Origin: Candidatus Eiseniibacteriota bacterium | Lineage (GTDB): Bacteria; Eisenbacteria; RBG-16-71-46; CAZAMP01 | Direction of reading: 5' to 3' | NCBI GenBank assembly: GCA_965224245.1 | Contig: OZ245046.1 | Coordinates: 6,208,001 to 6,272,000, forward strand | Length of the DNA stretch: 64,000 bases | In this document: piece by piece, positions 1 through 64,000 of the stretch | How the letters are laid out: each line of letters opens with the position of its first letter | Position numbering within the stretch: position 1 is the first letter of the stretch | Position numbers and translations under genes: made by a program | The notes under the pieces: generated by a model | Databases searched by the model: none | Seen by the model: the letters and a program-made list of their open reading frames with translations, nothing else | What the model was told of the DNA's origin: nothing

Positions 1-245
1 TGCGTCCGAACCCTTTCCGTTCGGAAACGCTCGTCGAGTTCGATTTGCCTCAGGCAGCCCGAGTCCAGCTGGAGCTGTTCGACGTGACCGGTCAGCGGGT
101 ACGCGTCGTTGTCGACCATCGATATGGGGCGGGGCGCCATGCGGCGTCACTCAGGACGTATGGCGCCATCGCGCCGGGTGTCTATTTCCTCCGCCTTCGT
201 GCAAGTGAGTTCAGGGACAGCCGGCGAGTGATCGTCATCGAGTAG
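1..245 (+). CDS. 3' end of a secreted protein, FlgD-Ig/T9SS type A-like C-terminal domain (gene starts before the window)
   Basis: RPNPFRSETLVEFDLPQAARVQLELFDVTGQRVR...PGVYFLRL...RRVIVIE matches the PNPF..YDxxGR..GxYF CTD pattern. Confidence 0.8.
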   Translation, partial: RPNPFRSETLVEFDLPQAARVQLELFDVTGQRVRVVVDHRYGAGRHAASLRTYGAIAPGVYFLRLRASEFRDSRRVIVIE

Positions 246-262
246 GTCCCACGTGAAGGGCA

Positions 263-3200
263 ATGTCCGGAGCATCAACGCGGAGTGTATTCGTGAGACT
301 CTTGTCCGTCTCAGCTGTCGTGCTCGTCGTGGCCATTAGCTCCTCCGTGGATGCCAGCGATGCGGGCCTGGTGTCGATGCGGCCGGGAGAGGGAGGACGG
401 GACAGTCGTCACGTCCGCGCGACAGAGAGTGGCGGGTCAAACGAGCTCGAGACTCCCGCAACGCATTCGGCTCCGTCCGAGGCCGGATCGAGAGTTGCTC
501 CCTGCTCGGGGATGGAGTCTCCCATGTGGGAGCAGCTCCCGATAGACGGGGCACTGAGCAGCCAGGATGACCTGTGCTATCCGTTCGAAACGAAACGAGC
601 CGACAACTTCGTCGCGAGCGGAGGCGAGATTGCTGGTGTTTCGTGGTGGGGGAGTTTCTGGAACGGGACGGCGAGTACTCCGGATGCATTTCGCATCCAG
701 TTCTTCACGGACTGGGAGGGGCGGGGAATCCCCGACACGCAGATCTTCTCCGAGGATGTGACGGACTTCGATCAGACGTGGACGGGCGCCTCCTGGGAGT
801 ACTGCGCCATTCTTTCGTCACACTTCGTCACGGTCCCGGGCGAGACCTATTGGGTTTCCATCCAGGCGGTGCATTGCTTTCCCCCTCAATGGGGGATTCT
901 CGAGGGCGACGGAGATGGGGTGGGCTCGGTCATGTGGTCTCCGTTCTTTGGCTACGACGAATGGACACCAAATGAGGTGGTGGATGGTTATACGGCCGAT
1001 CTCGCCTTTGCCCTGCTGACCGAGCCGGTCGAGTTCCCTCAGCCCAGTTTCGTCGATGTGTCTGACCCACCGCTCGACGACGTGGGAAACAGCGGCGGGG
1101 TGGCCTGGGGCGACTACGACAACGATGGAGATGCTGACCTGTATCTCTCGAACCGCGGAACGGCGAACAGGCTGTTTCGCAACGATGGCGGCGGAACGTG
1201 GGTGGACGCGACGTCCGAGCCACTCGGAGACGTCGCGAACGGCAATGGCGTTGCGTGGGCCGACTACGACAACGACGGCGATCTCGATCTCTACCTCGCG
1301 AACAACGGGTCAGCAAACAGGCTCTTTCGGAACGACGGAGGGGGCGCCTTCGTGGACGTCACCAGCACGCCGCTGGACGATTCCGCCGGAGGGTTTGGAG
1401 TCGCGTGGGTGGATTATGACAACGACGGCGATGTGGATCTATACCTGGGAAACGACGGCTCAGCCAACAAGCTCTTCCGCAACGATGGCGGTACATGGGT
1501 AGACGCCACGAGCGTCCCGCTCGATAGCCCTGAGAGATGTCGAGGACTGGCCTGGGGAGATTATGACGACGACGGCGACCTCGATCTCTACATCGCCAAC
1601 CGGGGATCGGCGAATCAGCTGATCCGAAATGATGGCGGGGGCGCGTTCGCGGACATCACCACCGCCCCTCTGGATGACGTCGGGAATGGCAACGGTGTGG
1701 CGTGGGGAGACTATGACAACGACGGCGATCTCGACCTGTACCTTGCCAACGGTACCGGTCAGGCCAACAAGCTGTTTCGCAACGAAGAGGGGGGGGCGTG
1801 GGTGGATGCCACCTCTGCACCGCTGGACGATGCCGGGAGCGGGGTCGGTGTGGCCTGGGGGGACTATGACAACGACGGGGACCTCGATCTGTACCTCGCG
1901 AATGACGGTTCCGCGAACAAGCTACTTCGCAATGACGGCATGGGTACGTTCGCGGACGTCACCGACGTGCCGCTGGATGACGGCGGGAATGGTCGAGGAG
2001 TGGCATGGGGAGACTATGACGACGATGGCGATCTCGACCTCTACATCGCGAACGCCACATCATCGAATAGACTGATCCGCACTGACCTCCCGGACGGACA
2101 GAACTGGTTGCAAGTGGAGTTGGTGGGGACCGTATCCAACCGGGCGGCCATCGGGGCACGAGTGGATGTGCTGACCGATGACACCTGGCACACGCGCCAG
2201 GTATCCGGTGGCTCTGGCTACTTCTCTCAGGATGGGCTCGTGGCCTCGTTCGGGCTGGGAGCTGCGATGCTGGTGGATTCGCTCATCGTGTCCTGGCCGA
2301 GCGGCATCTCGCAAAGAGGAGCCGCGGTGGCTGCGAATCAGCGGGTGCGGATCGTGGAAGCGAACTTCCTGCCGAGCATTCTCGGTGTGACGGACGCCGC
2401 CGGCGATCAGGGTCGGAGAGTGCGGGTCACGTTTGCCCGATCGGGAGGAGACGAGGAGATCTCCTGGCCCCCCGTGATCCGGTACGAGATCTATCGCCGA
2501 CGCGATGAGCTTCCCCGCATGGCTTCATCTCAATCGAACGCAGATCCGTCAGTCGCAAGCACGCCGGTCACCTGGCAACGGGATCCAGGGTCGTCTCGAG
2601 ACGATGTGGCCTGGCACCTCGCGGGTCGGGTTCCGGCCCACGGCGCGTCCGATTACAACCTACTCGTCGACACCCTCGCGGATTCGACCATCACGGACGG
2701 TATGCACTGGTCGGTCTTCTTCGTCCGCGCGGTCACCGCCGATCCATACACCTTTTTCGACTCATCACCCGATTCCGGCTACTCAGTAGACAATCTGCCA
2801 CCGGAAGCTCCGACCAACCTGTACTTCCCGGAGCCGACTACGCTCGTTTGGGACGAGGCCCCCGAGGACGACTTCGACTACTTCACCGTCTACGGCTCGT
2901 CCACCGCAGAGTTCGACGAGACGGCGGTCGTGGTCGGAGAGACTGAACTGCCCACCTTGCCGGTGTCGGGGCACCTGTTCTACCACGTCACCGCCCGCGA
3001 CTTCGCCGGCAACGAGGGGACAGCCTCGGCCATAGAGGCCCTCCTCGGGGTCCCGGGGACTCCGCCCCCGACGGCCTACGCGATCCGTTCCGTACACCCG
3101 AACCCGTTCCGCGCGGGAACGAGCATCGGGTTCGATCTGCCGCAGGCGGGATCCGTGCACCTGGCCGTCTTCGATGCCACGGGGCGGATGGTGCGCGAAG

Positions 3201-3349
3201 TCGTGACGGGGAGATACCCCGAAGGGCGACACATGGCGTCCTGGGATGGTCGGAACGGGACCGATCAGCTGGTGGCGCCGGGGATGTATTTCGTCCGGAT
3301 GACCGCCGGTGGCTCGACGGCGGTGCGGCGCGTGGTGAGGTTGCGCTGA
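263..3349 (+). CDS. Secreted FG-GAP repeat/ASPIC-UnbV (CRTAC1-like) protein with extra N-terminal domain, DQG module and FlgD/T9SS-like CTD
   Basis: Signal peptide; 7 repeats of about 50 aa (GVAWGDYDNDGDLDLYLAN); NRAAIGARV...FGLG ASPIC motif; C-terminal PNPF..FDATGR..GMYF. Confidence 0.85.
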   Translation: MSGASTRSVFVRLLSVSAVVLVVAISSSVDASDAGLVSMRPGEGGRDSRHVRATESGGSNELETPATHSAPSEAGSRVAPCSGMESPMWEQLPIDGALSSQDDLCYPFETKRADNFVASGGEIAGVSWWGSFWNGTASTPDAFRIQFFTDWEGRGIPDTQIFSEDVTDFDQTWTGASWEYCAILSSHFVTVPGETYWVSIQAVHCFPPQWGILEGDGDGVGSVMWSPFFGYDEWTPNEVVDGYTADLAFALLTEPVEFPQPSFVDVSDPPLDDVGNSGGVAWGDYDNDGDADLYLSNRGTANRLFRNDGGGTWVDATSEPLGDVANGNGVAWADYDNDGDLDLYLANNGSANRLFRNDGGGAFVDVTSTPLDDSAGGFGVAWVDYDNDGDVDLYLGNDGSANKLFRNDGGTWVDATSVPLDSPERCRGLAWGDYDDDGDLDLYIANRGSANQLIRNDGGGAFADITTAPLDDVGNGNGVAWGDYDNDGDLDLYLANGTGQANKLFRNEEGGAWVDATSAPLDDAGSGVGVAWGDYDNDGDLDLYLANDGSANKLLRNDGMGTFADVTDVPLDDGGNGRGVAWGDYDDDGDLDLYIANATSSNRLIRTDLPDGQNWLQVELVGTVSNRAAIGARVDVLTDDTWHTRQVSGGSGYFSQDGLVASFGLGAAMLVDSLIVSWPSGISQRGAAVAANQRVRIVEANFLPSILGVTDAAGDQGRRVRVTFARSGGDEEISWPPVIRYEIYRRRDELPRMASSQSNADPSVASTPVTWQRDPGSSRDDVAWHLAGRVPAHGASDYNLLVDTLADSTITDGMHWSVFFVRAVTADPYTFFDSSPDSGYSVDNLPPEAPTNLYFPEPTTLVWDEAPEDDFDYFTVYGSSTAEFDETAVVVGETELPTLPVSGHLFYHVTARDFAGNEGTASAIEALLGVPGTPPPTAYAIRSVHPNPFRAGTSIGFDLPQAGSVHLAVFDATGRMVREVVTGRYPEGRHMASWDGRNGTDQLVAPGMYFVRMTAGGSTAVRRVVRLR

Positions 3350-3559
3350 TAGGGGATGGCCCTGTCGAGAGGCGGTTCTCTCCGGCCGGGAGAGGGTCGC
3401 CTCCTGTCGTTGTGTCGGGACAGTCGGGATGACCGCGATGGACGGCAGCGTCGACGACGAGCCACGCCGACGTTTTGCGGATTAAACCGGCGTCGCGGCC
3501 AGAGTCGCCATGACCGTGATCCGCCCCGCCCTTCGCTCGGAACGGATGAGGAGGCCACG

Positions 3560-6500
3560 ATGACCGGTGACGTCGACGAACGGACCCATCCTCGAGTCTC
3601 ACTCTCGACGCGGCGGCGCCTGGCGACGACTGTCGCCACGGCGATGCTGCTCGTCGCCCCGGCCGGGGATGCCGCGAACGTGTACGTCGAGGACTTCACG
3701 ACGACCACCTACATGGATCCGGCGGCCACCACGGCGGACTGGAACACGGTCGACGGCGAGCTCAAGCTCTTCCCGTTCGTTCCCACGATCGAGGGGTCTT
3801 ACGACACACCGGACAATGCCACCGACGTGGCGATCTCCGGTGATCTCGCATTCGTGGCGGGTTTCTCGGCGGGACTGCAGATCCTGGACATCGCCAATCC
3901 GGCGGCACCCGTGCTCCTGGGCACACTCGATACGCCCGGCTTCGCCATCGGCGTGGCCGTGTCCGGGGATCTCGCGTTCGTGGCGGACTACTTCTCTGGG
4001 CTTCAGATCATCGACATCACCGACCCGAGCGCACCGGCGCTGGTGGGGACGTTCAGCACGCCCGGCACCGCGTGGGGTGTGGCCATCGACGGAGATCTGG
4101 CCTTCGTGGCCGATCAGGGTTCCGGCCTTCAGATCGTCGACATTGCGGACCCATCCACTCCGGCACTCGCAGGTAGCGTCGATACTCCGGGCACCGCCTA
4201 TGATGTGGCCGTTGCCGGGAACGTCGCCTACGTCGCGGACGATGCGTTCGGTCTTCAGGCGGTCGACATCAGCGATCCGACGACCCCGGCGATCGTGGGC
4301 GTCGTCGACACCCCCGGCCTCGCCCGTGGTGTGGCCGTGTCCGGAGACAACGCCTTCGTGGGGGATGGGACCTCCGGTCTGCAGGTGATCGACATCAGCG
4401 ATCCCACGGCACCCACAATCGTCGGAAACGTGGACACTCCGGGGGAGGCATGGGGTGTGGTTGCGGATGGAGATCGGGCATACGTGGCGGACTCGGGCTT
4501 CGGACTTCAGGTGGTCGACGTCTCCGTGCCGGCGAGCCCCATGATCCTCGCCGGCGCGGACACACCCGGGGCTGCCATCGCAGTCGCGGTTGCTGGGAGC
4601 CGGGCATTCGTTGCGGATCAGGCCTTTGGACTTCAAGTGGTCGACGTCTGGAGCATGGCCCCCACGATCGTCGTGGGCAGCGTGGAGACGCTAGGGGTCG
4701 CATGGGGTGTGGCTGCGGATGGGGATCGGGCATACGTTACGTACTATGATGAGCTCGGTTCCGGCCTCCAGGTTGTCGATATCGCCGATCCAACGATGCC
4801 ACTGATCGTGGGCAGTGTGAGTGTTTCGAACACCGCCCTGAGCGTTGTGGTCACGGGAAACGTGGCGCTCGTGACGAACTTCTCTGGCCTGCAAGTAATC
4901 GACATCTCGGATCCAGCAAGTCCCGCGATCGTGGGCAGCGTGAATACTCCGGATTTTGCCTGGGGCGTTGCGGTCACGGGGGACGTGGCGTTGGTGGCGG
5001 ACAGTTATTCCGGCCTGCAAGTAATCGACATCACCGACCCAACGAGTCCCACGATCGTGGGCAGCATAGGTTTGCCGGACATCGCCTGGGGCGTCGCGGT
5101 CGCGGGAGACGTGGCATTGGTCGCGGTTGATTTCTCCGGCCTGTTCGTAGTCGACATCACCGACCCGACGAGTCCCACGGTCGTGGGCAGCGTGGATACG
5201 CCGGGGGAGGCCTACGGTGTTGCCATCTCGGGAGACCTGGCGTTCGTCACGGACCGCGATTCCGGCCTGTTTGTAGTCGACATCACCGATCCCACAAGTC
5301 CCGCGATCGTGGGCAGCGTGAATACCCCGGGGGAGGCCTTTGGCGTTTCGGTCACGGGAGACATGGTATTCGTGGCAGACAGCTACTACGGAATGCAGAC
5401 CATCGACATCGCCGATCCAACGAGTCCCACGATTGTGGGCACCGTGGATACACCCGGAGCCGTCCGGGCAGTCGCACCTGCGGGAGGCGTCGCATTCGTG
5501 GCGGATGGTTCCCACGGCCTGCAAGTCGTCGAGTTTGTCCAGGACGCGTTTGCCCTTACCGACGATGCCGGCCAATCCCTACCGGTCGACACCGCCGATG
5601 ACGTCATCGTCCGGGCGCGTCTGTCGAGCGTACAGTGGGGAAGCGTGAGCTGGGAACTCAGTGCCAATGGTGGTGCGACCTTCGCGCCTGCACTCCCGGG
5701 CGCTACCTGGACGGTACTCACACCTGGTGATGATCTGGTCTGGCACTCCACGCACACCTACGTCTCCGACGGTGTGAACCCTACAGTCTCCGACCTGACC
5801 GTCGAGTGGCTCAACGAGTTCGCGACCATCACCCGAGTTGCGGACATTCCATACGACCAGGGACGGCAGGTACGTGTGGAGTGGCAGCGCAGCGGCCACG
5901 ACTTCGCCGGAGATCCCTCCCAGGTCATCGAGTATGCGGTCTATCGGAAGATCGACGAGGGACTGTCGCGGTTCCCCGAACGGGCCGTTGCGAATCTGGC
6001 GCAGAGTGCGGTACCGAACATCGCCCGGAACCACGCGGCGATGATGCGGGCCGCGGGGTGGGACTACCTGGTCACGGTCCCCGTGCTTCTCGAGGACGAG
6101 TATGCAGCAGTGGTGCCGACACTGAGGGACTCGACGGCCGCCGACGGTCAGTACTACTCGACATTTCGTGTGACGGCACTCACGGCCACGCCCGGGGTGT
6201 TCTTCCACTCGTATCCGGACAGCGGATACTCGGTCGACAATCTGGCACCGGGTGTTCCGGCCGGTCTGATGTTGAACGGCGCCGAGCTATCCTGGGAGGA
6301 CGCCCCCGAGGAGGACTTCCAGCACCACTCGGTCTATGGCTCGGCTATGGCGGAGCTCGATCCATCGGCCACGCTGATCGGGTACACAGTCGATCCGACG
6401 TACGACGTGAGCAGTGTCTCGTACGGCTACTACCACGTGACCACGTCGGATCATGCGGGGAACGAAGGCGACGCGGCCAGCGTGGAAGGAGACCTTCTCT

Positions 6501-6802
6501 CGTCACCGGACGCACCGATCCCGACGGCGTACGCGCTGTCTCCGCCGGGGCCGAACCCGCTCCGCAGCGGGACATCGTTGACGTTTGCACTTCCCGAGGC
6601 GGGGAAGGTGCGGCTCGTGATCTACGACACGAGCGGTCGTACCGTACGGACGCTGGCGAACGGGACGTACACGGCGGCCGTCCATCGTGTGATCTGGGAT
6701 GTTCGCGACGACGGCGGTCGGCTCGTGGGGCCGGGTGTGTACTTCGCACGGATCACCGCGGGGACGTACGAGGCCGAACGTCGTCTCACGGTGATCAGGT
6801 GA
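3560..6802 (+). CDS. Secreted LVIVD-repeat beta-propeller protein with DQG module and FlgD/T9SS-like CTD
   Basis: Many 42-aa repeats (GLQVIDISDPTAPTIVGSVDTPG); GAGGAGG RBS before ATG 3560; CTD at the end. Confidence 0.85.
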   Translation: MTGDVDERTHPRVSLSTRRRLATTVATAMLLVAPAGDAANVYVEDFTTTTYMDPAATTADWNTVDGELKLFPFVPTIEGSYDTPDNATDVAISGDLAFVAGFSAGLQILDIANPAAPVLLGTLDTPGFAIGVAVSGDLAFVADYFSGLQIIDITDPSAPALVGTFSTPGTAWGVAIDGDLAFVADQGSGLQIVDIADPSTPALAGSVDTPGTAYDVAVAGNVAYVADDAFGLQAVDISDPTTPAIVGVVDTPGLARGVAVSGDNAFVGDGTSGLQVIDISDPTAPTIVGNVDTPGEAWGVVADGDRAYVADSGFGLQVVDVSVPASPMILAGADTPGAAIAVAVAGSRAFVADQAFGLQVVDVWSMAPTIVVGSVETLGVAWGVAADGDRAYVTYYDELGSGLQVVDIADPTMPLIVGSVSVSNTALSVVVTGNVALVTNFSGLQVIDISDPASPAIVGSVNTPDFAWGVAVTGDVALVADSYSGLQVIDITDPTSPTIVGSIGLPDIAWGVAVAGDVALVAVDFSGLFVVDITDPTSPTVVGSVDTPGEAYGVAISGDLAFVTDRDSGLFVVDITDPTSPAIVGSVNTPGEAFGVSVTGDMVFVADSYYGMQTIDIADPTSPTIVGTVDTPGAVRAVAPAGGVAFVADGSHGLQVVEFVQDAFALTDDAGQSLPVDTADDVIVRARLSSVQWGSVSWELSANGGATFAPALPGATWTVLTPGDDLVWHSTHTYVSDGVNPTVSDLTVEWLNEFATITRVADIPYDQGRQVRVEWQRSGHDFAGDPSQVIEYAVYRKIDEGLSRFPERAVANLAQSAVPNIARNHAAMMRAAGWDYLVTVPVLLEDEYAAVVPTLRDSTAADGQYYSTFRVTALTATPGVFFHSYPDSGYSVDNLAPGVPAGLMLNGAELSWEDAPEEDFQHHSVYGSAMAELDPSATLIGYTVDPTYDVSSVSYGYYHVTTSDHAGNEGDAASVEGDLLSSPDAPIPTAYALSPPGPNPLRSGTSLTFALPEAGKVRLVIYDTSGRTVRTLANGTYTAAVHRVIWDVRDDGGRLVGPGVYFARITAGTYEAERRLTVIR

Positions 6803-6866
6803 GTCCTGAGAAGTAGCGGTTCGCGACGCAGACGAACGACATGGGCTTCCTCTCCAGGTTTCACGA

Positions 6867-7913
6867 TCACCGCTCACCCCGGATGCGGTAGTTCTCCTCC
6901 AATCCCTCCCACAGCTTCGCGAACTGACGCTCGAAGACGGCGGCGTCCTCCCAGCCTTCGAACGAGATGATGTTGTATGTCCGCTTCAGGTAGCCAATGA
7001 GCGGCTGACCGAGACCGGTGGCGACACCGGGCTCCTCCCAGGAGTCATCCAGGGCAATGGGGCAAAGAACGCACCTGCCGAGCTCATGCTCCTTGGATCG
7101 TGCGGTCTCGATCTCCAATGCAATCCAGTCGCTCTTGAAGGCGGCTTCGGACAGGATCAGGATGGTGACGTCATGGAGGCGAACCGCGCGCGTGAGCTGC
7201 GGCGCTGTTGGGCCGGACTTGAGATCCTTGACATCCCGCCAATGGCGCAGTTTCTTCAAGGAGAAGGCGTCGCACAGCCGATCGGTGAACGCCGCACCGT
7301 CTGAGCGAGCGTACGATATGAACGCGCCTCCAATGACGAGCGGCCCCTGGGATACGATCGCGTCGAGTCTGTAGATCAAGCGGTGAACGGCGTCCTCGTC
7401 AGCGGCGATGTCGGATCGTCTCAGGTCGTAGGCGACGATGTCGAACTCCGAGAGGCCGCATCCTTCCAGAAAGGACCGCGGGAGGGACGGGTTCGCGGCA
7501 AGGGTCATCGTATCGAGGTAGGATGGTCCGATATGCTCGACGTGATCGAGTTCGCTTGCTCCGCCGAGGTCGGTCATCGCGAACACGGTCCAACCGAGGA
7601 CGGCAGACTTCAATGAGCAACCGGACAGGCTGGTCCCTCTCAACTCGGCGGCGTACAGACGTGCGCCGGTGAGGTCGGAATGTGCAAGGTCTGTATCGTG
7701 GAAGGCGCAGTGATAGAGATCAGTACCGTGAAAGCGGCAGTGCGACAGGTCCAGGTCGCCGAGGTCGGCAGAAGCGATCCGAAGGCCGGAGAAGTCCGCT
7801 CCGCGCAGACTTGGAAGGGCCATGCGATTGCTCCTGGTCAGTCTCCAGGTGTTCCACTCGCAGACCCCCTCGTCACCTCCCCCGAGCAGCGATAGCGCTC
7901 TCTCGCGTGTCAT
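6867..7913 (-). CDS. Pentapeptide-repeat plus TIR-domain protein
   Basis: A(D/E)L pentapeptide repeats (LRGADFSGL, LTGARLYAAELRGTSL); TIR motifs FISYARSD, WRDVKDLKSG, SDWIALE; start placed at MTRERA. Confidence 0.8.
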   Translation of the reverse strand: MTRERALSLLGGGDEGVCEWNTWRLTRSNRMALPSLRGADFSGLRIASADLGDLDLSHCRFHGTDLYHCAFHDTDLAHSDLTGARLYAAELRGTSLSGCSLKSAVLGWTVFAMTDLGGASELDHVEHIGPSYLDTMTLAANPSLPRSFLEGCGLSEFDIVAYDLRRSDIAADEDAVHRLIYRLDAIVSQGPLVIGGAFISYARSDGAAFTDRLCDAFSLKKLRHWRDVKDLKSGPTAPQLTRAVRLHDVTILILSEAAFKSDWIALEIETARSKEHELGRCVLCPIALDDSWEEPGVATGLGQPLIGYLKRTYNIISFEGWEDAAVFERQFAKLWEGLEENYRIRGER

Positions 7914-7931
7914 CTCGGTGGTCACCGGCAG

Positions 7932-8072
7932 TTCCTCGTATCCGGCAATTCGCCTCCAACCCATCCCGCAACCGCTTGAACGCCATCCCGAACGTCGCCT
8001 CGTCCTCCCAGCCCCGGAAGTCGACGGTGTAGTCGGCTCGCTTCATGTGGGCCAGCTCAAGCCGTGGCGGCT
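7932..8072 (-). pseudogene. Relic 3' end of a second TIR-domain paralog
   Basis: Minus strand reads HMKRADYTVDFRGWEDEATFGMAFKRLRDGLEANCRIRG, against YLKRTYNIISFEGWEDAAVFERQFAKLWEGLEENYRIRG at the end of the intact gene. Confidence 0.7.
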
Positions 8073-8086
8073 GACTCTCCCAAGTG

Positions 8087-9736
8087 CTATCGATCCGGCT
8101 CTCCGATGACTTGCGTTCCCGCCAGCTGCCGGACTACTGCGATCGAGAGGTCCAACGATTTCTCGAGCAGCGCTTTGTCAACGAGTTCGGCATCGTCCCC
8201 GGGAGTATGGTATTCGGGGAACATACCACCACCCATCGTGACGATGGCTATTCCGTGCAAGTAGTAGCTGTATCCGTCGCTCCCACGGATCGTCTGACCA
8301 TCAGCGTCGAGCGTCGCGGTGTGCATTCCGCCGAGCTCATGGGCAATCTCGTCCAGCCCGGGTAGCAGACCTGGTGGCGCGACGGTCAGCAGTTCCCCGT
8401 CGCTGCTGCGCCCCACGTGCTCGAGATTCAAGCCCGCGACAAGTCGCCCCGCCGGTGGCGCGGTCAGGAAGTGCAGCGATCCGAAGTGCCCCACTTCCTC
8501 GCCGGTGAAGAGGACGAACAGTATCGAGCGCGAGGGCGGCGATGGCACCAGCCGAGGCGCGGCCGCCAGTACCACGGCACAGCCACTGGCGTCATCGTTG
8601 GCTCCGTTGTGGGTTTCTCCGTTCATCACACCGAGGTGATCAAGGTGCGCGCTCAGGGTTACGTACTCCTCGGGCCGCTCTGTTCCCCGGACGAAGCCAC
8701 CCAGGTTGGCCGAGGTCACGATGTCGCGCTCGGAGTCGATCGTCACGTGTAGTCGCACATGTTCGACCACGAACGAGGCTGCGGTCTCGCTCTCGGCCAA
8801 CGGGTCGAGGCCGCTGCCCGCGAAGAGAAACTGCATCTGGTCCTCGGACAAGACCACCACAGGAACTTCACAGTCTGCCTGGGCACCACCCAGGTAGCGC
8901 TGCGCGGCCGCATAGACGGCTTCGGAGAACGACTCGCCGACGATGTCCCATGCGTCGTAGACCTCGAGTGAAGGCACGATGATCAGGCCGATTGCTCCCG
9001 CCCGAAGGGCTGCGTCGAGAATGCGGTCACCGCTCCGGTCCACGTTGCCGTAGATCACCTCCAGCTCCGGGCTCAGGTGCTCGGGGCGGCCCTCCCGCAG
9101 AACCACCCACTTACCCCGAGCGTCGATGCCGTCATAGTCGTCCCGACCGAGTTCCGGTTCCCGAATGCCGTAGCCGACGTAAGCCACGCCACCCGAAACG
9201 GGCGTGCCTGCATGGCCCGGTCGGAACACGAGCATGTCCTGCGGAGAAGTCAGCTCCCGGCGCTCGTCGCCGCGATCGAGAGTGCCTCGAGTACGTCCTC
9301 CCAACCGGTAGCGCACCACCGGTACCTCTTGCCGGAAGGTCCGGCGGCCGTCTCCGTCCACAAAGGCGGGTTCGAGACCGACCGCGGCCATTACCGACTC
9401 GGCGTAGCACAGCGCCCGCGCCATGCCCGGATGCCCGAGCCCGCGGCCTTCCATCGCATCGTCAGCCAGGATCCGGACGTGGGTCATGGCACTGGAACCG
9501 ATCTCGTGGCCGACCCCCGTCGCCGGGTCGGTTCCTTCAGCCGCGGTGCCGGTGCCTCGGCCAGCGGCGATGATGACGAGGATCACCTGAAGGCAGCTCC
9601 GGAGTGCCACCGGTCTTCGAGCGCGGGGATGAGTGCGCCGGCACGCGTGGCTCATGCCCACATTACCCGCGGAGAACTCGCTTCGGGGTGTCGCGCCTGC
9701 CCGCGCTCGGGCGAACACCAGCGTCGCTCCTCTCAT
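8087..9736 (-). CDS. M28 family peptidase with PA domain
   Basis: LADDAMEGRG, SAHLDHLG, GANDDASG, FTGEEVG, YHTPGDD motifs; ATGA overlap with the upstream stop (exact start uncertain). Confidence 0.9.
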   Translation of the reverse strand: MRGATLVFARARAGATPRSEFSAGNVGMSHACRRTHPRARRPVALRSCLQVILVIIAAGRGTGTAAEGTDPATGVGHEIGSSAMTHVRILADDAMEGRGLGHPGMARALCYAESVMAAVGLEPAFVDGDGRRTFRQEVPVVRYRLGGRTRGTLDRGDERRELTSPQDMLVFRPGHAGTPVSGGVAYVGYGIREPELGRDDYDGIDARGKWVVLREGRPEHLSPELEVIYGNVDRSGDRILDAALRAGAIGLIIVPSLEVYDAWDIVGESFSEAVYAAAQRYLGGAQADCEVPVVVLSEDQMQFLFAGSGLDPLAESETAASFVVEHVRLHVTIDSERDIVTSANLGGFVRGTERPEEYVTLSAHLDHLGVMNGETHNGANDDASGCAVVLAAAPRLVPSPPSRSILFVLFTGEEVGHFGSLHFLTAPPAGRLVAGLNLEHVGRSSDGELLTVAPPGLLPGLDEIAHELGGMHTATLDADGQTIRGSDGYSYYLHGIAIVTMGGGMFPEYHTPGDDAELVDKALLEKSLDLSIAVVRQLAGTQVIGEPDR

Positions 9737-12087
9737 TGATCTGGATCTCCTTGGTAGAAGAGACCTGACACGGCATTCCTCGGTTCTCCGAGAAGATGGG
9801 TGCCGAAGTAGTCCAACATCAGGCCGTAGCAGTAGCGCCATCCGCCGAGATCATGCCCGGCGCCGGGGACCACGAACATGTCGAAGCGCTTCCCGGCTCG
9901 AATGAAGGCGTCGGCCTGCCGGAAGAGGTGAGATAGCGGTACGAGATCGTCCATCGATCCATTGATCATCAGCAAATGCCCCTGGAGGTTCTCGGCGATA
10001 TCGAGATTGCCCTCGGCACTGGCCTGCCAGGAGACGGCGCCACTCTCCGTGCCGACCTGCGTCACGCCAGCGTAGCGCTCGACCCACTCATTGGAGTAGA
10101 GCATGGGGTCGTTCGGAGCAGTCATCGCGACCCCGACCTTGAAGAACTCTGGATACAGCAGCATGGCGGACACTGCCATGAAGCCGCCAGACGAGCCCCC
10201 GAAGATGCCCACCCGGTCGACGTCGATCCACGGGTGTCGCGCGCCGAGCGCTTCGATGACGGCCTTTTTGTCGGGGAGTCCATAGCCGCGAAAGTCGTCG
10301 CGACCGAATTCGCGGTAGGCGGATCCACGCTCCCAGGTCCCACCTCGGTTTCCGAAGCGGACCACGATGCACCCGAGCTGTGCGACGCTCGTCTCCATGT
10401 TCACGGGCCAGAACGTGCGGGGGATGTACTCCCCTTGCCTGCCTGGATAGACGAAGGTGACGAGGGGGTAACGACGTGTCGGGTCAAAGTCGAACGGCTT
10501 CCACATCACTCCCCACTGCTCCGTCTTTCCATCGGCACCGGGCACATGGAAGACCTCCGGCGGTTTCCATCCCGCGTCCATGAGACTGCTCGTGTCGGCG
10601 TGGTCCAGCTCGAGGATCAAGGCACCGTCCGCATTGCGCAGCACAGTGCGGGTGGGTTGCTCCACGCGAGAGTAGGAGTCCGTGAAGTAATCTCCGCTCG
10701 GGGCAAGGTGGCATCGATGCTCGGCATCCTCGGGTGTGAGCAACCGAGGCTGGCCACCGTCGAGTGCCACCCGATAAAGGTGGCGGTTGTAGGGGTTGCG
10801 CCCACTCTCACGACCCATACCGGTAAAGAAGACGATCTCTCCATCGTCGCCAAAGCCCGCGACCTCATCGACCATCCACGGTCCTTCCGTGACTCGGTTC
10901 ACGAGGGTTCCATCGAGTGCGTAGCGGTACAGATGTCCCCAGCCATCGCGCATCGACCACCAGAGGAGTTCCTTCCGTGCAGGGACCAGTGTGGGCTCGC
11001 GCGTGTAGACCATGCCGTCTTGCGTCTCCTCGACGACTACTCGCGTCGCACCTGTTGATGGATCCGCTGCGCAAAGATCCAGCCGTGTGTAATCTCTATG
11101 TCGGCGAGTGAAGAGAAGCTCGCTTCCATCGGGTAGCCACCAGAGGTTCACCCCGAACAGATCTCCGAGCGTCTGGTTGGGCCACCGCTCCACCTCCACC
11201 TGGGTCATGCGCGCGGATCCGGTGGAGGACCTGTCCATCTCACCTATCCAGAGCTCCCAGCGCGGAACCCTTCCGCCCACGGAAGGAGACTTGATCGTCT
11301 GCAGGGTCGGTCGTGGCTCGGAAATGTCGTCGATCAGCCACAGATCATCCACATCCCGAAGGTCTGCGCGTTTGACCGCAAAGTGGTGCGAATCCGGGGA
11401 CCACGAGACGGCGACGGCCCGGGGGCTCATCTCGTCATCGCCAACCAGCTCCCATTCGTCGCCCCAGCTGTTCGCGTAACTGCCATCGGATGTCAGCCGG
11501 ACGGCCTTCTCCGGTGGTTGATCCCCTGAGGACAGATAAAGTTCGTTGCCGCGTGCGAAGATGCACCACCGACCATCCGGGGAGAGTGCGCGCCACGCTT
11601 CCACAGGTGGATCGGTGGCAAGGGAGTCGATGAAGCTGAGTCGTTTGTCGTGGCGATCGTATGCGTACGTAGCTCCTGCGTGGTCGAACTCGAACTGCCG
11701 GTGCCCCTCGCGCAATGTGATCCGACGGAGGTCGAGCTGCGTTGCATCCGACCTGGTCCCGGTCAGACGTTCGAGCGCTGCGGCGAGAACGGTCGAAGCG
11801 AACAGCGGTTCCCGTAGGGCCCGCGACGGATCGATCAACCAGTAGTGCCGTCCGACGTGATCGAGAAACCGGTACCAGAAGACCGCCTCGCCGTCCGCCC
11901 ATTGTGGCTGGATCTCGGTGCTATACATGAGATCGTAGAGTCCAATCGGAGACCACCGCGCCGCGCCTTCGTAGTCGACACGCTCGACACTCTCTCCTGC
12001 GATCAACTCGGCGGGCGAAGCCGAGGCTGTGAGGCAGACGAGCCAGAGCGCTCGAGAGATCGTGGCCGAACGGAGGAAGCGACGCAT
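9733..12087 (-). CDS. S9 family peptidase (DPP IV-like)
   Basis: Signal peptide; DPPIV N-terminal propeller; GIFGGSSGG nucleophile motif, GSMDDLV, PGAGHD. Confidence 0.9.
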   Translation of the reverse strand: MRRFLRSATISRALWLVCLTASASPAELIAGESVERVDYEGAARWSPIGLYDLMYSTEIQPQWADGEAVFWYRFLDHVGRHYWLIDPSRALREPLFASTVLAAALERLTGTRSDATQLDLRRITLREGHRQFEFDHAGATYAYDRHDKRLSFIDSLATDPPVEAWRALSPDGRWCIFARGNELYLSSGDQPPEKAVRLTSDGSYANSWGDEWELVGDDEMSPRAVAVSWSPDSHHFAVKRADLRDVDDLWLIDDISEPRPTLQTIKSPSVGGRVPRWELWIGEMDRSSTGSARMTQVEVERWPNQTLGDLFGVNLWWLPDGSELLFTRRHRDYTRLDLCAADPSTGATRVVVEETQDGMVYTREPTLVPARKELLWWSMRDGWGHLYRYALDGTLVNRVTEGPWMVDEVAGFGDDGEIVFFTGMGRESGRNPYNRHLYRVALDGGQPRLLTPEDAEHRCHLAPSGDYFTDSYSRVEQPTRTVLRNADGALILELDHADTSSLMDAGWKPPEVFHVPGADGKTEQWGVMWKPFDFDPTRRYPLVTFVYPGRQGEYIPRTFWPVNMETSVAQLGCIVVRFGNRGGTWERGSAYREFGRDDFRGYGLPDKKAVIEALGARHPWIDVDRVGIFGGSSGGFMAVSAMLLYPEFFKVGVAMTAPNDPMLYSNEWVERYAGVTQVGTESGAVSWQASAEGNLDIAENLQGHLLMINGSMDDLVPLSHLFRQADAFIRAGKRFDMFVVPGAGHDLGGWRYCYGLMLDYFGTHLLGEPRNAVSGLFYQGDPDQ

Positions 12088-12092
12088 CGGGC

Positions 12093-13010
12093 TCAGTCTC
12101 CACTTGATTTGGGGGGGCTGTCGGGCTCCTCCTGCGTGCCTCCCTCGCCGCACAACTCACGGAAGCCGAGATCTCCGCCGGGAGGGAACTCCTCGAGCAG
12201 GTGTTGGTACTCGGTGCGCAATTCCGAAACGGAGCGTGCGTTCTCCAGCAGAGCCGTAAAGGAGTAGAGGAACAGATCACTGTTGACGTACGAGTAGAAC
12301 TGGCGAGCGAGGAAAAGACTCTCGCTCCACGCCGCTTCCAACACCTCCGTCCCACCATGGGCGATCAGCGCCATGAGGAACTGCCTCCCATCGACAAAGA
12401 GCGTGAGCCACTGCGATCCCACCGCTCGTCGCGTGGCTTCTCCCATCGGGCTGTGGATGGTGCGCACACCCTCGAGCACCTCGCCGGCGTAGGTACGCAC
12501 GGCGACGCGCAGATCTCGGCGTCCGGCAGCAGCCAGGTCGTCGCGAAGATGCTCGATGGGCTCGGGGGACAGCTCGGATAGAGCGCTCTGCTCGCACGCG
12601 CGCAGCATGTGCCGGTAGCGTTCGTAGATCTGTGAGACTGATCCCAAACGGTAGATGCGGTTCTCACGTCCGCTATCGGGTAATGCCGCGGCGGCCTCGA
12701 GGACCTGGGTCCGACGCGCGCGGAATCGAGACTCGAGCTGCTCGAGGAACTCGGGAACGGCAACCGCGCGAAACCGACCTCCCTTGTCGTCCTCAGACAG
12801 CAGCGCCCCCTGGGCCTTGAGTGACTCGAGTGAACGGTAGGTGGTGGTAAACGAACGTCCGAGCGCCTTCGCGATCCTGTACCCCGTGGCGGGTGGGGAC
12901 TGGAGGAGATACGAGTAGATCTCAGCCTCCAGCACGCTAAGCCCAAGTTCTTGAAGAAGTTGGGTGAATTCATCATTCTGGCTCGAGCGCCGTTCATTAT
13001 TCATCCTCAT
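12093..13010 (-). CDS. TrmB family transcriptional regulator
   Basis: LQELGLSVLEAEIYSYLL...TGYRIAKALG...YRSLESLKAQG winged HTH; first gene of the peptidase operon. Confidence 0.8.
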   Translation of the reverse strand: MRMNNERRSSQNDEFTQLLQELGLSVLEAEIYSYLLQSPPATGYRIAKALGRSFTTTYRSLESLKAQGALLSEDDKGGRFRAVAVPEFLEQLESRFRARRTQVLEAAAALPDSGRENRIYRLGSVSQIYERYRHMLRACEQSALSELSPEPIEHLRDDLAAAGRRDLRVAVRTYAGEVLEGVRTIHSPMGEATRRAVGSQWLTLFVDGRQFLMALIAHGGTEVLEAAWSESLFLARQFYSYVNSDLFLYSFTALLENARSVSELRTEYQHLLEEFPPGGDLGFRELCGEGGTQEEPDSPPKSSGD

Positions 13011-13080
13011 GTGGATGAGTATCGTCCTCGCGCCGGCAGCGGTCAAGTCGTGAATCCGCGACGGTGGAGGGAATCGCCAA

Positions 13081-14456
13081 GGTAGTGCACGGATTCTTTC
13101 GCTCTTTCAGTCGTCCTTCAGTCTGCTTGACCTGAGAGCGAGCGTCAGCTCGCGTTCCGCTTCTTCTCCTTCTCGAGCAGCTCCATCGCCAGGTACTTCC
13201 TCAGACCCCACTTGGTCCCCGCGATGTGCCTGAGACGTGCGGCGACGAGCATCAGCGCTGACTTTCCATCCGGGAAGGCACCGACAACGCGGGTGCGTCT
13301 TCGGATCTCTCGCATGATCCGTTCGAGCGGGTTGTTGGTCCGGATCCGGCGCCAGTGCTCGCTCGGGAACCCGTAGTAGCTGAGGGTCTCCTCGACGCCC
13401 TCCGAGACGATCTCGGCCGCCTTCGTCAGCTTCATCGCCCGGAGCTTCTTGGCCACCGTCTTGGCCTTCGCACGAGCCTCTGCACGGTCTTCCTGCGCGT
13501 GGATGGCCTTCAGCATCGACACCACGTCGCGCATCCGACCTCTCGGCGTCGCCGTCATCACGTTCCGGTAGAAGTGCACGATGCACCGCTGCCACTTCGC
13601 GTCGGGGAAGCACTCCCCGAGCGCCTCCACCAGCCCTAGGCACTTGTCACTGGTGACGAGCTGGACGCCGGACAGGCCCCGTCGCTTCAGATGCCTCAGG
13701 AAGCCCAGCCAGCTCTCGTGGTCCTCTTTCGCGCCCTCGGCCACCCCGAGGATGTGGCGGTAGCCGTCCGTACCCACACCGAACGCCACGAGCACCGAGA
13801 CGCTGTGCACCTCGCCGCCCCAGCTCCGCTTCAGGTAGATCCCGTCCAGGTACACGTACGGGTACTCACCCTCGATCGGACGGTCGCGCCAGGCGTCGAT
13901 CCGGTCGTAGATCCGCTGGTTCAGGTCCGACACCGTGCTCGGGCTCACGCGGGTGCCCCAGAGCGCTTCGGTGATGTCTTCCACGCGCCGGACCGACACG
14001 CCCGCCAGGTACATCTCCACCAACGCCTCTTCCACCGAGCTCTCGCGCCGCCGATAGCGCTCGATGATCGACGTCTCGAACGGGACCGAACGGAGCTTCG
14101 GCACCTTCAGCGTCACCTCGCCGGCCTTCGTCTGCAGCTTCCGCTCGTACTTCCCGGCGCGCGTGTCCACGCGATCGGGCGAGCGCTCGTAGCGCCCCGC
14201 GCCGCAGAGACGGTCCGCTTCAGCGTCCAGCAGGCTGTTCAGCGTCTCCTCCACGGTCCCCCGGACGATCCGATCGACGTGCGCCGTCATCTCCGCCTCG
14301 TCGATCTTGATCACCTTCGACAGCGCGCGCGGTGTATCCTTCGACACGTGGTCCTCCTGGTCCTGGTTCGTGGGTTGTCTAGCCACTTCCATTGAACCAG
14401 ACTGAGGACCACTTTTCCGTCTCTACCGGAGTGTGCGAAAGAAACCGTACGTTATC
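13081..14456 (-). mobile_element. IS256-family insertion sequence, intact
   Basis: Imperfect terminal IRs (GGTAGTGCACGGATTCTTTCGC vs GATAACGTACGGTTTCTTTCGC) and 8-bp direct repeat ATCGCCAA at 13073-13080 and 14457-14464. Confidence 0.92.
13145..14347 (-). CDS. IS256 family (Mutator-type) transposase
   Basis: VYLDGIYLK, LVTSDKCLGL, WQRCIVHFYRN, IRTNNPLERIMREIRRRTRVVGAFP; GGAGG RBS before GTG 14347. Confidence 0.95.
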   Translation of the reverse strand: MSKDTPRALSKVIKIDEAEMTAHVDRIVRGTVEETLNSLLDAEADRLCGAGRYERSPDRVDTRAGKYERKLQTKAGEVTLKVPKLRSVPFETSIIERYRRRESSVEEALVEMYLAGVSVRRVEDITEALWGTRVSPSTVSDLNQRIYDRIDAWRDRPIEGEYPYVYLDGIYLKRSWGGEVHSVSVLVAFGVGTDGYRHILGVAEGAKEDHESWLGFLRHLKRRGLSGVQLVTSDKCLGLVEALGECFPDAKWQRCIVHFYRNVMTATPRGRMRDVVSMLKAIHAQEDRAEARAKAKTVAKKLRAMKLTKAAEIVSEGVEETLSYYGFPSEHWRRIRTNNPLERIMREIRRRTRVVGAFPDGKSALMLVAARLRHIAGTKWGLRKYLAMELLEKEKKRNAS

Positions 14457-14464
14457 ATCGCCAA

Positions 14465-14858
14465 ACCACCGGCTCGCGATCGGGGAGTGCCACGAAGCAC
14501 CAGGATGCCGTAGAGCGTGAAGCAGGACGGCTGTCGTCACGGCGGCGCGCCAGATGCCCCGGGGCTCCAATGCTCGCAGAATCAGTCCTCGGTAGAGAAC
14601 ATCCTCGACGAACGCACCGAGCAACGTAAGGAAGAGCAACCCGGCGACTCGCGTCGGAGAAGGATTACGATCGGCAGCGACAGGGAGAGGTCGACCCCCA
14701 TCACATTCAGATTCAGGTAGTGGAGACTGAATAGGTAGATGAAGAGAAACAGCGTGAGGATCGAAGCGTACAGGATGTAGATCGACAGCAACCTGTTTCG
14801 CATCTTGCTGAAGACGAGGCCTGTGATGGCGAGTGAGCCGACGCCGGTCAGTACGAGC
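14465..14858 (-). pseudogene. Frameshifted fragment of a CPBP/CAAX-type intramembrane protease
   Basis: Hydrophobic segment in one frame, GAFVEDVLYRGLILRAL (EExxxRG-like) in another; abuts IS256. Confidence 0.5.
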
Positions 14859-17800
14859 CTACCTCGCACCCTTCGCCGATAGCAGAACCATCTTCCTCGT
14901 CTCCCTCCGGTCGTTCGCTTCCACGCGGCAGAAGTACACGCCCGGGGGAACCCGGCCGCCGTCGAAGAGGAGTTCATGGCGTCCCGGGGCGAGTGGCCCA
15001 TCGACGAGGGTCTCCATGAGCCGCCCCGCCGCATCGTAGACGAGCACCTTCGCGTGTCCCGCCGTCTCGAGACGAAGCTCGAGCCGCGTCTCACCAGAAA
15101 ACGGATTGGGAACGTTTGGGGACAGCATCCGGCCGTCCGGATCGATCGGCGGCGCTTCGGGATCTCCGCCGCCGGCGATCCCACCCCGGAAGAAGCGCTC
15201 GTGATACAGGCTCGTTCCGGCGGAGTCGAGGACGTCGAAATCGAAGAACGGCTCACCGCGGGCCGCCGAGCTCCCCGTATCCAGGACGAAGGCCCCGAAG
15301 TTGTACGTCTCCGCCTCGAAGAGAACGTCCGTGACCGCCGCATCGACCGGGGTGACCGGGAACGGGTCGGTCCCGATCGGCGTGGTGTTGAACTCGTGGA
15401 GCACGTACGGATCCGCGTCATGCAACCGGTAGACGCCGGCGTAATGCTGATCGCCCGAGAGGAGCACCACCCCCGGCGGCACCTGGTCACGGATGAACGC
15501 GAAGATCTCGTCTCGCTCGGTGAGATACCCCGACCACTTGTCGTTGTGAGTCTCCGCGAAGGTGCGCCATGGAACCGAAGAAACGATGAACCGGAACACG
15601 CCGTCGGAGTTCGCCAGCCAGTCGAGCAACGCCGCCTTCTGCGTGGCTCCGAGCATGGTCTTGAAGGAATCGTCCGGCGCCGCGTTGTCACTTCGATACG
15701 TGCGCGTGTCGAGAACGAAGAAGTCCACCTGCCCGACCCGGAAGTCGTAGTACTCGACCCCGTAGGGTCGAAATCCCGGGTTCATCGCGTCCTGGTACTC
15801 ATCGTACGCGGCCACTGCATCGTAGTACCGCTCGAACTGCCCCTGGTCCCAATCGTTGTCGATCTCGTGATCGTCCCAGATCATGATCGTCGAATGGCTT
15901 CGAACGTAGTCCGCCATGCGACGTTCGCCCCAGTTCTCCTTGTACTTCCGGCGGTACGCCGCCCGCACGTCCGGCAACTGGCCGGGAACCCCGGTAACGA
16001 TGTCGTTCGGTGCGTCCGCGTAGATCTGGTCCCCCATCAGCAGCGTGAAGTCCGCGTCGCGCGCGGCCATCGCGACGAAGGGGTCGTACGGGTTGTACCC
16101 CGCGAAGCGCAGGTCCCCCGCCATCAGAAACGTGAACGTTCCCGACACGCTGGCGGGTGGTAGCGTACGAAAGGTCGAAACCGTCGTGGAGTCGACGACG
16201 CCGTCGAAGAGGACGCGGTAGTCATACGTCGTCGAGGCCGCGAGCCCGATGAGCGTCGTCGCATCCGCGAAGTCGTCCGTCGCCACGAGAGGTACCCCGG
16301 CGCTGGTCGTCCCGGGCCACGGGTCCTCAGGGAGCTTGAACTGCACGGTGAGGGTTGCCGCACGATCTGCGCGGGCCCAGACCTTCGCGGTCGAGTCGGT
16401 GGTCGCGCCAACGGCCCCGCCGTGCGTGAGACGCGGCTGTGCCCCGAACCCGGCCGCCACGAGCACCGCGCCGGAGGCAGGTGCGGACCAGGGCGCCTCT
16501 CCCGGGGATCCGACCGCCAGGTCCGCGCAGCCGTCCCCGTTCCAGTCGGCGATCGCCAGCGCGAAGCCAAACGCATCGCCCTCTTCGCTGCTGGTTCCCA
16601 CGAGCTCCTGCGTCAGCAGGTCGCCGGTCGTGATCCCGGCAGGTCCGCCGGGGAAGAGGACGACCGCCCCGGCGGCGTCCGGATCCGGCGCCGGGCGCTC
16701 GTCGGGAGCGCCCGCGGCCAGGTCGTCGAAGCCGTCTCCGTTCAGATCCCCGGCCGCGAGCGATGCGCCGAAGTGATCGGCGGTCTCGCTCACCTCGCCC
16801 GCGTCCTCCTGGCGGATCATGATGCCCGTCGCCAGGCCGGCCTCCGATCCGAGGAAGACGTAGATGCGTCCCGATGCGTCGTCCGATGCGGACGCGTAGT
16901 CGCCCGGGGCCCCGATTGCAAGGTCGCTGAAGCCGTCGCCGTCGAAGTCGCCCGTCGTGAGCACGGAACCGAACACGGCCCCCGCGTGAACCGGCTCGCC
17001 GGCGTCCTGTGCGTCGAGGGCGACGCCTGCCGTCAAGCCGGCGGCGGATCCGTTCAGAACGAACACCGCTCCCGCGTTCGACGTCCCGCCCACGTCCTCT
17101 CCGGGGGTCCCGATCGCAAGGTCGCTGATGCCGTCACCGTCGAAGTCGCCCGCCGCGAGTGCCGCACCGAACTCGTCTCCGTTCCCGTTCGTGCCGCCGG
17201 CCAGCCCTTGATCGAGGGATGACCCCGCGCCGAGGCCGGACCCCGTTCCGGGGAAGACGTAGACCACGCCGGCCTGCGTGCCTCCGATCGACTTGCCCGG
17301 TGTCCCCACCGCGAGGTCTGGCAGTCCGTCATCGTCGAAGTCTCCCGCGGCCAGCGCTGTCCCGAATGCGTCATCCGCCTCGTCGGTCCCGCCGCCGCTG
17401 GACTCGCCGAACATGTCGCCAGCCTGCGGGCCGGCCGCCGATCCCATGAAGACGAACACCGAACCGACGTCCGCCAGCGCCCCTGACGGCCGGCCGGGCG
17501 CGCCGACGACGAGGTCCGTGTGGCCGTCGCCATCGAAGTCGGCGGTGGTGATCACGGCGCCAAAGCGGTCGCCGTCCGTTCCGGTCACGCCGGCGTCGCT
17601 CGGTTGGAGATAGCCGAAGTGCCCGGCCGCCGGGCCGGCGCCCGAGCCCTGCGACAGAATGACGACCCCGCTCCGAATGCCGGACAGCACCTCGCCCGGT
17701 ACGCCGATGGCCAGGTCCGGATAGGAATCCGGATCGAGGTGTCCGGAACCGAAGGCGGAGCCGAAGCCATCGAGACTCTCGTTCGCGCACGCGCACAGGT

Positions 17801-17930
17801 GCGGCTGGGTCAGCAGCTGAACCTCGGTCGGGCTCAGCAGGTCGGGGAAGCCCGCGTACGAGGGCTGCGGCAGGGTTGCCGCAGCAATCGCGAGGGCGGA
17901 TGAGAAGAGCATGGTCCATCGGCATTGCAT
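14859..17930 (-). CDS. Secreted FG-GAP (integrin-alpha-like) propeller fused to PhoD-type alkaline phosphatase and FlgD/T9SS-like CTD
   Basis: DFDGDGxxDLAIGAP repeats; PhoD motifs MGDQIYAD, IWDDHEI, LDTRTYR, LGATQKAAL, LSGDQH; terminal PNPF..YDAAGR..GVYF. Confidence 0.88.
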   Translation of the reverse strand: MQCRWTMLFSSALAIAAATLPQPSYAGFPDLLSPTEVQLLTQPHLCACANESLDGFGSAFGSGHLDPDSYPDLAIGVPGEVLSGIRSGVVILSQGSGAGPAAGHFGYLQPSDAGVTGTDGDRFGAVITTADFDGDGHTDLVVGAPGRPSGALADVGSVFVFMGSAAGPQAGDMFGESSGGGTDEADDAFGTALAAGDFDDDGLPDLAVGTPGKSIGGTQAGVVYVFPGTGSGLGAGSSLDQGLAGGTNGNGDEFGAALAAGDFDGDGISDLAIGTPGEDVGGTSNAGAVFVLNGSAAGLTAGVALDAQDAGEPVHAGAVFGSVLTTGDFDGDGFSDLAIGAPGDYASASDDASGRIYVFLGSEAGLATGIMIRQEDAGEVSETADHFGASLAAGDLNGDGFDDLAAGAPDERPAPDPDAAGAVVLFPGGPAGITTGDLLTQELVGTSSEEGDAFGFALAIADWNGDGCADLAVGSPGEAPWSAPASGAVLVAAGFGAQPRLTHGGAVGATTDSTAKVWARADRAATLTVQFKLPEDPWPGTTSAGVPLVATDDFADATTLIGLAASTTYDYRVLFDGVVDSTTVSTFRTLPPASVSGTFTFLMAGDLRFAGYNPYDPFVAMAARDADFTLLMGDQIYADAPNDIVTGVPGQLPDVRAAYRRKYKENWGERRMADYVRSHSTIMIWDDHEIDNDWDQGQFERYYDAVAAYDEYQDAMNPGFRPYGVEYYDFRVGQVDFFVLDTRTYRSDNAAPDDSFKTMLGATQKAALLDWLANSDGVFRFIVSSVPWRTFAETHNDKWSGYLTERDEIFAFIRDQVPPGVVLLSGDQHYAGVYRLHDADPYVLHEFNTTPIGTDPFPVTPVDAAVTDVLFEAETYNFGAFVLDTGSSAARGEPFFDFDVLDSAGTSLYHERFFRGGIAGGGDPEAPPIDPDGRMLSPNVPNPFSGETRLELRLETAGHAKVLVYDAAGRLMETLVDGPLAPGRHELLFDGGRVPPGVYFCRVEANDRRETRKMVLLSAKGAR

Positions 17931-17945
17931 GGCGCTTCGCCTGAC

Positions 17946-18207
17946 CCCGTAGTGTCCGAGAATGCGACCGCGTTCCCAGATAGTAGCTCACGAACCCCGT
18001 GCCAGACTCGTCGCATGAGCCTGATCATCCATCTCCAGCTCCTGCTTCCGACGTTCTCGGCCTGGATCGGACACCGGCAGGCATCCGTCATCATGTACCT
18101 GATCGAGGAACCGCGTCCTCGAAGAGCAGCCGAAGCCCGGCGGGCAGTCGCGCCCGCTCCGCCGACGACCAGGGCGTGAGGTCGTTCGGCTTCTCGGACA
18201 CGACGGG
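17946..18207 (+). mobile_element. MITE-like internally deleted integrase-core IS relic with both terminal IRs
   Basis: CCCGTAGTGTCCGAGAA (17946) and TTCTCGGACACGACGGG (18191-18207) form a 17-bp IR with 1 mismatch; inside is the transposase N-terminus MSLIIHLQLLLPTFSAWIGHRQASVIMYLIEE. Confidence 0.85.
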
Positions 18208-18536
18208 CTTCAGACGACGAACCGTGGCTGCACTGTAACCTCTGCATATTCAATGACGTGTGGCTGGTGGGTGTGTCGTGTCTCCGGCCGACCGCCACCA
18301 AACTCGCCAGGCGTGGCCCCTTTTTGGCTCGGGCTACGCGTTGTGCGTAGTGGGCGTACGATCCCCTGACGCGAGCGAGGTTTCCCATGTCGCCTGTCTC
18401 CCTCGACGTTCTCAAAGGTGCAATCTCTCCCTGGTCATCGTCCAGGGGCCTGGATGTTCCAGCGCGGTCCAGGTACGGGCAGTCACCGACATACCTGCTT
18501 CATCGATACACGCCAACCCGAACTCTGGAGGACATC

Positions 18537-21500
18537 GTGCGTCGCCCGTCGATCGTGTCCGTTCCGCTCGTGCTCGTCGCTCTCATGCTCATCTCCTCGA
18601 CGACGGTCGGATCCCGACCGCTCGCTCGAGCGAGCGGCGACGTGCCCGCGGAGGCGATCTCGAACACCATCACCGCGCCCGGCTCCCCGAGAGCGCGAGT
18701 GTCAGGTGACCCCGACTCCTTGATCACCTGGTTCGGTGCAGTCGATGCCGGCGGGACGGCGACACCGGGCGGGAGGTGGACCTTCGATCACGGCGCTCCG
18801 GGTCTCGAGGGCTGGACCATCATCGATCCCTGGGGCGACAACGCGTTCCTCGCCGGGCGTCGCGTGACCGGGGCCGAGTGGGAGGCGCGTGGCGGCACGC
18901 CCGGCGGCGCGCCCACGTTCGGGACCACGGGGAGCCTCTGGTTCGGGTTCTACCCGAACGAGGCGGACAGCGCCTGCTTCGACGCCGGGGCCGGGTACGG
19001 GAACTACTGGGCGCAGGAGCTGAGGAGTCCCGTGTTCCAGCCCGTCAACCCCTTCATCAGCGTTCAGTTCAGTTTCTACAACGACACCGAGGACGGGTAC
19101 GACTTCACGCGGGTGCTGGTCCGGAACCTGACAGACGCCACCGAGCAGCAGCTGCTGTCGATCACGGGTTCGTTCGGCACCCCGTCGAGTCCGGTCGCGG
19201 GGGGGGTGGGGCTGCCGTGGTGGCGGGTGATGACTACCAGCTCGTCTTCGAGTTCCGATCCGATCCGGCGTATTCCGACGAGGACGGCCTCCACGCAACG
19301 GCCGCGGGCGGCTTTGCCGTCGACGACCTGACGATCGATGATCTGGCCACGGTCCTCACCTACGACTTCGAGACGGACGACGAGGGCTTCACCGCACACG
19401 CCCAGCCCACGGACGGAACGATCGCCGACATCACCAACGTGTGGGCGGCGGAGCCGGTGTGCTTCGACGTGGCGACCCCTCATGGCATCGGCTCCGCAGC
19501 GCTCGCGGGGTCCATCCCGCAAGGTCACGGCGAGTACTTCGTCTCGCCACCGGTCGACATCTCGTCGTTCGGCAGCAACCCGCACCTCTTGGGGGAGACC
19601 CGGTTCAGCGCTGATCTTCCCTGCCTGGACGGCGTCCGGTTCGCCGTGGGCTGGAGCTACTACCCGGAGAGCTGCAGCGGAGTTCTGCGCTGGTCACAGC
19701 TTCGGTTCCGCACCTACTTCTACACGAGCGCGCCGACGTGCGACGTGTTCCAGGAGATGGATCGTTTCCCGGGTGTCGACATGGTCCCGGCGGGGGCAGA
19801 CTCGGCGCGCATGGTGATCTACGTCACGCAGTCGTGTGACTTCGCTGCCGGCTGCCCCGGCGAGTGCACCGGCGTCACCAACGATACGCCCTACTTCGAC
19901 GACATCCGGATCGGAGTCGTGAGCGAGCGGGTGCGGCTCGTTCCGACGCTTCTCTATCCCACGATCCAGGCCGCGATCGACTCCGCCGCCGTGGGCGACA
20001 CCGTGTTGGTCGCGGAGGGAACGTACACAGGAGTCGGGAACAAGGACATCGACTTCGGCGGCAAGGATCTCGTGCTTCTCGCCCAGGGCACGGGCGCGGT
20101 CATCGACTGCGAGGGCTCGGGGCGCGGCTTCCGCATGGAGGGCGGCGAGACCGCGGCTGCCGTGATCGACCGGTTCACCATCCGTAACGGCGCGCCGGCG
20201 TCCGGTCGCGGCGGGGGGATCGCGATCCTCTCGTCATCGCCCACGATCAGGAACTGCGTGGTCGAGGATTGCGCCACGTCGAGCCCTGCCGACGGCGGTG
20301 GCATCTCGGTGTTCTCGCTGTGCTCGCCGGTGATCGAGTCGTGCGTCATTCAGAACAACAGCAGCACGGACCAGGCCGGTGGGATCTGGGCCTCGGATGG
20401 CGCGACGCCGACCATCATCGACTGCCAGATCATCAACAACACGGCGACGGTCGCGGGCGGCGGACTCGGGTTGCGGGACTCGGGCACGATCGCGACCGTG
20501 ACGCGTTGCACGATCACCGGCAACTCGACGCAGGGAAGGGGTGCCGGCGCCTACTTCTCCCAGAGCGCCGGGAGCTTCACCGACTGCGTGATCCAGGGGA
20601 ACACGGCGAGCGAACACGGTGGAGGCGTCTATGCCACGGGCTCGGCAACGTTCGTGACGATGTCCGGGTGCCTCCTGACCGGCAACCACGCCGCCGAACT
20701 GGGCGGGGGGTTCTACCAGACGAGCTCGCCCACGTGCTCGATCGTCGCCAGCACCCTCGCCGGGAACCACGCCGGCACGAACGGTGGCGGCATCCGCGCC
20801 TTCTCGGGAACGCTCACGGTGGATCGTTCGATCGTCTGGGGAAACTGTGCCTCCGGCGGCCCGGGCGACGAGATCTACACAGGCGCGTCGGCGATCGTCG
20901 ACTTTCTGTGCAGCGACGTCGACAGCACGGCGGTCGACAACCCGGGCACGGTGACGTACGACGCGAACACCGTCGCTCTCGACCCGGAGTTCTGCGGACC
21001 GGAGGATTGCCTCTCCGCGCCGACGACCGCGGGCGACTACGCGCTCACGCTCGGGTCGGTGTGCAACCCGCTCTACTCCCCGTGCGGGGAGCAGATCGGC
21101 GCCTTGGCGGGAACCTGCCTCGGGCCCTCGCCAGCTCTCACCGCCGTCGCAGACGTCCCGGACGACCAGGGACGGCAGGTACGCCTCACGTGGACGCGGA
21201 CGGTGCACGACGGTCCGGCCGGGCCCACGATCACCGAGTACGGGATCTGGCGACGGATCGACAGCTGGCTCGCGTTGGGCGGTCCGGAAACGAGATCCGC
21301 CGGCACCGAGCGACGCTCCGACGTCCTTCTACCCCCGGGGAGCTGGGACTTCGTGGGCACGGTTCCGGCGCGCGGCGACGACGAGTACCACACCGTCGCC
21401 CCCACCCTGTGCGACTCGACCGAGACCGAGCTCTGCACCTCGACCTTCTTCGTTTCGGCGATGACGGCTGACCCGCTCACGTTCTTCGACTCGATGCCCT

Positions 21501-22084
21501 TGACCGGGTACTCGGTGGACAACCTGCCGCCTGGCGTACCGACGGGACTCATGCTCGTCGGCACGGATCTAGCCTGGGACGCTGCCTCTGATTCCGATTT
21601 CGCGTACCACAGCGTCTACGGCTCGATGTCGGCGGAGTTCGATCCCGCGGCCACCTTGATCGGGTACACGATCGATCCGAGCTATGACGTGGCCGGCGCA
21701 TCGTACGGCTTTTATCACGTGACGACGACCGATCACGCGGGCAACGAGGGAGAGGCCGCGAGCGTGGAGGGCGCGTTGCTCTCATCACCCGAGGCGCCGG
21801 CTGCGACTACATACACGCTGTTCCCGCCGGGACCGAACCCGTTCCGCAGTGGCACGGCGTTGACGTTCGCGCTTCCCGTGGCGGGGGACGTGCGGCTCGT
21901 CATCTACGACGCGAGTGGACGTGTGGTGCGGACGCTGGCCGATGGGGCGTATGCGCCTGCGGTCCATCGAGTGGCCTGGGACGCGCGCGATGATGGTGGC
22001 CGGCCAGTGGGGCCGGGTGCCTACTTCGCGCGGCTCACGGCGGGGACGTATGAGGCCGAACGCCGTCTCACGGTGATTCGGTGA
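18537..22084 (+). pseudogene. Secreted right-handed beta-helix protein with DQG module and FlgD/T9SS-like CTD, split by a single frameshift near 19200
   Basis: GGAGGA RBS plus GTG and signal peptide in the frame of ORF 18387; coding continues in the frame of ORF 18776 after the G8 run at 19199-19206; YPTIQAAID..GDTVLVAEGTY and N-x-A..GGG repeats. Confidence 0.8.
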
Positions 22085-22635
22085 GTCCGAAGCGGTGGTT
22101 CGCGACGTCTTCACGGGGTACCCAGTCCGAACGCATCGCGAACTCAGCATCCAAAGGGCCGCGACGCGCCAGTCGACGTCAAGCGTAGAATGCACCGGTA
22201 CAACCGGTTGACCCCGTTCGGACTGGGGAGCCCGGGTTTGCCACGTCACGATGACCGAGCCTCAGCCGCTTCGGGGAACCGACGGCCCATGGGGGCACGA
22301 CGCGTCCGTGCGAACCGTCGCGCGGCCGGGGCCGCTGCGGCGCCGTAGCGGGAGCGTGCGGGGCCACGCCACGATCAGGGCGGGACGCACGCACATAGCA
22401 GAATCGCACTGACTTGGAGAACTCGTGGCCATGGACTCCGAACGACTGGTAGAATTGACCTTCAGTCCGTACGTCCGGTGACTCGCGAGCAATCATGTAC
22501 GCGCAACCGATCGCATGGGTCGTCGACAGCGCCATGCGATCTTGCGACGAGATGCCCGGGAGGCTCTTGCGACCGGGCGCAGCCTCGAGTCTCTCATCAG
22601 AACCGCGTTGCCAGGAGGCGCGGAAGGAGGACTGC

Positions 22636-23223
22636 ATGAAGAGGTTCCTGATCGCGTTCGCGGTGATGGGCCTCGTCGCGCCCACAGGCGTGGCGATGGC
22701 GGTCGACGCCGACAACAACGGCATCCAGGGCGACGAGGGCGTCCACGAGCCCGGAAGCTACGACGGGGCGTTGAGCGTCGGCGGAGATACGGTGATCTTC
22801 CCGAGCCTGCCGGCCGACACCTGGGACGTGATGTTCTATCCGTACTGGTGGAACGCCGGTGACACCGCGTACGGGATGCACGACGTCGACCTCAGCCCGG
22901 TCGATCATGCCGAGTGCCACGTCGAGCTGACCTACAACAGCCTCACGGCCGGTTGTGGGTTCGTCGATGTGGACTTCATGATCGACGGTGACGTCGTCGG
23001 GTCGTTCCAGTTCCTGCCGGGCGTGATGACGTACGACGTCGTCTTCGACTTCGATCCGAAGGTGCCGCCGTTCGAGCTCCGGTACCTCGTGACGAACACG
23101 GTCGCCGGTGGATGCGGTAGCGTCTCGCTCAACGAGTCCGGTGCCAACACGGTCTACTTTACCGGAGACTCGTCGACGCCGACGCAGAACAAGAGCTGGG
23201 CGGCGATCAAAGCCCTCTACTGA
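22636..23223 (+). CDS. Secreted hypothetical protein with C-terminal TPxxxxSWAAIKALY tail
   Basis: AAGGAGG RBS; signal peptide MKRFLIAFAV; ends STPTQNKSWAAIKALY. Confidence 0.8.
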   Translation: MKRFLIAFAVMGLVAPTGVAMAVDADNNGIQGDEGVHEPGSYDGALSVGGDTVIFPSLPADTWDVMFYPYWWNAGDTAYGMHDVDLSPVDHAECHVELTYNSLTAGCGFVDVDFMIDGDVVGSFQFLPGVMTYDVVFDFDPKVPPFELRYLVTNTVAGGCGSVSLNESGANTVYFTGDSSTPTQNKSWAAIKALY

Positions 23224-23227
23224 GCGG

Positions 23228-23292
23228 CCGGTCACGATCCGTCGTGACCGGTAACTTCGTGACGCCAGGCATTCCTCTCGGATGCCTGGCGT
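23228..23292 (+). terminator. Two tandem perfect hairpins downstream of the 22636-23223 gene
   Basis: CCGGTCACGA-TCCG-TCGTGACCGG (10-bp stem) and ACGCCAGGCAT-N9-ATGCCTGGCGT (11-bp stem); no strong U tract. Confidence 0.5.
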
Positions 23293-23347
23293 TCTCGATT
23301 CTCCCCGATCTGGCATGTCGATGGCGTGCGGTCAATGAACTCGATAC

Positions 23348-23640
23348 CGCGCACTGACCGAAGACTCGACCGCCTTGCCAAGTAGTAGCTTACGAGCCCC
23401 GTGCTAGACTCGTCGATATGAGCGAGATCATCCATCTCCAGCTCCTGCTGGCGACGTTCTCGGCATGGATGGGGCGACGGCAGGCATCAGTCACTGCCTA
23501 CCTTGATCGAATGAAGCCGCATCGCCTCGGACTGTGACATCGCCAGTCACGAGCGCCTCGATCGGCTGCTGAGGTACTACCTTCAGGAGGCGGCGTGACG
23601 GGATGGTCCGCGGTCGGTCGAGTTTCTCGACCCTACCGGG
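23348..23640 (+). mobile_element. Internally deleted integrase-core IS relic (left end, N-terminal codons, C-terminal codons, right end)
   Basis: CGCGCACTGACCGAAGACTCGACCG...TGCTAGACTCGTCGATATGAGCGAGATCATCCATCTCCAG...HERLDRLLRYYLQEAA*...GGTCGGTCGAGTTTCTCGACCCTACCGGG. Confidence 0.85.
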
Positions 23641-23883
23641 TCGTGGATGGTCACTGGGTCGAGAATCACCCCCGCCGGTCGAAGACCCTGGAGACGCGGA
23701 GGCAGCTCACGGAAACGTGAGCGCATACGTAGCACCGGACACGATCCCCCCGCCATCCGATCGTGCGTTCCGTCTCGCCCGGGCATTGACCTACCGAGAC
23801 CGCGCACGGGTCGCCCCCCGGCGGACGCCCCACGTCCCGGGAGGCCCGCGCGCCCGAGCTCTCGAGCGAGAGGAGTAGTCCAG

Positions 23884-25140
23884 ATGAACCACAGACGTTT
23901 CGGTCTCGCGGTCGGCGTGCTGTCGGTCCTGACCGCCGTGAGCGCGCGGGCCGAGGTCACCGCGCCCCCGGGATACACCGTCGAGCTTCTGGCCGTGGAG
24001 CTCGGACGCTCGACGAGTGCCGTCGCGCCCGCCGGGCCCTACGGCGGAGATCTCTACGTGTGTCGCGCGGACACGAAGACGATCGAACGCATCGATCCCG
24101 CGGGGACGATCACCCCGTTCGTGAGCTTCTCGGACGCACCGGAGTTCGCCGACGGGCCGTGGTGGCCGAGCTTCGATCGACTCGGGCTCTACGGCGGACG
24201 ACTCCACGTCGTCGAGGATCCAAACGACATCTACGCGGTGGACGAGACCGGCCACGCGGAGATCGTCGTGAGCTTTCCTCCGTCGGGATGGGACAACGAC
24301 GGCATGGCCCTCGATCCGTTCGGTCACTTCGACGGCGCCTTGTTTCTCTCCGAGGGGTTCAGCGGGGACATCCTGGCCATCGCGCCGACCGGGGAGGATT
24401 CGCTCTTCGTGGACCTGACCGAGAACAACCTGACCGGCTTCCGCTTCTCGCCCGGGGGAGCGTTCGGAGAGACGCTGTTCGTCACCGCCCCGTTGACGGG
24501 TCGCGTCTACGCGATTCCGGCCGCCCACACGGCGGGCGAGAGCGTCCCACCGTTCATCGACTTCCCGGCCGAGGGCTCGACCGTTCAGCCAAACGGGATC
24601 GTGATCAGTACGAGCGACGGGTTCGGGGTCGACGTCATGCTCCTGGTCGACCTTCACGCGCGTGTGGTCCTCCGGATCATGCCGGACGGATCGATCGCTG
24701 ACACGTTCCTGACCGGGCTGGCCGGCCCGAGCACCCTGGAGATCGGACCTCAGGGCTCCGCCTTCGAGGGAGCGCTGATCGTGCACGAGGTCGTAGAGGG
24801 GAACATCTGGATCGTGCGACCGGAGATGCTCGCCGCCGGCGGCGGGGCGGTCGGCATGGGGTCTGCCCAGATCGGGTTCGACGCCGGGCCGAACCCGTTC
24901 CGGACGGGCGTGTTCGTGCGGCTCACGGGCCGCGGCGAACGGATTCGCGTGACGGTTCACGACGTCGGGGGGCGTCGCATCCGTACGCTCTGCGACCGCC
25001 GCGTGGAGCGCGGCGAGTCCGCGATCGCGTGGGATGGCCGTGACGAGAGCGGCGCGATCGCCGCGGCGGGCACGTATTTCGTCCGGCTCGAGGCTCACGA
25101 CGGCATCGCCTCCCGAAGCGTCGTCCGGCTGAGGCGCTGA
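23884..25140 (+). CDS. Secreted beta-propeller-like protein with FlgD/T9SS-like CTD
   Basis: AGGAG RBS; signal peptide; P-x-G-x-x-F repeats; PNPF..HDVGGR..GTYF terminus. Confidence 0.75.
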   Translation: MNHRRFGLAVGVLSVLTAVSARAEVTAPPGYTVELLAVELGRSTSAVAPAGPYGGDLYVCRADTKTIERIDPAGTITPFVSFSDAPEFADGPWWPSFDRLGLYGGRLHVVEDPNDIYAVDETGHAEIVVSFPPSGWDNDGMALDPFGHFDGALFLSEGFSGDILAIAPTGEDSLFVDLTENNLTGFRFSPGGAFGETLFVTAPLTGRVYAIPAAHTAGESVPPFIDFPAEGSTVQPNGIVISTSDGFGVDVMLLVDLHARVVLRIMPDGSIADTFLTGLAGPSTLEIGPQGSAFEGALIVHEVVEGNIWIVRPEMLAAGGGAVGMGSAQIGFDAGPNPFRTGVFVRLTGRGERIRVTVHDVGGRRIRTLCDRRVERGESAIAWDGRDESGAIAAAGTYFVRLEAHDGIASRSVVRLRR

Positions 25141-25210
25141 GACGTCGATCCCGAGCTTCGCGAGCTCACCGACGATGCGGGGCGCTCCCCGGAGACCGGC
25201 CGGCAGTGCC
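25137..25210 (-). pseudogene. Short fragment of a second integrase-core transposase type
   Basis: Reads GAPRIVGELAKLGIDVS, similar to the WGAPRIHGELxKLGIxVS motif of such transposases. Confidence 0.55.
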
Positions 25211-25417
25211 ACGTTTCTGGTGAAACCGAGTACGAGGATATTCGTAGATGGTCTAGTTCCCGGGATGATGGGTGCACTGAACGCGAGTGTGCACCAGGAA
25301 CGTCTCGTGACGCCGATCAAGTCGGCGGTCACCGGCCTGATGGCCTTCCTGGGGCAAGTCGTTTGCCTTGGGGACTTGCCGTGCCTCGGATCCCGAAGCT
25401 CCACGATGCGGGAGTGC

Positions 25418-26632
25418 GATGAAGTATGTCGTCTGGCTGCGTGTCGTGGCGATCACGGCGGGCGGGACCTTCTCACCAGGACCTGCGGCTGCAGGGAACA
25501 TCGAAACGCTTCCAGCGCAGGCGCACGCAATAGTTCAGACATTCGTAGACGCCCACGTGTTCCAGGTCGTCGTCTTGATGGCAGTCGACGGTAACGTCGT
25601 GTTCGAGCGCGACTACGGCAAAGCTCACTACGAGTTTGAATCCCGAGCATCAACGGCTTCGACGAGTACGACGAGCTGCAGCTCCGGCACTACGAAAATG
25701 CTGGGGAACTCGTCGAGATCTTCAAGGACAGACCCCTCGAGTTTGCCCCCGGCGAACGCACCGCCTACAGCAATTCGAACTACGAGCTTCTCGCTCATGT
25801 GATTGAGGTTGTGAGTAGTAAGTCGTATGCCGAGTTTCTTGCCGTGAACATCTTTGGACCGTTGCAGATGAACGATACCAGCCATCGTGGTGCTCCGGCG
25901 GCGATCGTTCCCCGGCTCGCTTCCGGGTACACGCCAGTCGGCGCAACGGGTTTCGGCCGCGCCCGATTCCTGGACTGGACGGTGAAGACCGGAAATGGAT
26001 CTCTCTACTCCACCGTTCACGATCTGTTGCGGTTTCATGAAGCGCTACAGGGCGACGACCTGTTGAGCACCGCGAGTCTGGCGAGGGCGTACGGGTTCGA
26101 GCGCGAACTCGGCTCCGGCTGGTTCCCCAGCACGCAATCCGGGAGGCGCACGGTGACCATGAGCGGTCGCAGTCCAGGCTACGTCGCGTACTTCAAGCGC
26201 GTCATCGACGAAGACCGATGCCTGATCGTGTTGTCCAATCTCTATCTTGGGCCACCGAAGCAGATGCTCGATGCACTCTCCGCGCTGCTCGTCGGCGAGC
26301 CGACGGGTGCGGTGGATTTCACATTGGACGCGACCTCGAGCGAGATCGACCTGGCCGACTACGCCGGCCTGTACCGCTTCGGGGAGGACTGGTACGTGGG
26401 AGAAGTCACCGTGAAGGTCGACAATCGGGGAGACCATCTCGCTGTCGTGTACCAGAGTGGCAAGAACATCGGATACGAGTTTCTTCTCGTGCCGATGGGA
26501 TCCCGGAGGTTCTTCGATCGAACCCACGGTGGCATCGTCCGATTCGAAGAGATGCAGGGTGGAACGAGCTATCGCCTGGATTACGTGTACGGTTCGACGA
26601 GGACTGCATTGCCGATCGATCAGTCGCAGTAG
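25418..26632 (+). pseudogene. Serine hydrolase (beta-lactamase-related) with internal deletion and frameshift
   Basis: N-terminal MKYVV..DGNVVFERDYG frame jumps near 25645 to PLEFAPGERTAYSNSNYELLAHVIE..LYSTVHDLLRF; the SxxK region is missing. Confidence 0.7.
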
Positions 26633-26640
26633 CGTTCGCA

Positions 26641-27301
26641 CGCGCACTGTCCAAAAGCTCGACCGCGTTGCCAGATAATAGCTTACGATCGCCGTGCTAG
26701 ACTCGTCGCATGAGCGAGATCACCCATCTCCAGCTCCTGCTGGCCACGTTCTCGGCCTGGATGGGATGTCAGCAGGCATCGGTCAGCGTGTACCTGATCG
26801 AGGAAGACCGCGTCCTCAAGGAGCAGCGCGAAGCCGACGGCCGGAAGCTACGCTTCACCGATCAGCGTCGGAGACTGGCCGCCAAGGGCAAACCCCTGGG
26901 CCACAAGATTCTCCAGCAGACGCTACCTGATCCTCGATCGCGACGCGCTCTTCACGCAACGGCTCAAATCGACCCTCGAAGCCCCGGGAGTTCAGATCCT
27001 GCGGACGTCGTACCGGGCGCCGAACATGAATGCCAGTGCGGAGCGGTTCGTGCGATCGCTAGAGACGAAGTGCCTGGATCAGATGATCTTCCTCGGGCTG
27101 GACTCGCTGGAGCGGGCCATCGGCGTACGTCGCCCACCATCATGGGGAGCGAAGCCATCAGGGGCTCGGCAACACGGTGGTCAATGGCGTACAGCCACGA
27201 CCCGAGTGCACGATCCACGTAGACGAGCGGTGCGGCGAGCGGCTCGAGCGCTACGATCGGAGGGTCGCGTGAGGTCGGTCGAGCTTCTCGGATGGTACGG
27301 G
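26641..27301 (+). mobile_element. Largest integrase-core IS relic (both ends, partial transposase)
   Basis: MSEITHLQLLLATFSAW..YLIEEDRVLKEQ..LRFTDQRRRLAAKGK fused to YLILDRDALFT..RAPNMNASAERFVRSLETKCLDQMIFLG..SHQGLGN; ends GGTCGGTCGAGCTTCTCGGATGGTACGGG. Confidence 0.9.
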
Positions 27302-27395
27302 TAGAACGGGCTCCTCGTGACGAGCCTTGGAGGATGGGACACCGATGCCGCAACGTCAGCGGGGCGAACGCCCACGAGCCATCAACCCGGGCACC

Positions 27396-28400
27396 ATGCG
27401 CCGCGTCACCCGCATCGCTCTCAGGGCCGCCCTGGCGGTAACTCTCCTGGCCCTGGTCTTTCGGTTCATTCCACTCACGGGCGTGGCCGCTGCGCTCGGG
27501 AACACGGAGCCGGGCTACCTTCTCCTGGGCATCGGTCTCCAGTTCGTCATGCGCGTGGTGGCCACGGTTCGCATGCGCGTCATCACCGCCGACCAGGGAA
27601 TGAGCCTGGGTCACGTGGCGCTGTTCCGGATTCTGCTGGCAACCCAGTTCTACTCACAGCTCTTGCCGGGCTCGATCGTGGGTGGCGGCGCCACCTGGCT
27701 CAAGTGCGTGCAGTCGGGGGCCAGCACCGATGCCGCTCTGGCCGCCGTCATCCTCCATCGGGGCATCAGCACGATGGTGGCGATCGGCGTGGGCTCGGCT
27801 GCGTGGCTGCTCCGGCGCGGTGAGATGACGCCCCCGGCCATTGCCGTTTCGCTCGCGATCTTGATCGCCTTGTGCGCCCTGGCGGTCGTGCGGGTGCCGG
27901 TTCGCATGGAGTCCGTCTCGATCCGCACGGGGCGTGTTCGGCGATGGCTTCATCGGGTGTTACGCCGCCTTCTGCGTTTTCATCACATCCCCGTGCGCGG
28001 GAAGCTGGTCGTCATCTTCGATTCGTTCGTGTACGAGACGGTCGCCGCGATGGCGTTCTGGTCCTTCGCGGCGGCGCTGTCCATCGAGCTCCATCCGCTC
28101 GATGCGGTGTGGATCCGTGTCGCGCTGCAGCTGGTGCTGATGGCCCCCGTGACGATCGCCGGTCTCGGCGTCCGCGAGGCCAGCCTGGTCGGCCTGGGCA
28201 GCCTGGTGGGTGTCGGCGCCTCCGACGGCGTGGCGTGGTCGCTCCTGGTGCTCGCCGGGACACAGGTCGTGGCGATCGCCGGTGGTCTGATCGAGGCCCA
28301 TGCGACGGCCGGCATCGCGTCGCGGCGCCTGGTCACGCGCAGGGCTCCCGACGCCGGCCCCGATCTCGCCTCCGGCCGAGAGGGTGGCCATACTCGATGA
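27396..28400 (+). CDS. Lysylphosphatidylglycerol synthase TM-domain/flippase-like membrane protein
   Basis: Multiple TM segments; LLPGSIVGG and PVTIAGLGVREASL motifs; start uncertain (27345 or 27396). Confidence 0.8.
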   Translation: MRRVTRIALRAALAVTLLALVFRFIPLTGVAAALGNTEPGYLLLGIGLQFVMRVVATVRMRVITADQGMSLGHVALFRILLATQFYSQLLPGSIVGGGATWLKCVQSGASTDAALAAVILHRGISTMVAIGVGSAAWLLRRGEMTPPAIAVSLAILIALCALAVVRVPVRMESVSIRTGRVRRWLHRVLRRLLRFHHIPVRGKLVVIFDSFVYETVAAMAFWSFAAALSIELHPLDAVWIRVALQLVLMAPVTIAGLGVREASLVGLGSLVGVGASDGVAWSLLVLAGTQVVAIAGGLIEAHATAGIASRRLVTRRAPDAGPDLASGREGGHTR

Positions 28401-29479
28401 GCGTCCCCGCCGTGTCGCTCTGCGTCATCAATCACAATGGCGCCGCGCATCTACGCCGGGCCCTCACGGCGCTGGACGGTCTGGGATGGTCGTTCGGGGA
28501 GGTCCTCGTCGTGGACAACGCATCCGAGGACGACAGCCTGGACGCGGTCGCCGCTTGCTGTCCTCACGCTCGACTCGTCGCCTTGCCCCGGAATCTGGGT
28601 CCGGGAGGGGCGCGCAATGCGGGCTTCGCGTCGGCCCGGAACGACCTCGTTCTGTTTCAGGACAACGACGTCGCCCTGTGTCCCGGAGCCGTGAAGCGGC
28701 TGGTCGACCGCATGCGAGAGAACGAGCGGGTACTTGCCGTGGCTCCGCGGGTCCTTCATGCATCCGATCCGGAACGGGTGCAGTTCGACAGCGCGGATTG
28801 CCACTTCTCCGGCTTCATGATGACCCGCAACGCCGAGGCGTCCGTCGGATCCCTGACGAGTCGCTCCCCGGATCACCAGGCCACCCGGACGACCTCGCTC
28901 GTGACGGCCTGTTTCCTTCTCGATGGAAGTCGCTGGTCCGGTGGCCCGCTGTTCGATGACTCGCTGGGCTTCAATCTGGAGGACCACGACTTCGGTGTCC
29001 GGGCCAGCGTCTCCGGGCACGAGCTGTGGGTCGAGCCCGAGGCGACCGTGCTGCACGGCGGGGGCACGCCGGGCCTGTCGCTTCGGGACGGTCAACGACC
29101 GAGTGAACCGCGTCTGTTCTACCTGATCCGGAATCGCTGGATCGTGATCGCGAAGTGCTTCTCCGTGCGGACCCTGGTACTACTGGCGCCGGCTCTCGCG
29201 CTGGTCGAATGTATGCTCCTGGGATGGCTGGTCATCCATGGACGGGGTGCGATCTGGACTCGGGCGGTCCGCTCGTTCTCGGGCCGGCGTCGGACGGTGT
29301 GGGCACAGCGGCGCGACGTTCAGCGCGGACGGCGGCGGGGCGATGCGTGCATCCTTCGCGACGGACCGCTTCCGCTGACCTCGCACGTGCGCCGGGGTTC
29401 ACTCGCGGCCCGGGTCCTGCCGATCGCGGAGCGGCTCCTGCGAGGCTACTGGCGCCTCGTTCGGCGGTGGATATGGTGA
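28397..29479 (+). CDS. Glycosyltransferase family 2
   Basis: VINHNG, VVDNASEDDS, NLGPGGARNAG, FQDND, EDHDFG. Confidence 0.9.
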   Translation: MSVPAVSLCVINHNGAAHLRRALTALDGLGWSFGEVLVVDNASEDDSLDAVAACCPHARLVALPRNLGPGGARNAGFASARNDLVLFQDNDVALCPGAVKRLVDRMRENERVLAVAPRVLHASDPERVQFDSADCHFSGFMMTRNAEASVGSLTSRSPDHQATRTTSLVTACFLLDGSRWSGGPLFDDSLGFNLEDHDFGVRASVSGHELWVEPEATVLHGGGTPGLSLRDGQRPSEPRLFYLIRNRWIVIAKCFSVRTLVLLAPALALVECMLLGWLVIHGRGAIWTRAVRSFSGRRRTVWAQRRDVQRGRRRGDACILRDGPLPLTSHVRRGSLAARVLPIAERLLRGYWRLVRRWIW

Positions 29480-29486
29480 GGTGTCG

Positions 29487-30671
29487 ATGCGACTGCTGAC
29501 GATCGCCGCGTGTCCCTGCCCGTGGCCGCGAGGGACTCCGATTCGCATCCACCGCATGGCCGAGGCGCTGGTCGAACGCGGGCACGAGGTGCACGTCGCC
29601 ACCTATCCGCTCGGGGACGAACGCGTGCACGTTCCTTACCGGGTGCATCGTGTGAGCTCACGCGGCAGCCGGATGGACCCGCGGCCGGGCCCGTCGCTGA
29701 AGAAGCTCCTGTGGCTCGATCCCATGCTGCTCCGCAAGGTGATCCAGCTCCTGCGCACGCGTCGGTTCGACGTGATCCACGCGCACCACTACGAGGGCTT
29801 GATCGTGGCATTGCTTGCACGCCGCGTCGCCGGCGGTACTCCCATCCTCTTCGATTCGCATACGCTGCTGGGCACGGAGCTGTCGCATTACCCGCTGCCG
29901 TTCCCCGACGTCCTGACGGCGAGGCTCGGGAGCGCCCTCGACCGTGCCCTGCCGGCGCGCGCCGACCACGTGGTCGCGGTCACCGCACGCATGCGTGACT
30001 GGTTCGAGAGCGCCGCGTCGATCCCGGCGCATCGCCTCTCCTTGATCCCGAACGGGGTCGAGTACGACTACTTCCAGGCGGGCGCCCACGCTCGCTCCCC
30101 GACGCCATCCCGTGACGACACTCGAACGGTGCTGTTCGCGGGCAACCTGGCCCAGTATCAGGGGATCCCTCTTCTCCTCGAAGCCTTCGCCAGGCTGCAC
30201 GAGCTGAAGCCGCTCACGCGGCTGCAGCTCGTCACCGAGTCGTCACTCGATCCGTGGCGACGGCGGATCGCGGAGCTCGGCATCGCCCACGCCGTGGAAG
30301 CGGTGTCGTCCGACTACGCCGAGCTTCCGGGCCGCCTGCGGTCCGCGGACGTCCTCGTGAACCCCCGCACCAACTGCGACGGGATTCCCCAGAAGCTGTT
30401 GAACTACATGGCCTCGGGGAGACCCATCGTCTCGTTCGAGGGCTCGGCGGCCGTGCTCGAACACGAACGTACCGGTCTGGTGGTGCCGGACGGGGACGTC
30501 GGGGCCTTCGCACTGGCCATGCAGCAGATCCTGGACGCGCCCGAGCGAGGAAGCGCACTCGGAAACGCAGCGCGCGATCACGTCGCCGTCTCACACAGCT
30601 GGCAGCATGCCGCGGAACAGATGGAGGGCGCTTGCCGGAGCTGCGTTGGAACCGGGGAGGGGCGCTCATGA
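29487..30671 (+). CDS. Glycosyltransferase family 4
   Basis: FDVIHAH, IPNGV, LFAGNL..YQG, PQKLLNYMASGRPIV, TGLVVP. Confidence 0.9.
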   Translation: MRLLTIAACPCPWPRGTPIRIHRMAEALVERGHEVHVATYPLGDERVHVPYRVHRVSSRGSRMDPRPGPSLKKLLWLDPMLLRKVIQLLRTRRFDVIHAHHYEGLIVALLARRVAGGTPILFDSHTLLGTELSHYPLPFPDVLTARLGSALDRALPARADHVVAVTARMRDWFESAASIPAHRLSLIPNGVEYDYFQAGAHARSPTPSRDDTRTVLFAGNLAQYQGIPLLLEAFARLHELKPLTRLQLVTESSLDPWRRRIAELGIAHAVEAVSSDYAELPGRLRSADVLVNPRTNCDGIPQKLLNYMASGRPIVSFEGSAAVLEHERTGLVVPDGDVGAFALAMQQILDAPERGSALGNAARDHVAVSHSWQHAAEQMEGACRSCVGTGEGRS

Positions 30672-32203
30672 CGACGTCGCCGATCCTGCTCCTCGGGCTC
30701 GACGCGGCCGATGCCGACCTCATCACGACGTTGATCGCCGCCGGGGAGCTTCCCAACCTGGCGCGGCTGCGTGAGACGGGTCGATACGGGCGCCTCGCCA
30801 CCCCGGCCGATCACTACGCCGGCGCCGTGTGGCCGACGTTCTACACGGGGATGCACGTCCCCTGGCATGGCGCGTTCCACAACAAGCTGTGGCGACCGGA
30901 CTCCATGCGCGTCGAGGTCGCGGCGGAGCACTGGATCCGAAGTCGGCCGTTCTGGGAGGGGATCGATCCACACCTGCGCGTCTGCATCGTAGACGCTCCG
31001 ATGGTGCTCGGTGCTCCGAAGCGACTCAACGGAGTCTACCTCGGCGGCTGGGGCACTCACGACGTGATGCATCAGGGCTCCTGGCCGCGGGGCCTCTGGG
31101 GAGATCTCGTCCGCCGGTACGGTGCGCCGGCGATGCCGGCCGAGCACTTCGGGGCCCAGTCGCGGGCGTCGCTGATCACGCTGGCCTCGGCGCTGGAGGC
31201 CTCGACACGGCAGTTTCAGGACGTCGTCCTGGACGTGCTCCAGCGTGAGCGGTGGGACCTTGCCTGTGTCGTGTTTGGTGCTATGCATCGCGCGGGACAC
31301 TACCTGTGGGATGCTTCCCAGGTTGAAGACGCGCCGGACGGTGCGGCGGCCGATCGGGTCCGGTCGGGTCTCGGCGCGGTCTACGCAGCGGTCGATCGGG
31401 CGCTCGGGGCGATTCTCGATCGGACCGGCGAGGAGACACTCGTTCTCTGCTTTGCCGTGCATGGCATGGCGGCGAACCGGGGCTGGTCTGATCTGCTCCC
31501 CGATCTCCTGGCCGCGCTGGAGCACGCCGCGCTCGGCACGCGCCCCAGGCGTGGCTTGCTCCATGCGGTGAAGCGACGGGTCCCGCATCACTGGGTCCGG
31601 CCACTCCTGACGCGTCTCCCGGCCGCTGCCGCCGGACGCCTCGTGCCGCTGTGGTCCAGGGGCATGTTCGACTGGTCACGAACCCGGTTCTTTCCGATGC
31701 CGATGGATCAGGCGGGCTACCTGCGCGTGAACCTGCGCGGCAGGGAGGCCGCCGGAGTCGTGGATCGGGGCGCCGACTATGACGCCGTGTGCACGCAGCT
31801 GGAACGGTGGATGCTCAGCCTGCGTGACGAGGCCACTGGACGCGCACTGACCGATCGCGTCGAACGTGCCTACGCACGAGCCGACGAGGACGCGACGTAT
31901 CGTCATCTGCTGCCGGACCTGGTGGTCCCCTGGCATGGGCCCGCCGCGGCGGAGACGCGATCGGTGACCTCGACGGTGATCCCGGGGTTTCGGTATCGGG
32001 TCCCGCGGCGGCTGCCGTCCGGTCGCTCGGGCAACCACACCGATCGGGGGTGGCTCATCGCGCGGGGAGCCGGTGTGACGCCGGGAGCCTTCGGACGCGA
32101 GCACCACGTCGTGGATCTGGCCCCCACGGTGCTCGCGCACCTCGGCCTCGCGCCCGACCCCAGCGTTCAGGGCAGGCCCATCGATCTGCAGGGTGACCCA
32201 TGA
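30668..32203 (+). CDS. Alkaline phosphatase superfamily (type I phosphodiesterase/nucleotide pyrophosphatase-like) protein
   Basis: LLGLDAAD, LPNLARL, WPTFYTG..HG, HRAGHYLW, SGNH..G, VVDLAPTVL. Confidence 0.8.
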   Translation: MTTSPILLLGLDAADADLITTLIAAGELPNLARLRETGRYGRLATPADHYAGAVWPTFYTGMHVPWHGAFHNKLWRPDSMRVEVAAEHWIRSRPFWEGIDPHLRVCIVDAPMVLGAPKRLNGVYLGGWGTHDVMHQGSWPRGLWGDLVRRYGAPAMPAEHFGAQSRASLITLASALEASTRQFQDVVLDVLQRERWDLACVVFGAMHRAGHYLWDASQVEDAPDGAAADRVRSGLGAVYAAVDRALGAILDRTGEETLVLCFAVHGMAANRGWSDLLPDLLAALEHAALGTRPRRGLLHAVKRRVPHHWVRPLLTRLPAAAAGRLVPLWSRGMFDWSRTRFFPMPMDQAGYLRVNLRGREAAGVVDRGADYDAVCTQLERWMLSLRDEATGRALTDRVERAYARADEDATYRHLLPDLVVPWHGPAAAETRSVTSTVIPGFRYRVPRRLPSGRSGNHTDRGWLIARGAGVTPGAFGREHHVVDLAPTVLAHLGLAPDPSVQGRPIDLQGDP

Positions 32204-33783
32204 TCCTGACTCCGCCGGAACTGGCGTCCGACGTCTACGACGTGTGTGTGATCGGGGCCGGCCCCGCCGGGATCACGCTCGCGCTGGAGCTCGAGCCAAC
32301 CGGCATGGGCATCTGCTTGCTCGAGGCGGGGGGAGAAACCTACGAGCCGCGGGCGCAACGGCTGCTGGAGGGGACGATGGAGGGTGACCGCTATCCTCCG
32401 CTGCGCGACACCCGCCTCTCCGCGCTGGGGGGCACCAGCCATGTCTGGGCGGGCTGGTGCCGGCCGCTGGATCCAATCGACTTCGACCCGCGACCGGGAC
32501 GGGACGGATGCGGCTGGCCTCTCGGTGCCTCCGATCTCGAGCCGTACTACCGTCGGGCGCACGAGTATCTCGGCCTCGGCGCGTTCGACTACGACGCTCC
32601 CGGCGACGCGCTTCGAGACGATCTGCTGCCGATCCGCCCGGCCGATGTCGCGCACGCGGTGTTCCGGGTGGTGCCGCGGCAGCTCGGCGCCCGCTACCGC
32701 GGCCGGCTCGAGGTCGCGCAGAACGTGCACCTGGTGCTGCACTCACCGGTGATGCGGTTGCGCATGAACCCCGGAGGTGATTGCGATGGTGCCTGCGTAC
32801 GCGGGCCCGACGGTCGCGATCTCCGGATACGCGCACGGCGCTACGTGCTGGCGGCGGGCGGCATCGAGAACGCACGGCTGTTGCTGCTCTCAGCCGAGTC
32901 GCCCGAGTCGGCACCGGGCAACTCCGCCGATGTTCTCGGTCGGTACTTCACGGATCATCCGTTCGCGAACGTGGGCACGATGCATCTGAACGCGCCCCGT
33001 GCGCTCACCGCGTACTTTCCGCGCCGGCCGGCCGGGGACACCGCGGGACCGGGGGTGGCCCCGCAGGTACGGACCACGCTCAGTCTGCCGCGCCACGTGC
33101 TCGAGCAGGAGGGGTCGCTGAACGCGGCGCTGTTCTTTCACCCCCGATATGAAGCGCACGAGGTGTTCGACCACCCCGAGGTCGCGGCGCTGCTGGAGGT
33201 CTGGAACAAGCTACGGGGCAAGGCCGTGCCGGGCGGGCTGCGTCCATACCTACAGAGAGCGGTCAGGGCTCCGCACCGACTCGTCGTCGCCGGGGCCCGA
33301 AAGCTACTGATCGGTGCCGGACCGGGTCGGACGTGGCGCTGCCGCGCCATGTTCGAGACGGAGTCGCGCGCCGAGAACCGGGTGACGCTGGGCGTGCGAC
33401 GCGATGCATTGGATCGTCCCCTCGCCCATGTCGACTGGCATCTGAGTGAACTCGATCTGCTGAACATGCGATCGATCATGGGCCGCTTCGACCGCGCCCT
33501 CCGTTCGACCGGCATCGGATGGATCGAGTTCGCGTGCCAGGACACGGCGGATGGGTGGCGCAGCCTGGCGGAGGGCGGGAAGCACCACATGGGCACGACA
33601 CGCATGCACGTCTCGCCCCGGTCCGGCGTCGTCGACGCGGACTGCCGGGTGCACGGTGTCTCGAACCTGTACGTGGCCGGCAGCTCGGTCTTTCCCAGTG
33701 GCGGCTATGCGAATCCGACGCTGACGATCGTCGCTCTGGCGATCCGTCTGGGGGACCACCTGAGGAACGGGACGACGACGTGA
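32200..33783 (+). CDS. GMC family oxidoreductase
   Basis: DVCVIGAGPAG, LGGTSHVWAG, LAAGGIENARLLL, HHMGTTRM, NPTLTIVALAIRL. Confidence 0.9.
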   Translation: MILTPPELASDVYDVCVIGAGPAGITLALELEPTGMGICLLEAGGETYEPRAQRLLEGTMEGDRYPPLRDTRLSALGGTSHVWAGWCRPLDPIDFDPRPGRDGCGWPLGASDLEPYYRRAHEYLGLGAFDYDAPGDALRDDLLPIRPADVAHAVFRVVPRQLGARYRGRLEVAQNVHLVLHSPVMRLRMNPGGDCDGACVRGPDGRDLRIRARRYVLAAGGIENARLLLLSAESPESAPGNSADVLGRYFTDHPFANVGTMHLNAPRALTAYFPRRPAGDTAGPGVAPQVRTTLSLPRHVLEQEGSLNAALFFHPRYEAHEVFDHPEVAALLEVWNKLRGKAVPGGLRPYLQRAVRAPHRLVVAGARKLLIGAGPGRTWRCRAMFETESRAENRVTLGVRRDALDRPLAHVDWHLSELDLLNMRSIMGRFDRALRSTGIGWIEFACQDTADGWRSLAEGGKHHMGTTRMHVSPRSGVVDADCRVHGVSNLYVAGSSVFPSGGYANPTLTIVALAIRLGDHLRNGTTT

Positions 33784-34043
33784 ACCCGTGCCGTATCATC
33801 CCGGCTTCGCCCACGATCTCCTTCACGTGACGCTCCGGTCTCAGTGCTGGATCGTCGAAAGACTCTCCGGATTGGAGCAGCGAGTCGATCGATCGTTCAA
33901 CCGAGGCGAGCGGTGAGTCGACTCGCATTCGGGATGGGCAGTCGAGAAGATTCACTCCCGTGCTTCGGCCCCGAGATCATAGAATGGTGCGTGCGACGCC
34001 GTCGCGCCGATCCGTCATCCGCAATCTCAGCCTGTAACAACGT

Positions 34044-36548
34044 GTGGGAGCTTCTGGAGGCACAGTGGTTTCTCTATTCGCGCTCGTTCTCCTGGTCGGA
34101 ATCGCCGGATCGGCCCTCGGCGATCCGGATCCCGTGCTGGAGTGGCTCCGGGGCCGGGATCAGCACTTCGCCGAGCATCCCGAGCTCGTGGGAAAGTCCG
34201 GGACGGGCTACAACCCCTACGCGCGGGCGAGGTGGTTCCTCGAGCAGCGAATGGTCGACGGTGCCCTCCCCGAGGGCGACGCCCGGCTGAAGGTGTGGGA
34301 AGACGAGCGCGGCCGCGTCGCGAGGACCGGGGACAGCTGGTTCTCCGTCGGTCCGAGCAACTTCGGGGGCAGGCTCCTCAGCATGACGTTCGACCCCGGC
34401 AACTCGCAGAGAATCTACGCGGGGGCGGCCGGCGGAGGGCTCTGGCGGACCGACGACGCCGGCGCGTCCTGGGAGCCGCTGACGGACACGTATCCGTTCA
34501 TCGCCATCGGCGGCGTGGCCGTGAAGCCGGGCGATCCGACCCGGATCATCGTCGGGACGGGGCAGGGTCAGCCCGGAGGCAACGCCGTCGACGGCATCGG
34601 AGTCTGGCGGTCGCTGAACGGCGGGAGCTCCTGGCAGTCGACGTCGCTCCACCACGACCGTGACACCACGAACGGCTTCTACTTCGTGAAGTACCACCCG
34701 AACGCCAGTGTCGTCTTCGCCGGCTCGCAGTCGGCGCTGTCCCGATCCGTGGACGACGGAGCGACCTGGACGACCGTCCTGGGCGTGGGCTGCACGGACA
34801 TCGCTCTGCTGCCCGGCTCGCCGGTCGCTCTCGCGATCCAGGGGCGGCCCGCGACCGGTGCCGGGATCTACCGCTCGACGGACGGCGGAACGAGCTGGAC
34901 GGCCGTGCACAACCCCTCGTCCTGCGGGCGCGGGCGGGTCGCGTTCGCACCATCCGACCCGACCATCGCCTACGCGCTCCTCGGGCACTCCGATGGTGAC
35001 GGCCTCCGCGGGGTCTTCCGGTCCGACGATGGCGGTGCGACGTGGGCCCCGGTCAACGCCGACTACAGCCTCACGAGCGGGGGCCAGAGCTCGATGCACC
35101 AGGCGCTCGCCATTCACCCCGACGATCCGGACCTGATCATCGTGGGCGGCGTCAATCTCATGCGCTCGAGCAACGGCGGCGTGGACTTCGAGCGGCTCAA
35201 CGATGCGATCGGGCCGCACGTCGACTATCTCGGGGCGATCTGGGATCCGGTCACTCCGGATCTGCTCTGGATCTGGGGCGATGGCGGGGTCTGGCAGTCT
35301 CCGGACAACGGCGACACCTGGGTCGAGAAGAGCACGGACCTGCGCAACATCCAGCTCTACGACGTCGGGACGAGCGTCGCCTCGGCCACGGTGGACGTTC
35401 TCTTCGGAGGGGCCCAGGACAACGGAGTGGAGAGACGCGATCCCGGGGACACCACCTGGGACGTCGTCTTCGCGGGCGACGGCACGATCACGGTCGTCCA
35501 CTCGACGGATCCCGATATCGTCTTCGCCACGAAGCAGCGGGGACTCCACCTGCGGAGCCTCGATGGCGGCAGCAGCTTCGACTTCATGTACGGCGGGTTG
35601 CCCGGCGGCGATGCGGGCCCCTTCGTCACGCCGAAGGTGGCGGATCCGAGCAACCCGGAGGTGCTGTTCACGACCACGACGACGGAGCTGTACCGGTCCA
35701 CCGCCGCCTCGACGTGCGACGCCGACTGCTGGAGCCCGGTCGACAACTCCGGTCGGCCGGCGGTGTCGCTATCGGTGAGCCCGGCCGACGGCAACGTGGT
35801 CTGGGCCTTGATGCAGGACGGGACCGTCCGCAAGTCCGCCGACGGGGGGAGCTCGTTCGCGCCGGTGACGACCCCGACGGCGTCGGGGGAGCCCACCTGC
35901 ATCGCGGCCCATCCGTCGAGCGCCGCCGTCGTCTTCGCGACGTTCTCCGGGTACGGGACCGGCGCCCACGTGGTCCGCTCTCCGGACGGCGGGACGACCT
36001 GGTTGGACATGACCGGGAACCTTCCCGACGCTCCCGTCAACACGATCGCGATTCCCTCGGACGTCCACGCGATCTACGTGGGGACGGATGTCGGCGTGCA
36101 TGCCACGACCGATGGTGTGACCTGGGCGGAGTACGGCAGCGACCTGCCGTTCACGGTCGTGACCGATCTGGAGATACACGAGGCCTCCGGCACCCTGGTG
36201 GCGGCGACGTACGGGCGCGGGGCGTGGGTGACCACGCTGATGTCCATGCTGGCCGTGGATCCGGACGTCGTGACCTCTGCCGGCAATCTCCTCCTGGCAC
36301 CGCCGGCTCCGAACCCGGTCGAGGGGGAAGCCCGCATCCGCTATGCGGCGCACGCCTCCTCGCCCGTGACGCTCGACGTCTTCGACGTGAACGGAAGGCG
36401 GGTCACCCGGGTGACGGAGCTGGCGACCGGGGACGGCGAGGTCCACGAGGCGATCTGGAGGACGGACTCGGTCCCGGCCGGGGTGTATCTCCTGCGATTG
36501 CGAGCCGGGGGACGCGAGGCCGCGAGGCGGGTCACGGTGGTGAAGTGA
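34044..36548 (+). CDS. Secreted BNR/VPS10-like propeller protein with FlgD/T9SS-like CTD
   Basis: Repeated RSxDGGxTW Asp-boxes; GAQDNG, ATYGRG; PNP..FDVNGR..GVYL terminus. Confidence 0.85.
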   Translation: MGASGGTVVSLFALVLLVGIAGSALGDPDPVLEWLRGRDQHFAEHPELVGKSGTGYNPYARARWFLEQRMVDGALPEGDARLKVWEDERGRVARTGDSWFSVGPSNFGGRLLSMTFDPGNSQRIYAGAAGGGLWRTDDAGASWEPLTDTYPFIAIGGVAVKPGDPTRIIVGTGQGQPGGNAVDGIGVWRSLNGGSSWQSTSLHHDRDTTNGFYFVKYHPNASVVFAGSQSALSRSVDDGATWTTVLGVGCTDIALLPGSPVALAIQGRPATGAGIYRSTDGGTSWTAVHNPSSCGRGRVAFAPSDPTIAYALLGHSDGDGLRGVFRSDDGGATWAPVNADYSLTSGGQSSMHQALAIHPDDPDLIIVGGVNLMRSSNGGVDFERLNDAIGPHVDYLGAIWDPVTPDLLWIWGDGGVWQSPDNGDTWVEKSTDLRNIQLYDVGTSVASATVDVLFGGAQDNGVERRDPGDTTWDVVFAGDGTITVVHSTDPDIVFATKQRGLHLRSLDGGSSFDFMYGGLPGGDAGPFVTPKVADPSNPEVLFTTTTTELYRSTAASTCDADCWSPVDNSGRPAVSLSVSPADGNVVWALMQDGTVRKSADGGSSFAPVTTPTASGEPTCIAAHPSSAAVVFATFSGYGTGAHVVRSPDGGTTWLDMTGNLPDAPVNTIAIPSDVHAIYVGTDVGVHATTDGVTWAEYGSDLPFTVVTDLEIHEASGTLVAATYGRGAWVTTLMSMLAVDPDVVTSAGNLLLAPPAPNPVEGEARIRYAAHASSPVTLDVFDVNGRRVTRVTELATGDGEVHEAIWRTDSVPAGVYLLRLRAGGREAARRVTVVK

Positions 36549-36553
36549 GGGAA

Positions 36554-36883
36554 CGACCCCTCGAAGCCTCGGGAGTTCAGATCCCACGGACGTCGTACCA
36601 GGCGCCGAACATGAGTGCCGGCGCCGAGTGGCTCGTGCGATCGATCAAGACGCAGTGCCTGGATCAGATGATCCTCCTCGGTCCGGCCTCAGTGGAGCGG
36701 GCGATCTCGGAGTACACGCCCACTCTCACGGGGAGCGAAGCCAGGGCATCGGCGACACGCTGGTCAACGGCACAGATCCACGATCCGACGGCGCGATCCA
36801 TGTAGAGCAGCGCCTCGGCGGGCTGCTCGAGTTCTACGATTGGCGGGCCGCGTGAGCTCGTTCGAGTATTCGGACACAACGGG
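36554..36883 (+). mobile_element. 3' half relic of the integrase-core IS with right end
   Basis: GVQIPRTSYQAPNMSAGAEWLVRSIKTQCLDQMILLG..QRLGGLLEFYDWRAA*; right IR TATTCGGACACAACGGG. Confidence 0.88.
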
Positions 36884-36887
36884 AACA

Positions 36888-37527
36888 CTATCGAACCAGG
36901 ACGAATCGACGAGTCTCCGAGGCCTCGCCAACCTCCAGTCGCTGCCAGTAGATGCCGGATGGCGCCACTTCACCGTGATCATCGTGTCCATCCCAGTCCA
37001 GGTGATGCGTACCCGCGACGAGCTCTGCGTCGAGAAGCTCCCGCACGACGCGACCGCTCACATCGAGTACACGGAGGGTGACCCGCCCCTGAGCCGGAAG
37101 CACGAACTCGATCGACGTCGTCCCGCGGGATGGATTGGGATGGACGCGGTGGAGCAGCGCGTGGGAGTCCGGTGAACCGCTCGCGTCGGAGCCGACGCTG
37201 ACGATCTCCGCCGTGCACCTGTCGAAGAACGTCTGCTGTGCGATCGGATCGCCGTCGACGTTGAACTCGTTGCCGCACCAGACCGAGAGAATGTCGAGCG
37301 CACCGGGCACGTCGTCGACGATCGCGATCCCGTTGTACTCCCCGATCCGCAGCGTGGCAGTGCTCGGGGTCAGATCAACGTGCTCCGACCACGCAACACC
37401 ATCATAGTGGTAGACTCTGCCCCAATCGTTGGGGACGAAGACGTCGGTTCCCGAGCTGCCCCAGATCTCCCAGCCTCCCCGAACCGCACCCTCGGTGTCG
37501 GTCCAGCCAACGCCGTCGTACGACCAA
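36888..37527 (-). pseudogene. 5'-truncated secreted protein (propeller fragment plus FlgD/T9SS-like CTD)
   Basis: Open frame YDGVGWTD..IWGSSGTDVFV..HYDGVAW..PNPSRG..GIYW with no start or signal peptide; 5' end abuts an IS relic. Confidence 0.7.
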
Positions 37528-37531
37528 CACT

Positions 37532-37630
37532 TGTCGTTGAGCGGCTAGGTGGGCTGCTGAGGCACTACCATCGGGAGACGGCGTGATCGGTGCGCTTCTG
37601 GGTCCTGTCGAGTTGCTTGACCGACATCGG
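37532..37630 (+). mobile_element. Right-end relic of the integrase-core IS
   Basis: ERLGGLLRHYHRETA* followed by a degenerate right IR GTCGAGTTGCTTGACCGACATCGG. Confidence 0.75.
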
Positions 37631-38223
37631 ATGTGACCTGCACCAGCCAGCAGTGCGTGAGTCGCCATGGAAGCCACTGTGTGGCTTGCGGCTACGGCAT
37701 GGGCTGCGGGCGCGGGCCGTCCAGGCGAGCTGACCTCCCAGGCATGATCAGGGTTCCCGCACTGTAACCCCGACTGCACGCGCGTTTCGTCTTCCGATCA
37801 TCCACCTCACTCGACCGAACCGGTGTTCAGACTCTCCGTTACGTTTTCCGTGCTTTCTTGTGCGCGTTTCGCGCGCTGCTGCGCACCTCCGGGTGAGGTC
37901 GGCGACACGACGCGAGGCAACGGCCGATGTGTGCGGCGTGCAGCTCATCCCCCCGCGTCAGGAGATCCGTCATGCAGAGCTCATCCGCGAGATCCTCTTC
38001 AAGGCTGGACGTTGCGCCGATACGAGCTCTCCTCCTCATCGTCGTACTCGCGCCGAGCCCATTCCTCTTTCCTCATGACGTACACGGGCAGTGTCTTCCT
38101 GCCCCTGCGGGCTTTGCAGGCTGGCGGCCACACGACGAGAGGGTTGCGCCCGAAGCGCCAGAAGTCGGGGGCGCTCTCTTCCGGTAGCGCGCCCTAAAGC
38201 GACTTCCATCCTGGAGGTGTCCG

Positions 38224-39402
38224 ATGAGATCCATCCTCGTCTCCGTTCTGTCCGCCAGTGTGGCGCTCGCCCTGGGCTCGCAGGGGGCTCTGTCGCACAC
38301 TCAGATCACCACCGACCCGGCCGACGACTCGTATCCCGCGTGGTCGCCCGAGGGCACCCACATCGCATTCCACTCGGACCGTGGCGGCAATGACGACATC
38401 TGGGTGATCCGGCTGTCGGACGGCGACCTGACCCAGATCACCACCGACCTGGGTTCGGACATCCGACCCCACTGGTCGCCCGACGGCAGTCAGATCGCCT
38501 TCGTGTCGGACCGAGGCGGCAGCAACGACATCTGGGTGATCCGGCTGTCGGACGGCGACCTGACCCAGATCACCGATCACCCACTTGACGAGCAAATGCC
38601 CGCCTGGTCGCCTGACGGCAGCCAGATTGCCTTCTGGGCGGACTGGAGTGGCAACAATGACGTCTGGAGGATCCGGCTGTCAGACGGCGAGCTGGTCAAC
38701 ATCACCGACCACCCCGCCAGCGACACCCATCCCACGTGGTCACCCGACGGTAGCCAGATCGCCTTCCCGTCGCTCCGTAGCGGCAATCAGGACATCTGGG
38801 TGATCCGGCTGTCGGACGGCGCGCTGACCCAGATCACCACCACCGGCGACAGGGACGTCTTTCCCGGCTGGTCGATCAACGACGAGATCGTCTTCTTCAA
38901 GCAAGCCGACGAGATCATCGACATCTGGAAGGTCCCGGCGACGGCGGACGGCACGCAGCAGCGGTTGACCGCCAACCTGGCGGATGACCGTGAACCCGCC
39001 TGGTCACCCGACGGCAGTCAGATCGCCTTTTCGTCCGACCGTGACGATGGCGATGGTATCGACGACAGGGACATCTGGATCATACCCGGCACGATCTCCG
39101 TCGGCACCTCCGCGCCACTGGCCCGGAGCATGATCCTCGCCCCGTATCCGAACCCGCTCAACCCGACGGCGACCCTTCCGTTCACGCTCGGGACGGCCGG
39201 CTCGAGCCGGATTCTGGTGTACGACGTCAGCGGTCGCTTCGTGCGGCGGCTCGTGGATGACCACCTTCCCGCCGGTGAGCACTCGGTCACCTGGGATGGT
39301 CGCGATGCGACCGGGTCACCGATGCCCAGCAGCGTGTATGTCTACGTGCTGAGTGTCGATGGCGAGGTCGTCGGAACCCGGAAGGCGGCGCTGCTGAGAT
39401 AG
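38224..39402 (+). CDS. Secreted TolB-like PD40 repeat protein with FlgD/T9SS-like CTD
   Basis: PAWSPDGSQIAF repeats with a 132-nt period, some nearly identical; GGAGG RBS; PNPLN..YDVSGR..VY terminus. Confidence 0.9.
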   Translation: MRSILVSVLSASVALALGSQGALSHTQITTDPADDSYPAWSPEGTHIAFHSDRGGNDDIWVIRLSDGDLTQITTDLGSDIRPHWSPDGSQIAFVSDRGGSNDIWVIRLSDGDLTQITDHPLDEQMPAWSPDGSQIAFWADWSGNNDVWRIRLSDGELVNITDHPASDTHPTWSPDGSQIAFPSLRSGNQDIWVIRLSDGALTQITTTGDRDVFPGWSINDEIVFFKQADEIIDIWKVPATADGTQQRLTANLADDREPAWSPDGSQIAFSSDRDDGDGIDDRDIWIIPGTISVGTSAPLARSMILAPYPNPLNPTATLPFTLGTAGSSRILVYDVSGRFVRRLVDDHLPAGEHSVTWDGRDATGSPMPSSVYVYVLSVDGEVVGTRKAALLR

Positions 39403-39454
39403 TGCATTCAAGTCCGGGCCTTCCGGAGGCACAGTTACGACAATCAAGGGTGGC

Positions 39455-42400
39455 GTGACCATGTTCTACGAGCGAACGATGGGACGGCTCGAACGTTCCG
39501 GCGTGGCCGCTTGCACGGCGGTGATCGTTCTGGCGCTGGCCGCGGCGGAAGACGTAGCCGTCTCGGCGGACCAGGTGTCTCGTACTGCCACTAGGCCCGG
39601 GAATCGGGGCGACTGCACGCACCCGCTCTTCGACGAAGAGGTGGTCTACCCTGCGGGCCGAGGCGCAGAGCGCGTGGCAACAGGTGACCTGGACGGTGAC
39701 CTCGATCTCGACCTGGTCGTCACGAACTCCTCACATGGCGACGTTTCGGTTCTGCTCGGCAACGGTGACGGCACCTTCGCCGCCGACACCCGCGTCGTCG
39801 TGGGTGCTCGACCGGGCGGCGTCGCGCTCGGCGACCTGGACGGTGACCTCGACCTCGACCTGGTCGTCACGATCTCCAGAGATGACGTCGTTGCGGTTCT
39901 GCTCGGCAACGGCGACGGCACCTTCGCGCTGGGCACCCGCTTCGCTGTGGGTGATGAGCCCGCCCCCGTCGCGCTCGGCGACCTGGACGGTGACCTCGAT
40001 CTGGATCTCGTCGTTTCGAACAGGGCGGACGACGACGTGTCCGTTCTGTTGAACGACGGGAACGGGATCTTCGCGGCTGGTGTCCGCTACGACGTGGGTG
40101 ACCGACCGAACGGTCTAGCATTGGGAGACCTGGACGGGGACGAGGATCTCGACCTGGTCGTCGCCAACAATGAGGACGACGATTTCTCGGTGCTCTTCAA
40201 CCACGGTGACGGAACGATGGCACCCGGCGTGCGCTTCGATGCGCAGAAGGGCCCGAATGGCGTGGCCATTGGTGATCTGGATGGGGACCTCGACCTCGAT
40301 GTAGCGATCGTGAACGAGGACGTGGACAGGATCTCGGTATTCGCAAATGACGGCAACGGGGTCTTCCCGTCCGCTGCCGTGTACGGCGCTGGGAACGAAG
40401 GCGTCCAGGTGGCCATGGCCGACTTTGATGGAAACGGCAGCCTGGATCTGGTCTCCAGCAATCTGGACGGCGACAACGTATCGATGTTGCTGAACAACGG
40501 GGACGGGACGTTTGCGGCCCGTGTGTTCTACGGCACGGGCGACAGACCTGCAGGGCTTGCGATCGGTGACCTCGACGGCGACTTCAAGACGGACGTCGTC
40601 ACGGCGAGCAACGGCGACGACAGCATCTCCGTACTGCTGAATCGATGTGAGCCCGCGACGGAATGCGGCGACTTTCCGTGCGGTCCCGACGATGACAACG
40701 TCTTGCTCTGTCACGTTCACGTTGTTCCAGGAAAAACGGCACACGCGCGCACGCTCTGCCTGAGTCCCGATGCGGCTGCTGCCCACATGAGAGACCATGA
40801 AGGTGACCATTGCGGACCCTGCGAGGCTTCTGCGCTCGAGACCCACCAGAAGATCAGCGACACCGAGGGCGGCTTCGAGGGTGTTCTGGACGACGGCGAC
40901 CGGTTCTCAGCGGCGTGCGGGATCGGAGACGTCGACGGTGACGGGATCCCCGACCTCGCGGTCGGATCCCCCTTCGATGACGACGGCGGCACGGACCGCG
41001 GCGCGGTGTGGATTCTCTACCTCAATGCCGACGGCACCGTGAAGGATCACCGGAAGATCAGCGACACGGCGGGCGGCTTCGACGGCACGCTGCGTGACCA
41101 GGACCACTTCGGTTTCGCCGTGGCGCCCCTGGGTGATCTCGACGGGGAAGGACCTGCCGAGTGGGCCCTGGCGGTGGGCGCGATTGGCCTCGACCAAAGG
41201 AACGTTTACGGACGGTCGGACGAGTCGGTCTGGGTTCTGTTCATGGCCGGGGATGGCACCGTCCTCGGATACGAGGAGATCCACCATCCGTTTCGGGACG
41301 CCAGCGGCGGTCTCGATTATTGCTCGGATGGCGAGCACGGGTTTGCCCTCAGCTCACTGGGAGACCTCGACGGGGACGGTGTCGTCGATCTGGCCGTGGG
41401 TTCGCCCGGGGAAGGTTGGGAGAACCACGGGTTTTTCGGTGCGGTCCGGATCTTGTTCCTGAACAGGGATGGAACCTGGAAGCATGACTCGTGGGTCGGC
41501 GTGCAGTACAGATGGATTTGTGGGGTCGGGGGCGCCGACTCCTACATGCCTTTGGGCGTGCATGACGACTTTGGCTCTTCGGTCACGACACTCGGGGATC
41601 TCGATGGAGACGGCATCGTGGATCTGGCGGTCGGCGCATCGGGGGACGACGACGGCGGCAGGGACCGTGGTGCGATGTATGTCCTGTTCCTGAACACGGA
41701 CGGCACGGTCAGGGAGTACCAGAAGATCAGCGACACCGCCGGTGGCTTCGAAGGCATCCTGGACGACCATGACACCTTCGGTCGGACGGCCACCGCGCTG
41801 GGCGATCTCGACGGCGACGGCGTCGTCGATCTGGCCGTCGGTGCGTCGGGGGACGACGACGGCGGCGATGCGGTGTGCGACTACCTCGAGCCATGCACCG
41901 ACCGTGGGGCGTTGTGGCTCCTCTTCTTGAACCCGGACGGCACCGTGAAGGACCATCACAAGCTCAGCGACACGGCCGGTGGATTCTACGGCGTGCTGGA
42001 TGACGACGACTCCTTCGGCATCGCTCCGGCTCTTCTGGGCGATCTCGATGGCGACGGGGTGCAGGACCTCGCCGTGGGCGCATTGGGGGACGACGACGGT
42101 GGCGTGGACCGGGGTGCGGTGTGGGTGCTCTTCGTGGATCGCGTCGTCGACGGAGCACGCGCCGGAGTGGCGACGCCCAGCGGCACCACGAGCACGTTCC
42201 GGCTCTCGGCCGGCACACCCAGTCCATTCCGTCGTTTCACGACGATTCGGTACGAGGTCACCCAGCCCTCGGTGGTCGAACTTGGCATCTACGACGTTCA
42301 GGGTCGACTGGTTCGGACGCTCCACAGCGGATTGCAGGTGGGTCTCCATGCGGTCACGTGGGAAGGGCGTGACGGGCTGGGCTCGACAATCGCTCCGGGC

Positions 42401-42472
42401 ACGTACTTCATCCGGATGGAATCAGCAGGAGGTACGGACACGCAGAGAATCGTGTTCCTCGGTGAGGGGTAG
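39455..42472 (+). CDS. Secreted double FG-GAP repeat protein with central His/Cys motif and FlgD/T9SS-like CTD
   Basis: GDLDGDLDLDLVV repeats, then KISDTAGGF..GDLDGDGVVDLAVG repeats; CTD at the end. Confidence 0.85.
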   Translation: MTMFYERTMGRLERSGVAACTAVIVLALAAAEDVAVSADQVSRTATRPGNRGDCTHPLFDEEVVYPAGRGAERVATGDLDGDLDLDLVVTNSSHGDVSVLLGNGDGTFAADTRVVVGARPGGVALGDLDGDLDLDLVVTISRDDVVAVLLGNGDGTFALGTRFAVGDEPAPVALGDLDGDLDLDLVVSNRADDDVSVLLNDGNGIFAAGVRYDVGDRPNGLALGDLDGDEDLDLVVANNEDDDFSVLFNHGDGTMAPGVRFDAQKGPNGVAIGDLDGDLDLDVAIVNEDVDRISVFANDGNGVFPSAAVYGAGNEGVQVAMADFDGNGSLDLVSSNLDGDNVSMLLNNGDGTFAARVFYGTGDRPAGLAIGDLDGDFKTDVVTASNGDDSISVLLNRCEPATECGDFPCGPDDDNVLLCHVHVVPGKTAHARTLCLSPDAAAAHMRDHEGDHCGPCEASALETHQKISDTEGGFEGVLDDGDRFSAACGIGDVDGDGIPDLAVGSPFDDDGGTDRGAVWILYLNADGTVKDHRKISDTAGGFDGTLRDQDHFGFAVAPLGDLDGEGPAEWALAVGAIGLDQRNVYGRSDESVWVLFMAGDGTVLGYEEIHHPFRDASGGLDYCSDGEHGFALSSLGDLDGDGVVDLAVGSPGEGWENHGFFGAVRILFLNRDGTWKHDSWVGVQYRWICGVGGADSYMPLGVHDDFGSSVTTLGDLDGDGIVDLAVGASGDDDGGRDRGAMYVLFLNTDGTVREYQKISDTAGGFEGILDDHDTFGRTATALGDLDGDGVVDLAVGASGDDDGGDAVCDYLEPCTDRGALWLLFLNPDGTVKDHHKLSDTAGGFYGVLDDDDSFGIAPALLGDLDGDGVQDLAVGALGDDDGGVDRGAVWVLFVDRVVDGARAGVATPSGTTSTFRLSAGTPSPFRRFTTIRYEVTQPSVVELGIYDVQGRLVRTLHSGLQVGLHAVTWEGRDGLGSTIAPGTYFIRMESAGGTDTQRIVFLGEG

Positions 42473-42676
42473 GAGCGCCTTGTCTCCGGAAACTCCACGC
42501 GCCGCCCCAGGCGTCCGACTGACCAGACGTGGCCCGTGTGATGACCGAGCCGCACACTTTCCTGTTCGCATTCCGCAGGGAATCTCGCACTTCCTACAGG
42601 AGGACTCCCGACCCCGCAGATCGGATCGTGAGCGCGATTCCGGCTCCGGGGCCTCGTTCAATGGGAAGGGGCGGCC

Positions 42677-45334
42677 ATGAACACGAGAGGACATGCGTGG
42701 AGCGGCGGGATCGGGGCCGGTCCAGGGCGTCTGCTGCTGGTGATCGCGCTGTCGGGCATGTCGCTGCCTGAAGACGGCCTGGCCACGACGCCCGGGCGTG
42801 GTGGGTTCCTGGAGAACATCGGACAGCTCGACGAGCGGGTGCGTTTCAGCACATCCGCACCGGGCATGACGGTCTTCTTTACGCCGGACGAGCTCGTCAT
42901 CGACGCGCACGACCCAGCGCCGGGCGAGGGCACGGAACGGTTGCCGGAGGACCTGTCCGGCGACCTCGAGGCGTCGCTACGGATCACGACATCTGTCCGA
43001 AGCGGACACGTGATACGGGTTCGCTTCCAGGACGCGAGCCCGGCTCCCCGCGTGACGGGCCGCACGGCTCTGCCCGGCGCGTTCAACTTCTTCAAGGGCG
43101 CCGACCCGGCATCCTGGCACACGGGCGCGCGACGGTACGCCGAGATCACCTACCGCGAGATCTGGCCCGGCATCGACCTCGTCTTTCGACTGACCCCCCT
43201 GGGCCTCGAGTACGACGTACTCGTGGGCTCCGGTGCGGATCCCTCGCAGGTTCGCTTCGCGTACGAGGGAGCGGATCACGTGCAGGAGTCGGATGGCACA
43301 GCTCGGATCGAGACCTCGGTCGGGGATCTGATCCACCGGTCGGCGATCGCCGGGGATACGAGCGGTAGCATCCGTCGCGAGGACGCCGGAGACGGTAGCC
43401 CGCTCGGCGGGCACTGCGACGCGTTCTTCGACTGGATCACGCTTCTCGGTGGAACCGGTGACGACATCGGCTCGGCCATCGCGCTCGACGCATCGGGACA
43501 GCCCGTGGTGACCGGACAGACGACCTCGACCGACTTCCCCACCACGCCCGGTGCGTACGCCGGTTCGTCCGAAGGCGACTGGGACAGCTTCGTCACCAAG
43601 CTCGATGACACCGGGAGTGACCTCGTCTGGTCGACGTACATCGGCGGTGAGCTCCTCGACTGGGCCACGGCGCTGACGCTGGATGCCCTCGACGACGTCG
43701 TGATCGCGGGTCTCACGAGATCGGCCGACTACCCGACGACACCCGGTGCCTACGACACCACCGCCTCGCTCCCGGTCGATGACCTGGACACGTTCGTGAC
43801 GAAGCTCTCGAGCGGGGGAGACTCCATCCTCTGGAGTACCTATCTCGGAGGGGATGCGGATGAGGCCGCGCGGGGGGCCGGCGTGGTGATGGACGCGGCA
43901 GGCAACGTCCTGGTCTGCGGAGATACCGTTTCCGGCGATTTCCCCACCACCGCGGGGGCCCACAAGCGGGTCCACCCCGATGGAGACCGGGACGCGTACG
44001 TCACGAAGGTCGCAGCGGACGGTGCCAGCCTCGTCTGGTCGACGCTGCTCGGCGGGGACGAGGCGGCCGAGTTCATCAAGGAGATCGACCTCGATGCCGC
44101 CGGGAACCCCGTGGTCGGCGGTCTCACCCGTTCGGTGGAGTTCCCCACCACACTTGGCGTTTACGGTTCGACCTACAGCGGCGTCGGCGACGGCTTCATC
44201 ACGAAGCTCGAGGCAGACGGCTCGGACCTCGAATGGAGCACCTTCGTGGGAGGAAGCACCACAGACCAGGTGGAAGCCATCGTGATCGACCCCTCGACGG
44301 GGCATGTGATCGCGGCGATCAGAACCTACGGCGGTGACTTTCCTACGACCCCCGGCGCGTTCGATGAAGACCACAATGGCATGATCGACGTCGCCGTTCT
44401 GCAGATGAGCGCGGATGGGAGTGCGCTCGACTGGAGCACCTTTCTCGGCGGCTGGAGTGACGACTGGGTGGGGGGACTCGCGATCGGCCCCGAAGGGCAT
44501 CTGTTCGTGATCGGCGCCACGGCGTCCTGGAACTTCCCGACGACGGGCTACGCCTTCGACGGCACGTACAACGGGGCATACGATGGGTTCATCAGCATCG
44601 TTCAGAACGATGGCACCGATCTCGTCTGGAGCACGTTCATGGGTGGGGGCAGCCCAGAGGATCCGTGCTTCAGCTGGGGCTGCCCGGATTATTGGGACTG
44701 TGCACTGAACTGCGACGGCGACCCGGTGTGCCTTCCGGAACTCTGCGAGTCGCCCGGGTACCCTTATCATTGCCCGGATGGCTTCGACTGCGTTGAAGTA
44801 GCCGGTGGCTTTAGCATCTGCCAGCGGAGCTGCGAGACGCAGCCGGACGCTTACGAAGGGTTCACGGACGACTTCGGCAAGCCCGTGGTCGTGCGTGGCG
44901 ACGCGGTCTACATGGTGGGTCTCACGGGGTCAAACGATTTCCCGACCTGCCCCTCGGGAGGAATCTGGGACGCGACCCTGGAGGGTGCCCGGGACGCGGT
45001 CGTGCTCAGGATGGCGTATTCCTCCACCATAGGGGTACCCGAGCTCGTGGTGACGAGCCATCCGCGTCTGACCGCTTCCCCGAACCCGTTCCGTGGCGTC
45101 GCCACGATCAGCTACGAGCTGCCGGCGGCCGGAACGGTTCGCGTGACGGTGCACGATGTGGTCGGCCGGCTGGTCCGGATGCTCGAGGTCCCGGAGCGCC
45201 TTCCCGCCGGCACGCATCGGCTCACGTGGGACGGGCTGAACGGCTCCGGCTCGCCCGTCGTACCGGGCGTCTACTTCGTCAGACTCGAAGCCGGGGATGG
45301 GCGGCGCGCGGTACGACTCGTTCGAATCGAGTGA
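42677..45334 (+). CDS. Secreted SBBP-type beta-propeller protein with FlgD/T9SS-like CTD
   Basis: FLENIGQ, YREIWPGID, GADPSQVRF N-domain; TxSxDFPTTPGAY..FVTKL..WSTYLGG repeats. Confidence 0.85.
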   Translation: MNTRGHAWSGGIGAGPGRLLLVIALSGMSLPEDGLATTPGRGGFLENIGQLDERVRFSTSAPGMTVFFTPDELVIDAHDPAPGEGTERLPEDLSGDLEASLRITTSVRSGHVIRVRFQDASPAPRVTGRTALPGAFNFFKGADPASWHTGARRYAEITYREIWPGIDLVFRLTPLGLEYDVLVGSGADPSQVRFAYEGADHVQESDGTARIETSVGDLIHRSAIAGDTSGSIRREDAGDGSPLGGHCDAFFDWITLLGGTGDDIGSAIALDASGQPVVTGQTTSTDFPTTPGAYAGSSEGDWDSFVTKLDDTGSDLVWSTYIGGELLDWATALTLDALDDVVIAGLTRSADYPTTPGAYDTTASLPVDDLDTFVTKLSSGGDSILWSTYLGGDADEAARGAGVVMDAAGNVLVCGDTVSGDFPTTAGAHKRVHPDGDRDAYVTKVAADGASLVWSTLLGGDEAAEFIKEIDLDAAGNPVVGGLTRSVEFPTTLGVYGSTYSGVGDGFITKLEADGSDLEWSTFVGGSTTDQVEAIVIDPSTGHVIAAIRTYGGDFPTTPGAFDEDHNGMIDVAVLQMSADGSALDWSTFLGGWSDDWVGGLAIGPEGHLFVIGATASWNFPTTGYAFDGTYNGAYDGFISIVQNDGTDLVWSTFMGGGSPEDPCFSWGCPDYWDCALNCDGDPVCLPELCESPGYPYHCPDGFDCVEVAGGFSICQRSCETQPDAYEGFTDDFGKPVVVRGDAVYMVGLTGSNDFPTCPSGGIWDATLEGARDAVVLRMAYSSTIGVPELVVTSHPRLTASPNPFRGVATISYELPAAGTVRVTVHDVVGRLVRMLEVPERLPAGTHRLTWDGLNGSGSPVVPGVYFVRLEAGDGRRAVRLVRIE

Positions 45335-45374
45335 TTCGCGGGTCGGCATGGCCACTGAACGTAGCCCCTGGCCA

Positions 45375-48275
45375 TCAGAAGTCTTCCAGCATCCAGACGT
45401 CGCCCTCCGAGTGGCTCGTCGTGTACGCGATGTGCGATCCGTCCGGAGACGGGCTTGCGGCGAATCCCATCCACTCGTCGTCCGACGCCCACAAGAGCCG
45501 GGAGCTGCCATCGAGCTCGACACGTCTCATCCAGTTCGTGGCGTCACCGTGCGTACCGATCGCCACGAGCCACGTGCCATCTGCCGACCAGTACACACTT
45601 CGGGGATATCCGCGCCAGCTTCCTTCGATCTCTCGTAGCGAGCCATCGGTGAGCTCCAGCACCCACAGCTGCCCTGCGACGAGCGCCACGCGCGTGCCGT
45701 CCGGGGATAGATCCCACCAGCCAATCCCAGTCAGGCGGAGGTCCACGCGAGCGATCTCCTCCTGCACGGTGCCGTCCTCGGGATCCAACCCGTAGAAGAC
45801 GGTCGTGTCTCCTTCGATCCGCTTGAGCAGGCACGGGGCCCCGGGCTGCTTGGCGCAGAGCACCCTTTCGATGGCCTGCAGGTGGCGTGTGACGCGTTCG
45901 GTGTCGCGGAAGATCTCCGTGGCGGGACCGCCGTCGACGGGCATCCGCATTATGCGGTCGCCCTGCCAGTAGAGAACGGCGGAGCCATCGGGGGTCAGGC
46001 ACTGAACCCACTCGAGCTCCGGTGTCCTCACGATCGGCTCCTCGAGGCGCGTCTCCATGTCGGTGACGTAGATGTCGCAGTCCGCGTTCCCCATCTGGTT
46101 CATGAAGAAGAGCCGCCGCCCGTCTCTCGTCCAGGCGCCGGGGTACGCCGGCCAGTCCTGCGAGGTCCACCGTCCCGCTTCGATCCCGTCTCCGTGCTCG
46201 CTCAGCTCGAGGAGACCGGTCCGGTTGACGAGGTCCCACCGGATGAAGGACAGCCGCCGGCCGTCGGCGGAGGCCGTGAGCTGACTGAGAAGGGACCCAT
46301 CCTGCTCGAGAACTGGCTGGGGATTCCCCGTGCGATGTCCCGTCATCGGGTCGACCGACACGGACCAGAGAGCCGACGTCGTTCCCGTTCGGTTCGTCAG
46401 ACGCGCGAAGATCAGGCGGCCATCGGGAAGCCAGCACAGGCTGTTACCCTCACTTCCGCGATCGATGTTCAGGCCTCCTTCGAGGACCACCGTGGTGTCG
46501 CCACGGAGATCACAGGTCTCGATGGTCACGATGGCACCCCGTCCGGCGCTCTTGTCCGTCCGGGTATACGCGACCCGGGAAGCGCTGGGCGACCAGACGG
46601 GATTGCCGAGCGGGCCGCGAGGCACCTCCCGGATCATGCGCAGGTTCTCTCCCGAAGAGTTCATGACCCACAATGCCCTGCGATGCTCCCGGAACAGGGC
46701 GATCTTCTCGCCGTCGGGTGATGCCGCCGGCCACAACGACGTCGTGTGCTCGGACTCGTAGATCTTCCGGCTCGTGTTGAGGACGATGTTTCGCAGCCAG
46801 ATCTGCTCGCGAGAGCCGTCGACGAAGTTTCTCAAGCGCCACGGGACACCGCCCGCATACTCGTATGTCAGCAGCGTCTCGCTGTCGGGCATCCAGCCGA
46901 TGGCGTACACTTCGCCCGCGGGCCCGTCGATCACACGCATGCGCCCGGTCTCCACCGACATCACGTTGAGTGCCGACCAGTCGCCACTCATGTGTCTGAG
47001 CGGAAGCGCGAGATAGCGCCCATCCGGGGAGATCGCTACCTGCAAGAGGGACGTCTTCACATCGTCCGGGAGAACGGTGAGCCTCGTCAAACGCGGTTGC
47101 AGGGGTGCCCCGTCACTGACCCGCCACAGCCACACACCCGCCACGACGGCGAGTAACGTCAGCCCTGTGACGGACAGCGACCAGGCGACCCGATGTCGCC
47201 GGCGGCGGAGCACACGCGCCGCATCGGCCTCGCCGGACGCCCGCTGAAGCGCGTCCAGCACCTCCAGCGCCTCGGCCGCATCCAGGCGATCATCCGGCTT
47301 CTTCTCGAGACACCGTGCGATGAGGGTCTCGAGCACCGATGGGACGTCTTCACGAGCCTCGCCAACGCGCTTCTGCTTCTCGTGGACGATGTTGTAGCCC
47401 AGCGCATGATCCGAGTCGCCCTTGAAGGGCAGGCGTCCCGTGAGCATCTCATGAAGAACCACACCCAGCGCCCAGATGTCCGTCCGGTGGTCGACCTTCT
47501 CCCCTCGCATCTGCTCGGGCGACATGTAGCCGATGGTCCCGATGCGCGCCCCCGTCTTCGTGATCTCCGATCGCCCGCGGGAGCGCGCCAGGCCAAAGTC
47601 CATGATCTTCGCTGGCCCGCTCGACGAGAGCATGATGTTCGACGGCTTGAGGTCCCGGTGGACGATCCCCCTCTCGTGCGCCTGCCGGAGTCCGGCCGCG
47701 ATCTGTGCGCCGATGCTCACCGCCTCCTCGACCGACAGCGGACCGGAGGCGATGCGCTCCCGGAGGGTCGTCCCCTCGACATACGCCATCGCGATGAACG
47801 TTCGGCCTTCGGACTCGTTTATCTCGTAGATCGTGCACACGTTCGGGTGGTCGAGTGCCGCGGCGGCCCGGGCCTCGTGCACGAGTCGCGTCCTGGCTTC
47901 GTCACCTGCGGCGGACTGAGGTAGCAGGAACTTGAGAGCGACCGACCGGTGGAGCTTCGTATCCTCGGCGAGGTACACGGTGCCCATGCCCCCCTGGCCG
48001 AGCTTGCGCAGGATGCGATAGCCGCCGACGTGGCCGGTCAGCGGCGGCGACTCCGGGGACAACGGCTCGCTCTCTGGGCTCAACGCTCCGGGCGGAACGA
48101 CCGCCCCCGTCTCCATGATCGGCTGGCGAACGTCATGGTGTGCCAGCAGCGATTCCACCTCCCGTCGAAGCTCCGGATCATCCCGACATGCCTCGTCGAG
48201 GAATGGTCGTCTCGCCTCGTCGGACAGGCTCGCGGCCTCGAACAGAATGTCCTTCATCCGTTCGAAGCGATCCAC
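45375..48275 (-). CDS. Membrane Ser/Thr protein kinase with extracytoplasmic PD40-like propeller
   Basis: LGQGGMG, VALKFL, HRDLKPSN, DFGLA, YMSPEQ, one TM helix, SPDG repeats. Confidence 0.92.
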   Translation of the reverse strand: MDRFERMKDILFEAASLSDEARRPFLDEACRDDPELRREVESLLAHHDVRQPIMETGAVVPPGALSPESEPLSPESPPLTGHVGGYRILRKLGQGGMGTVYLAEDTKLHRSVALKFLLPQSAAGDEARTRLVHEARAAAALDHPNVCTIYEINESEGRTFIAMAYVEGTTLRERIASGPLSVEEAVSIGAQIAAGLRQAHERGIVHRDLKPSNIMLSSSGPAKIMDFGLARSRGRSEITKTGARIGTIGYMSPEQMRGEKVDHRTDIWALGVVLHEMLTGRLPFKGDSDHALGYNIVHEKQKRVGEAREDVPSVLETLIARCLEKKPDDRLDAAEALEVLDALQRASGEADAARVLRRRRHRVAWSLSVTGLTLLAVVAGVWLWRVSDGAPLQPRLTRLTVLPDDVKTSLLQVAISPDGRYLALPLRHMSGDWSALNVMSVETGRMRVIDGPAGEVYAIGWMPDSETLLTYEYAGGVPWRLRNFVDGSREQIWLRNIVLNTSRKIYESEHTTSLWPAASPDGEKIALFREHRRALWVMNSSGENLRMIREVPRGPLGNPVWSPSASRVAYTRTDKSAGRGAIVTIETCDLRGDTTVVLEGGLNIDRGSEGNSLCWLPDGRLIFARLTNRTGTTSALWSVSVDPMTGHRTGNPQPVLEQDGSLLSQLTASADGRRLSFIRWDLVNRTGLLELSEHGDGIEAGRWTSQDWPAYPGAWTRDGRRLFFMNQMGNADCDIYVTDMETRLEEPIVRTPELEWVQCLTPDGSAVLYWQGDRIMRMPVDGGPATEIFRDTERVTRHLQAIERVLCAKQPGAPCLLKRIEGDTTVFYGLDPEDGTVQEEIARVDLRLTGIGWWDLSPDGTRVALVAGQLWVLELTDGSLREIEGSWRGYPRSVYWSADGTWLVAIGTHGDATNWMRRVELDGSSRLLWASDDEWMGFAASPSPDGSHIAYTTSHSEGDVWMLEDF

Positions 48276-48277
48276 GC

Positions 48278-48859
48278 TCAGGTCTCGCTATCGGCCAGTG
48301 CACGTGTGAACCACATCTTAGCGACGCACCAGTCCTTGTTCACCGTTCGTGGAGAGACGTCGAGTACCTGGGATACCTCGGCGATCTTGAGCCCGCCGAA
48401 GACACGCAGCTCGACGACCCGGGCCATGCGCTCGTCCTTCTCCGTGAGCTGTGTGAGGACGTCCTCGAAGCGGAGAAGGTCGACGTCGTGACCGGCGGTG
48501 AGAGCAAGCTCGGGGTCGAGCGTCACACGCTTCCACCCGCCCTCACGTCTGGCCGCGGCGCGCCGGCGCGCATGATCGATGAGGAGCTGTCGCATTGCGC
48601 GCGCCGCGATGGCCAAGAACTGAGCTCGGCTCTTCCAATCGATCGCGGAGGCATCGGCCAGGCGCACGTAGGCCTCGTGGACGAGCGCGGTCGGCTGGAG
48701 GGTGTGTCCGGATCGCTCGTGGTGCATGAGTCGGGCGGCGAGGCGACGAAGCTCGGCGTACGTCGCGTCGAAGAGAAGATCCACCGCGGCACGCCGGTCG
48801 CCGCCCTCTTCCTCCATCGAGGTCAGGATCCGCGTGATGTCGGATTGAGACAGATCAGC
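48278..48859 (-). CDS. ECF-type sigma factor (STK-associated type)
   Basis: YAELRRLA, HTLQPTALVHEAYVRL, AMRQLLIDHARRR, VELRVFGGL..EVS..TV.KDW. Confidence 0.9.
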   Translation of the reverse strand, partial: ADLSQSDITRILTSMEEEGGDRRAAVDLLFDATYAELRRLAARLMHHERSGHTLQPTALVHEAYVRLADASAIDWKSRAQFLAIAARAMRQLLIDHARRRAAARREGGWKRVTLDPELALTAGHDVDLLRFEDVLTQLTEKDERMARVVELRVFGGLKIAEVSQVLDVSPRTVNKDWCVAKMWFTRALADSET

Positions 48860-48959
48860 CACGCACCGAGTCCTCCACACGACGCCCTGGTCGACGCCGG
48901 TTCGCGGGAATGCGGGCTACGGTAGGGGCGTCCGGAGCCGTCCCGGAGGAAGGCTAGAC

Positions 48960-49215
48960 GCCCACGCTCGACTCATGCCGACAGTCCAGGATGATACCTC
49001 AGCAACCGACCGGCACCTGGATCGAACGCGCGTTCGCTCCCGTTTGGGCATGACTGGGAAGTCGACGGAGATCACCTCGCGCGGATGAGCCTGGAGGAAC
49101 GCAGCTCAGGTCGGAAAAGCCGGGCGAGCTGGTCGCGAAGGGCGACGTTCTCGAGCTGGAGGTAGGACCGGGAGGGGAGGGCTCCTCGGATCAGGGAAAC
49201 GATGACCGCAAGCGC
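48960..49215 (-). mobile_element. Degenerate integrase-core IS relic in reverse orientation
   Basis: SRSYLQLENVALRDQLARL, VISVDFPVMP and GRLLRYHPGLSA* fragments on the minus strand. Confidence 0.55.
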
Positions 49216-49374
49216 CGGCGTTCCAGGCGTAGAATGGATGTGAGGGCGCTGTCGGGAAGCTGGCACGGTGGGGGCATGAGGTCAACCGCGGGAACGTGCG
49301 TGGGTTTTCGGCATGGATACATCATCGCGACGCATCGGGTACCTTGCAGGCTCATGTAAGGAGGAGATGGAGAC

Positions 49375-50325
49375 ATGTTCGACCCTCGCCACCATGTTCC
49401 AGGCAATGCACTCATCTTCGCCGCCGTGCTCTTTCTTTGCTGCTCCTCGAGTGACACGGTGGTCTCCCCCGAATACCAACAGGGCAAGAATCTCTACACT
49501 ATGACGGTGGATGGGGACACGAGGGAGTACATCGTGCATGTTCCCGCCGGTTGCAACCCCCGGAGCTCGACGGCGGTCGTATTGATGCTCCATGGCGCCG
49601 GCGGGACCGGCGAAGGTACCTACAACAGCTCGGGCTGGAAGGAGCTCGGAGAGTCCGAGACCATCCTGACCGTCTTCCCCACCGCGCTCGAGTACTGCTA
49701 CACGAACTCGCAAGGCAAGACGAGAGTCGCGCCCAGGTGGCACAGCCTGAACACGGGCGTGTTCTGCGAGGGGCAGACGCTGAAAGACGACGTTGCCTTT
49801 CTTCGCCGGGTGATCGACGAGCTCGAGATGAACTTCAACATCGCCGCCAAGCGCATCTACATGGTGGGCTTCTCGAGTGGCGGGCAGATGGTTTCTCGCT
49901 GTGCGCTGGAGATGAGTGACTTGCTTGCGGCCGTCGTGCAGTCCGGTGGCGCAGCCATCCCCGACACGAGCGAACCGCTGGAGCGATTGCCGATCGCGTT
50001 CGAAGCAGGATCCGTGGATACCAGGTGGGTTGGTGAAGGCAACGAAGTGCCGATGGCGGACTTCGAGACCGCGATGTCCGTTGGTCCGTTCTTCGAAGTA
50101 GTCAGCGACCACGTCAGGGCGTTCGGTTTCGAGCAAACCTATACCGTGAGCGGCGATTCGACCATGGCCCTGACCGCCACGTTCCCAGGCGTGTCGGGGG
50201 CCAGCCGCGAGTTCACCTTCACGTTGATCAAGGGGCTCGATCACAGCTATCCGAACACCGTCAACCACCCGCGCTATGGCGCCGAGGAGAACTGGGGCTG
50301 GCTGAAGCGGTTCAGCCGCCGATGA
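49375..50325 (+). CDS. Alpha/beta-hydrolase esterase (LpqC/PHB depolymerase-like), probable lipoprotein
   Basis: REYIVHVP, MLHGAGG, DDVAFL, RIYMVGFSSGG, GLDHSYP; AAGGAGG RBS. Confidence 0.8.
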   Translation: MFDPRHHVPGNALIFAAVLFLCCSSSDTVVSPEYQQGKNLYTMTVDGDTREYIVHVPAGCNPRSSTAVVLMLHGAGGTGEGTYNSSGWKELGESETILTVFPTALEYCYTNSQGKTRVAPRWHSLNTGVFCEGQTLKDDVAFLRRVIDELEMNFNIAAKRIYMVGFSSGGQMVSRCALEMSDLLAAVVQSGGAAIPDTSEPLERLPIAFEAGSVDTRWVGEGNEVPMADFETAMSVGPFFEVVSDHVRAFGFEQTYTVSGDSTMALTATFPGVSGASREFTFTLIKGLDHSYPNTVNHPRYGAEENWGWLKRFSRR

Positions 50326-50367
50326 CGACCTGAGTCGAAGGTCAATCCTCCCTGTTCGGGGTCAGAT

Positions 50368-50523
50368 CCCGTGGCGTCCGAGAACAGGTGCGCCGCGAAG
50401 AGGCGGCGAGGTCCAGCGCGTGCTGTCAGAAATGCGATCGCATCGCCAGATTGAAGCTTACGAGCCTCGTGCCGGACTCCTCGCGTGAGCGAAGTCGTCC
50501 TTTCGAGTTTCTTGCACTGCGCG
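50368..50523 (+). mobile_element. Minimal IS-end relics: extra left IR at 50368 and a 107-bp left-end/right-end fusion at 50417-50523
   Basis: CCCGTGGCGTCCGAGAA; CGCGTGCTGTCAGAAATGCGATCG..AGCTTACGAGCCTCGTGCCGGACTCCTCGCGTGAGCGA..TCGAGTTTCTTGCACTGCGCG. Confidence 0.7.
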
Positions 50524-50555
50524 TGCCTCGTACGGAATAGGCGCTCCGGACCGGG

Positions 50556-51020
50556 TCAGGGATACACGTCGTCCGCATCGTCGAGCCGGCCTGCGATCCA
50601 CGCGAGGACCGTCGATCGCTCGTCGTCATCCAGCACGGCGTCACGATGGACGAGCGTGTAGCTGCGAAGTGGCATGTGACCGGCCGTGATCTGCTCCTTC
50701 ATCGTCCGAAGCAGGAGCCCCTCGATCTCGAGATCGAGCGATGGCCAGTCGGAGAAGTTCAGATCGCGCCGCCCGCGATGGACGTGCCGGGACAGCCACC
50801 AGGACGCAGGCGCCACGTACCCGTACCAGGGCCAGCGTGTCCGGTACGAGTGACAGTCGTAACACGACGTGGTCAGGATCGTGGCCACGGGCTCGGGAGC
50901 CCAGAGTTCGGAATGCGTCTCCGGGGTCGACCGGTCGACCGGCACGAGCTGGATGGCGGCCAGGAGCACCCCGGACGCGATGACGGCCCATCGTGCCCGG
51001 CCCCGGACGAGGCTCGCCAT
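50556..51020 (-). CDS. Heme-binding domain protein (monoheme c)
   Basis: IQLVPVDR, SCYDCHS, WPWY..VAPASW, LNFSDW, MP.RSY..VH. Confidence 0.85.
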   Translation of the reverse strand: MASLVRGRARWAVIASGVLLAAIQLVPVDRSTPETHSELWAPEPVATILTTSCYDCHSYRTRWPWYGYVAPASWWLSRHVHRGRRDLNFSDWPSLDLEIEGLLLRTMKEQITAGHMPLRSYTLVHRDAVLDDDERSTVLAWIAGRLDDADDVYP

Positions 51021-51023
51021 GCG

Positions 51024-51752
51024 CTACTGACCGAGCTCCTGGAGCATCCGCTGCGCCCGCCGGTTCTCCGGGTCGAGCTGGAGCGCCTTCTGGACGTTGG
51101 CGCGCGCGGCGTCCGGGTCCTCGGCTGCAAGGTCGAGACGGGCCAGCATGAGATAGCTGTCCGCGTGATCGGGGATCATCTCGAGGTTCAGCTGCAGCAT
51201 GCGTCGGGCGCCGTCGGCATCGTCGTGGTCGCGCGCCAGGGCATCGGCCACGCCGGGGAGCGTGAGGGGACCGAAGTCGTAGGACCCGGAGCCGTAGTAC
51301 TCCTCACGAAGCTCGCGATAGCGCGCCACGCCGGCGTCGACTCCCTCGTCGGCGATGACGTGGAGCAGGAGGTCCCCGAGCTGCTCCGGCGTCTGGACAC
51401 CGCGGTGACAGGTGATGCACCGGACCGCGAAGTCGTGCTCGCCCGTGGCGGTGGGTAGCAGCGTCTGGTTGATCTCGGACACCATGCGCATCATGCCTCG
51501 CGCCACCTCCTTGCGCGGCTTGGCGTCACTGGCCCAGTCCGTGCTCTCGAAATCGCCGGGGACCTTCTGCTCGTGACAGCCATCGCACCGCAGGCCGAGC
51601 GCCGCCGAGAACGACCGCATGGTCCCGATGAGCTCCTGCTTCCCGATGTCCTTGGGGAGCACCTGAAGGTTCTCGAACGTGTCGGGGATCTGAGCGGAGG
51701 ACACGGTTGCTTGCAGGCCGAGGACCGCGAGCACGAGCATGAAACGTTTCAT
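51024..51752 (-). CDS. Diheme c-type cytochrome with C-terminal TPR
   Basis: NLQVLP, CDGCH, CITCHRG; C-terminal KALQLDPEN TPR; signal peptide. Confidence 0.8.
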   Translation of the reverse strand: MKRFMLVLAVLGLQATVSSAQIPDTFENLQVLPKDIGKQELIGTMRSFSAALGLRCDGCHEQKVPGDFESTDWASDAKPRKEVARGMMRMVSEINQTLLPTATGEHDFAVRCITCHRGVQTPEQLGDLLLHVIADEGVDAGVARYRELREEYYGSGSYDFGPLTLPGVADALARDHDDADGARRMLQLNLEMIPDHADSYLMLARLDLAAEDPDAARANVQKALQLDPENRRAQRMLQELGQ

Positions 51753-51979
51753 CAAACCTCTCCGGTTGGTGTGGGGGGCCAAGTTTCCCCTGTTCGATCC
51801 ACCGACGCAAGTCCGCCACGCCCATCGTTACCGAATGAGTGCTCGCGTCCGGGGCTCCTGCAAGGGCCGTGAGGAGTGATCGAGGCCATCGGGAGAACGG
51901 CACCAATCGCTCGACCGCGCCGACCTACGGGAACGCAGCGTCAACCAGGGCAACGTACATGGACTCTCGGAAGGCACCG

Positions 51980-52250
51980 TCAGAACATCACGACCTTGAG
52001 AACCCGTGACGCCCCCTCGCTCCGCAGGCGAAGGAAGTAGGTCCCCGGGGGTAGTCGGTACCCGCGCTCGTCTCGACCATCCCACGCGACCTCGTGGTGC
52101 CCCGCCTCGTACGGTCCGCGCACGAGCATCGTCACCCGTCGCCCTGTCACGTCGTAGACGCCGAGCTCCGTCTGTCCGGGTCCACCGCCCAGCACGCTCG
52201 AGGCCGCGAACGTGATCTGGAGCACATCGCCGCGAAACGGAAGCGGCGAC
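51980..52250 (-). pseudogene. Orphan FlgD/T9SS-like CTD (5'-truncated gene)
   Basis: PLPFRG..VYDVTGRRV..WDGRDERG..PGTYFLRL with no N-terminal passenger; abuts an IS right-end relic. Confidence 0.7.
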
Positions 52251-52251
52251 C

Positions 52252-52306
52252 GAGTACGACCATCGGCGGGCGGGGTGACGTCGCTCTGGTCTTCGGACAC
52301 GACGGG
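52252..52306 (+). mobile_element. Right-end relic of the integrase-core IS
   Basis: GAGTACGACCATCGGCGGGCGGGGTGA (EYDHRRAG*) plus TCTTCGGACACGACGGG. Confidence 0.75.
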
Positions 52307-52470
52307 CCTCCAGGTGTAGAATGCACATTGACGCAAGCCGGGAGGCTGCCAATGCCTGGTTCAACCCCGGTCCGCGACATCGGCGCGCCCAGGTGGTAGC
52401 CGCGAGCTCACCGCTTCCTGTGAGATGGGTGGCCGACTCGGCATGACACCGCACGCTGGAGGCGCAAACC

Positions 52471-54000
52471 ATGTGGCAGTCGACGCGAGCGTCCGTGCAC
52501 GCGGCCCGAGCCCCTCTTGCGCGGATCGCCCTCGCGATGGTGTGCGCCGGGGCCTGCGCACCCGCCGTGAAGGGCGAGGTCTGGATCGTCGCGCCGGATG
52601 GTTCCGGCAATGCACCGACGGTTCAAGCCGCGATCGATCTCGCCACCGACGGCGACGAGATCCTGCTCACGGACGGCGTGTTCACCGGCGACGGCAATCG
52701 TGACGTCGGACTTCGCGGGAAGGTCCTGACGGTTCGATCGGTGTCCGGTGATCCAACCGCTTGCATCCTCGACGTCCAGGGAAGTGCGGGCCAACCACAC
52801 GCCGGATTCTTGATCGACGAGGGAGAGACGACCGCCTCGCTGATCGCCGACATCACGATCCGGGGCGGCCATCACGTCGGGGGTGGCAGTGCCGTCGACT
52901 GTATGAGCGCGGGCATCACGCTGCGCGGGTCGATCTTCGCCGGCAACGAGGTCAACCAGGCGCTCCGGTTCACCAGCTCCAGCACGGTCGTCGAGGACTG
53001 CATCGTCGCCGACAACCACGGCGGTGGCCTGTGGATCGATGGTGGTCATTGTCGCCTCGTCCGGTGCGTCGTTCGTGGCAACCACGCGTTGACCGGTGCC
53101 GGGATCCTCTCCACCGATGCGGATCTGGACGTCGTGGACTGCGACATCATCGAAAACGTGGCCGAGAGCTGGGGTGGGGGAGTAGCGGTGCTGTCGTACT
53201 CCCTGGGGACGGTGCTCGTTCAGGACTCTCGAATCGAGCGCAACACGACCGTCGACTGGAAGGACTTCCTGGGCGGCGCCGGCGTCGTGGCCGTCGGAGC
53301 GGGCGTGCGATTCGAACGCTGCGACATCTCCTCGAACACGAGCGCCGGTCTCGGTGGCGGTGTCTCGCTCATCGGTCCGGGCGTCGTGCTCGAAGCGTGC
53401 CGGATCCAGGGCAATCGCGCCGATCGCGACGACGGCGGAGCGCTGTTGGTTCAAGACCTCTACCTGAGAGGTGGCGAGGCGACGATGGTCGACTGCATCG
53501 TCACCGGCAACCACGCCGCATCCGATGGAGGCGCTGCGCGGGTTTCGGGGCTCCCGCTGTTCGCGTCCGGATGCACGATCGCGTTCAACGAAGCAGGGGA
53601 GAGGGGGGGCGCACTGGCGCTCGATCGTCGCGCCGAGCTCGAGCGCTCGGTGCTCTGGCAGAACTGCGCTCCGGTGGGATCGGAGATCTACGTGATGCCG
53701 ACGAGCGGCGTTCCGGAGATCTCATGCTCGATCGCCGACGCCGGCGGCATCGAGCCAGGCGGCGCGTACCACTTCGAGGATGTCGTCGCGCTCGATCCGA
53801 AGTTCTGTGGCCCCATCGCAGAGTGCGCCACGCCTTCCACCGATGGAGACTTCTCTGTCGCCGTCGACTCGCCGTGCACTCCCGAGCGGAGTCCGTGTGG
53901 CGAGTGGATGGGCGCGCTCCGGGTCGGGTGCGCCGATTCCACGCCGGTTCAGCGGACGTCGTGGGGGAGGCTCAAAGAGGTGCACGCGACGGGCCCGTGA
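52471..54000 (+). CDS. Secreted right-handed beta-helix protein with TPxxxxSWGRLK tail
   Basis: PTVQAAID..GDEILL, N-x-A..GGG repeats, DPKFC..SPC..CGEWMGAL..C, STPVQRTSWGRLK. Confidence 0.85.
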   Translation: MWQSTRASVHAARAPLARIALAMVCAGACAPAVKGEVWIVAPDGSGNAPTVQAAIDLATDGDEILLTDGVFTGDGNRDVGLRGKVLTVRSVSGDPTACILDVQGSAGQPHAGFLIDEGETTASLIADITIRGGHHVGGGSAVDCMSAGITLRGSIFAGNEVNQALRFTSSSTVVEDCIVADNHGGGLWIDGGHCRLVRCVVRGNHALTGAGILSTDADLDVVDCDIIENVAESWGGGVAVLSYSLGTVLVQDSRIERNTTVDWKDFLGGAGVVAVGAGVRFERCDISSNTSAGLGGGVSLIGPGVVLEACRIQGNRADRDDGGALLVQDLYLRGGEATMVDCIVTGNHAASDGGAARVSGLPLFASGCTIAFNEAGERGGALALDRRAELERSVLWQNCAPVGSEIYVMPTSGVPEISCSIADAGGIEPGGAYHFEDVVALDPKFCGPIAECATPSTDGDFSVAVDSPCTPERSPCGEWMGALRVGCADSTPVQRTSWGRLKEVHATGP

Positions 54001-54118
54001 ACGGTGTATCGTGGCGAGAGCTCGTGTCTCGCGAGGTCCTTTGGCGGAGAGCCACCGAGTCGGGTCGTCTACGGCGTCGGGTCAGTAGACCGGCAAGACG
54101 TCAACCGGGGCAACGTGA

Positions 54119-54979
54119 ATGAGTTGCTGGCATGGACGGACGGGTCCGCGCGTTTCCGCGAGCCGTGAACTCCATCGTGTGTTCATCATCCTTGGTGCCA
54201 CGATGGCAGCGGTGGCGCTCGACGGGTGCAGCGACGACGTGCCTCCCACGAGCACCGAGGCGCCCGCGACTGACCCACCCGCGGTCAACACACCAGACGA
54301 CGTCGTCAGCGCGTTCCGCCAGGCCTGGAACGGCCGGGATGCGTCGGCCGTGGCATCGGTCCTCGGCGATGGCTTCATCTTTCACCTTTCGCCCACCGAC
54401 ATCGACACCGCCGACGTTCCGCGAAGCTGGGCGCGCAGCACTCACCTCCGCGCCGTGGGCAACATCTTCGCGGGGGAGACGGGTGTACGTCCGGATGGCA
54501 CTCCCCAGCCGTCGGTCGACACGCTGTCCTTCTTCGGACTCACGCTGGTTCCCGATCGTCGCGAGTGGACTCCCGTCGAGGGACCGGGTCTGGATGGGAT
54601 GCTCCGGCGCGACTACCTGAGCGTGATGACCGCAAGCTACACGGACCTGGACTTCGACTTCGTCGAAGGGCGCCAGTCGTTCTACGTGCGCGAGGAGGCG
54701 GATACGGACGCGGAGGGCAACCCGATTCGACGGTACCGACTCCAGGTCTGGAAGGACCTGGGCAGCGACGACAAACGTCTCGGGCGGCGACACCGAGTGC
54801 TCACGTGGGGGTACTTTCTCGCCCTGTATCGCGAGGTTCACGGCGCAGGGTCCGGAGAGTCGACCAGCACGGGACTACTCCCGTCCTGTCCGAGAAGCGG
54901 AACGAGCCCAAACTGCATGACTTACGAGGCTCGCGCCCGGCCGCCGGATGAACGAGTTCATCCATCTCCTGGCCCGTAG
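54119..54979 (+). CDS. Hypothetical lipoprotein (NTF2-like N-terminal part); 3' end runs into an IS left end
   Basis: Lipobox-like LDGC; TPDDVVSAFRQAW; LTWGYFLALYR near the probable natural end. Confidence 0.6.
   Translation: MSCWHGRTGPRVSASRELHRVFIILGATMAAVALDGCSDDVPPTSTEAPATDPPAVNTPDDVVSAFRQAWNGRDASAVASVLGDGFIFHLSPTDIDTADVPRSWARSTHLRAVGNIFAGETGVRPDGTPQPSVDTLSFFGLTLVPDRREWTPVEGPGLDGMLRRDYLSVMTASYTDLDFDFVEGRQSFYVREEADTDAEGNPIRRYRLQVWKDLGSDDKRLGRRHRVLTWGYFLALYREVHGAGSGESTSTGLLPSCPRSGTSPNCMTYEARARPPDERVHPSPGP
54880..54972 (+). mobile_element. Left-end relic of the integrase-core IS
   Basis: CCCGTCCTGTCCGAGAAGCGGAACG..CTTACGAG..ATGAACGAGTTCATCCATCTCCTGG. Confidence 0.75.
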
Positions 54980-55222
54980 CCAGGCCGACGGATTCATGCC
55001 AGCATGCTATCCGGTCGCCTCACTCCGCGGAGCACGCGAGGTGAGCGGAGGGAGCACCCCGATGCCACTCGCATCCGGACGAGGCCCTCGTCATTCGGAC
55101 GAGGCCCTCGTCGTGGTGATGCACGGCGCCGGGCGGGCGACCATCGGGCGGGGGCTTCGAGAGGACTCGGCGCCGAGTCCCCGCAGAAACGACGACGTCC
55201 AGGGAAGGATCGGAGGATCGCT

Positions 55223-56173
55223 GTGTCCGACAAGAAGATCATCGCCGTTTTCGGAGCCACGGGCGCCCAGGGTGGGGGCCTCGCACGCGCCATCGCCGCA
55301 GACCCCGACGGCCCCTTCGTCGCCCGGGCCATCACGCGCAAGGTCGACTCCGAGAAGGCCGCCGCACTCGCCGGCCTGGGGGTGGAGGTCGTGGCGGGCG
55401 ACGCCGACGACCCGGAGAGTCTCGAGCGTGCCCTGGCGGGAGCCTACGGGGCGTTCTGCGTCACGAACTTCTGGGAGCACTTCTCCGCCGAGCGGGAAGG
55501 CGCACAGGCGACGGCGATGGCTCGCGCCACGCGGAAGGCCGGCGTGCAACACGTCGTCTGGTCCACGCTCGAGGACACACGCAGCCGGGTGCCCCTCGAC
55601 GACGCACGGATGCCCACGTTGCAGGGTACGTACAACGTGCCGCACTTCGACTCCAAGGGGTCCGTGGATCACGTCTTCGCCGAGGAGGCGGCGCCGACGA
55701 CGTACCTGCTCGCAGCCTTCTACTGGGAGAACTTCATCTACTTCGGCATGGGACCGCGGAAAGGTTCCGGGGATGAGCTGACCCTGTCCTTGCCGCTGGG
55801 GGGCGCGAAGCTTCCGGGGATCGCGTCCGAGGACATCGGTCGTTGCGCCCACGGTGTGTTCCGTCGTGGCACGGACACGGTCGGCCAGCGGTTCGGCGTT
55901 GCCGGAGACGTCCTGTCCGGCGAGGAGATGGCGGAGAAGATGACGCGCGTGCTCGGGCGAACGGTCCGGTTTCAGGACGTGCCCTTCGACGTGTACCGGG
56001 GCCTCGGCTTCCCGGGGGCCGAGGACCTCGGCAACATGTTTCAGTTCCAGGCCATTCTCGGCGACGAGTTTCTTCGCAGCCGGGATCCCGAGGTCGCGCG
56101 GTCCCTCAACCCCCGTATACTGGATCTGGATGCCTGGCTCGCCGCCAATGCGGCTCGCATCCCGATCGAATGA
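55223..56173 (+). CDS. NmrA/HSCARG family NAD(P)-binding protein
   Basis: GGAGG RBS plus GTG; IAVFGATGAQGG, VTNFWEH, VPHFDSKG. Confidence 0.9.
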   Translation: MSDKKIIAVFGATGAQGGGLARAIAADPDGPFVARAITRKVDSEKAAALAGLGVEVVAGDADDPESLERALAGAYGAFCVTNFWEHFSAEREGAQATAMARATRKAGVQHVVWSTLEDTRSRVPLDDARMPTLQGTYNVPHFDSKGSVDHVFAEEAAPTTYLLAAFYWENFIYFGMGPRKGSGDELTLSLPLGGAKLPGIASEDIGRCAHGVFRRGTDTVGQRFGVAGDVLSGEEMAEKMTRVLGRTVRFQDVPFDVYRGLGFPGAEDLGNMFQFQAILGDEFLRSRDPEVARSLNPRILDLDAWLAANAARIPIE

Positions 56174-56333
56174 CACCGCACGGCCGCTGTCTCGGCGAGC
56201 GTCGAGGCGCCCGGGGGGCGCCTCGATCGCAGTGGTTGCGGCGGATCGCCCACGGTCATCGATTCCTGATGCAACGCTTCGTCCGTGATGTGCTCGACGC
56301 GTCAGATCGCGAGATCGCCACGCACCTGCACCC

Positions 56334-57509
56334 CTATGGGAGCTGCGGCTCGGGATCGAGCTCCAGCACCATGGCCGCCTCCGGGGCGCCGGAGAGTACG
56401 TACATCCGGCCGTCATCCCCGAACGTGAGACCTCGCCAGAACACGGCATCGTCGGGGACGTCGTACGTCGCCACGACCTTCCCGGTGCTCGGGTCGATCT
56501 GGCAGAGGATCTGCGTGGCGAGGAACATGGCCGCCCACAGGTGCGTGCCGTCGTACGCGAGGCCCAGGACACCCCGATCGAATGGCAGGATCCGGTCGAT
56601 CTGATCAGGCTCGGACTCGGTGTCCAGACTCAGCAGAAAGCGCCGCTCGTTCCGGAGTCCTTGCAGCCACAGCCGCTCGGCGTCCTCCTGCCACGCGCCG
56701 CCTCCCAAGATGGCCATCGGGAAGCCGAGGTCGGCCAGATCGAACTCGTCGAACGTCGAGACCAGATCGCTTCGACTCCCCCTGGTTGCGGCTCCGGCGC
56801 GCAGCCGCAACCAGAACGACTGTGGTGCGGGTGCGTTCTGCACGGCCATGATGTAGGTGGGCTCCATCCCGGGGATCGGGTCCAGGAGTGTCTCCGTCTC
56901 CAGGTCGAAGCGCTCGATGCGATTGCCTCGGGAGGGATAGAGCAGATCACCGTCGAAGAAGACGAGAACGTCCTCGATCGCCTCCGGTTCGGGGAGCCCG
57001 TCGAACCGCCGGACGACCGGCAGCGGCGGTGTATCGAGCTCCGGCGGGATGACGTTGTGCCGCGAGAGGAGCGCGACGTTTCCGGCTTCGTCCGCGATCG
57101 TGAGCTCGTCGCGCTCGATGATCACCATCGGGAAGACGCCGGCGCGTCCGGCATCCGCCACGAGCTGGGGCTCACGCGCGAGATCGAGAACCATCTGGCT
57201 CCCATCGTAGACACAGAACGCGCGCAGCCGGTTGACGGCGCCGAGAAGCCGATCGCGCACGAAGACGTGCCCGCGACCGTCCTCGGGGAACTCGAACGCG
57301 GTGACCTCCACGTCGAGCTCGAGCCCGGGTAGCACGTATCCCTTGTCGAGCACCCAGGTGCCCAGGATCGCGGGGTCGGTCGTTCCGATGCGAATGTCGA
57401 CCGGTTCGGCCGGCTCGGGCTCGTGGTAGTACACGTTCTCGACCGCTTCGCATCCAACGAGGATCAGCAGGACGCTCGCGCACGCGGCATTCGGACCAGA
57501 GAGCTTCAT
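56334..57509 (-). CDS. Hypothetical lipoprotein with C-terminal beta-propeller
   Basis: Lipobox LVGC; GLAYDGTHLW, QIDPSTGKV, GLTF repeats; AAGG RBS. Confidence 0.65.
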   Translation of the reverse strand: MKLSGPNAACASVLLILVGCEAVENVYYHEPEPAEPVDIRIGTTDPAILGTWVLDKGYVLPGLELDVEVTAFEFPEDGRGHVFVRDRLLGAVNRLRAFCVYDGSQMVLDLAREPQLVADAGRAGVFPMVIIERDELTIADEAGNVALLSRHNVIPPELDTPPLPVVRRFDGLPEPEAIEDVLVFFDGDLLYPSRGNRIERFDLETETLLDPIPGMEPTYIMAVQNAPAPQSFWLRLRAGAATRGSRSDLVSTFDEFDLADLGFPMAILGGGAWQEDAERLWLQGLRNERRFLLSLDTESEPDQIDRILPFDRGVLGLAYDGTHLWAAMFLATQILCQIDPSTGKVVATYDVPDDAVFWRGLTFGDDGRMYVLSGAPEAAMVLELDPEPQLP

Positions 57510-57747
57510 GTTCCTTCACCTCTTTCCAGTTGGCGCCGGGTTCACGTTCCGTAACCGAGAAGACGGGGCCTCGGACCGGAACCGCACATCTGATCTCCAC
57601 GGGGTGAGGGTCGCGCCAGGCAACGAGAGCCGAGCGGCGCGCCAAGGTGAGCGGGTACAGCAGCTTGCCCGAGTTCGCACGCGTTCGGACCGGGTGCTCG
57701 GGTGGGACGGGAGACGTGACCCGTGCCGTGGCCTTCTCCTTCGGGGA

Positions 57748-57829
57748 CTCCATGGGCTGCTGAGGTACCATTGCCGGACGTCGACGCGATGGCCCGTTCG
57801 GGCTCGAAGGAGTCTGCTGACCACACGCG
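57748..57829 (+). mobile_element. Right-end relic of the integrase-core IS
   Basis: GGGCTGCTGAGGTACCATTGCCGG (GLLRYHCR) plus degenerate right IR GAGTCTGCTGACCACACGCG. Confidence 0.6.
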
Positions 57830-57847
57830 CAGAAGAGGTCGTGTTAC

Positions 57848-59032
57848 ATGCGATCACACACGGCCGGGGTGACACTTCTGATCTTGGCGCTGGCGGCTTG
57901 GCCCGGCGCGGGCGTCGCCCGCGTCTGGGACGTGCCGGGAGACGCGCCGACCATCCAGGCCGGGGTGGACTCCGCCCAGGCAGGGGACGAGGTCCGAATC
58001 CGGCACGGCGAGTACGACGAGCACGACATTGCCGTGGACAAGGCCATCCACGTCCGTTCCGTCGACGGGGCCGGCGTCACGCTGGTAGACGCGGGGCGGG
58101 CTGGCAGCGGCTTCCTCGTCGAGGACATCGACGGCACGTGCATCATCGAAGGGCTCGGGATTCGCCTCGGCCGCGCCGGGAGTGCAAGCTACGGATACGG
58201 TGGAGGTGTGTACGTCCGCAACGCCACGTTCACGATGCGCGCCTGCACGATCGTCGATTGCGAGGCTTCGGACGGCGGAGGTCTCGTCGCGTTCGACTCC
58301 TCGGTTCTACTCGAGGACTGTCGGATCGAGAGCAACGAAGCCGGCGTGGGAGGCGGGGTGCTCGCGTCTCCATACGACACGGGTTTCTCGCGCCTCGTCA
58401 TGCGGCGCTGCGAGGTGCTCGCGAACGACGCGTTTCCGGGGCTCTGTTGCGCCTCGGGGGGTGGCGTCCTCGCCATCGGCGAGGTCCAGCTTCTCGACTG
58501 CGTGCTGGCTGGCAACCGGACCGGCTACTACGGTGCAGGAGCCGCGCTTGGGGTCTCCGGCGATGCAGTCGTGTCGGGGTGCACGATCGCGGGAAACGAG
58601 GGACTCTGGGACCCGGAGGACAGCATCATCGAGGTCTTCTCCGGCCGCCTTCGACTCGAACGTACGATTCTCGCCTTCAACACCGGTCGCCCGATGAGCT
58701 GCTCATTCCAGTCGAATGTGACCGTGACATGCTCGAACCTCTTCGCGAACACGGCCGGCGATGCGTTCTGCGGAACGGACGGTGGGGACAACTTCTCCGC
58801 GGATCCCGAGTTTTGCGATGCCGAGGCCGGCGAGTACGACCTGTTTGGTTCGTCGCCATGCCTGCCGGGGCAGCACCCCGACGGGGCCGACTGTGGCCGC
58901 GTGGGCGCGCTCGGCATGGGCTGTGGCCGCACGCCGACCGAGACATCGAGCTGGTCGGGGCTCAAGGGGCGTTACCGCCCGAGTGCGGCGAGCACTCGGG
59001 GAGTCGACTTCCCCGTAGGATCAGGAGAGTGA
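57848..59032 (+). CDS. Secreted right-handed beta-helix protein with TPxxxxSWSGLKGRYR tail
   Basis: VPGDAPTIQAGVD, GGG repeats, ADPEFC..SPCLP..C..VGAL..GC, RTPTETSSWSGLKGRYR. Confidence 0.85.
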   Translation: MRSHTAGVTLLILALAAWPGAGVARVWDVPGDAPTIQAGVDSAQAGDEVRIRHGEYDEHDIAVDKAIHVRSVDGAGVTLVDAGRAGSGFLVEDIDGTCIIEGLGIRLGRAGSASYGYGGGVYVRNATFTMRACTIVDCEASDGGGLVAFDSSVLLEDCRIESNEAGVGGGVLASPYDTGFSRLVMRRCEVLANDAFPGLCCASGGGVLAIGEVQLLDCVLAGNRTGYYGAGAALGVSGDAVVSGCTIAGNEGLWDPEDSIIEVFSGRLRLERTILAFNTGRPMSCSFQSNVTVTCSNLFANTAGDAFCGTDGGDNFSADPEFCDAEAGEYDLFGSSPCLPGQHPDGADCGRVGALGMGCGRTPTETSSWSGLKGRYRPSAASTRGVDFPVGSGE

Positions 59033-59143
59033 ACGCGAGCTGCAACGTGACTCCGTTCTCCAGCTTCGCTGGGAGGCGAAGCGAGACTCGCCTGATGTCT
59101 GCGTACCAAAGAGGTCCCGTGTGAAACACCCAGGGAGGCTCAA

Positions 59144-59533
59144 TTGGAGAAAGCCGACGCTTCCGTCAGATCGGCGATCGAGGCGACGATTCGCGACTAC
59201 ATCGAGGGCTGGTACGAGGGGGACGCGTCACGGATGGACCGGGCACTGCACGATGATCTGGCCAAGCGAATGCCGACAGCCGATGGTGAGACCACGCCCC
59301 TCCGACTCCGCAGCGTCACGAAGGCACGCATGCTGGAGTTGACGACGTCCGGCGGCGGAAGGACGCCGGGAGCGGCCTACGAGATCGTGGTTCATCATGT
59401 GTCCGACGGTATGGCGAGTGCTCGGCTTCATTCGAACGAGTACTTGGACTATCTCCAGCTCGTCGAGACCACCGCCGGCTGGAGAATCGCCAACATCTTG
59501 TTCCGCCCACGTCGGCGGGACGTTGCGCCGTGA
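59144..59533 (+). CDS. NTF2/SnoaL-like (lumazine-binding-like) protein
   Basis: IRDYIEGWYEGD..RMDRALH..LAKR, YLDYLQL..WRIANIL. Confidence 0.8.
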   Translation: MEKADASVRSAIEATIRDYIEGWYEGDASRMDRALHDDLAKRMPTADGETTPLRLRSVTKARMLELTTSGGGRTPGAAYEIVVHHVSDGMASARLHSNEYLDYLQLVETTAGWRIANILFRPRRRDVAP

Positions 59534-60267
59534 AGAGGCCGCGACGTCCTGCGCATGCGAGTCACGCCGTAACGCTGCTTGATGGCGGCCCAGGTCACCT
59601 CTCGTGTGGGTGTCGAGGGGAATCGGTACAGGACGATCGCAAGATCCCGCTCGACGCCGACCACCTCTTCGGCCGAAACCCAATCGTCGAAGCCGAAGAA
59701 CGCCGAGCGAAACGTCCCTGGGTTGTGGGAGATGACGTCGGTCATCTGCCAGAACCACTGAGGCGAGACGCAGAGCTCGGCCTGTACCGAGATCCAGTAT
59801 CGCGTGCCGACCTCGGTGTCGATGGGGATCGGCAGGTCGAGGCAGTAGCCGAACTGCGCCGCATCGTCGTCGTACGTCTCTTCGTACTCGGCGGTGGACT
59901 GCTCGAGAATCAGAGCACCGGGGAAGCCCCCGGCGTCGGCGAACAGGCGGACGTGGAACTCGTCGGGGGGGACGAACGCTCCGCACTGCTCGGTGCCCCA
60001 GAAGCCGATGGCGCTGATCGTACCGCCGGACCCCACGATGTCGTCGGCCGATTCGGTGAAGAAGGGGTAGCAGACGTCATCCTGAGACGAGAGCCCGTTG
60101 GCGTTGGGGAGCTGCTCGTAGAAGACCTCCCCCAGGCATGCGTAGGGATCGCGTACGGCGGCAGTGGTGTGGTCGCCGTCGAACGCAACGGGGATGCAGT
60201 CGCCGGCCAGGGAGCTCTGAGCGAAGACGAGGCCGACGGCTGCGTATACGGCGGGGCTCTCTCTCAT
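59449..60267 (-). CDS. Secreted hypothetical protein with TPxxxxTWAAIK tail; homologous to the N-terminal domain of the 263-3349 protein
   Basis: SSQDDVCYPF..ADD..FWG..YWISVQA..PQW matches SSQDDLCYPF..ADN..WWG..YWVSIQA..PQW; reads through past QRYG. Confidence 0.75.
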   Translation of the reverse strand: MRESPAVYAAVGLVFAQSSLAGDCIPVAFDGDHTTAAVRDPYACLGEVFYEQLPNANGLSSQDDVCYPFFTESADDIVGSGGTISAIGFWGTEQCGAFVPPDEFHVRLFADAGGFPGALILEQSTAEYEETYDDDAAQFGYCLDLPIPIDTEVGTRYWISVQAELCVSPQWFWQMTDVISHNPGTFRSAFFGFDDWVSAEEVVGVERDLAIVLYRFPSTPTREVTWAAIKQRYGVTRMRRTSRPLHGATSRRRGRNKMLAILQPAVVSTSWR

Positions 60268-60288
60268 CGTCGAGTCTCCGTGGGGTGC

Positions 60289-60461
60289 TGCTCGACTCGT
60301 CGCATGAGCGAGATCATCCATCTTCCGCTCTCGCTCGCGGCGTTCTCGGCCCGAACTGGACGTCGCGAGGCGCGGTCATCGTGTACCTGATCGTGACGGC
60401 CGCAAGATGCTCCAGCCGATCGTGACGGGTCGGATGATACGACGAGGTTCTCGGCATGGGG
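60289..60461 (+). mobile_element. Internally deleted integrase-core IS relic
   Basis: TGCTCGACTCGTCGCATGAGCGAGATCATCCATCTT..GCGTTCTCGGC..TCATCGTGTACCTGATCG..CGAGGTTCTCGGCATGGGG. Confidence 0.8.
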
Positions 60462-60788
60462 TAGTCTCGGCGCGTGCCAGGACCCTAACGCTCATTCGAT
60501 CGCAGTCGATCGTCCGGAGGTCGCGGATCGAGGACCGAGGTCGACTCCCCCGAACTTCCACGCCACGGAGCCCTGCTCCCCCCACTCGGATGGAGGGATG
60601 TGAGGCACCCGAGCAGGGTCTTTTTCAACCGCGTTCATCGTACCCAAAGACGAGGTTCTGACTATGTTCTCGATCTTGTAGAATACCCGTCGCCGTTCCG
60701 GTGATGGCAAAGCCCCTGCGCTTCCCGGCGCGTCCGGGCGTCATCGGTCGATCGCAGAAACGGCCAATCGACGGACGCGGAGAGAACC

Positions 60789-61820
60789 GTGCAAATCAAA
60801 GCCATCGCACATGCCCTGCCGACTCGCAAGGTCACGAACGACGATCTCCTGGATCGTGTCGCACCCCGGAACGGCTCCGCAGATCCACGAGAAGTCGACC
60901 GAGTGCGGATGTTCATTCACCGATACCTCGAGAGAACCGGTGCCCGGACTCGGTTCCATCGCGAGGTCGGTGAGCGGGCGATCGAGTTTGGCATCGTCGC
61001 CGCCCGCCGCGCACTGGCCAATGCCGGCCTGCGCCCCGACGAGATCGACCTGCTGATATTCGTCGGTGTGGGCCGGGGCTTTCTCGAGCCGGCCTCCGCG
61101 AACGTCTTCCAGACCGCACTCGAGATGCACAACGCAACCTGCTTCGACCTCATCGATGCGTGTGCAAGCTGGCTTCGGGGCATCGACGTCGCCCACCACA
61201 TGCTTCGTGCGGACGTCTATCGTCACGTCATGATCCTGAACTGCGAGTTCAACTTCGACGAGTACCACACCAAGGCTCTGGAAGCACACGAGGAGCTCGA
61301 CGACGTCGTCGCCGGCTACACGATCGGAGAAGCGGCGACCGCCACCATCGTCTCGAGGTCGTCGAGCGACCGGGACTACTGTGCGTCCTTCCGCAACGAC
61401 GGATCCAAGTCGGACCTCTGCGAGATCCCGCTTCCGAGCAGCGATCAGTTCCGGATGAGCCCCAACCCCCACCGGTCACCGCTTCGTTTCGTCGCCAAGT
61501 CACAGACGTTGAACGTGGCCGCCATCAGGGCTCTGCGCGATCAGTACGCGGCCGATCCCCGCTTCCATTCGTTGACCTACGACATGACGTTCGGTCACGC
61601 GACCAGCCTTCCCACCACACGCCGCGTGGCGAAAGCCCTCGGTCTCGACATGGCCAAGCACTTCGAGATCTTCCCCCGGTTCGGCAACACCGTCTCGGCT
61701 TCCATCCCGCTCGCGATGTCCGTGGCGCTCGAGGAAGGCAGGCTCGAACGTGGTGCACGAGTTCTATTGATCGCTGGAAGTGCAGGACTCACGACCGCCT
61801 TCTGCACGTTCCGGTTCTAA
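60789..61820 (+). CDS. 3-oxoacyl-ACP synthase III (FabH-like) family ketosynthase
   Basis: Catalytic Cys-His-Asn in DACAS, FGHAT, FGNTVSASIP; GSAG. Confidence 0.85.
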   Translation: MQIKAIAHALPTRKVTNDDLLDRVAPRNGSADPREVDRVRMFIHRYLERTGARTRFHREVGERAIEFGIVAARRALANAGLRPDEIDLLIFVGVGRGFLEPASANVFQTALEMHNATCFDLIDACASWLRGIDVAHHMLRADVYRHVMILNCEFNFDEYHTKALEAHEELDDVVAGYTIGEAATATIVSRSSSDRDYCASFRNDGSKSDLCEIPLPSSDQFRMSPNPHRSPLRFVAKSQTLNVAAIRALRDQYAADPRFHSLTYDMTFGHATSLPTTRRVAKALGLDMAKHFEIFPRFGNTVSASIPLAMSVALEEGRLERGARVLLIAGSAGLTTAFCTFRF

Positions 61821-61847
61821 TGGGCCTCGAAAGACTGGTGGAGAAAC

Positions 61848-62540
61848 ATGAACACACATGACGAGCCGTCGGGCGAAGACCATCGATCCGATGAGCGCCA
61901 GTCTAGCGAACAGACGCGTGTGCTGACTCGGTCCGTTCAATGGCTGGTGTTCGGGTTCACCGGGACGGTCGTGCTCTTGATCGCGGCCGCCGTGGTCGGT
62001 CTCGACAAGGGTGAGGTCGTCCAGAACCTGGGCCGCCACAACTTCGCACGCGGTCTCATCACGTACCTCTTCACGCTCACCACGATTCTCATCGCGATCC
62101 TGCTGATCGTCGCGGCCATCGTCCACCCGGGCAGGTTCGAGGGGTTCAACCGGGGGAAGGAAGTTCTCGCGCTGATGCTCGGCGTCTTCGGCACAATCGT
62201 GGGTTTCTACTTCGGCGCGGAGAAGTCGACCACGGCACCCCTTCAGTACACGGTATCGGATCTTCTCCTGAGTGAGTCGACGGCAATGAGTGGCGATTCC
62301 ATCACCGTGGTCGCTCGGGTCGAGAACTCGGCAGGTCCCCTCACCTATGGCATCGCCTTCGACGACTCACCGATCGACTACGACGGCGCGGTCCCGGATG
62401 ACGGATGGATTCAGCGAGAGCTCACGTTGCCCGACGTGCAGACGATGACAATGGCCACGATCACACTGAGCGTGCGTGATACCGAGTCCACGACCGAGAA
62501 GACGGCCGAGATCGTGATCCGGCCTCGAGGTGAGCCATGA
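61848..62540 (+). CDS. Hypothetical membrane protein
   Basis: Three TM helices, LGVFGTIVGFYFG motif, soluble beta-rich C-terminus; GGAG RBS. Confidence 0.65.
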   Translation: MNTHDEPSGEDHRSDERQSSEQTRVLTRSVQWLVFGFTGTVVLLIAAAVVGLDKGEVVQNLGRHNFARGLITYLFTLTTILIAILLIVAAIVHPGRFEGFNRGKEVLALMLGVFGTIVGFYFGAEKSTTAPLQYTVSDLLLSESTAMSGDSITVVARVENSAGPLTYGIAFDDSPIDYDGAVPDDGWIQRELTLPDVQTMTMATITLSVRDTESTTEKTAEIVIRPRGEP

Positions 62541-63175
62541 TCACCTTGACGCAGGGGCTGACCGCGGTGCTGGTCTCCTGTGCCGGCTTCACTGCCGGCG
62601 ACATCTCGCCGATCGATGCCTTGTTCTTGCGCCTGTCCCGGACTCCGGCGATGCGCATGACCAAGGGCTACACGTTCCTCAACGTCAAGGCGGTCACGGT
62701 CGAGGTCTTCCTACCCGACGACCATCCGCAGTTCGAGGTCGTTCGCCGGGGGTTTGAGACCGACGAGGATCGCAAGAGGGTCGTGTCCACGGTCATGGCG
62801 CTCGAGAACCTGCTGATCGGGGTCACGTTTCTGCGGGACGTGTCGCTCAACAAGTACGTGTCGATCACCGAGGACAACATCGACGAGGCCGTGAAGGCCG
62901 GTATCGTCTCCAGGGATGAATACAGGTCCGTGTGGCCAGCGTTTCTCGACGAGATGCGCAAGAGAACGGACGGGTCTTTCCGCAAAGGTGGTCAGATCTC
63001 GTACCGTGTCCATGCGGATCACGTACGAGTCTTGTCGGTCGATGCCGAGGGTGAGCCTGAGGTGGACTTCCTCATCACCGGTGAGGATGCGGTTCGATTG
63101 CTCGAGGGCGTGTTTTTCGCGCGGGGATCGGACTTCCGTGATGGCCTGATCGAGTCGGCCCTTCGACGACGCTGA
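62537..63175 (+). CDS. Hypothetical protein, possibly chalcone-isomerase-like fold
   Basis: Start overlaps the upstream stop region; FLRDVS and FRKGGQISY loosely resemble CHI-like proteins. Confidence 0.5.
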   Translation: MITLTQGLTAVLVSCAGFTAGDISPIDALFLRLSRTPAMRMTKGYTFLNVKAVTVEVFLPDDHPQFEVVRRGFETDEDRKRVVSTVMALENLLIGVTFLRDVSLNKYVSITEDNIDEAVKAGIVSRDEYRSVWPAFLDEMRKRTDGSFRKGGQISYRVHADHVRVLSVDAEGEPEVDFLITGEDAVRLLEGVFFARGSDFRDGLIESALRRR

Positions 63176-63179
63176 TGTC

Positions 63180-63232
63180 GTAGGAATGGACGTCGGCAGG
63201 CATCGCTCATCGTGTACCTGATCGATGAGAGG
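63180..63232 (+). mobile_element. Internal fragment of the IS transposase N-terminus
   Basis: GGACGTCGGCAGGCATCGCTCATCGTGTACCTGATCGATGAG matches the copies at about 18070, 26770 and 60360. Confidence 0.7.
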
Positions 63233-63243
63233 CAAGCGCCAGC

Positions 63244-63684
63244 TCACCTCTTGCCGAACAACGACTTGATCTGTGCCCAGGTTCTTTCGACCGTTGGAGT
63301 CGCGTCCGCGATCGTGAACTCCAGCGTCAGGCTGTGTTCGCCGCCAAACTCCATGGAGTCGCGGCGCTCGACACCCGTGACGACGTACGTACCGGCGGCC
63401 AGACCATCGTAGGAGCAGGTCACGTCGTACTCGAAGATCGTCAGTCCACATCCCTCACCGGGTTCCCTCGTGTCCAGGAGTTCGCAGTCGATCACGGCTG
63501 TGCCATCGGTGAAGCCCCCGCAAGTGGAGCCCGTGAGCTTCCAGCAGTGATCGCCCAGCTCGCCGGAGACGACGACGTCGAACGCCTCTCCGGCGATGGG
63601 CCGACTCGGCTCGAGACGGATCTCGACGATCTCCGCATGACTCGCGGTCGTGAGAAGGAGTCCCAGGAATGCCAGCCGTTTCAT
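63244..63684 (-). CDS. Small secreted Ig-like protein with TPxxxxTWAQIKSLF tail
   Basis: GGAG RBS; signal peptide MKRLAFLGLLL; ends ATPTVERTWAQIKSLFGKR. Confidence 0.75.
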   Translation of the reverse strand: MKRLAFLGLLLTTASHAEIVEIRLEPSRPIAGEAFDVVVSGELGDHCWKLTGSTCGGFTDGTAVIDCELLDTREPGEGCGLTIFEYDVTCSYDGLAAGTYVVTGVERRDSMEFGGEHSLTLEFTIADATPTVERTWAQIKSLFGKR

Positions 63685-63787
63685 TGCGGTTCTCCAGGCT
63701 GTGGCCGCCCATCGTCCACGCGGTCGCCAGATGAGCCGCATCATTGTCCCCCGATCGGTAGTCCGGCTCCAGCCCATCCCACAGGGG

Positions 63788-64000
63788 ACTGAACGCCCTT
63801 GCGAACGTCGCCTCGTCCTCGGGGCCCCGGAAGCCGACGCGCTGGCTCGACCTCGAGCCCGACCCACGCGGACTGGAGCGACTTCCTCGACCGCGCGAGG
63901 GCCGTCACGCCGTTCAGCCGGATCGCACCCGCGAGCTGTGGCTCGATCGTCACCCTCAGTGGCCGCTCCCCGACCACGATCGAACCGCAGAGTCCACGAG
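63788..64000 (-). pseudogene. Degenerate TIR-domain relic
   Basis: PQLAGAIRLNGVT..SLQSAWVGLEVEPAR against PQLTRAVRLHDVT..FKSDWIALEIETAR; then GFRGPEDEATFARAF matching the 7932-8072 relic. Confidence 0.7.

What the first reader, a model, noticed from the sequence alone, without database searches (positions are those of the whole stretch)
17946..63232. Cassette-like array: cargo genes separated by about 12 co-oriented relics of one integrase-core IS
Seen: pieces of the same element, all on the + strand, lie at 17946-18207, 23348-23640, 26641-27301, 36554-36883, 37532-37630, 50368-50523, 51885-51931 (weak), 52252-52306, 54880-54972, 57748-57829, 60289-60461 and 63180-63232. Fainter candidates lie near 3358-3490, 33875-33935, 42475-42610 and 59010. 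Almost all sit at gene junctions. Each copy is deleted differently, yet the termini (IRs, MSEIIHLQLLL start, ERLGGLLRYY..AA* end) are what mostly survive. Between them are 1-5 unrelated genes on either strand. Established: independent IS insertion gives mixed orientation, whereas IS26-type translocatable units and integrons build directly oriented arrays. Inference: this is an integron-like gene-accumulation platform in which a DDE integrase-core transposase, supplied in trans, adds cargo at copies of its own ends. No intact copy of that transposase and no IntI gene are in the window.
Basis: partly seen in the sequence, partly recalled or inferred. Interest (0 to 1): 0.88.

Follow-up and report, generated by a model that had tools for sequence, protein, structure and literature searches.

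The report
Co-oriented graveyard of one insertion sequence
The window lies in a large low-GC chromosome zone littered with about thirty decayed copies of one jumping gene that nearly all point the same way, which most likely reflects this element's directional insertion habit rather than an integron-like gene-collecting device.

Summary
Eleven of the 12 listed relics are real; 51885-51931 and all 4 faint candidates are not detected. All 11 lie on the + strand at gene junctions, each with a different internal deletion.

The pattern extends beyond the window. In a low-GC zone of about 480 kb at both ends of contig C1, 30 of 32 distinct relic loci (E<=1e-3) are on the + strand. Five control stretches of 700 kb give only noise, with both strands about equal. 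The genome holds no intact copy.

The element is an uncurated IS481/IS3-like insertion sequence with a single-ORF 355-aa rve transposase, widespread in uncultivated phyla.

Favoured explanation: independent insertions by a lineage with an orientation bias relative to strand asymmetry, all on one replichore. Intact close relatives sit on the G-rich strand in 14 of 18 independent loci, and the relics on G000's small contigs agree with local skew in 6 of 6.

The integron-like or IS26-like accretion reading is not shown, but some facts keep it alive. Relic junctions are GC break-points, like ends are stacked, no target duplication of 3 bp or more was found, and neighbouring copies are co-oriented in other phyla.

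Earlier notes of this scan hold nothing similar.

The parts
17946..18207 (+). Relic with both inverted repeats (262 bp): left end plus the first codons of the transposase, joined directly to the right end
   Evidence: Profile positions 3-263, E 1.5e-58. IR core matches exactly at 17946 and with 1 mismatch at 18191-18207.
23348..23640 (+). Relic with both ends (293 bp). The right end is the long-spacer variant.
   Evidence: Profile positions 1-199 and 1073-1185. Right-end profile E 2.9e-18.
26641..27301 (+). Largest relic (661 bp). It has both ends, the N-terminal 70 codons, and the frameshifted C-terminal third of the transposase. The catalytic core is deleted.
   Evidence: Profile positions 1-315 and 782-1187. 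Translations. rve_3 match 23 bits, below cut-off. 75% identical to P0003 over 70 aa.
36554..36883 (+). 3' third of the element with its right end. It is the closest relative of the 3' part of the 26641 relic (79% over about 310 nt). Together the two bracket a 9.25-kb block of higher GC.
   Evidence: Profile positions 841-1187, E 8e-75. Pairwise table. GC 0.69 against 0.64-0.65.
37532..37630 (+). Solo right end (long-spacer variant)
   Evidence: Right-end profile E 1.2e-17. Profile positions 1089-1181.
50368..50523 (+). Two stacked left ends (50368 and 50416), followed by a right end
   Evidence: Left profile E 2.3e-17 at 50419-50509. IR core with 2 mismatches at 50368. Sequence read.
52252..52306 (+). 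Solo right end, weak. It abuts a truncated - strand gene fragment that holds only a FlgD_ig tail.
   Evidence: Right profile E 0.0043 in the 701-kb zone. IR core with 3 mismatches at 52290-52306. Fragment 51980-52336.
54880..54972 (+). Solo left end, weak
   Evidence: Left profile E 0.00028 and element profile E 0.001 in the zone. IR core with 2 mismatches at 54880.
57748..57829 (+). Solo right end, weak
   Evidence: Right profile E 0.0041 in the zone. The element profile gives only E 0.22.
60289..60461 (+). Relic lacking its left tip: start codon region plus a degenerate right end
   Evidence: Profile positions 56-256, E 1.3e-28. Left profile E 2.4e-17.
63180..63232 (+). Internal scrap (codons about 20-35), weak
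   Evidence: Element profile E 2.2e-5 in the zone. BLASTN 88% over 41 nt.
51885..51931 (+). Claimed weak relic, not confirmed
   Evidence: No profile hit at E<=1.
27302..36553 (+). Largest block between relics: LPG_synthase_TM, GT2, GT4, phosphodiesterase, GMC oxidoreductase and a BNR protein with a Por_Secre_tail. GC is 0.69, against 0.64-0.65 on either side.
   Evidence: Pfam. GC. The GMC oxidoreductase has a relative at E<=1e-60 in only 1 of 205 other genomes of the phylum (39% identity).

Best explanation
This is a graveyard of one insertion-sequence lineage, not a dedicated gene-capture device.

The element is about 1.17 kb. It encodes a single 355-aa rve-type DDE transposase and has inverted repeats of about 25-30 bp.

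Inferred history. The element invaded a low-GC, IS-rich accessory zone of the chromosome in at least two waves, one old and one younger. It inserted between genes, lost its last intact copy, and decayed by independent internal deletions.

Why the copies point one way. The lineage inserts, or survives, preferentially with its transposase gene on the G-rich strand, which is the leading, co-directional strand. The whole zone lies on one replichore, so almost all copies share an orientation.

Why the termini survive. The relics sit in tight gene junctions, so a deletion that runs outward would damage a neighbouring gene.

Shown:
- the identity of the element;
- the clustering, the strand bias and the different deletions;
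- the two age classes;
- the correlation of orientation with GC skew in relatives.

Inferred:
- that replication direction is the cue, rather than the direction of local transcription;
- that the bias acts at insertion;
- that each relic is an independent insertion.
For: Identity of the element. Full-length relatives are 355 aa. They carry rve_3, HTH_32 and HTH_21. An intact copy with the same inverted repeats was read in L001.

Clustering and strand bias. 30 of 32 distinct loci at E<=1e-3 are +. Controls show balanced noise. The only relics outside the zone on C1 are at 4109225 and 940944.

One replichore. Cumulative GC skew turns at about 1.65 and 4.95 Mb, and the zone has positive skew throughout.

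The cue holds in relatives. Among intact copies at least 75% identical to P0003, the flanks are G-rich on the transposase strand in 18 of 22 loci. That is 14 of 18 after merging loci that share flanks. Most flanking genes are co-directional in 17 of 22.

The cue holds on arbitrarily oriented contigs. On G000's small contigs, relic strand and local skew agree in 6 of 6. In G021, three - strand relic loci lie in negative skew and the + strand intact copy in positive skew.

The cue persists. Both right-end variants and both age classes share the orientation and are interspersed along the zone. This fits a standing cue acting on independent insertions.

Other IS families in the genome have mixed orientations, for example five identical 421-aa copies on +,-,+,-,-.

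Precedent. Family-specific IS orientation bias relative to replication is documented (Gomez et al. 2014, PMC3971601; abstract and passages read).
Against: Exceptions to the skew rule:
- The one strong relic on the other replichore (4109225) is also +.
- The two G012 C4 loci are on the - strand in positive skew.

The wider family (53-68% identity) shows no bias: skew is positive in 26 of 55 loci and the gene-strand majority agrees in 29 of 55. Yet its neighbouring copies are still co-oriented, about 29 to 5. That points to a local mechanism.

GC skew over 10-20 kb follows local gene direction in this genome, so replication and transcription cues are confounded.

A bias of about 78% predicts roughly 25 of 32 copies on +, somewhat fewer than the 30 seen.

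The reading does not explain the GC jumps at relic junctions, the stacked like ends, or the missing target duplications.

In Gomez et al., IS481 and IS3 lean weakly towards the lagging strand, which is the opposite direction.
Confidence: 0.52

Rival explanations
1. IS26/IS30-like accretion. This rve-type IS prefers to integrate at or beside resident copies of its own ends, in a fixed relative orientation and without a target duplication. IS dimers, or circles made of one IS plus neighbouring DNA, bring in or reshuffle cargo. The result is arrays of directly repeated copies with foreign segments between them.
For: Neighbouring copies within 10 kb of intact copies in other genomes are co-oriented. 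By my hand collation (45 loci examined), about 29 are co-oriented and 5 inverted, or 13 loci against 3. In the close subfamily the count is 5 to 2.

Further arrays:
- G023 has four copies, all on the - strand, within 18 kb on C2 and four within 83 kb on C4. G022 has two copies 4.5 kb apart.
- G012 C3 has 8+ against 2- over 80 kb.
- L031 has three intact tandem-oriented copies with small unrelated ORFs in spacers of 0.7-0.9 kb.

Stacked like ends lie 20-260 nt apart in G000, L019, L022, L031, L053, L102 and G021.

No target duplication of 3 bp or more was found in 26 plus 32 intact copies.

Relic junctions have about twice the GC jump of other gene junctions: 0.0287 against 0.0152, Mann-Whitney p 0.005.

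The two relics that bracket the 9.25-kb high-GC block are each other's closest relatives.

Cargo genes are patchy in the phylum.

Known pathways of this kind exist. IS30 shows IR-targeting with strict orientation, IS dimers and Tn circles (PMC9333248, abstract and introduction read). IS26 forms direct-repeat arrays and translocatable units (PMC7986276, passages read).
Against: No head-to-tail right-end/left-end junction is preserved anywhere in the zone.

Stacked ends are left-left or right-right. IS30-type IR-targeting would instead produce a right end abutting a left end.

The two end variants are interspersed rather than blockwise.

No cargo block recurs elsewhere bounded by relics.

Truncated gene fragments beside relics point to deletions, and deletions also create GC jumps.

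The target-duplication test rests partly on short-read metagenome contigs, which can be chimeric across repeats. A 2-bp CG duplication cannot be told apart from an extension of the inverted repeat.

G024 shows no co-orientation (25 of 53 adjacent pairs), and G025 only a weak one (45 of 72).
Confidence: 0.27
2. Survivor bias through neighbouring genes. Insertions upstream of genes persist only when the element's right end, reading outward, keeps the downstream gene expressed. Relics would then end up co-directional with the mostly + strand genes.
For: Eight of 11 relics are followed by a + strand gene. For four of them the called start lies within 32 nt of the right end (23647, 27327, 55004, 57848).

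101 of 152 called genes in the zone are on +.

The flanking-gene majority is co-directional in 17 of 22 loci of the close subfamily.
Against: With 66% of genes on +, this predicts about one third of relics on the - strand, yet 30 of 32 are +.

Four or five relics sit in divergent intergenic regions, where either orientation would serve one neighbour.

At least one of the close starts is doubtful. Relatives of the 55004 gene align only from residue 73.

No outward promoter was tested.
Confidence: 0.1
3. A working integron-like platform, in which relic ends act as recombination sites for a recombinase supplied from elsewhere in the genome.
For: The repeats are co-oriented and sit at gene junctions.

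A multi-copy short tyrosine recombinase exists in the genome, with one copy at the edge of the low-GC zone at C1:6104935.
Against: No intact transposase of this family is in the genome.

The relics have diverged to 43-85% identity, and many lack one end.

The tyrosine recombinase module is not in the window and has no shown link to the relic ends.

Short-read contigs of one sample bridge the relics unchanged.
Confidence: 0.03

Closest known systems
IS481 and IS3 families of rve-type DDE insertion sequences
   Same: It has a single integrase-core (rve_3) transposase with N-terminal helix-turn-helix domains. It is about 1.2 kb with terminal inverted repeats. The best NCBIfam models are IS481 (90.7 bits) and IS3 (86.6 bits).
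   Different: Both scores are far below the curated cut-offs of 224 and 160. There is no frameshifted two-ORF layout as in IS3. No target duplication of 3 bp or more was found. RefSeq plasmid records name the relatives only 'integrase core domain-containing protein'.
Family-specific IS orientation bias relative to replication (Gomez et al. 2014, Genome Biol Evol, PMC3971601)
   Same: One orientation is in excess along a replichore. The bias is specific to the lineage, and other IS families in the same genome are mixed.
   Different: The bias here is very strong: 30 of 32. It is directed to the G-rich strand, whereas that survey reports a weak lagging-strand tendency for IS3 and IS481. The copies are ancient relics confined to one low-GC zone.
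IS26 arrays, pseudo-compound transposons and translocatable units (IS6 family; review PMC7986276)
   Same: Directly repeated copies have unrelated genes between them. Many copies lack target duplications. New copies lie at or near resident copies.
   Different: The transposase is rve-type, not IS6-family. No circles or cointegrates were seen. The cargo is ordinary accessory genes, not resistance genes. The copies are old and dead.
IS30 and IS911 targeting of their own inverted repeats, and IS dimers (Olasz et al. 2022, PMC9333248)
   Same: They are copy-out-paste-in DDE elements that insert next to their own ends with strict orientation. Their dimers or Tn circles give directly repeated copies flanking other DNA. 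Stacked ends in this family show repeated insertion at resident ends.
   Different: The stacks are left-left and right-right, not the right-left junction that IR-targeting makes. The mechanism was not tested for this family.
Integrons (IntI, attI, attC cassettes)
   Same: Short co-oriented repeats separate small groups of unrelated genes.
   Different: There is no IntI in the window. The repeats are transposon ends and gene scraps, not attC sites. The genes between them lie on both strands, with up to six genes and 12.7 kb per block.

Membership tests
IS481 family (NCBIfam NF033577) | Transposase scores above the curated family cut-off | tested here: not met
   P0003 scores 90.7 bits against a cut-off of 224.
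IS481 family | Single unframeshifted rve-type transposase ORF between terminal inverted repeats | tested here: met
   Relatives are 355-aa ORFs. An intact copy with inverted repeats was read in L001. 27 full copies of 1157-1214 bp were listed in metagenome loci.
IS481 family | Short target-site duplication flanking each copy (feature recalled, not taken from a call) | tested here: inconclusive
   No excess of flank matches of 2-8 bp at any offset in 26 copies or in 32 copies. Caveats: short-read contigs can be chimeric, and CG tips are ambiguous.
IS3 family (NCBIfam NF033516) | Score above the cut-off, and a two-ORF frameshift layout | tested here: not met
   86.6 bits against a cut-off of 160. 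The ORF is single.
Integron | IntI-type tyrosine recombinase next to the array | tested here: not met
   The genome has 22 Phage_integrase matches and none lies in C1:6208001-6272000. The nearest is at 6104935.
Integron | attC recombination sites bounding single promoterless cassettes | tested here: not met
   The repeats are IS termini and transposase gene scraps. The blocks hold 1 to 6 genes on both strands.
IS26-type array (IS6 family) | IS6-family transposase | tested here: not met
   The Pfam domains are rve_3, HTH_32 and HTH_21.
IS26-type array (works-like question) | Direct orientation of copies with cargo between them | tested here: met
   30 of 32 loci are +. Co-oriented neighbours occur in other genomes.
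IS26-type array (works-like question) | Circular IS-plus-cargo units and insertion beside a resident copy | not testable with these tools
   Only Logan contigs of one sample were available, and no supported joints appeared. Contigs cannot show rare circles.
MITE (non-autonomous amplified derivative) | Many copies sharing one internal deletion | tested here: not met
   Every two-ended relic covers a different part of the profile.
Replication-linked IS orientation bias | Orientation follows strand asymmetry and flips on the other replichore | tested here: inconclusive
   It follows skew in 14 of 18 independent loci, in 6 of 6 small contigs and in all 4 G021 loci examined (the intact + copy, and 3 - relic loci). 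The single relic on the other replichore (4109225) does not flip, and the G012 C4 loci disagree in 2 of 2.

The most novel reading that the evidence does not exclude
This uncurated rve-type IS family, spread across Eisenbacteria-like lineages, Latescibacterota, Planctomycetota, Rokubacteria and Acidobacteriota, transposes mainly by an end-targeted pathway that is orientation-specific and leaves no target duplication. That pathway strings directly repeated copies together with captured DNA. It would be the IS26 way of building gene arrays, evolved independently in an integrase-core transposase. The low-GC zone of about 480 kb in this chromosome would then be the fossil of such accretion.
Probability: 0.2. 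Interest if true: 0.72.

Novelty: new member of a known kind. Interest (0 to 1): 0.42.

Why it matters
If the favoured reading is right, this is an unusually clean natural record of how strongly one insertion-sequence lineage can be oriented by chromosome strand asymmetry. It is preserved in dead copies over hundreds of kilobases, in a phylum known only from metagenomes.

It is also a caution. Co-oriented repeats at gene junctions can mimic a cassette array.

If the minority reading is right, an integrase-core IS family would share the array-building behaviour known so far mainly from IS26. Environmental bacteria would then have a second, unrecognised route for piling up accessory genes.

Either way, the family deserves curation. 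It is abundant, with 413 and 397 confirmed loci in two collections. Annotation pipelines do not name it. No target duplication was found for it.

Tried and rejected
- Faint candidates. 3358-3490, 33875-33935, 42475-42610, about 59010 and 51885-51931 gave no profile hit at E<=1.
- IR-core scan with 4 mismatches. It gave 411 hits, mostly noise, and was useful only at 3 or fewer mismatches.
- Target duplications by eye on the window's two-ended relics and on L001. Nothing convincing.
- Target duplications by count. No signal above shuffled flank pairs. The one excess, 18 of 32 at two bases inside the aligned repeat, is the self-complementary CG tip.
- Reads. Four runs of one sample and one study hold the stretch, all kept as contigs. 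Laid on 17500-37400, contigs bridge the relics at 17946, 23348 and 36554 without differences. They break at 26727-26784, where another copy matches. All joints have sides of 24 nt or less, except one contig join with a 255-nt side that runs from 22088 back to 17500 with 10,693 letters between. No joint lies at a relic end. This says nothing about rare circles.
- Synteny. The NmrA-like gene has relatives in G010 (73%) and G012 (57%), but their neighbours differ. The GMC oxidoreductase is almost unique. The nearest genome is in another genus, so conservation of gene order across relics could not be judged.
- Local skew around each G000 relic. It adds nothing beyond the background of the zone.
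- Duplicated cargo. Only the PD40 gene has a close paralogue, and it is not bounded by relics.
- Naming through plasmid records. They give only 'integrase core domain-containing protein'.
- Earlier notes of this scan. Nothing similar by place, sequence or words.
- Technical failures.
- Paper supplements were not open. Per-family orientation tables of Gomez et al. may bear on the comparison.

Full report
WHAT IS THERE

The window is G000:C1:6208001-6272000, on a 6.45-Mb contig of 69% GC.

The best-preserved copy, at 26641-27301, has three recognisable parts:
- a left inverted repeat and an ATG followed by 70 intact codons;
- a jump to the frameshifted last third of an integrase-core gene (rve_3, 23 bits, below cut-off);
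- a right inverted repeat.

A search with the 70 codons found 91 proteins. The full-length ones are 355 aa and up to 75% identical. One of them, P0003, carries rve_3, HTH_32 and HTH_21.

P0003 scores best against the IS481 (90.7 bits) and IS3 (86.6 bits) models of NCBIfam. Both scores are far below the curated cut-offs. RefSeq plasmid records call its relatives only 'integrase core domain-containing protein'.

An intact element in a genome of the same class (L001, G012) is about 1.17 kb and has the same inverted repeats. The element is therefore an uncurated IS481/IS3-like insertion sequence.

CHECK OF THE OBSERVATION

I built nucleotide profiles of the left end, the right end and the whole element. 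They confirm 7 of the 12 listed relics at E<=1e-3 against the whole genome. Four more are confirmed when only the surrounding 701 kb is searched.

The piece at 51885-51931 and all four faint candidates are not detected. All 11 confirmed relics are on the + strand. All lie between called genes, and each covers a different part of the profile.

The genome has no intact copy. The longest remains are 583-622 bp with internal deletions, plus a 3' portion of about 620 bp on C10. None of the 22 tyrosine-recombinase matches of the genome lies in the window.

THE PATTERN IS LARGER THAN THE WINDOW

On C1 the relics run from 6,137,785 to the end of the contig, and from its start to 162,836. Weaker hits reach about 258 kb. 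That is about 480 kb if the contig ends adjoin, which is inferred; the ends do not overlap.

Counts of distinct loci in this zone:

| E-value limit | Loci | + | - |
|---|---|---|---|
| 1e-3 | 32 | 30 | 2 |
| 0.01 | 39 | 37 | 2 |

One of the two - strand loci, at 6202908, belongs to another IS. It is only 35% identical in protein and entered the profile by iteration.

Five control stretches of 700 kb elsewhere on C1 give 4-12 hits each at E<=1, 24+/19- in all. Almost all of those have E>0.1. Outside the zone, C1 holds one strong relic (4109225, +) and one weak one (940944, +). Both lie in smaller low-GC islands.

The zone coincides with a low-GC stretch (0.65-0.68 against about 0.69-0.70) from about 6.10 Mb to 0.30 Mb. 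It also holds intact copies of other IS families in mixed orientation.

The left ends fall into two age classes:
- A younger group is 72-85% identical among itself: 6146-6235 kb, the 4109-kb copy and C3.
- Much older copies are 43-71% identical to everything else: 6258 kb onward to 108 kb.

There are also two variants of the right end. They are interspersed along the zone and share the same orientation.

CARGO

The genes between relics are varied:
- large secreted proteins with FlgD_ig or Por_Secre_tail C-termini;
- peptidases;
- a TIR-pentapeptide protein;
- an intact IS256-type transposase;
- a glycosyltransferase operon;
- a Ser/Thr kinase with an ECF sigma factor;
- an NmrA-like protein and a KAS III-like enzyme.

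Three neighbours of relics are gene fragments, so deletions happened next to relics. Two are FlgD_ig tails alone (36888-37310 and 51980-52336). The third is a beta-lactamase-like gene lacking its first 155 profile positions (25799-26632).

The cargo is patchy in the phylum:
- The NmrA-like gene is 73% identical in another family but was not found in the only genome of the same family.
- The GMC oxidoreductase has a relative at E<=1e-60 in 1 of 205 other genomes.

Relic junctions are compositional break-points. The mean GC jump over 2.5 kb on either side is 0.0287. At 126 other gene junctions of the zone it is 0.0152 (Mann-Whitney p 0.005).

The clearest case is the 9.25-kb block 27302-36553. 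Its GC is 0.69, with 0.64-0.65 on either side. It is bracketed by two relics that are each other's closest relatives.

WHY ONE ORIENTATION? THE STRAND CUE

The zone lies inside one replichore. Cumulative GC skew turns at about 1.65 and 4.95 Mb, and skew is positive across the zone.

In the wider family (53-68% identity to P0003), orientation of intact copies is unrelated to flank skew (26 of 55) or to the gene-strand majority (29 of 55).

In the close subfamily (75-90% identity) the picture differs:
- Flanks are G-rich on the transposase strand in 18 of 22 loci. That is 14 of 18 after merging loci with shared flanks.
- On G000's small contigs, whose orientation is arbitrary, relic strand and local skew agree in 6 of 6.
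- In G021, three - strand relic loci lie in negative skew.

There are exceptions. The two G012 C4 loci disagree, and the 4109225 relic lies on the other replichore without flipping.

Family-specific orientation bias of insertion sequences relative to replication is documented (PMC3971601). In that survey, however, IS3 and IS481 lean weakly the other way.

Skew over 10-20 kb in this genome follows gene direction. The cue could therefore be transcription rather than replication. But only 66% of genes in the zone are on +, which is too few to give 30 of 32.

WHY ONE ORIENTATION? A LOCAL MECHANISM

Several facts are not explained by a strand cue.

First, neighbouring copies within 10 kb of intact copies are co-oriented in other genomes. 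This includes distant relatives that show no skew correlation.
- About 29 are co-oriented and 5 inverted. This is my hand collation, after dropping four hits of 50 nt or less that cover only the inverted repeat, and one flank hit.
- The count is 5 to 2 in the close subfamily.
- G012 C3 has 8+ against 2- over 80 kb.
- G023 has two groups of four copies, each group all on one strand.
- L031 has three intact tandem-oriented copies with small unrelated ORFs between them.
- Against this, G024 shows none (25 of 53 adjacent pairs) and G025 little (45 of 72, with one run of 15).

Second, like ends are stacked 20-260 nt apart in G000 and in at least seven other places. Where the sequence is informative, they are in the same orientation.

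Third, I found no target duplication of 3 bp or more in 26 plus 32 intact copies. Two caveats apply: short-read contigs can be chimeric across repeats, and CG tips are ambiguous.

These traits resemble known pathways. IS30 and IS911 insert next to their own ends with strict orientation, and their dimers or Tn circles give directly repeated copies around other DNA (PMC9333248). IS26 builds direct-repeat arrays through cointegrates and translocatable units (PMC7986276).

Against this reading:
- The stacks are left-left or right-right, not right-left.
- No head-to-tail junction survives.
- The end variants are interspersed.
- No cargo block recurs elsewhere with relic borders.
- Deletions next to relics can by themselves create GC jumps.

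VERDICT

The integron-like reading is not shown.

I favour independent insertions by an orientation-biased lineage into a permissive zone on one replichore, followed by long decay (about 0.5). An IS26/IS30-like accretion pathway is the main rival (about 0.27).

Survival of the termini needs no special function. Inside tight gene junctions, only deletions that stay within the element are harmless; this is an inference.

Reads could not test for circles, because only contigs of one sample were available. The nearest genome is in another genus, so conservation of gene order across relics could not be judged.

Noticed in passing
G000:C1:6103916-6105482, and contigs C3 (6924-8498), C10, C11, C18, C22, C23 (two copies): A two-gene module occurs in 8 copies that are 76-92% identical in DNA. 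It encodes a 217-aa protein with no Pfam match followed by a 196-aa tyrosine recombinase that has the catalytic domain only. One copy sits at the left edge of the low-GC zone. On C3, C11, C18 and C23 the module shares its strand with the IS relics on those contigs; C10 carries a relic on each strand.
   Followed up: partly
window 13145-14392 (-): An intact IS256/Mutator-family transposase (Transposase_mut, E 5e-116) lies inside a block of - strand genes.
   Followed up: no
window 6867-7964 (-); also L182 (C3) 10139-12114 (-): A pentapeptide-repeat protein is fused to a TIR_2 domain. On C3 a pentapeptide protein lies next to an Mrr_cat restriction-endonuclease-like protein. These may be defence genes in the accessory zone.
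   Followed up: no
window 36888-37310 (-), 51980-52336 (-), 25799-26632 (+): Three gene fragments lie beside relics. Two are FlgD_ig C-terminal tails without the body of the protein. The third is a beta-lactamase-fold gene that matches only profile positions 156-325.
   Followed up: partly
window 38170-39400 and C1:136246-137459: The PD40/FlgD_ig gene has an 86% identical paralogue in inverted orientation, in the part of the zone at the start of contig C1 (about 380 kb away if the contig ends adjoin).
   Followed up: no
window 55004-56173 (+): Relatives of the NmrA-like protein align only from residue 73, so the called start is probably about 216 nt too far upstream. The gene is 73% identical in a genome of another family, but was not found in the genome of the same family.
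   Followed up: partly
L031 4523-10041: In a Planctomycetota MAG, three intact copies of a related IS (91-96% identical) lie in tandem orientation. Spacers of 0.7-0.9 kb between them each hold a small ORF of unknown function. The third copy interrupts an IS3-type OrfA-like gene.
   Followed up: partly
G025:C1:168-802 kb: In an 8.1-Mb chromosome with more than 150 matches to this transposase family, fifteen listed copies in a row share one orientation over 630 kb. Elsewhere in that chromosome the orientation is mixed.
   Followed up: partly
G000 contigs C2-C27 and C1 6.10 Mb to 0.30 Mb: All but one of the 26 small contigs (485 kb in all) have the lower GC of the zone (0.57-0.66; C20 is 0.69), and many carry IS copies. 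They probably belong to the same repeat-rich region, which the assembly could not close.
   Followed up: no
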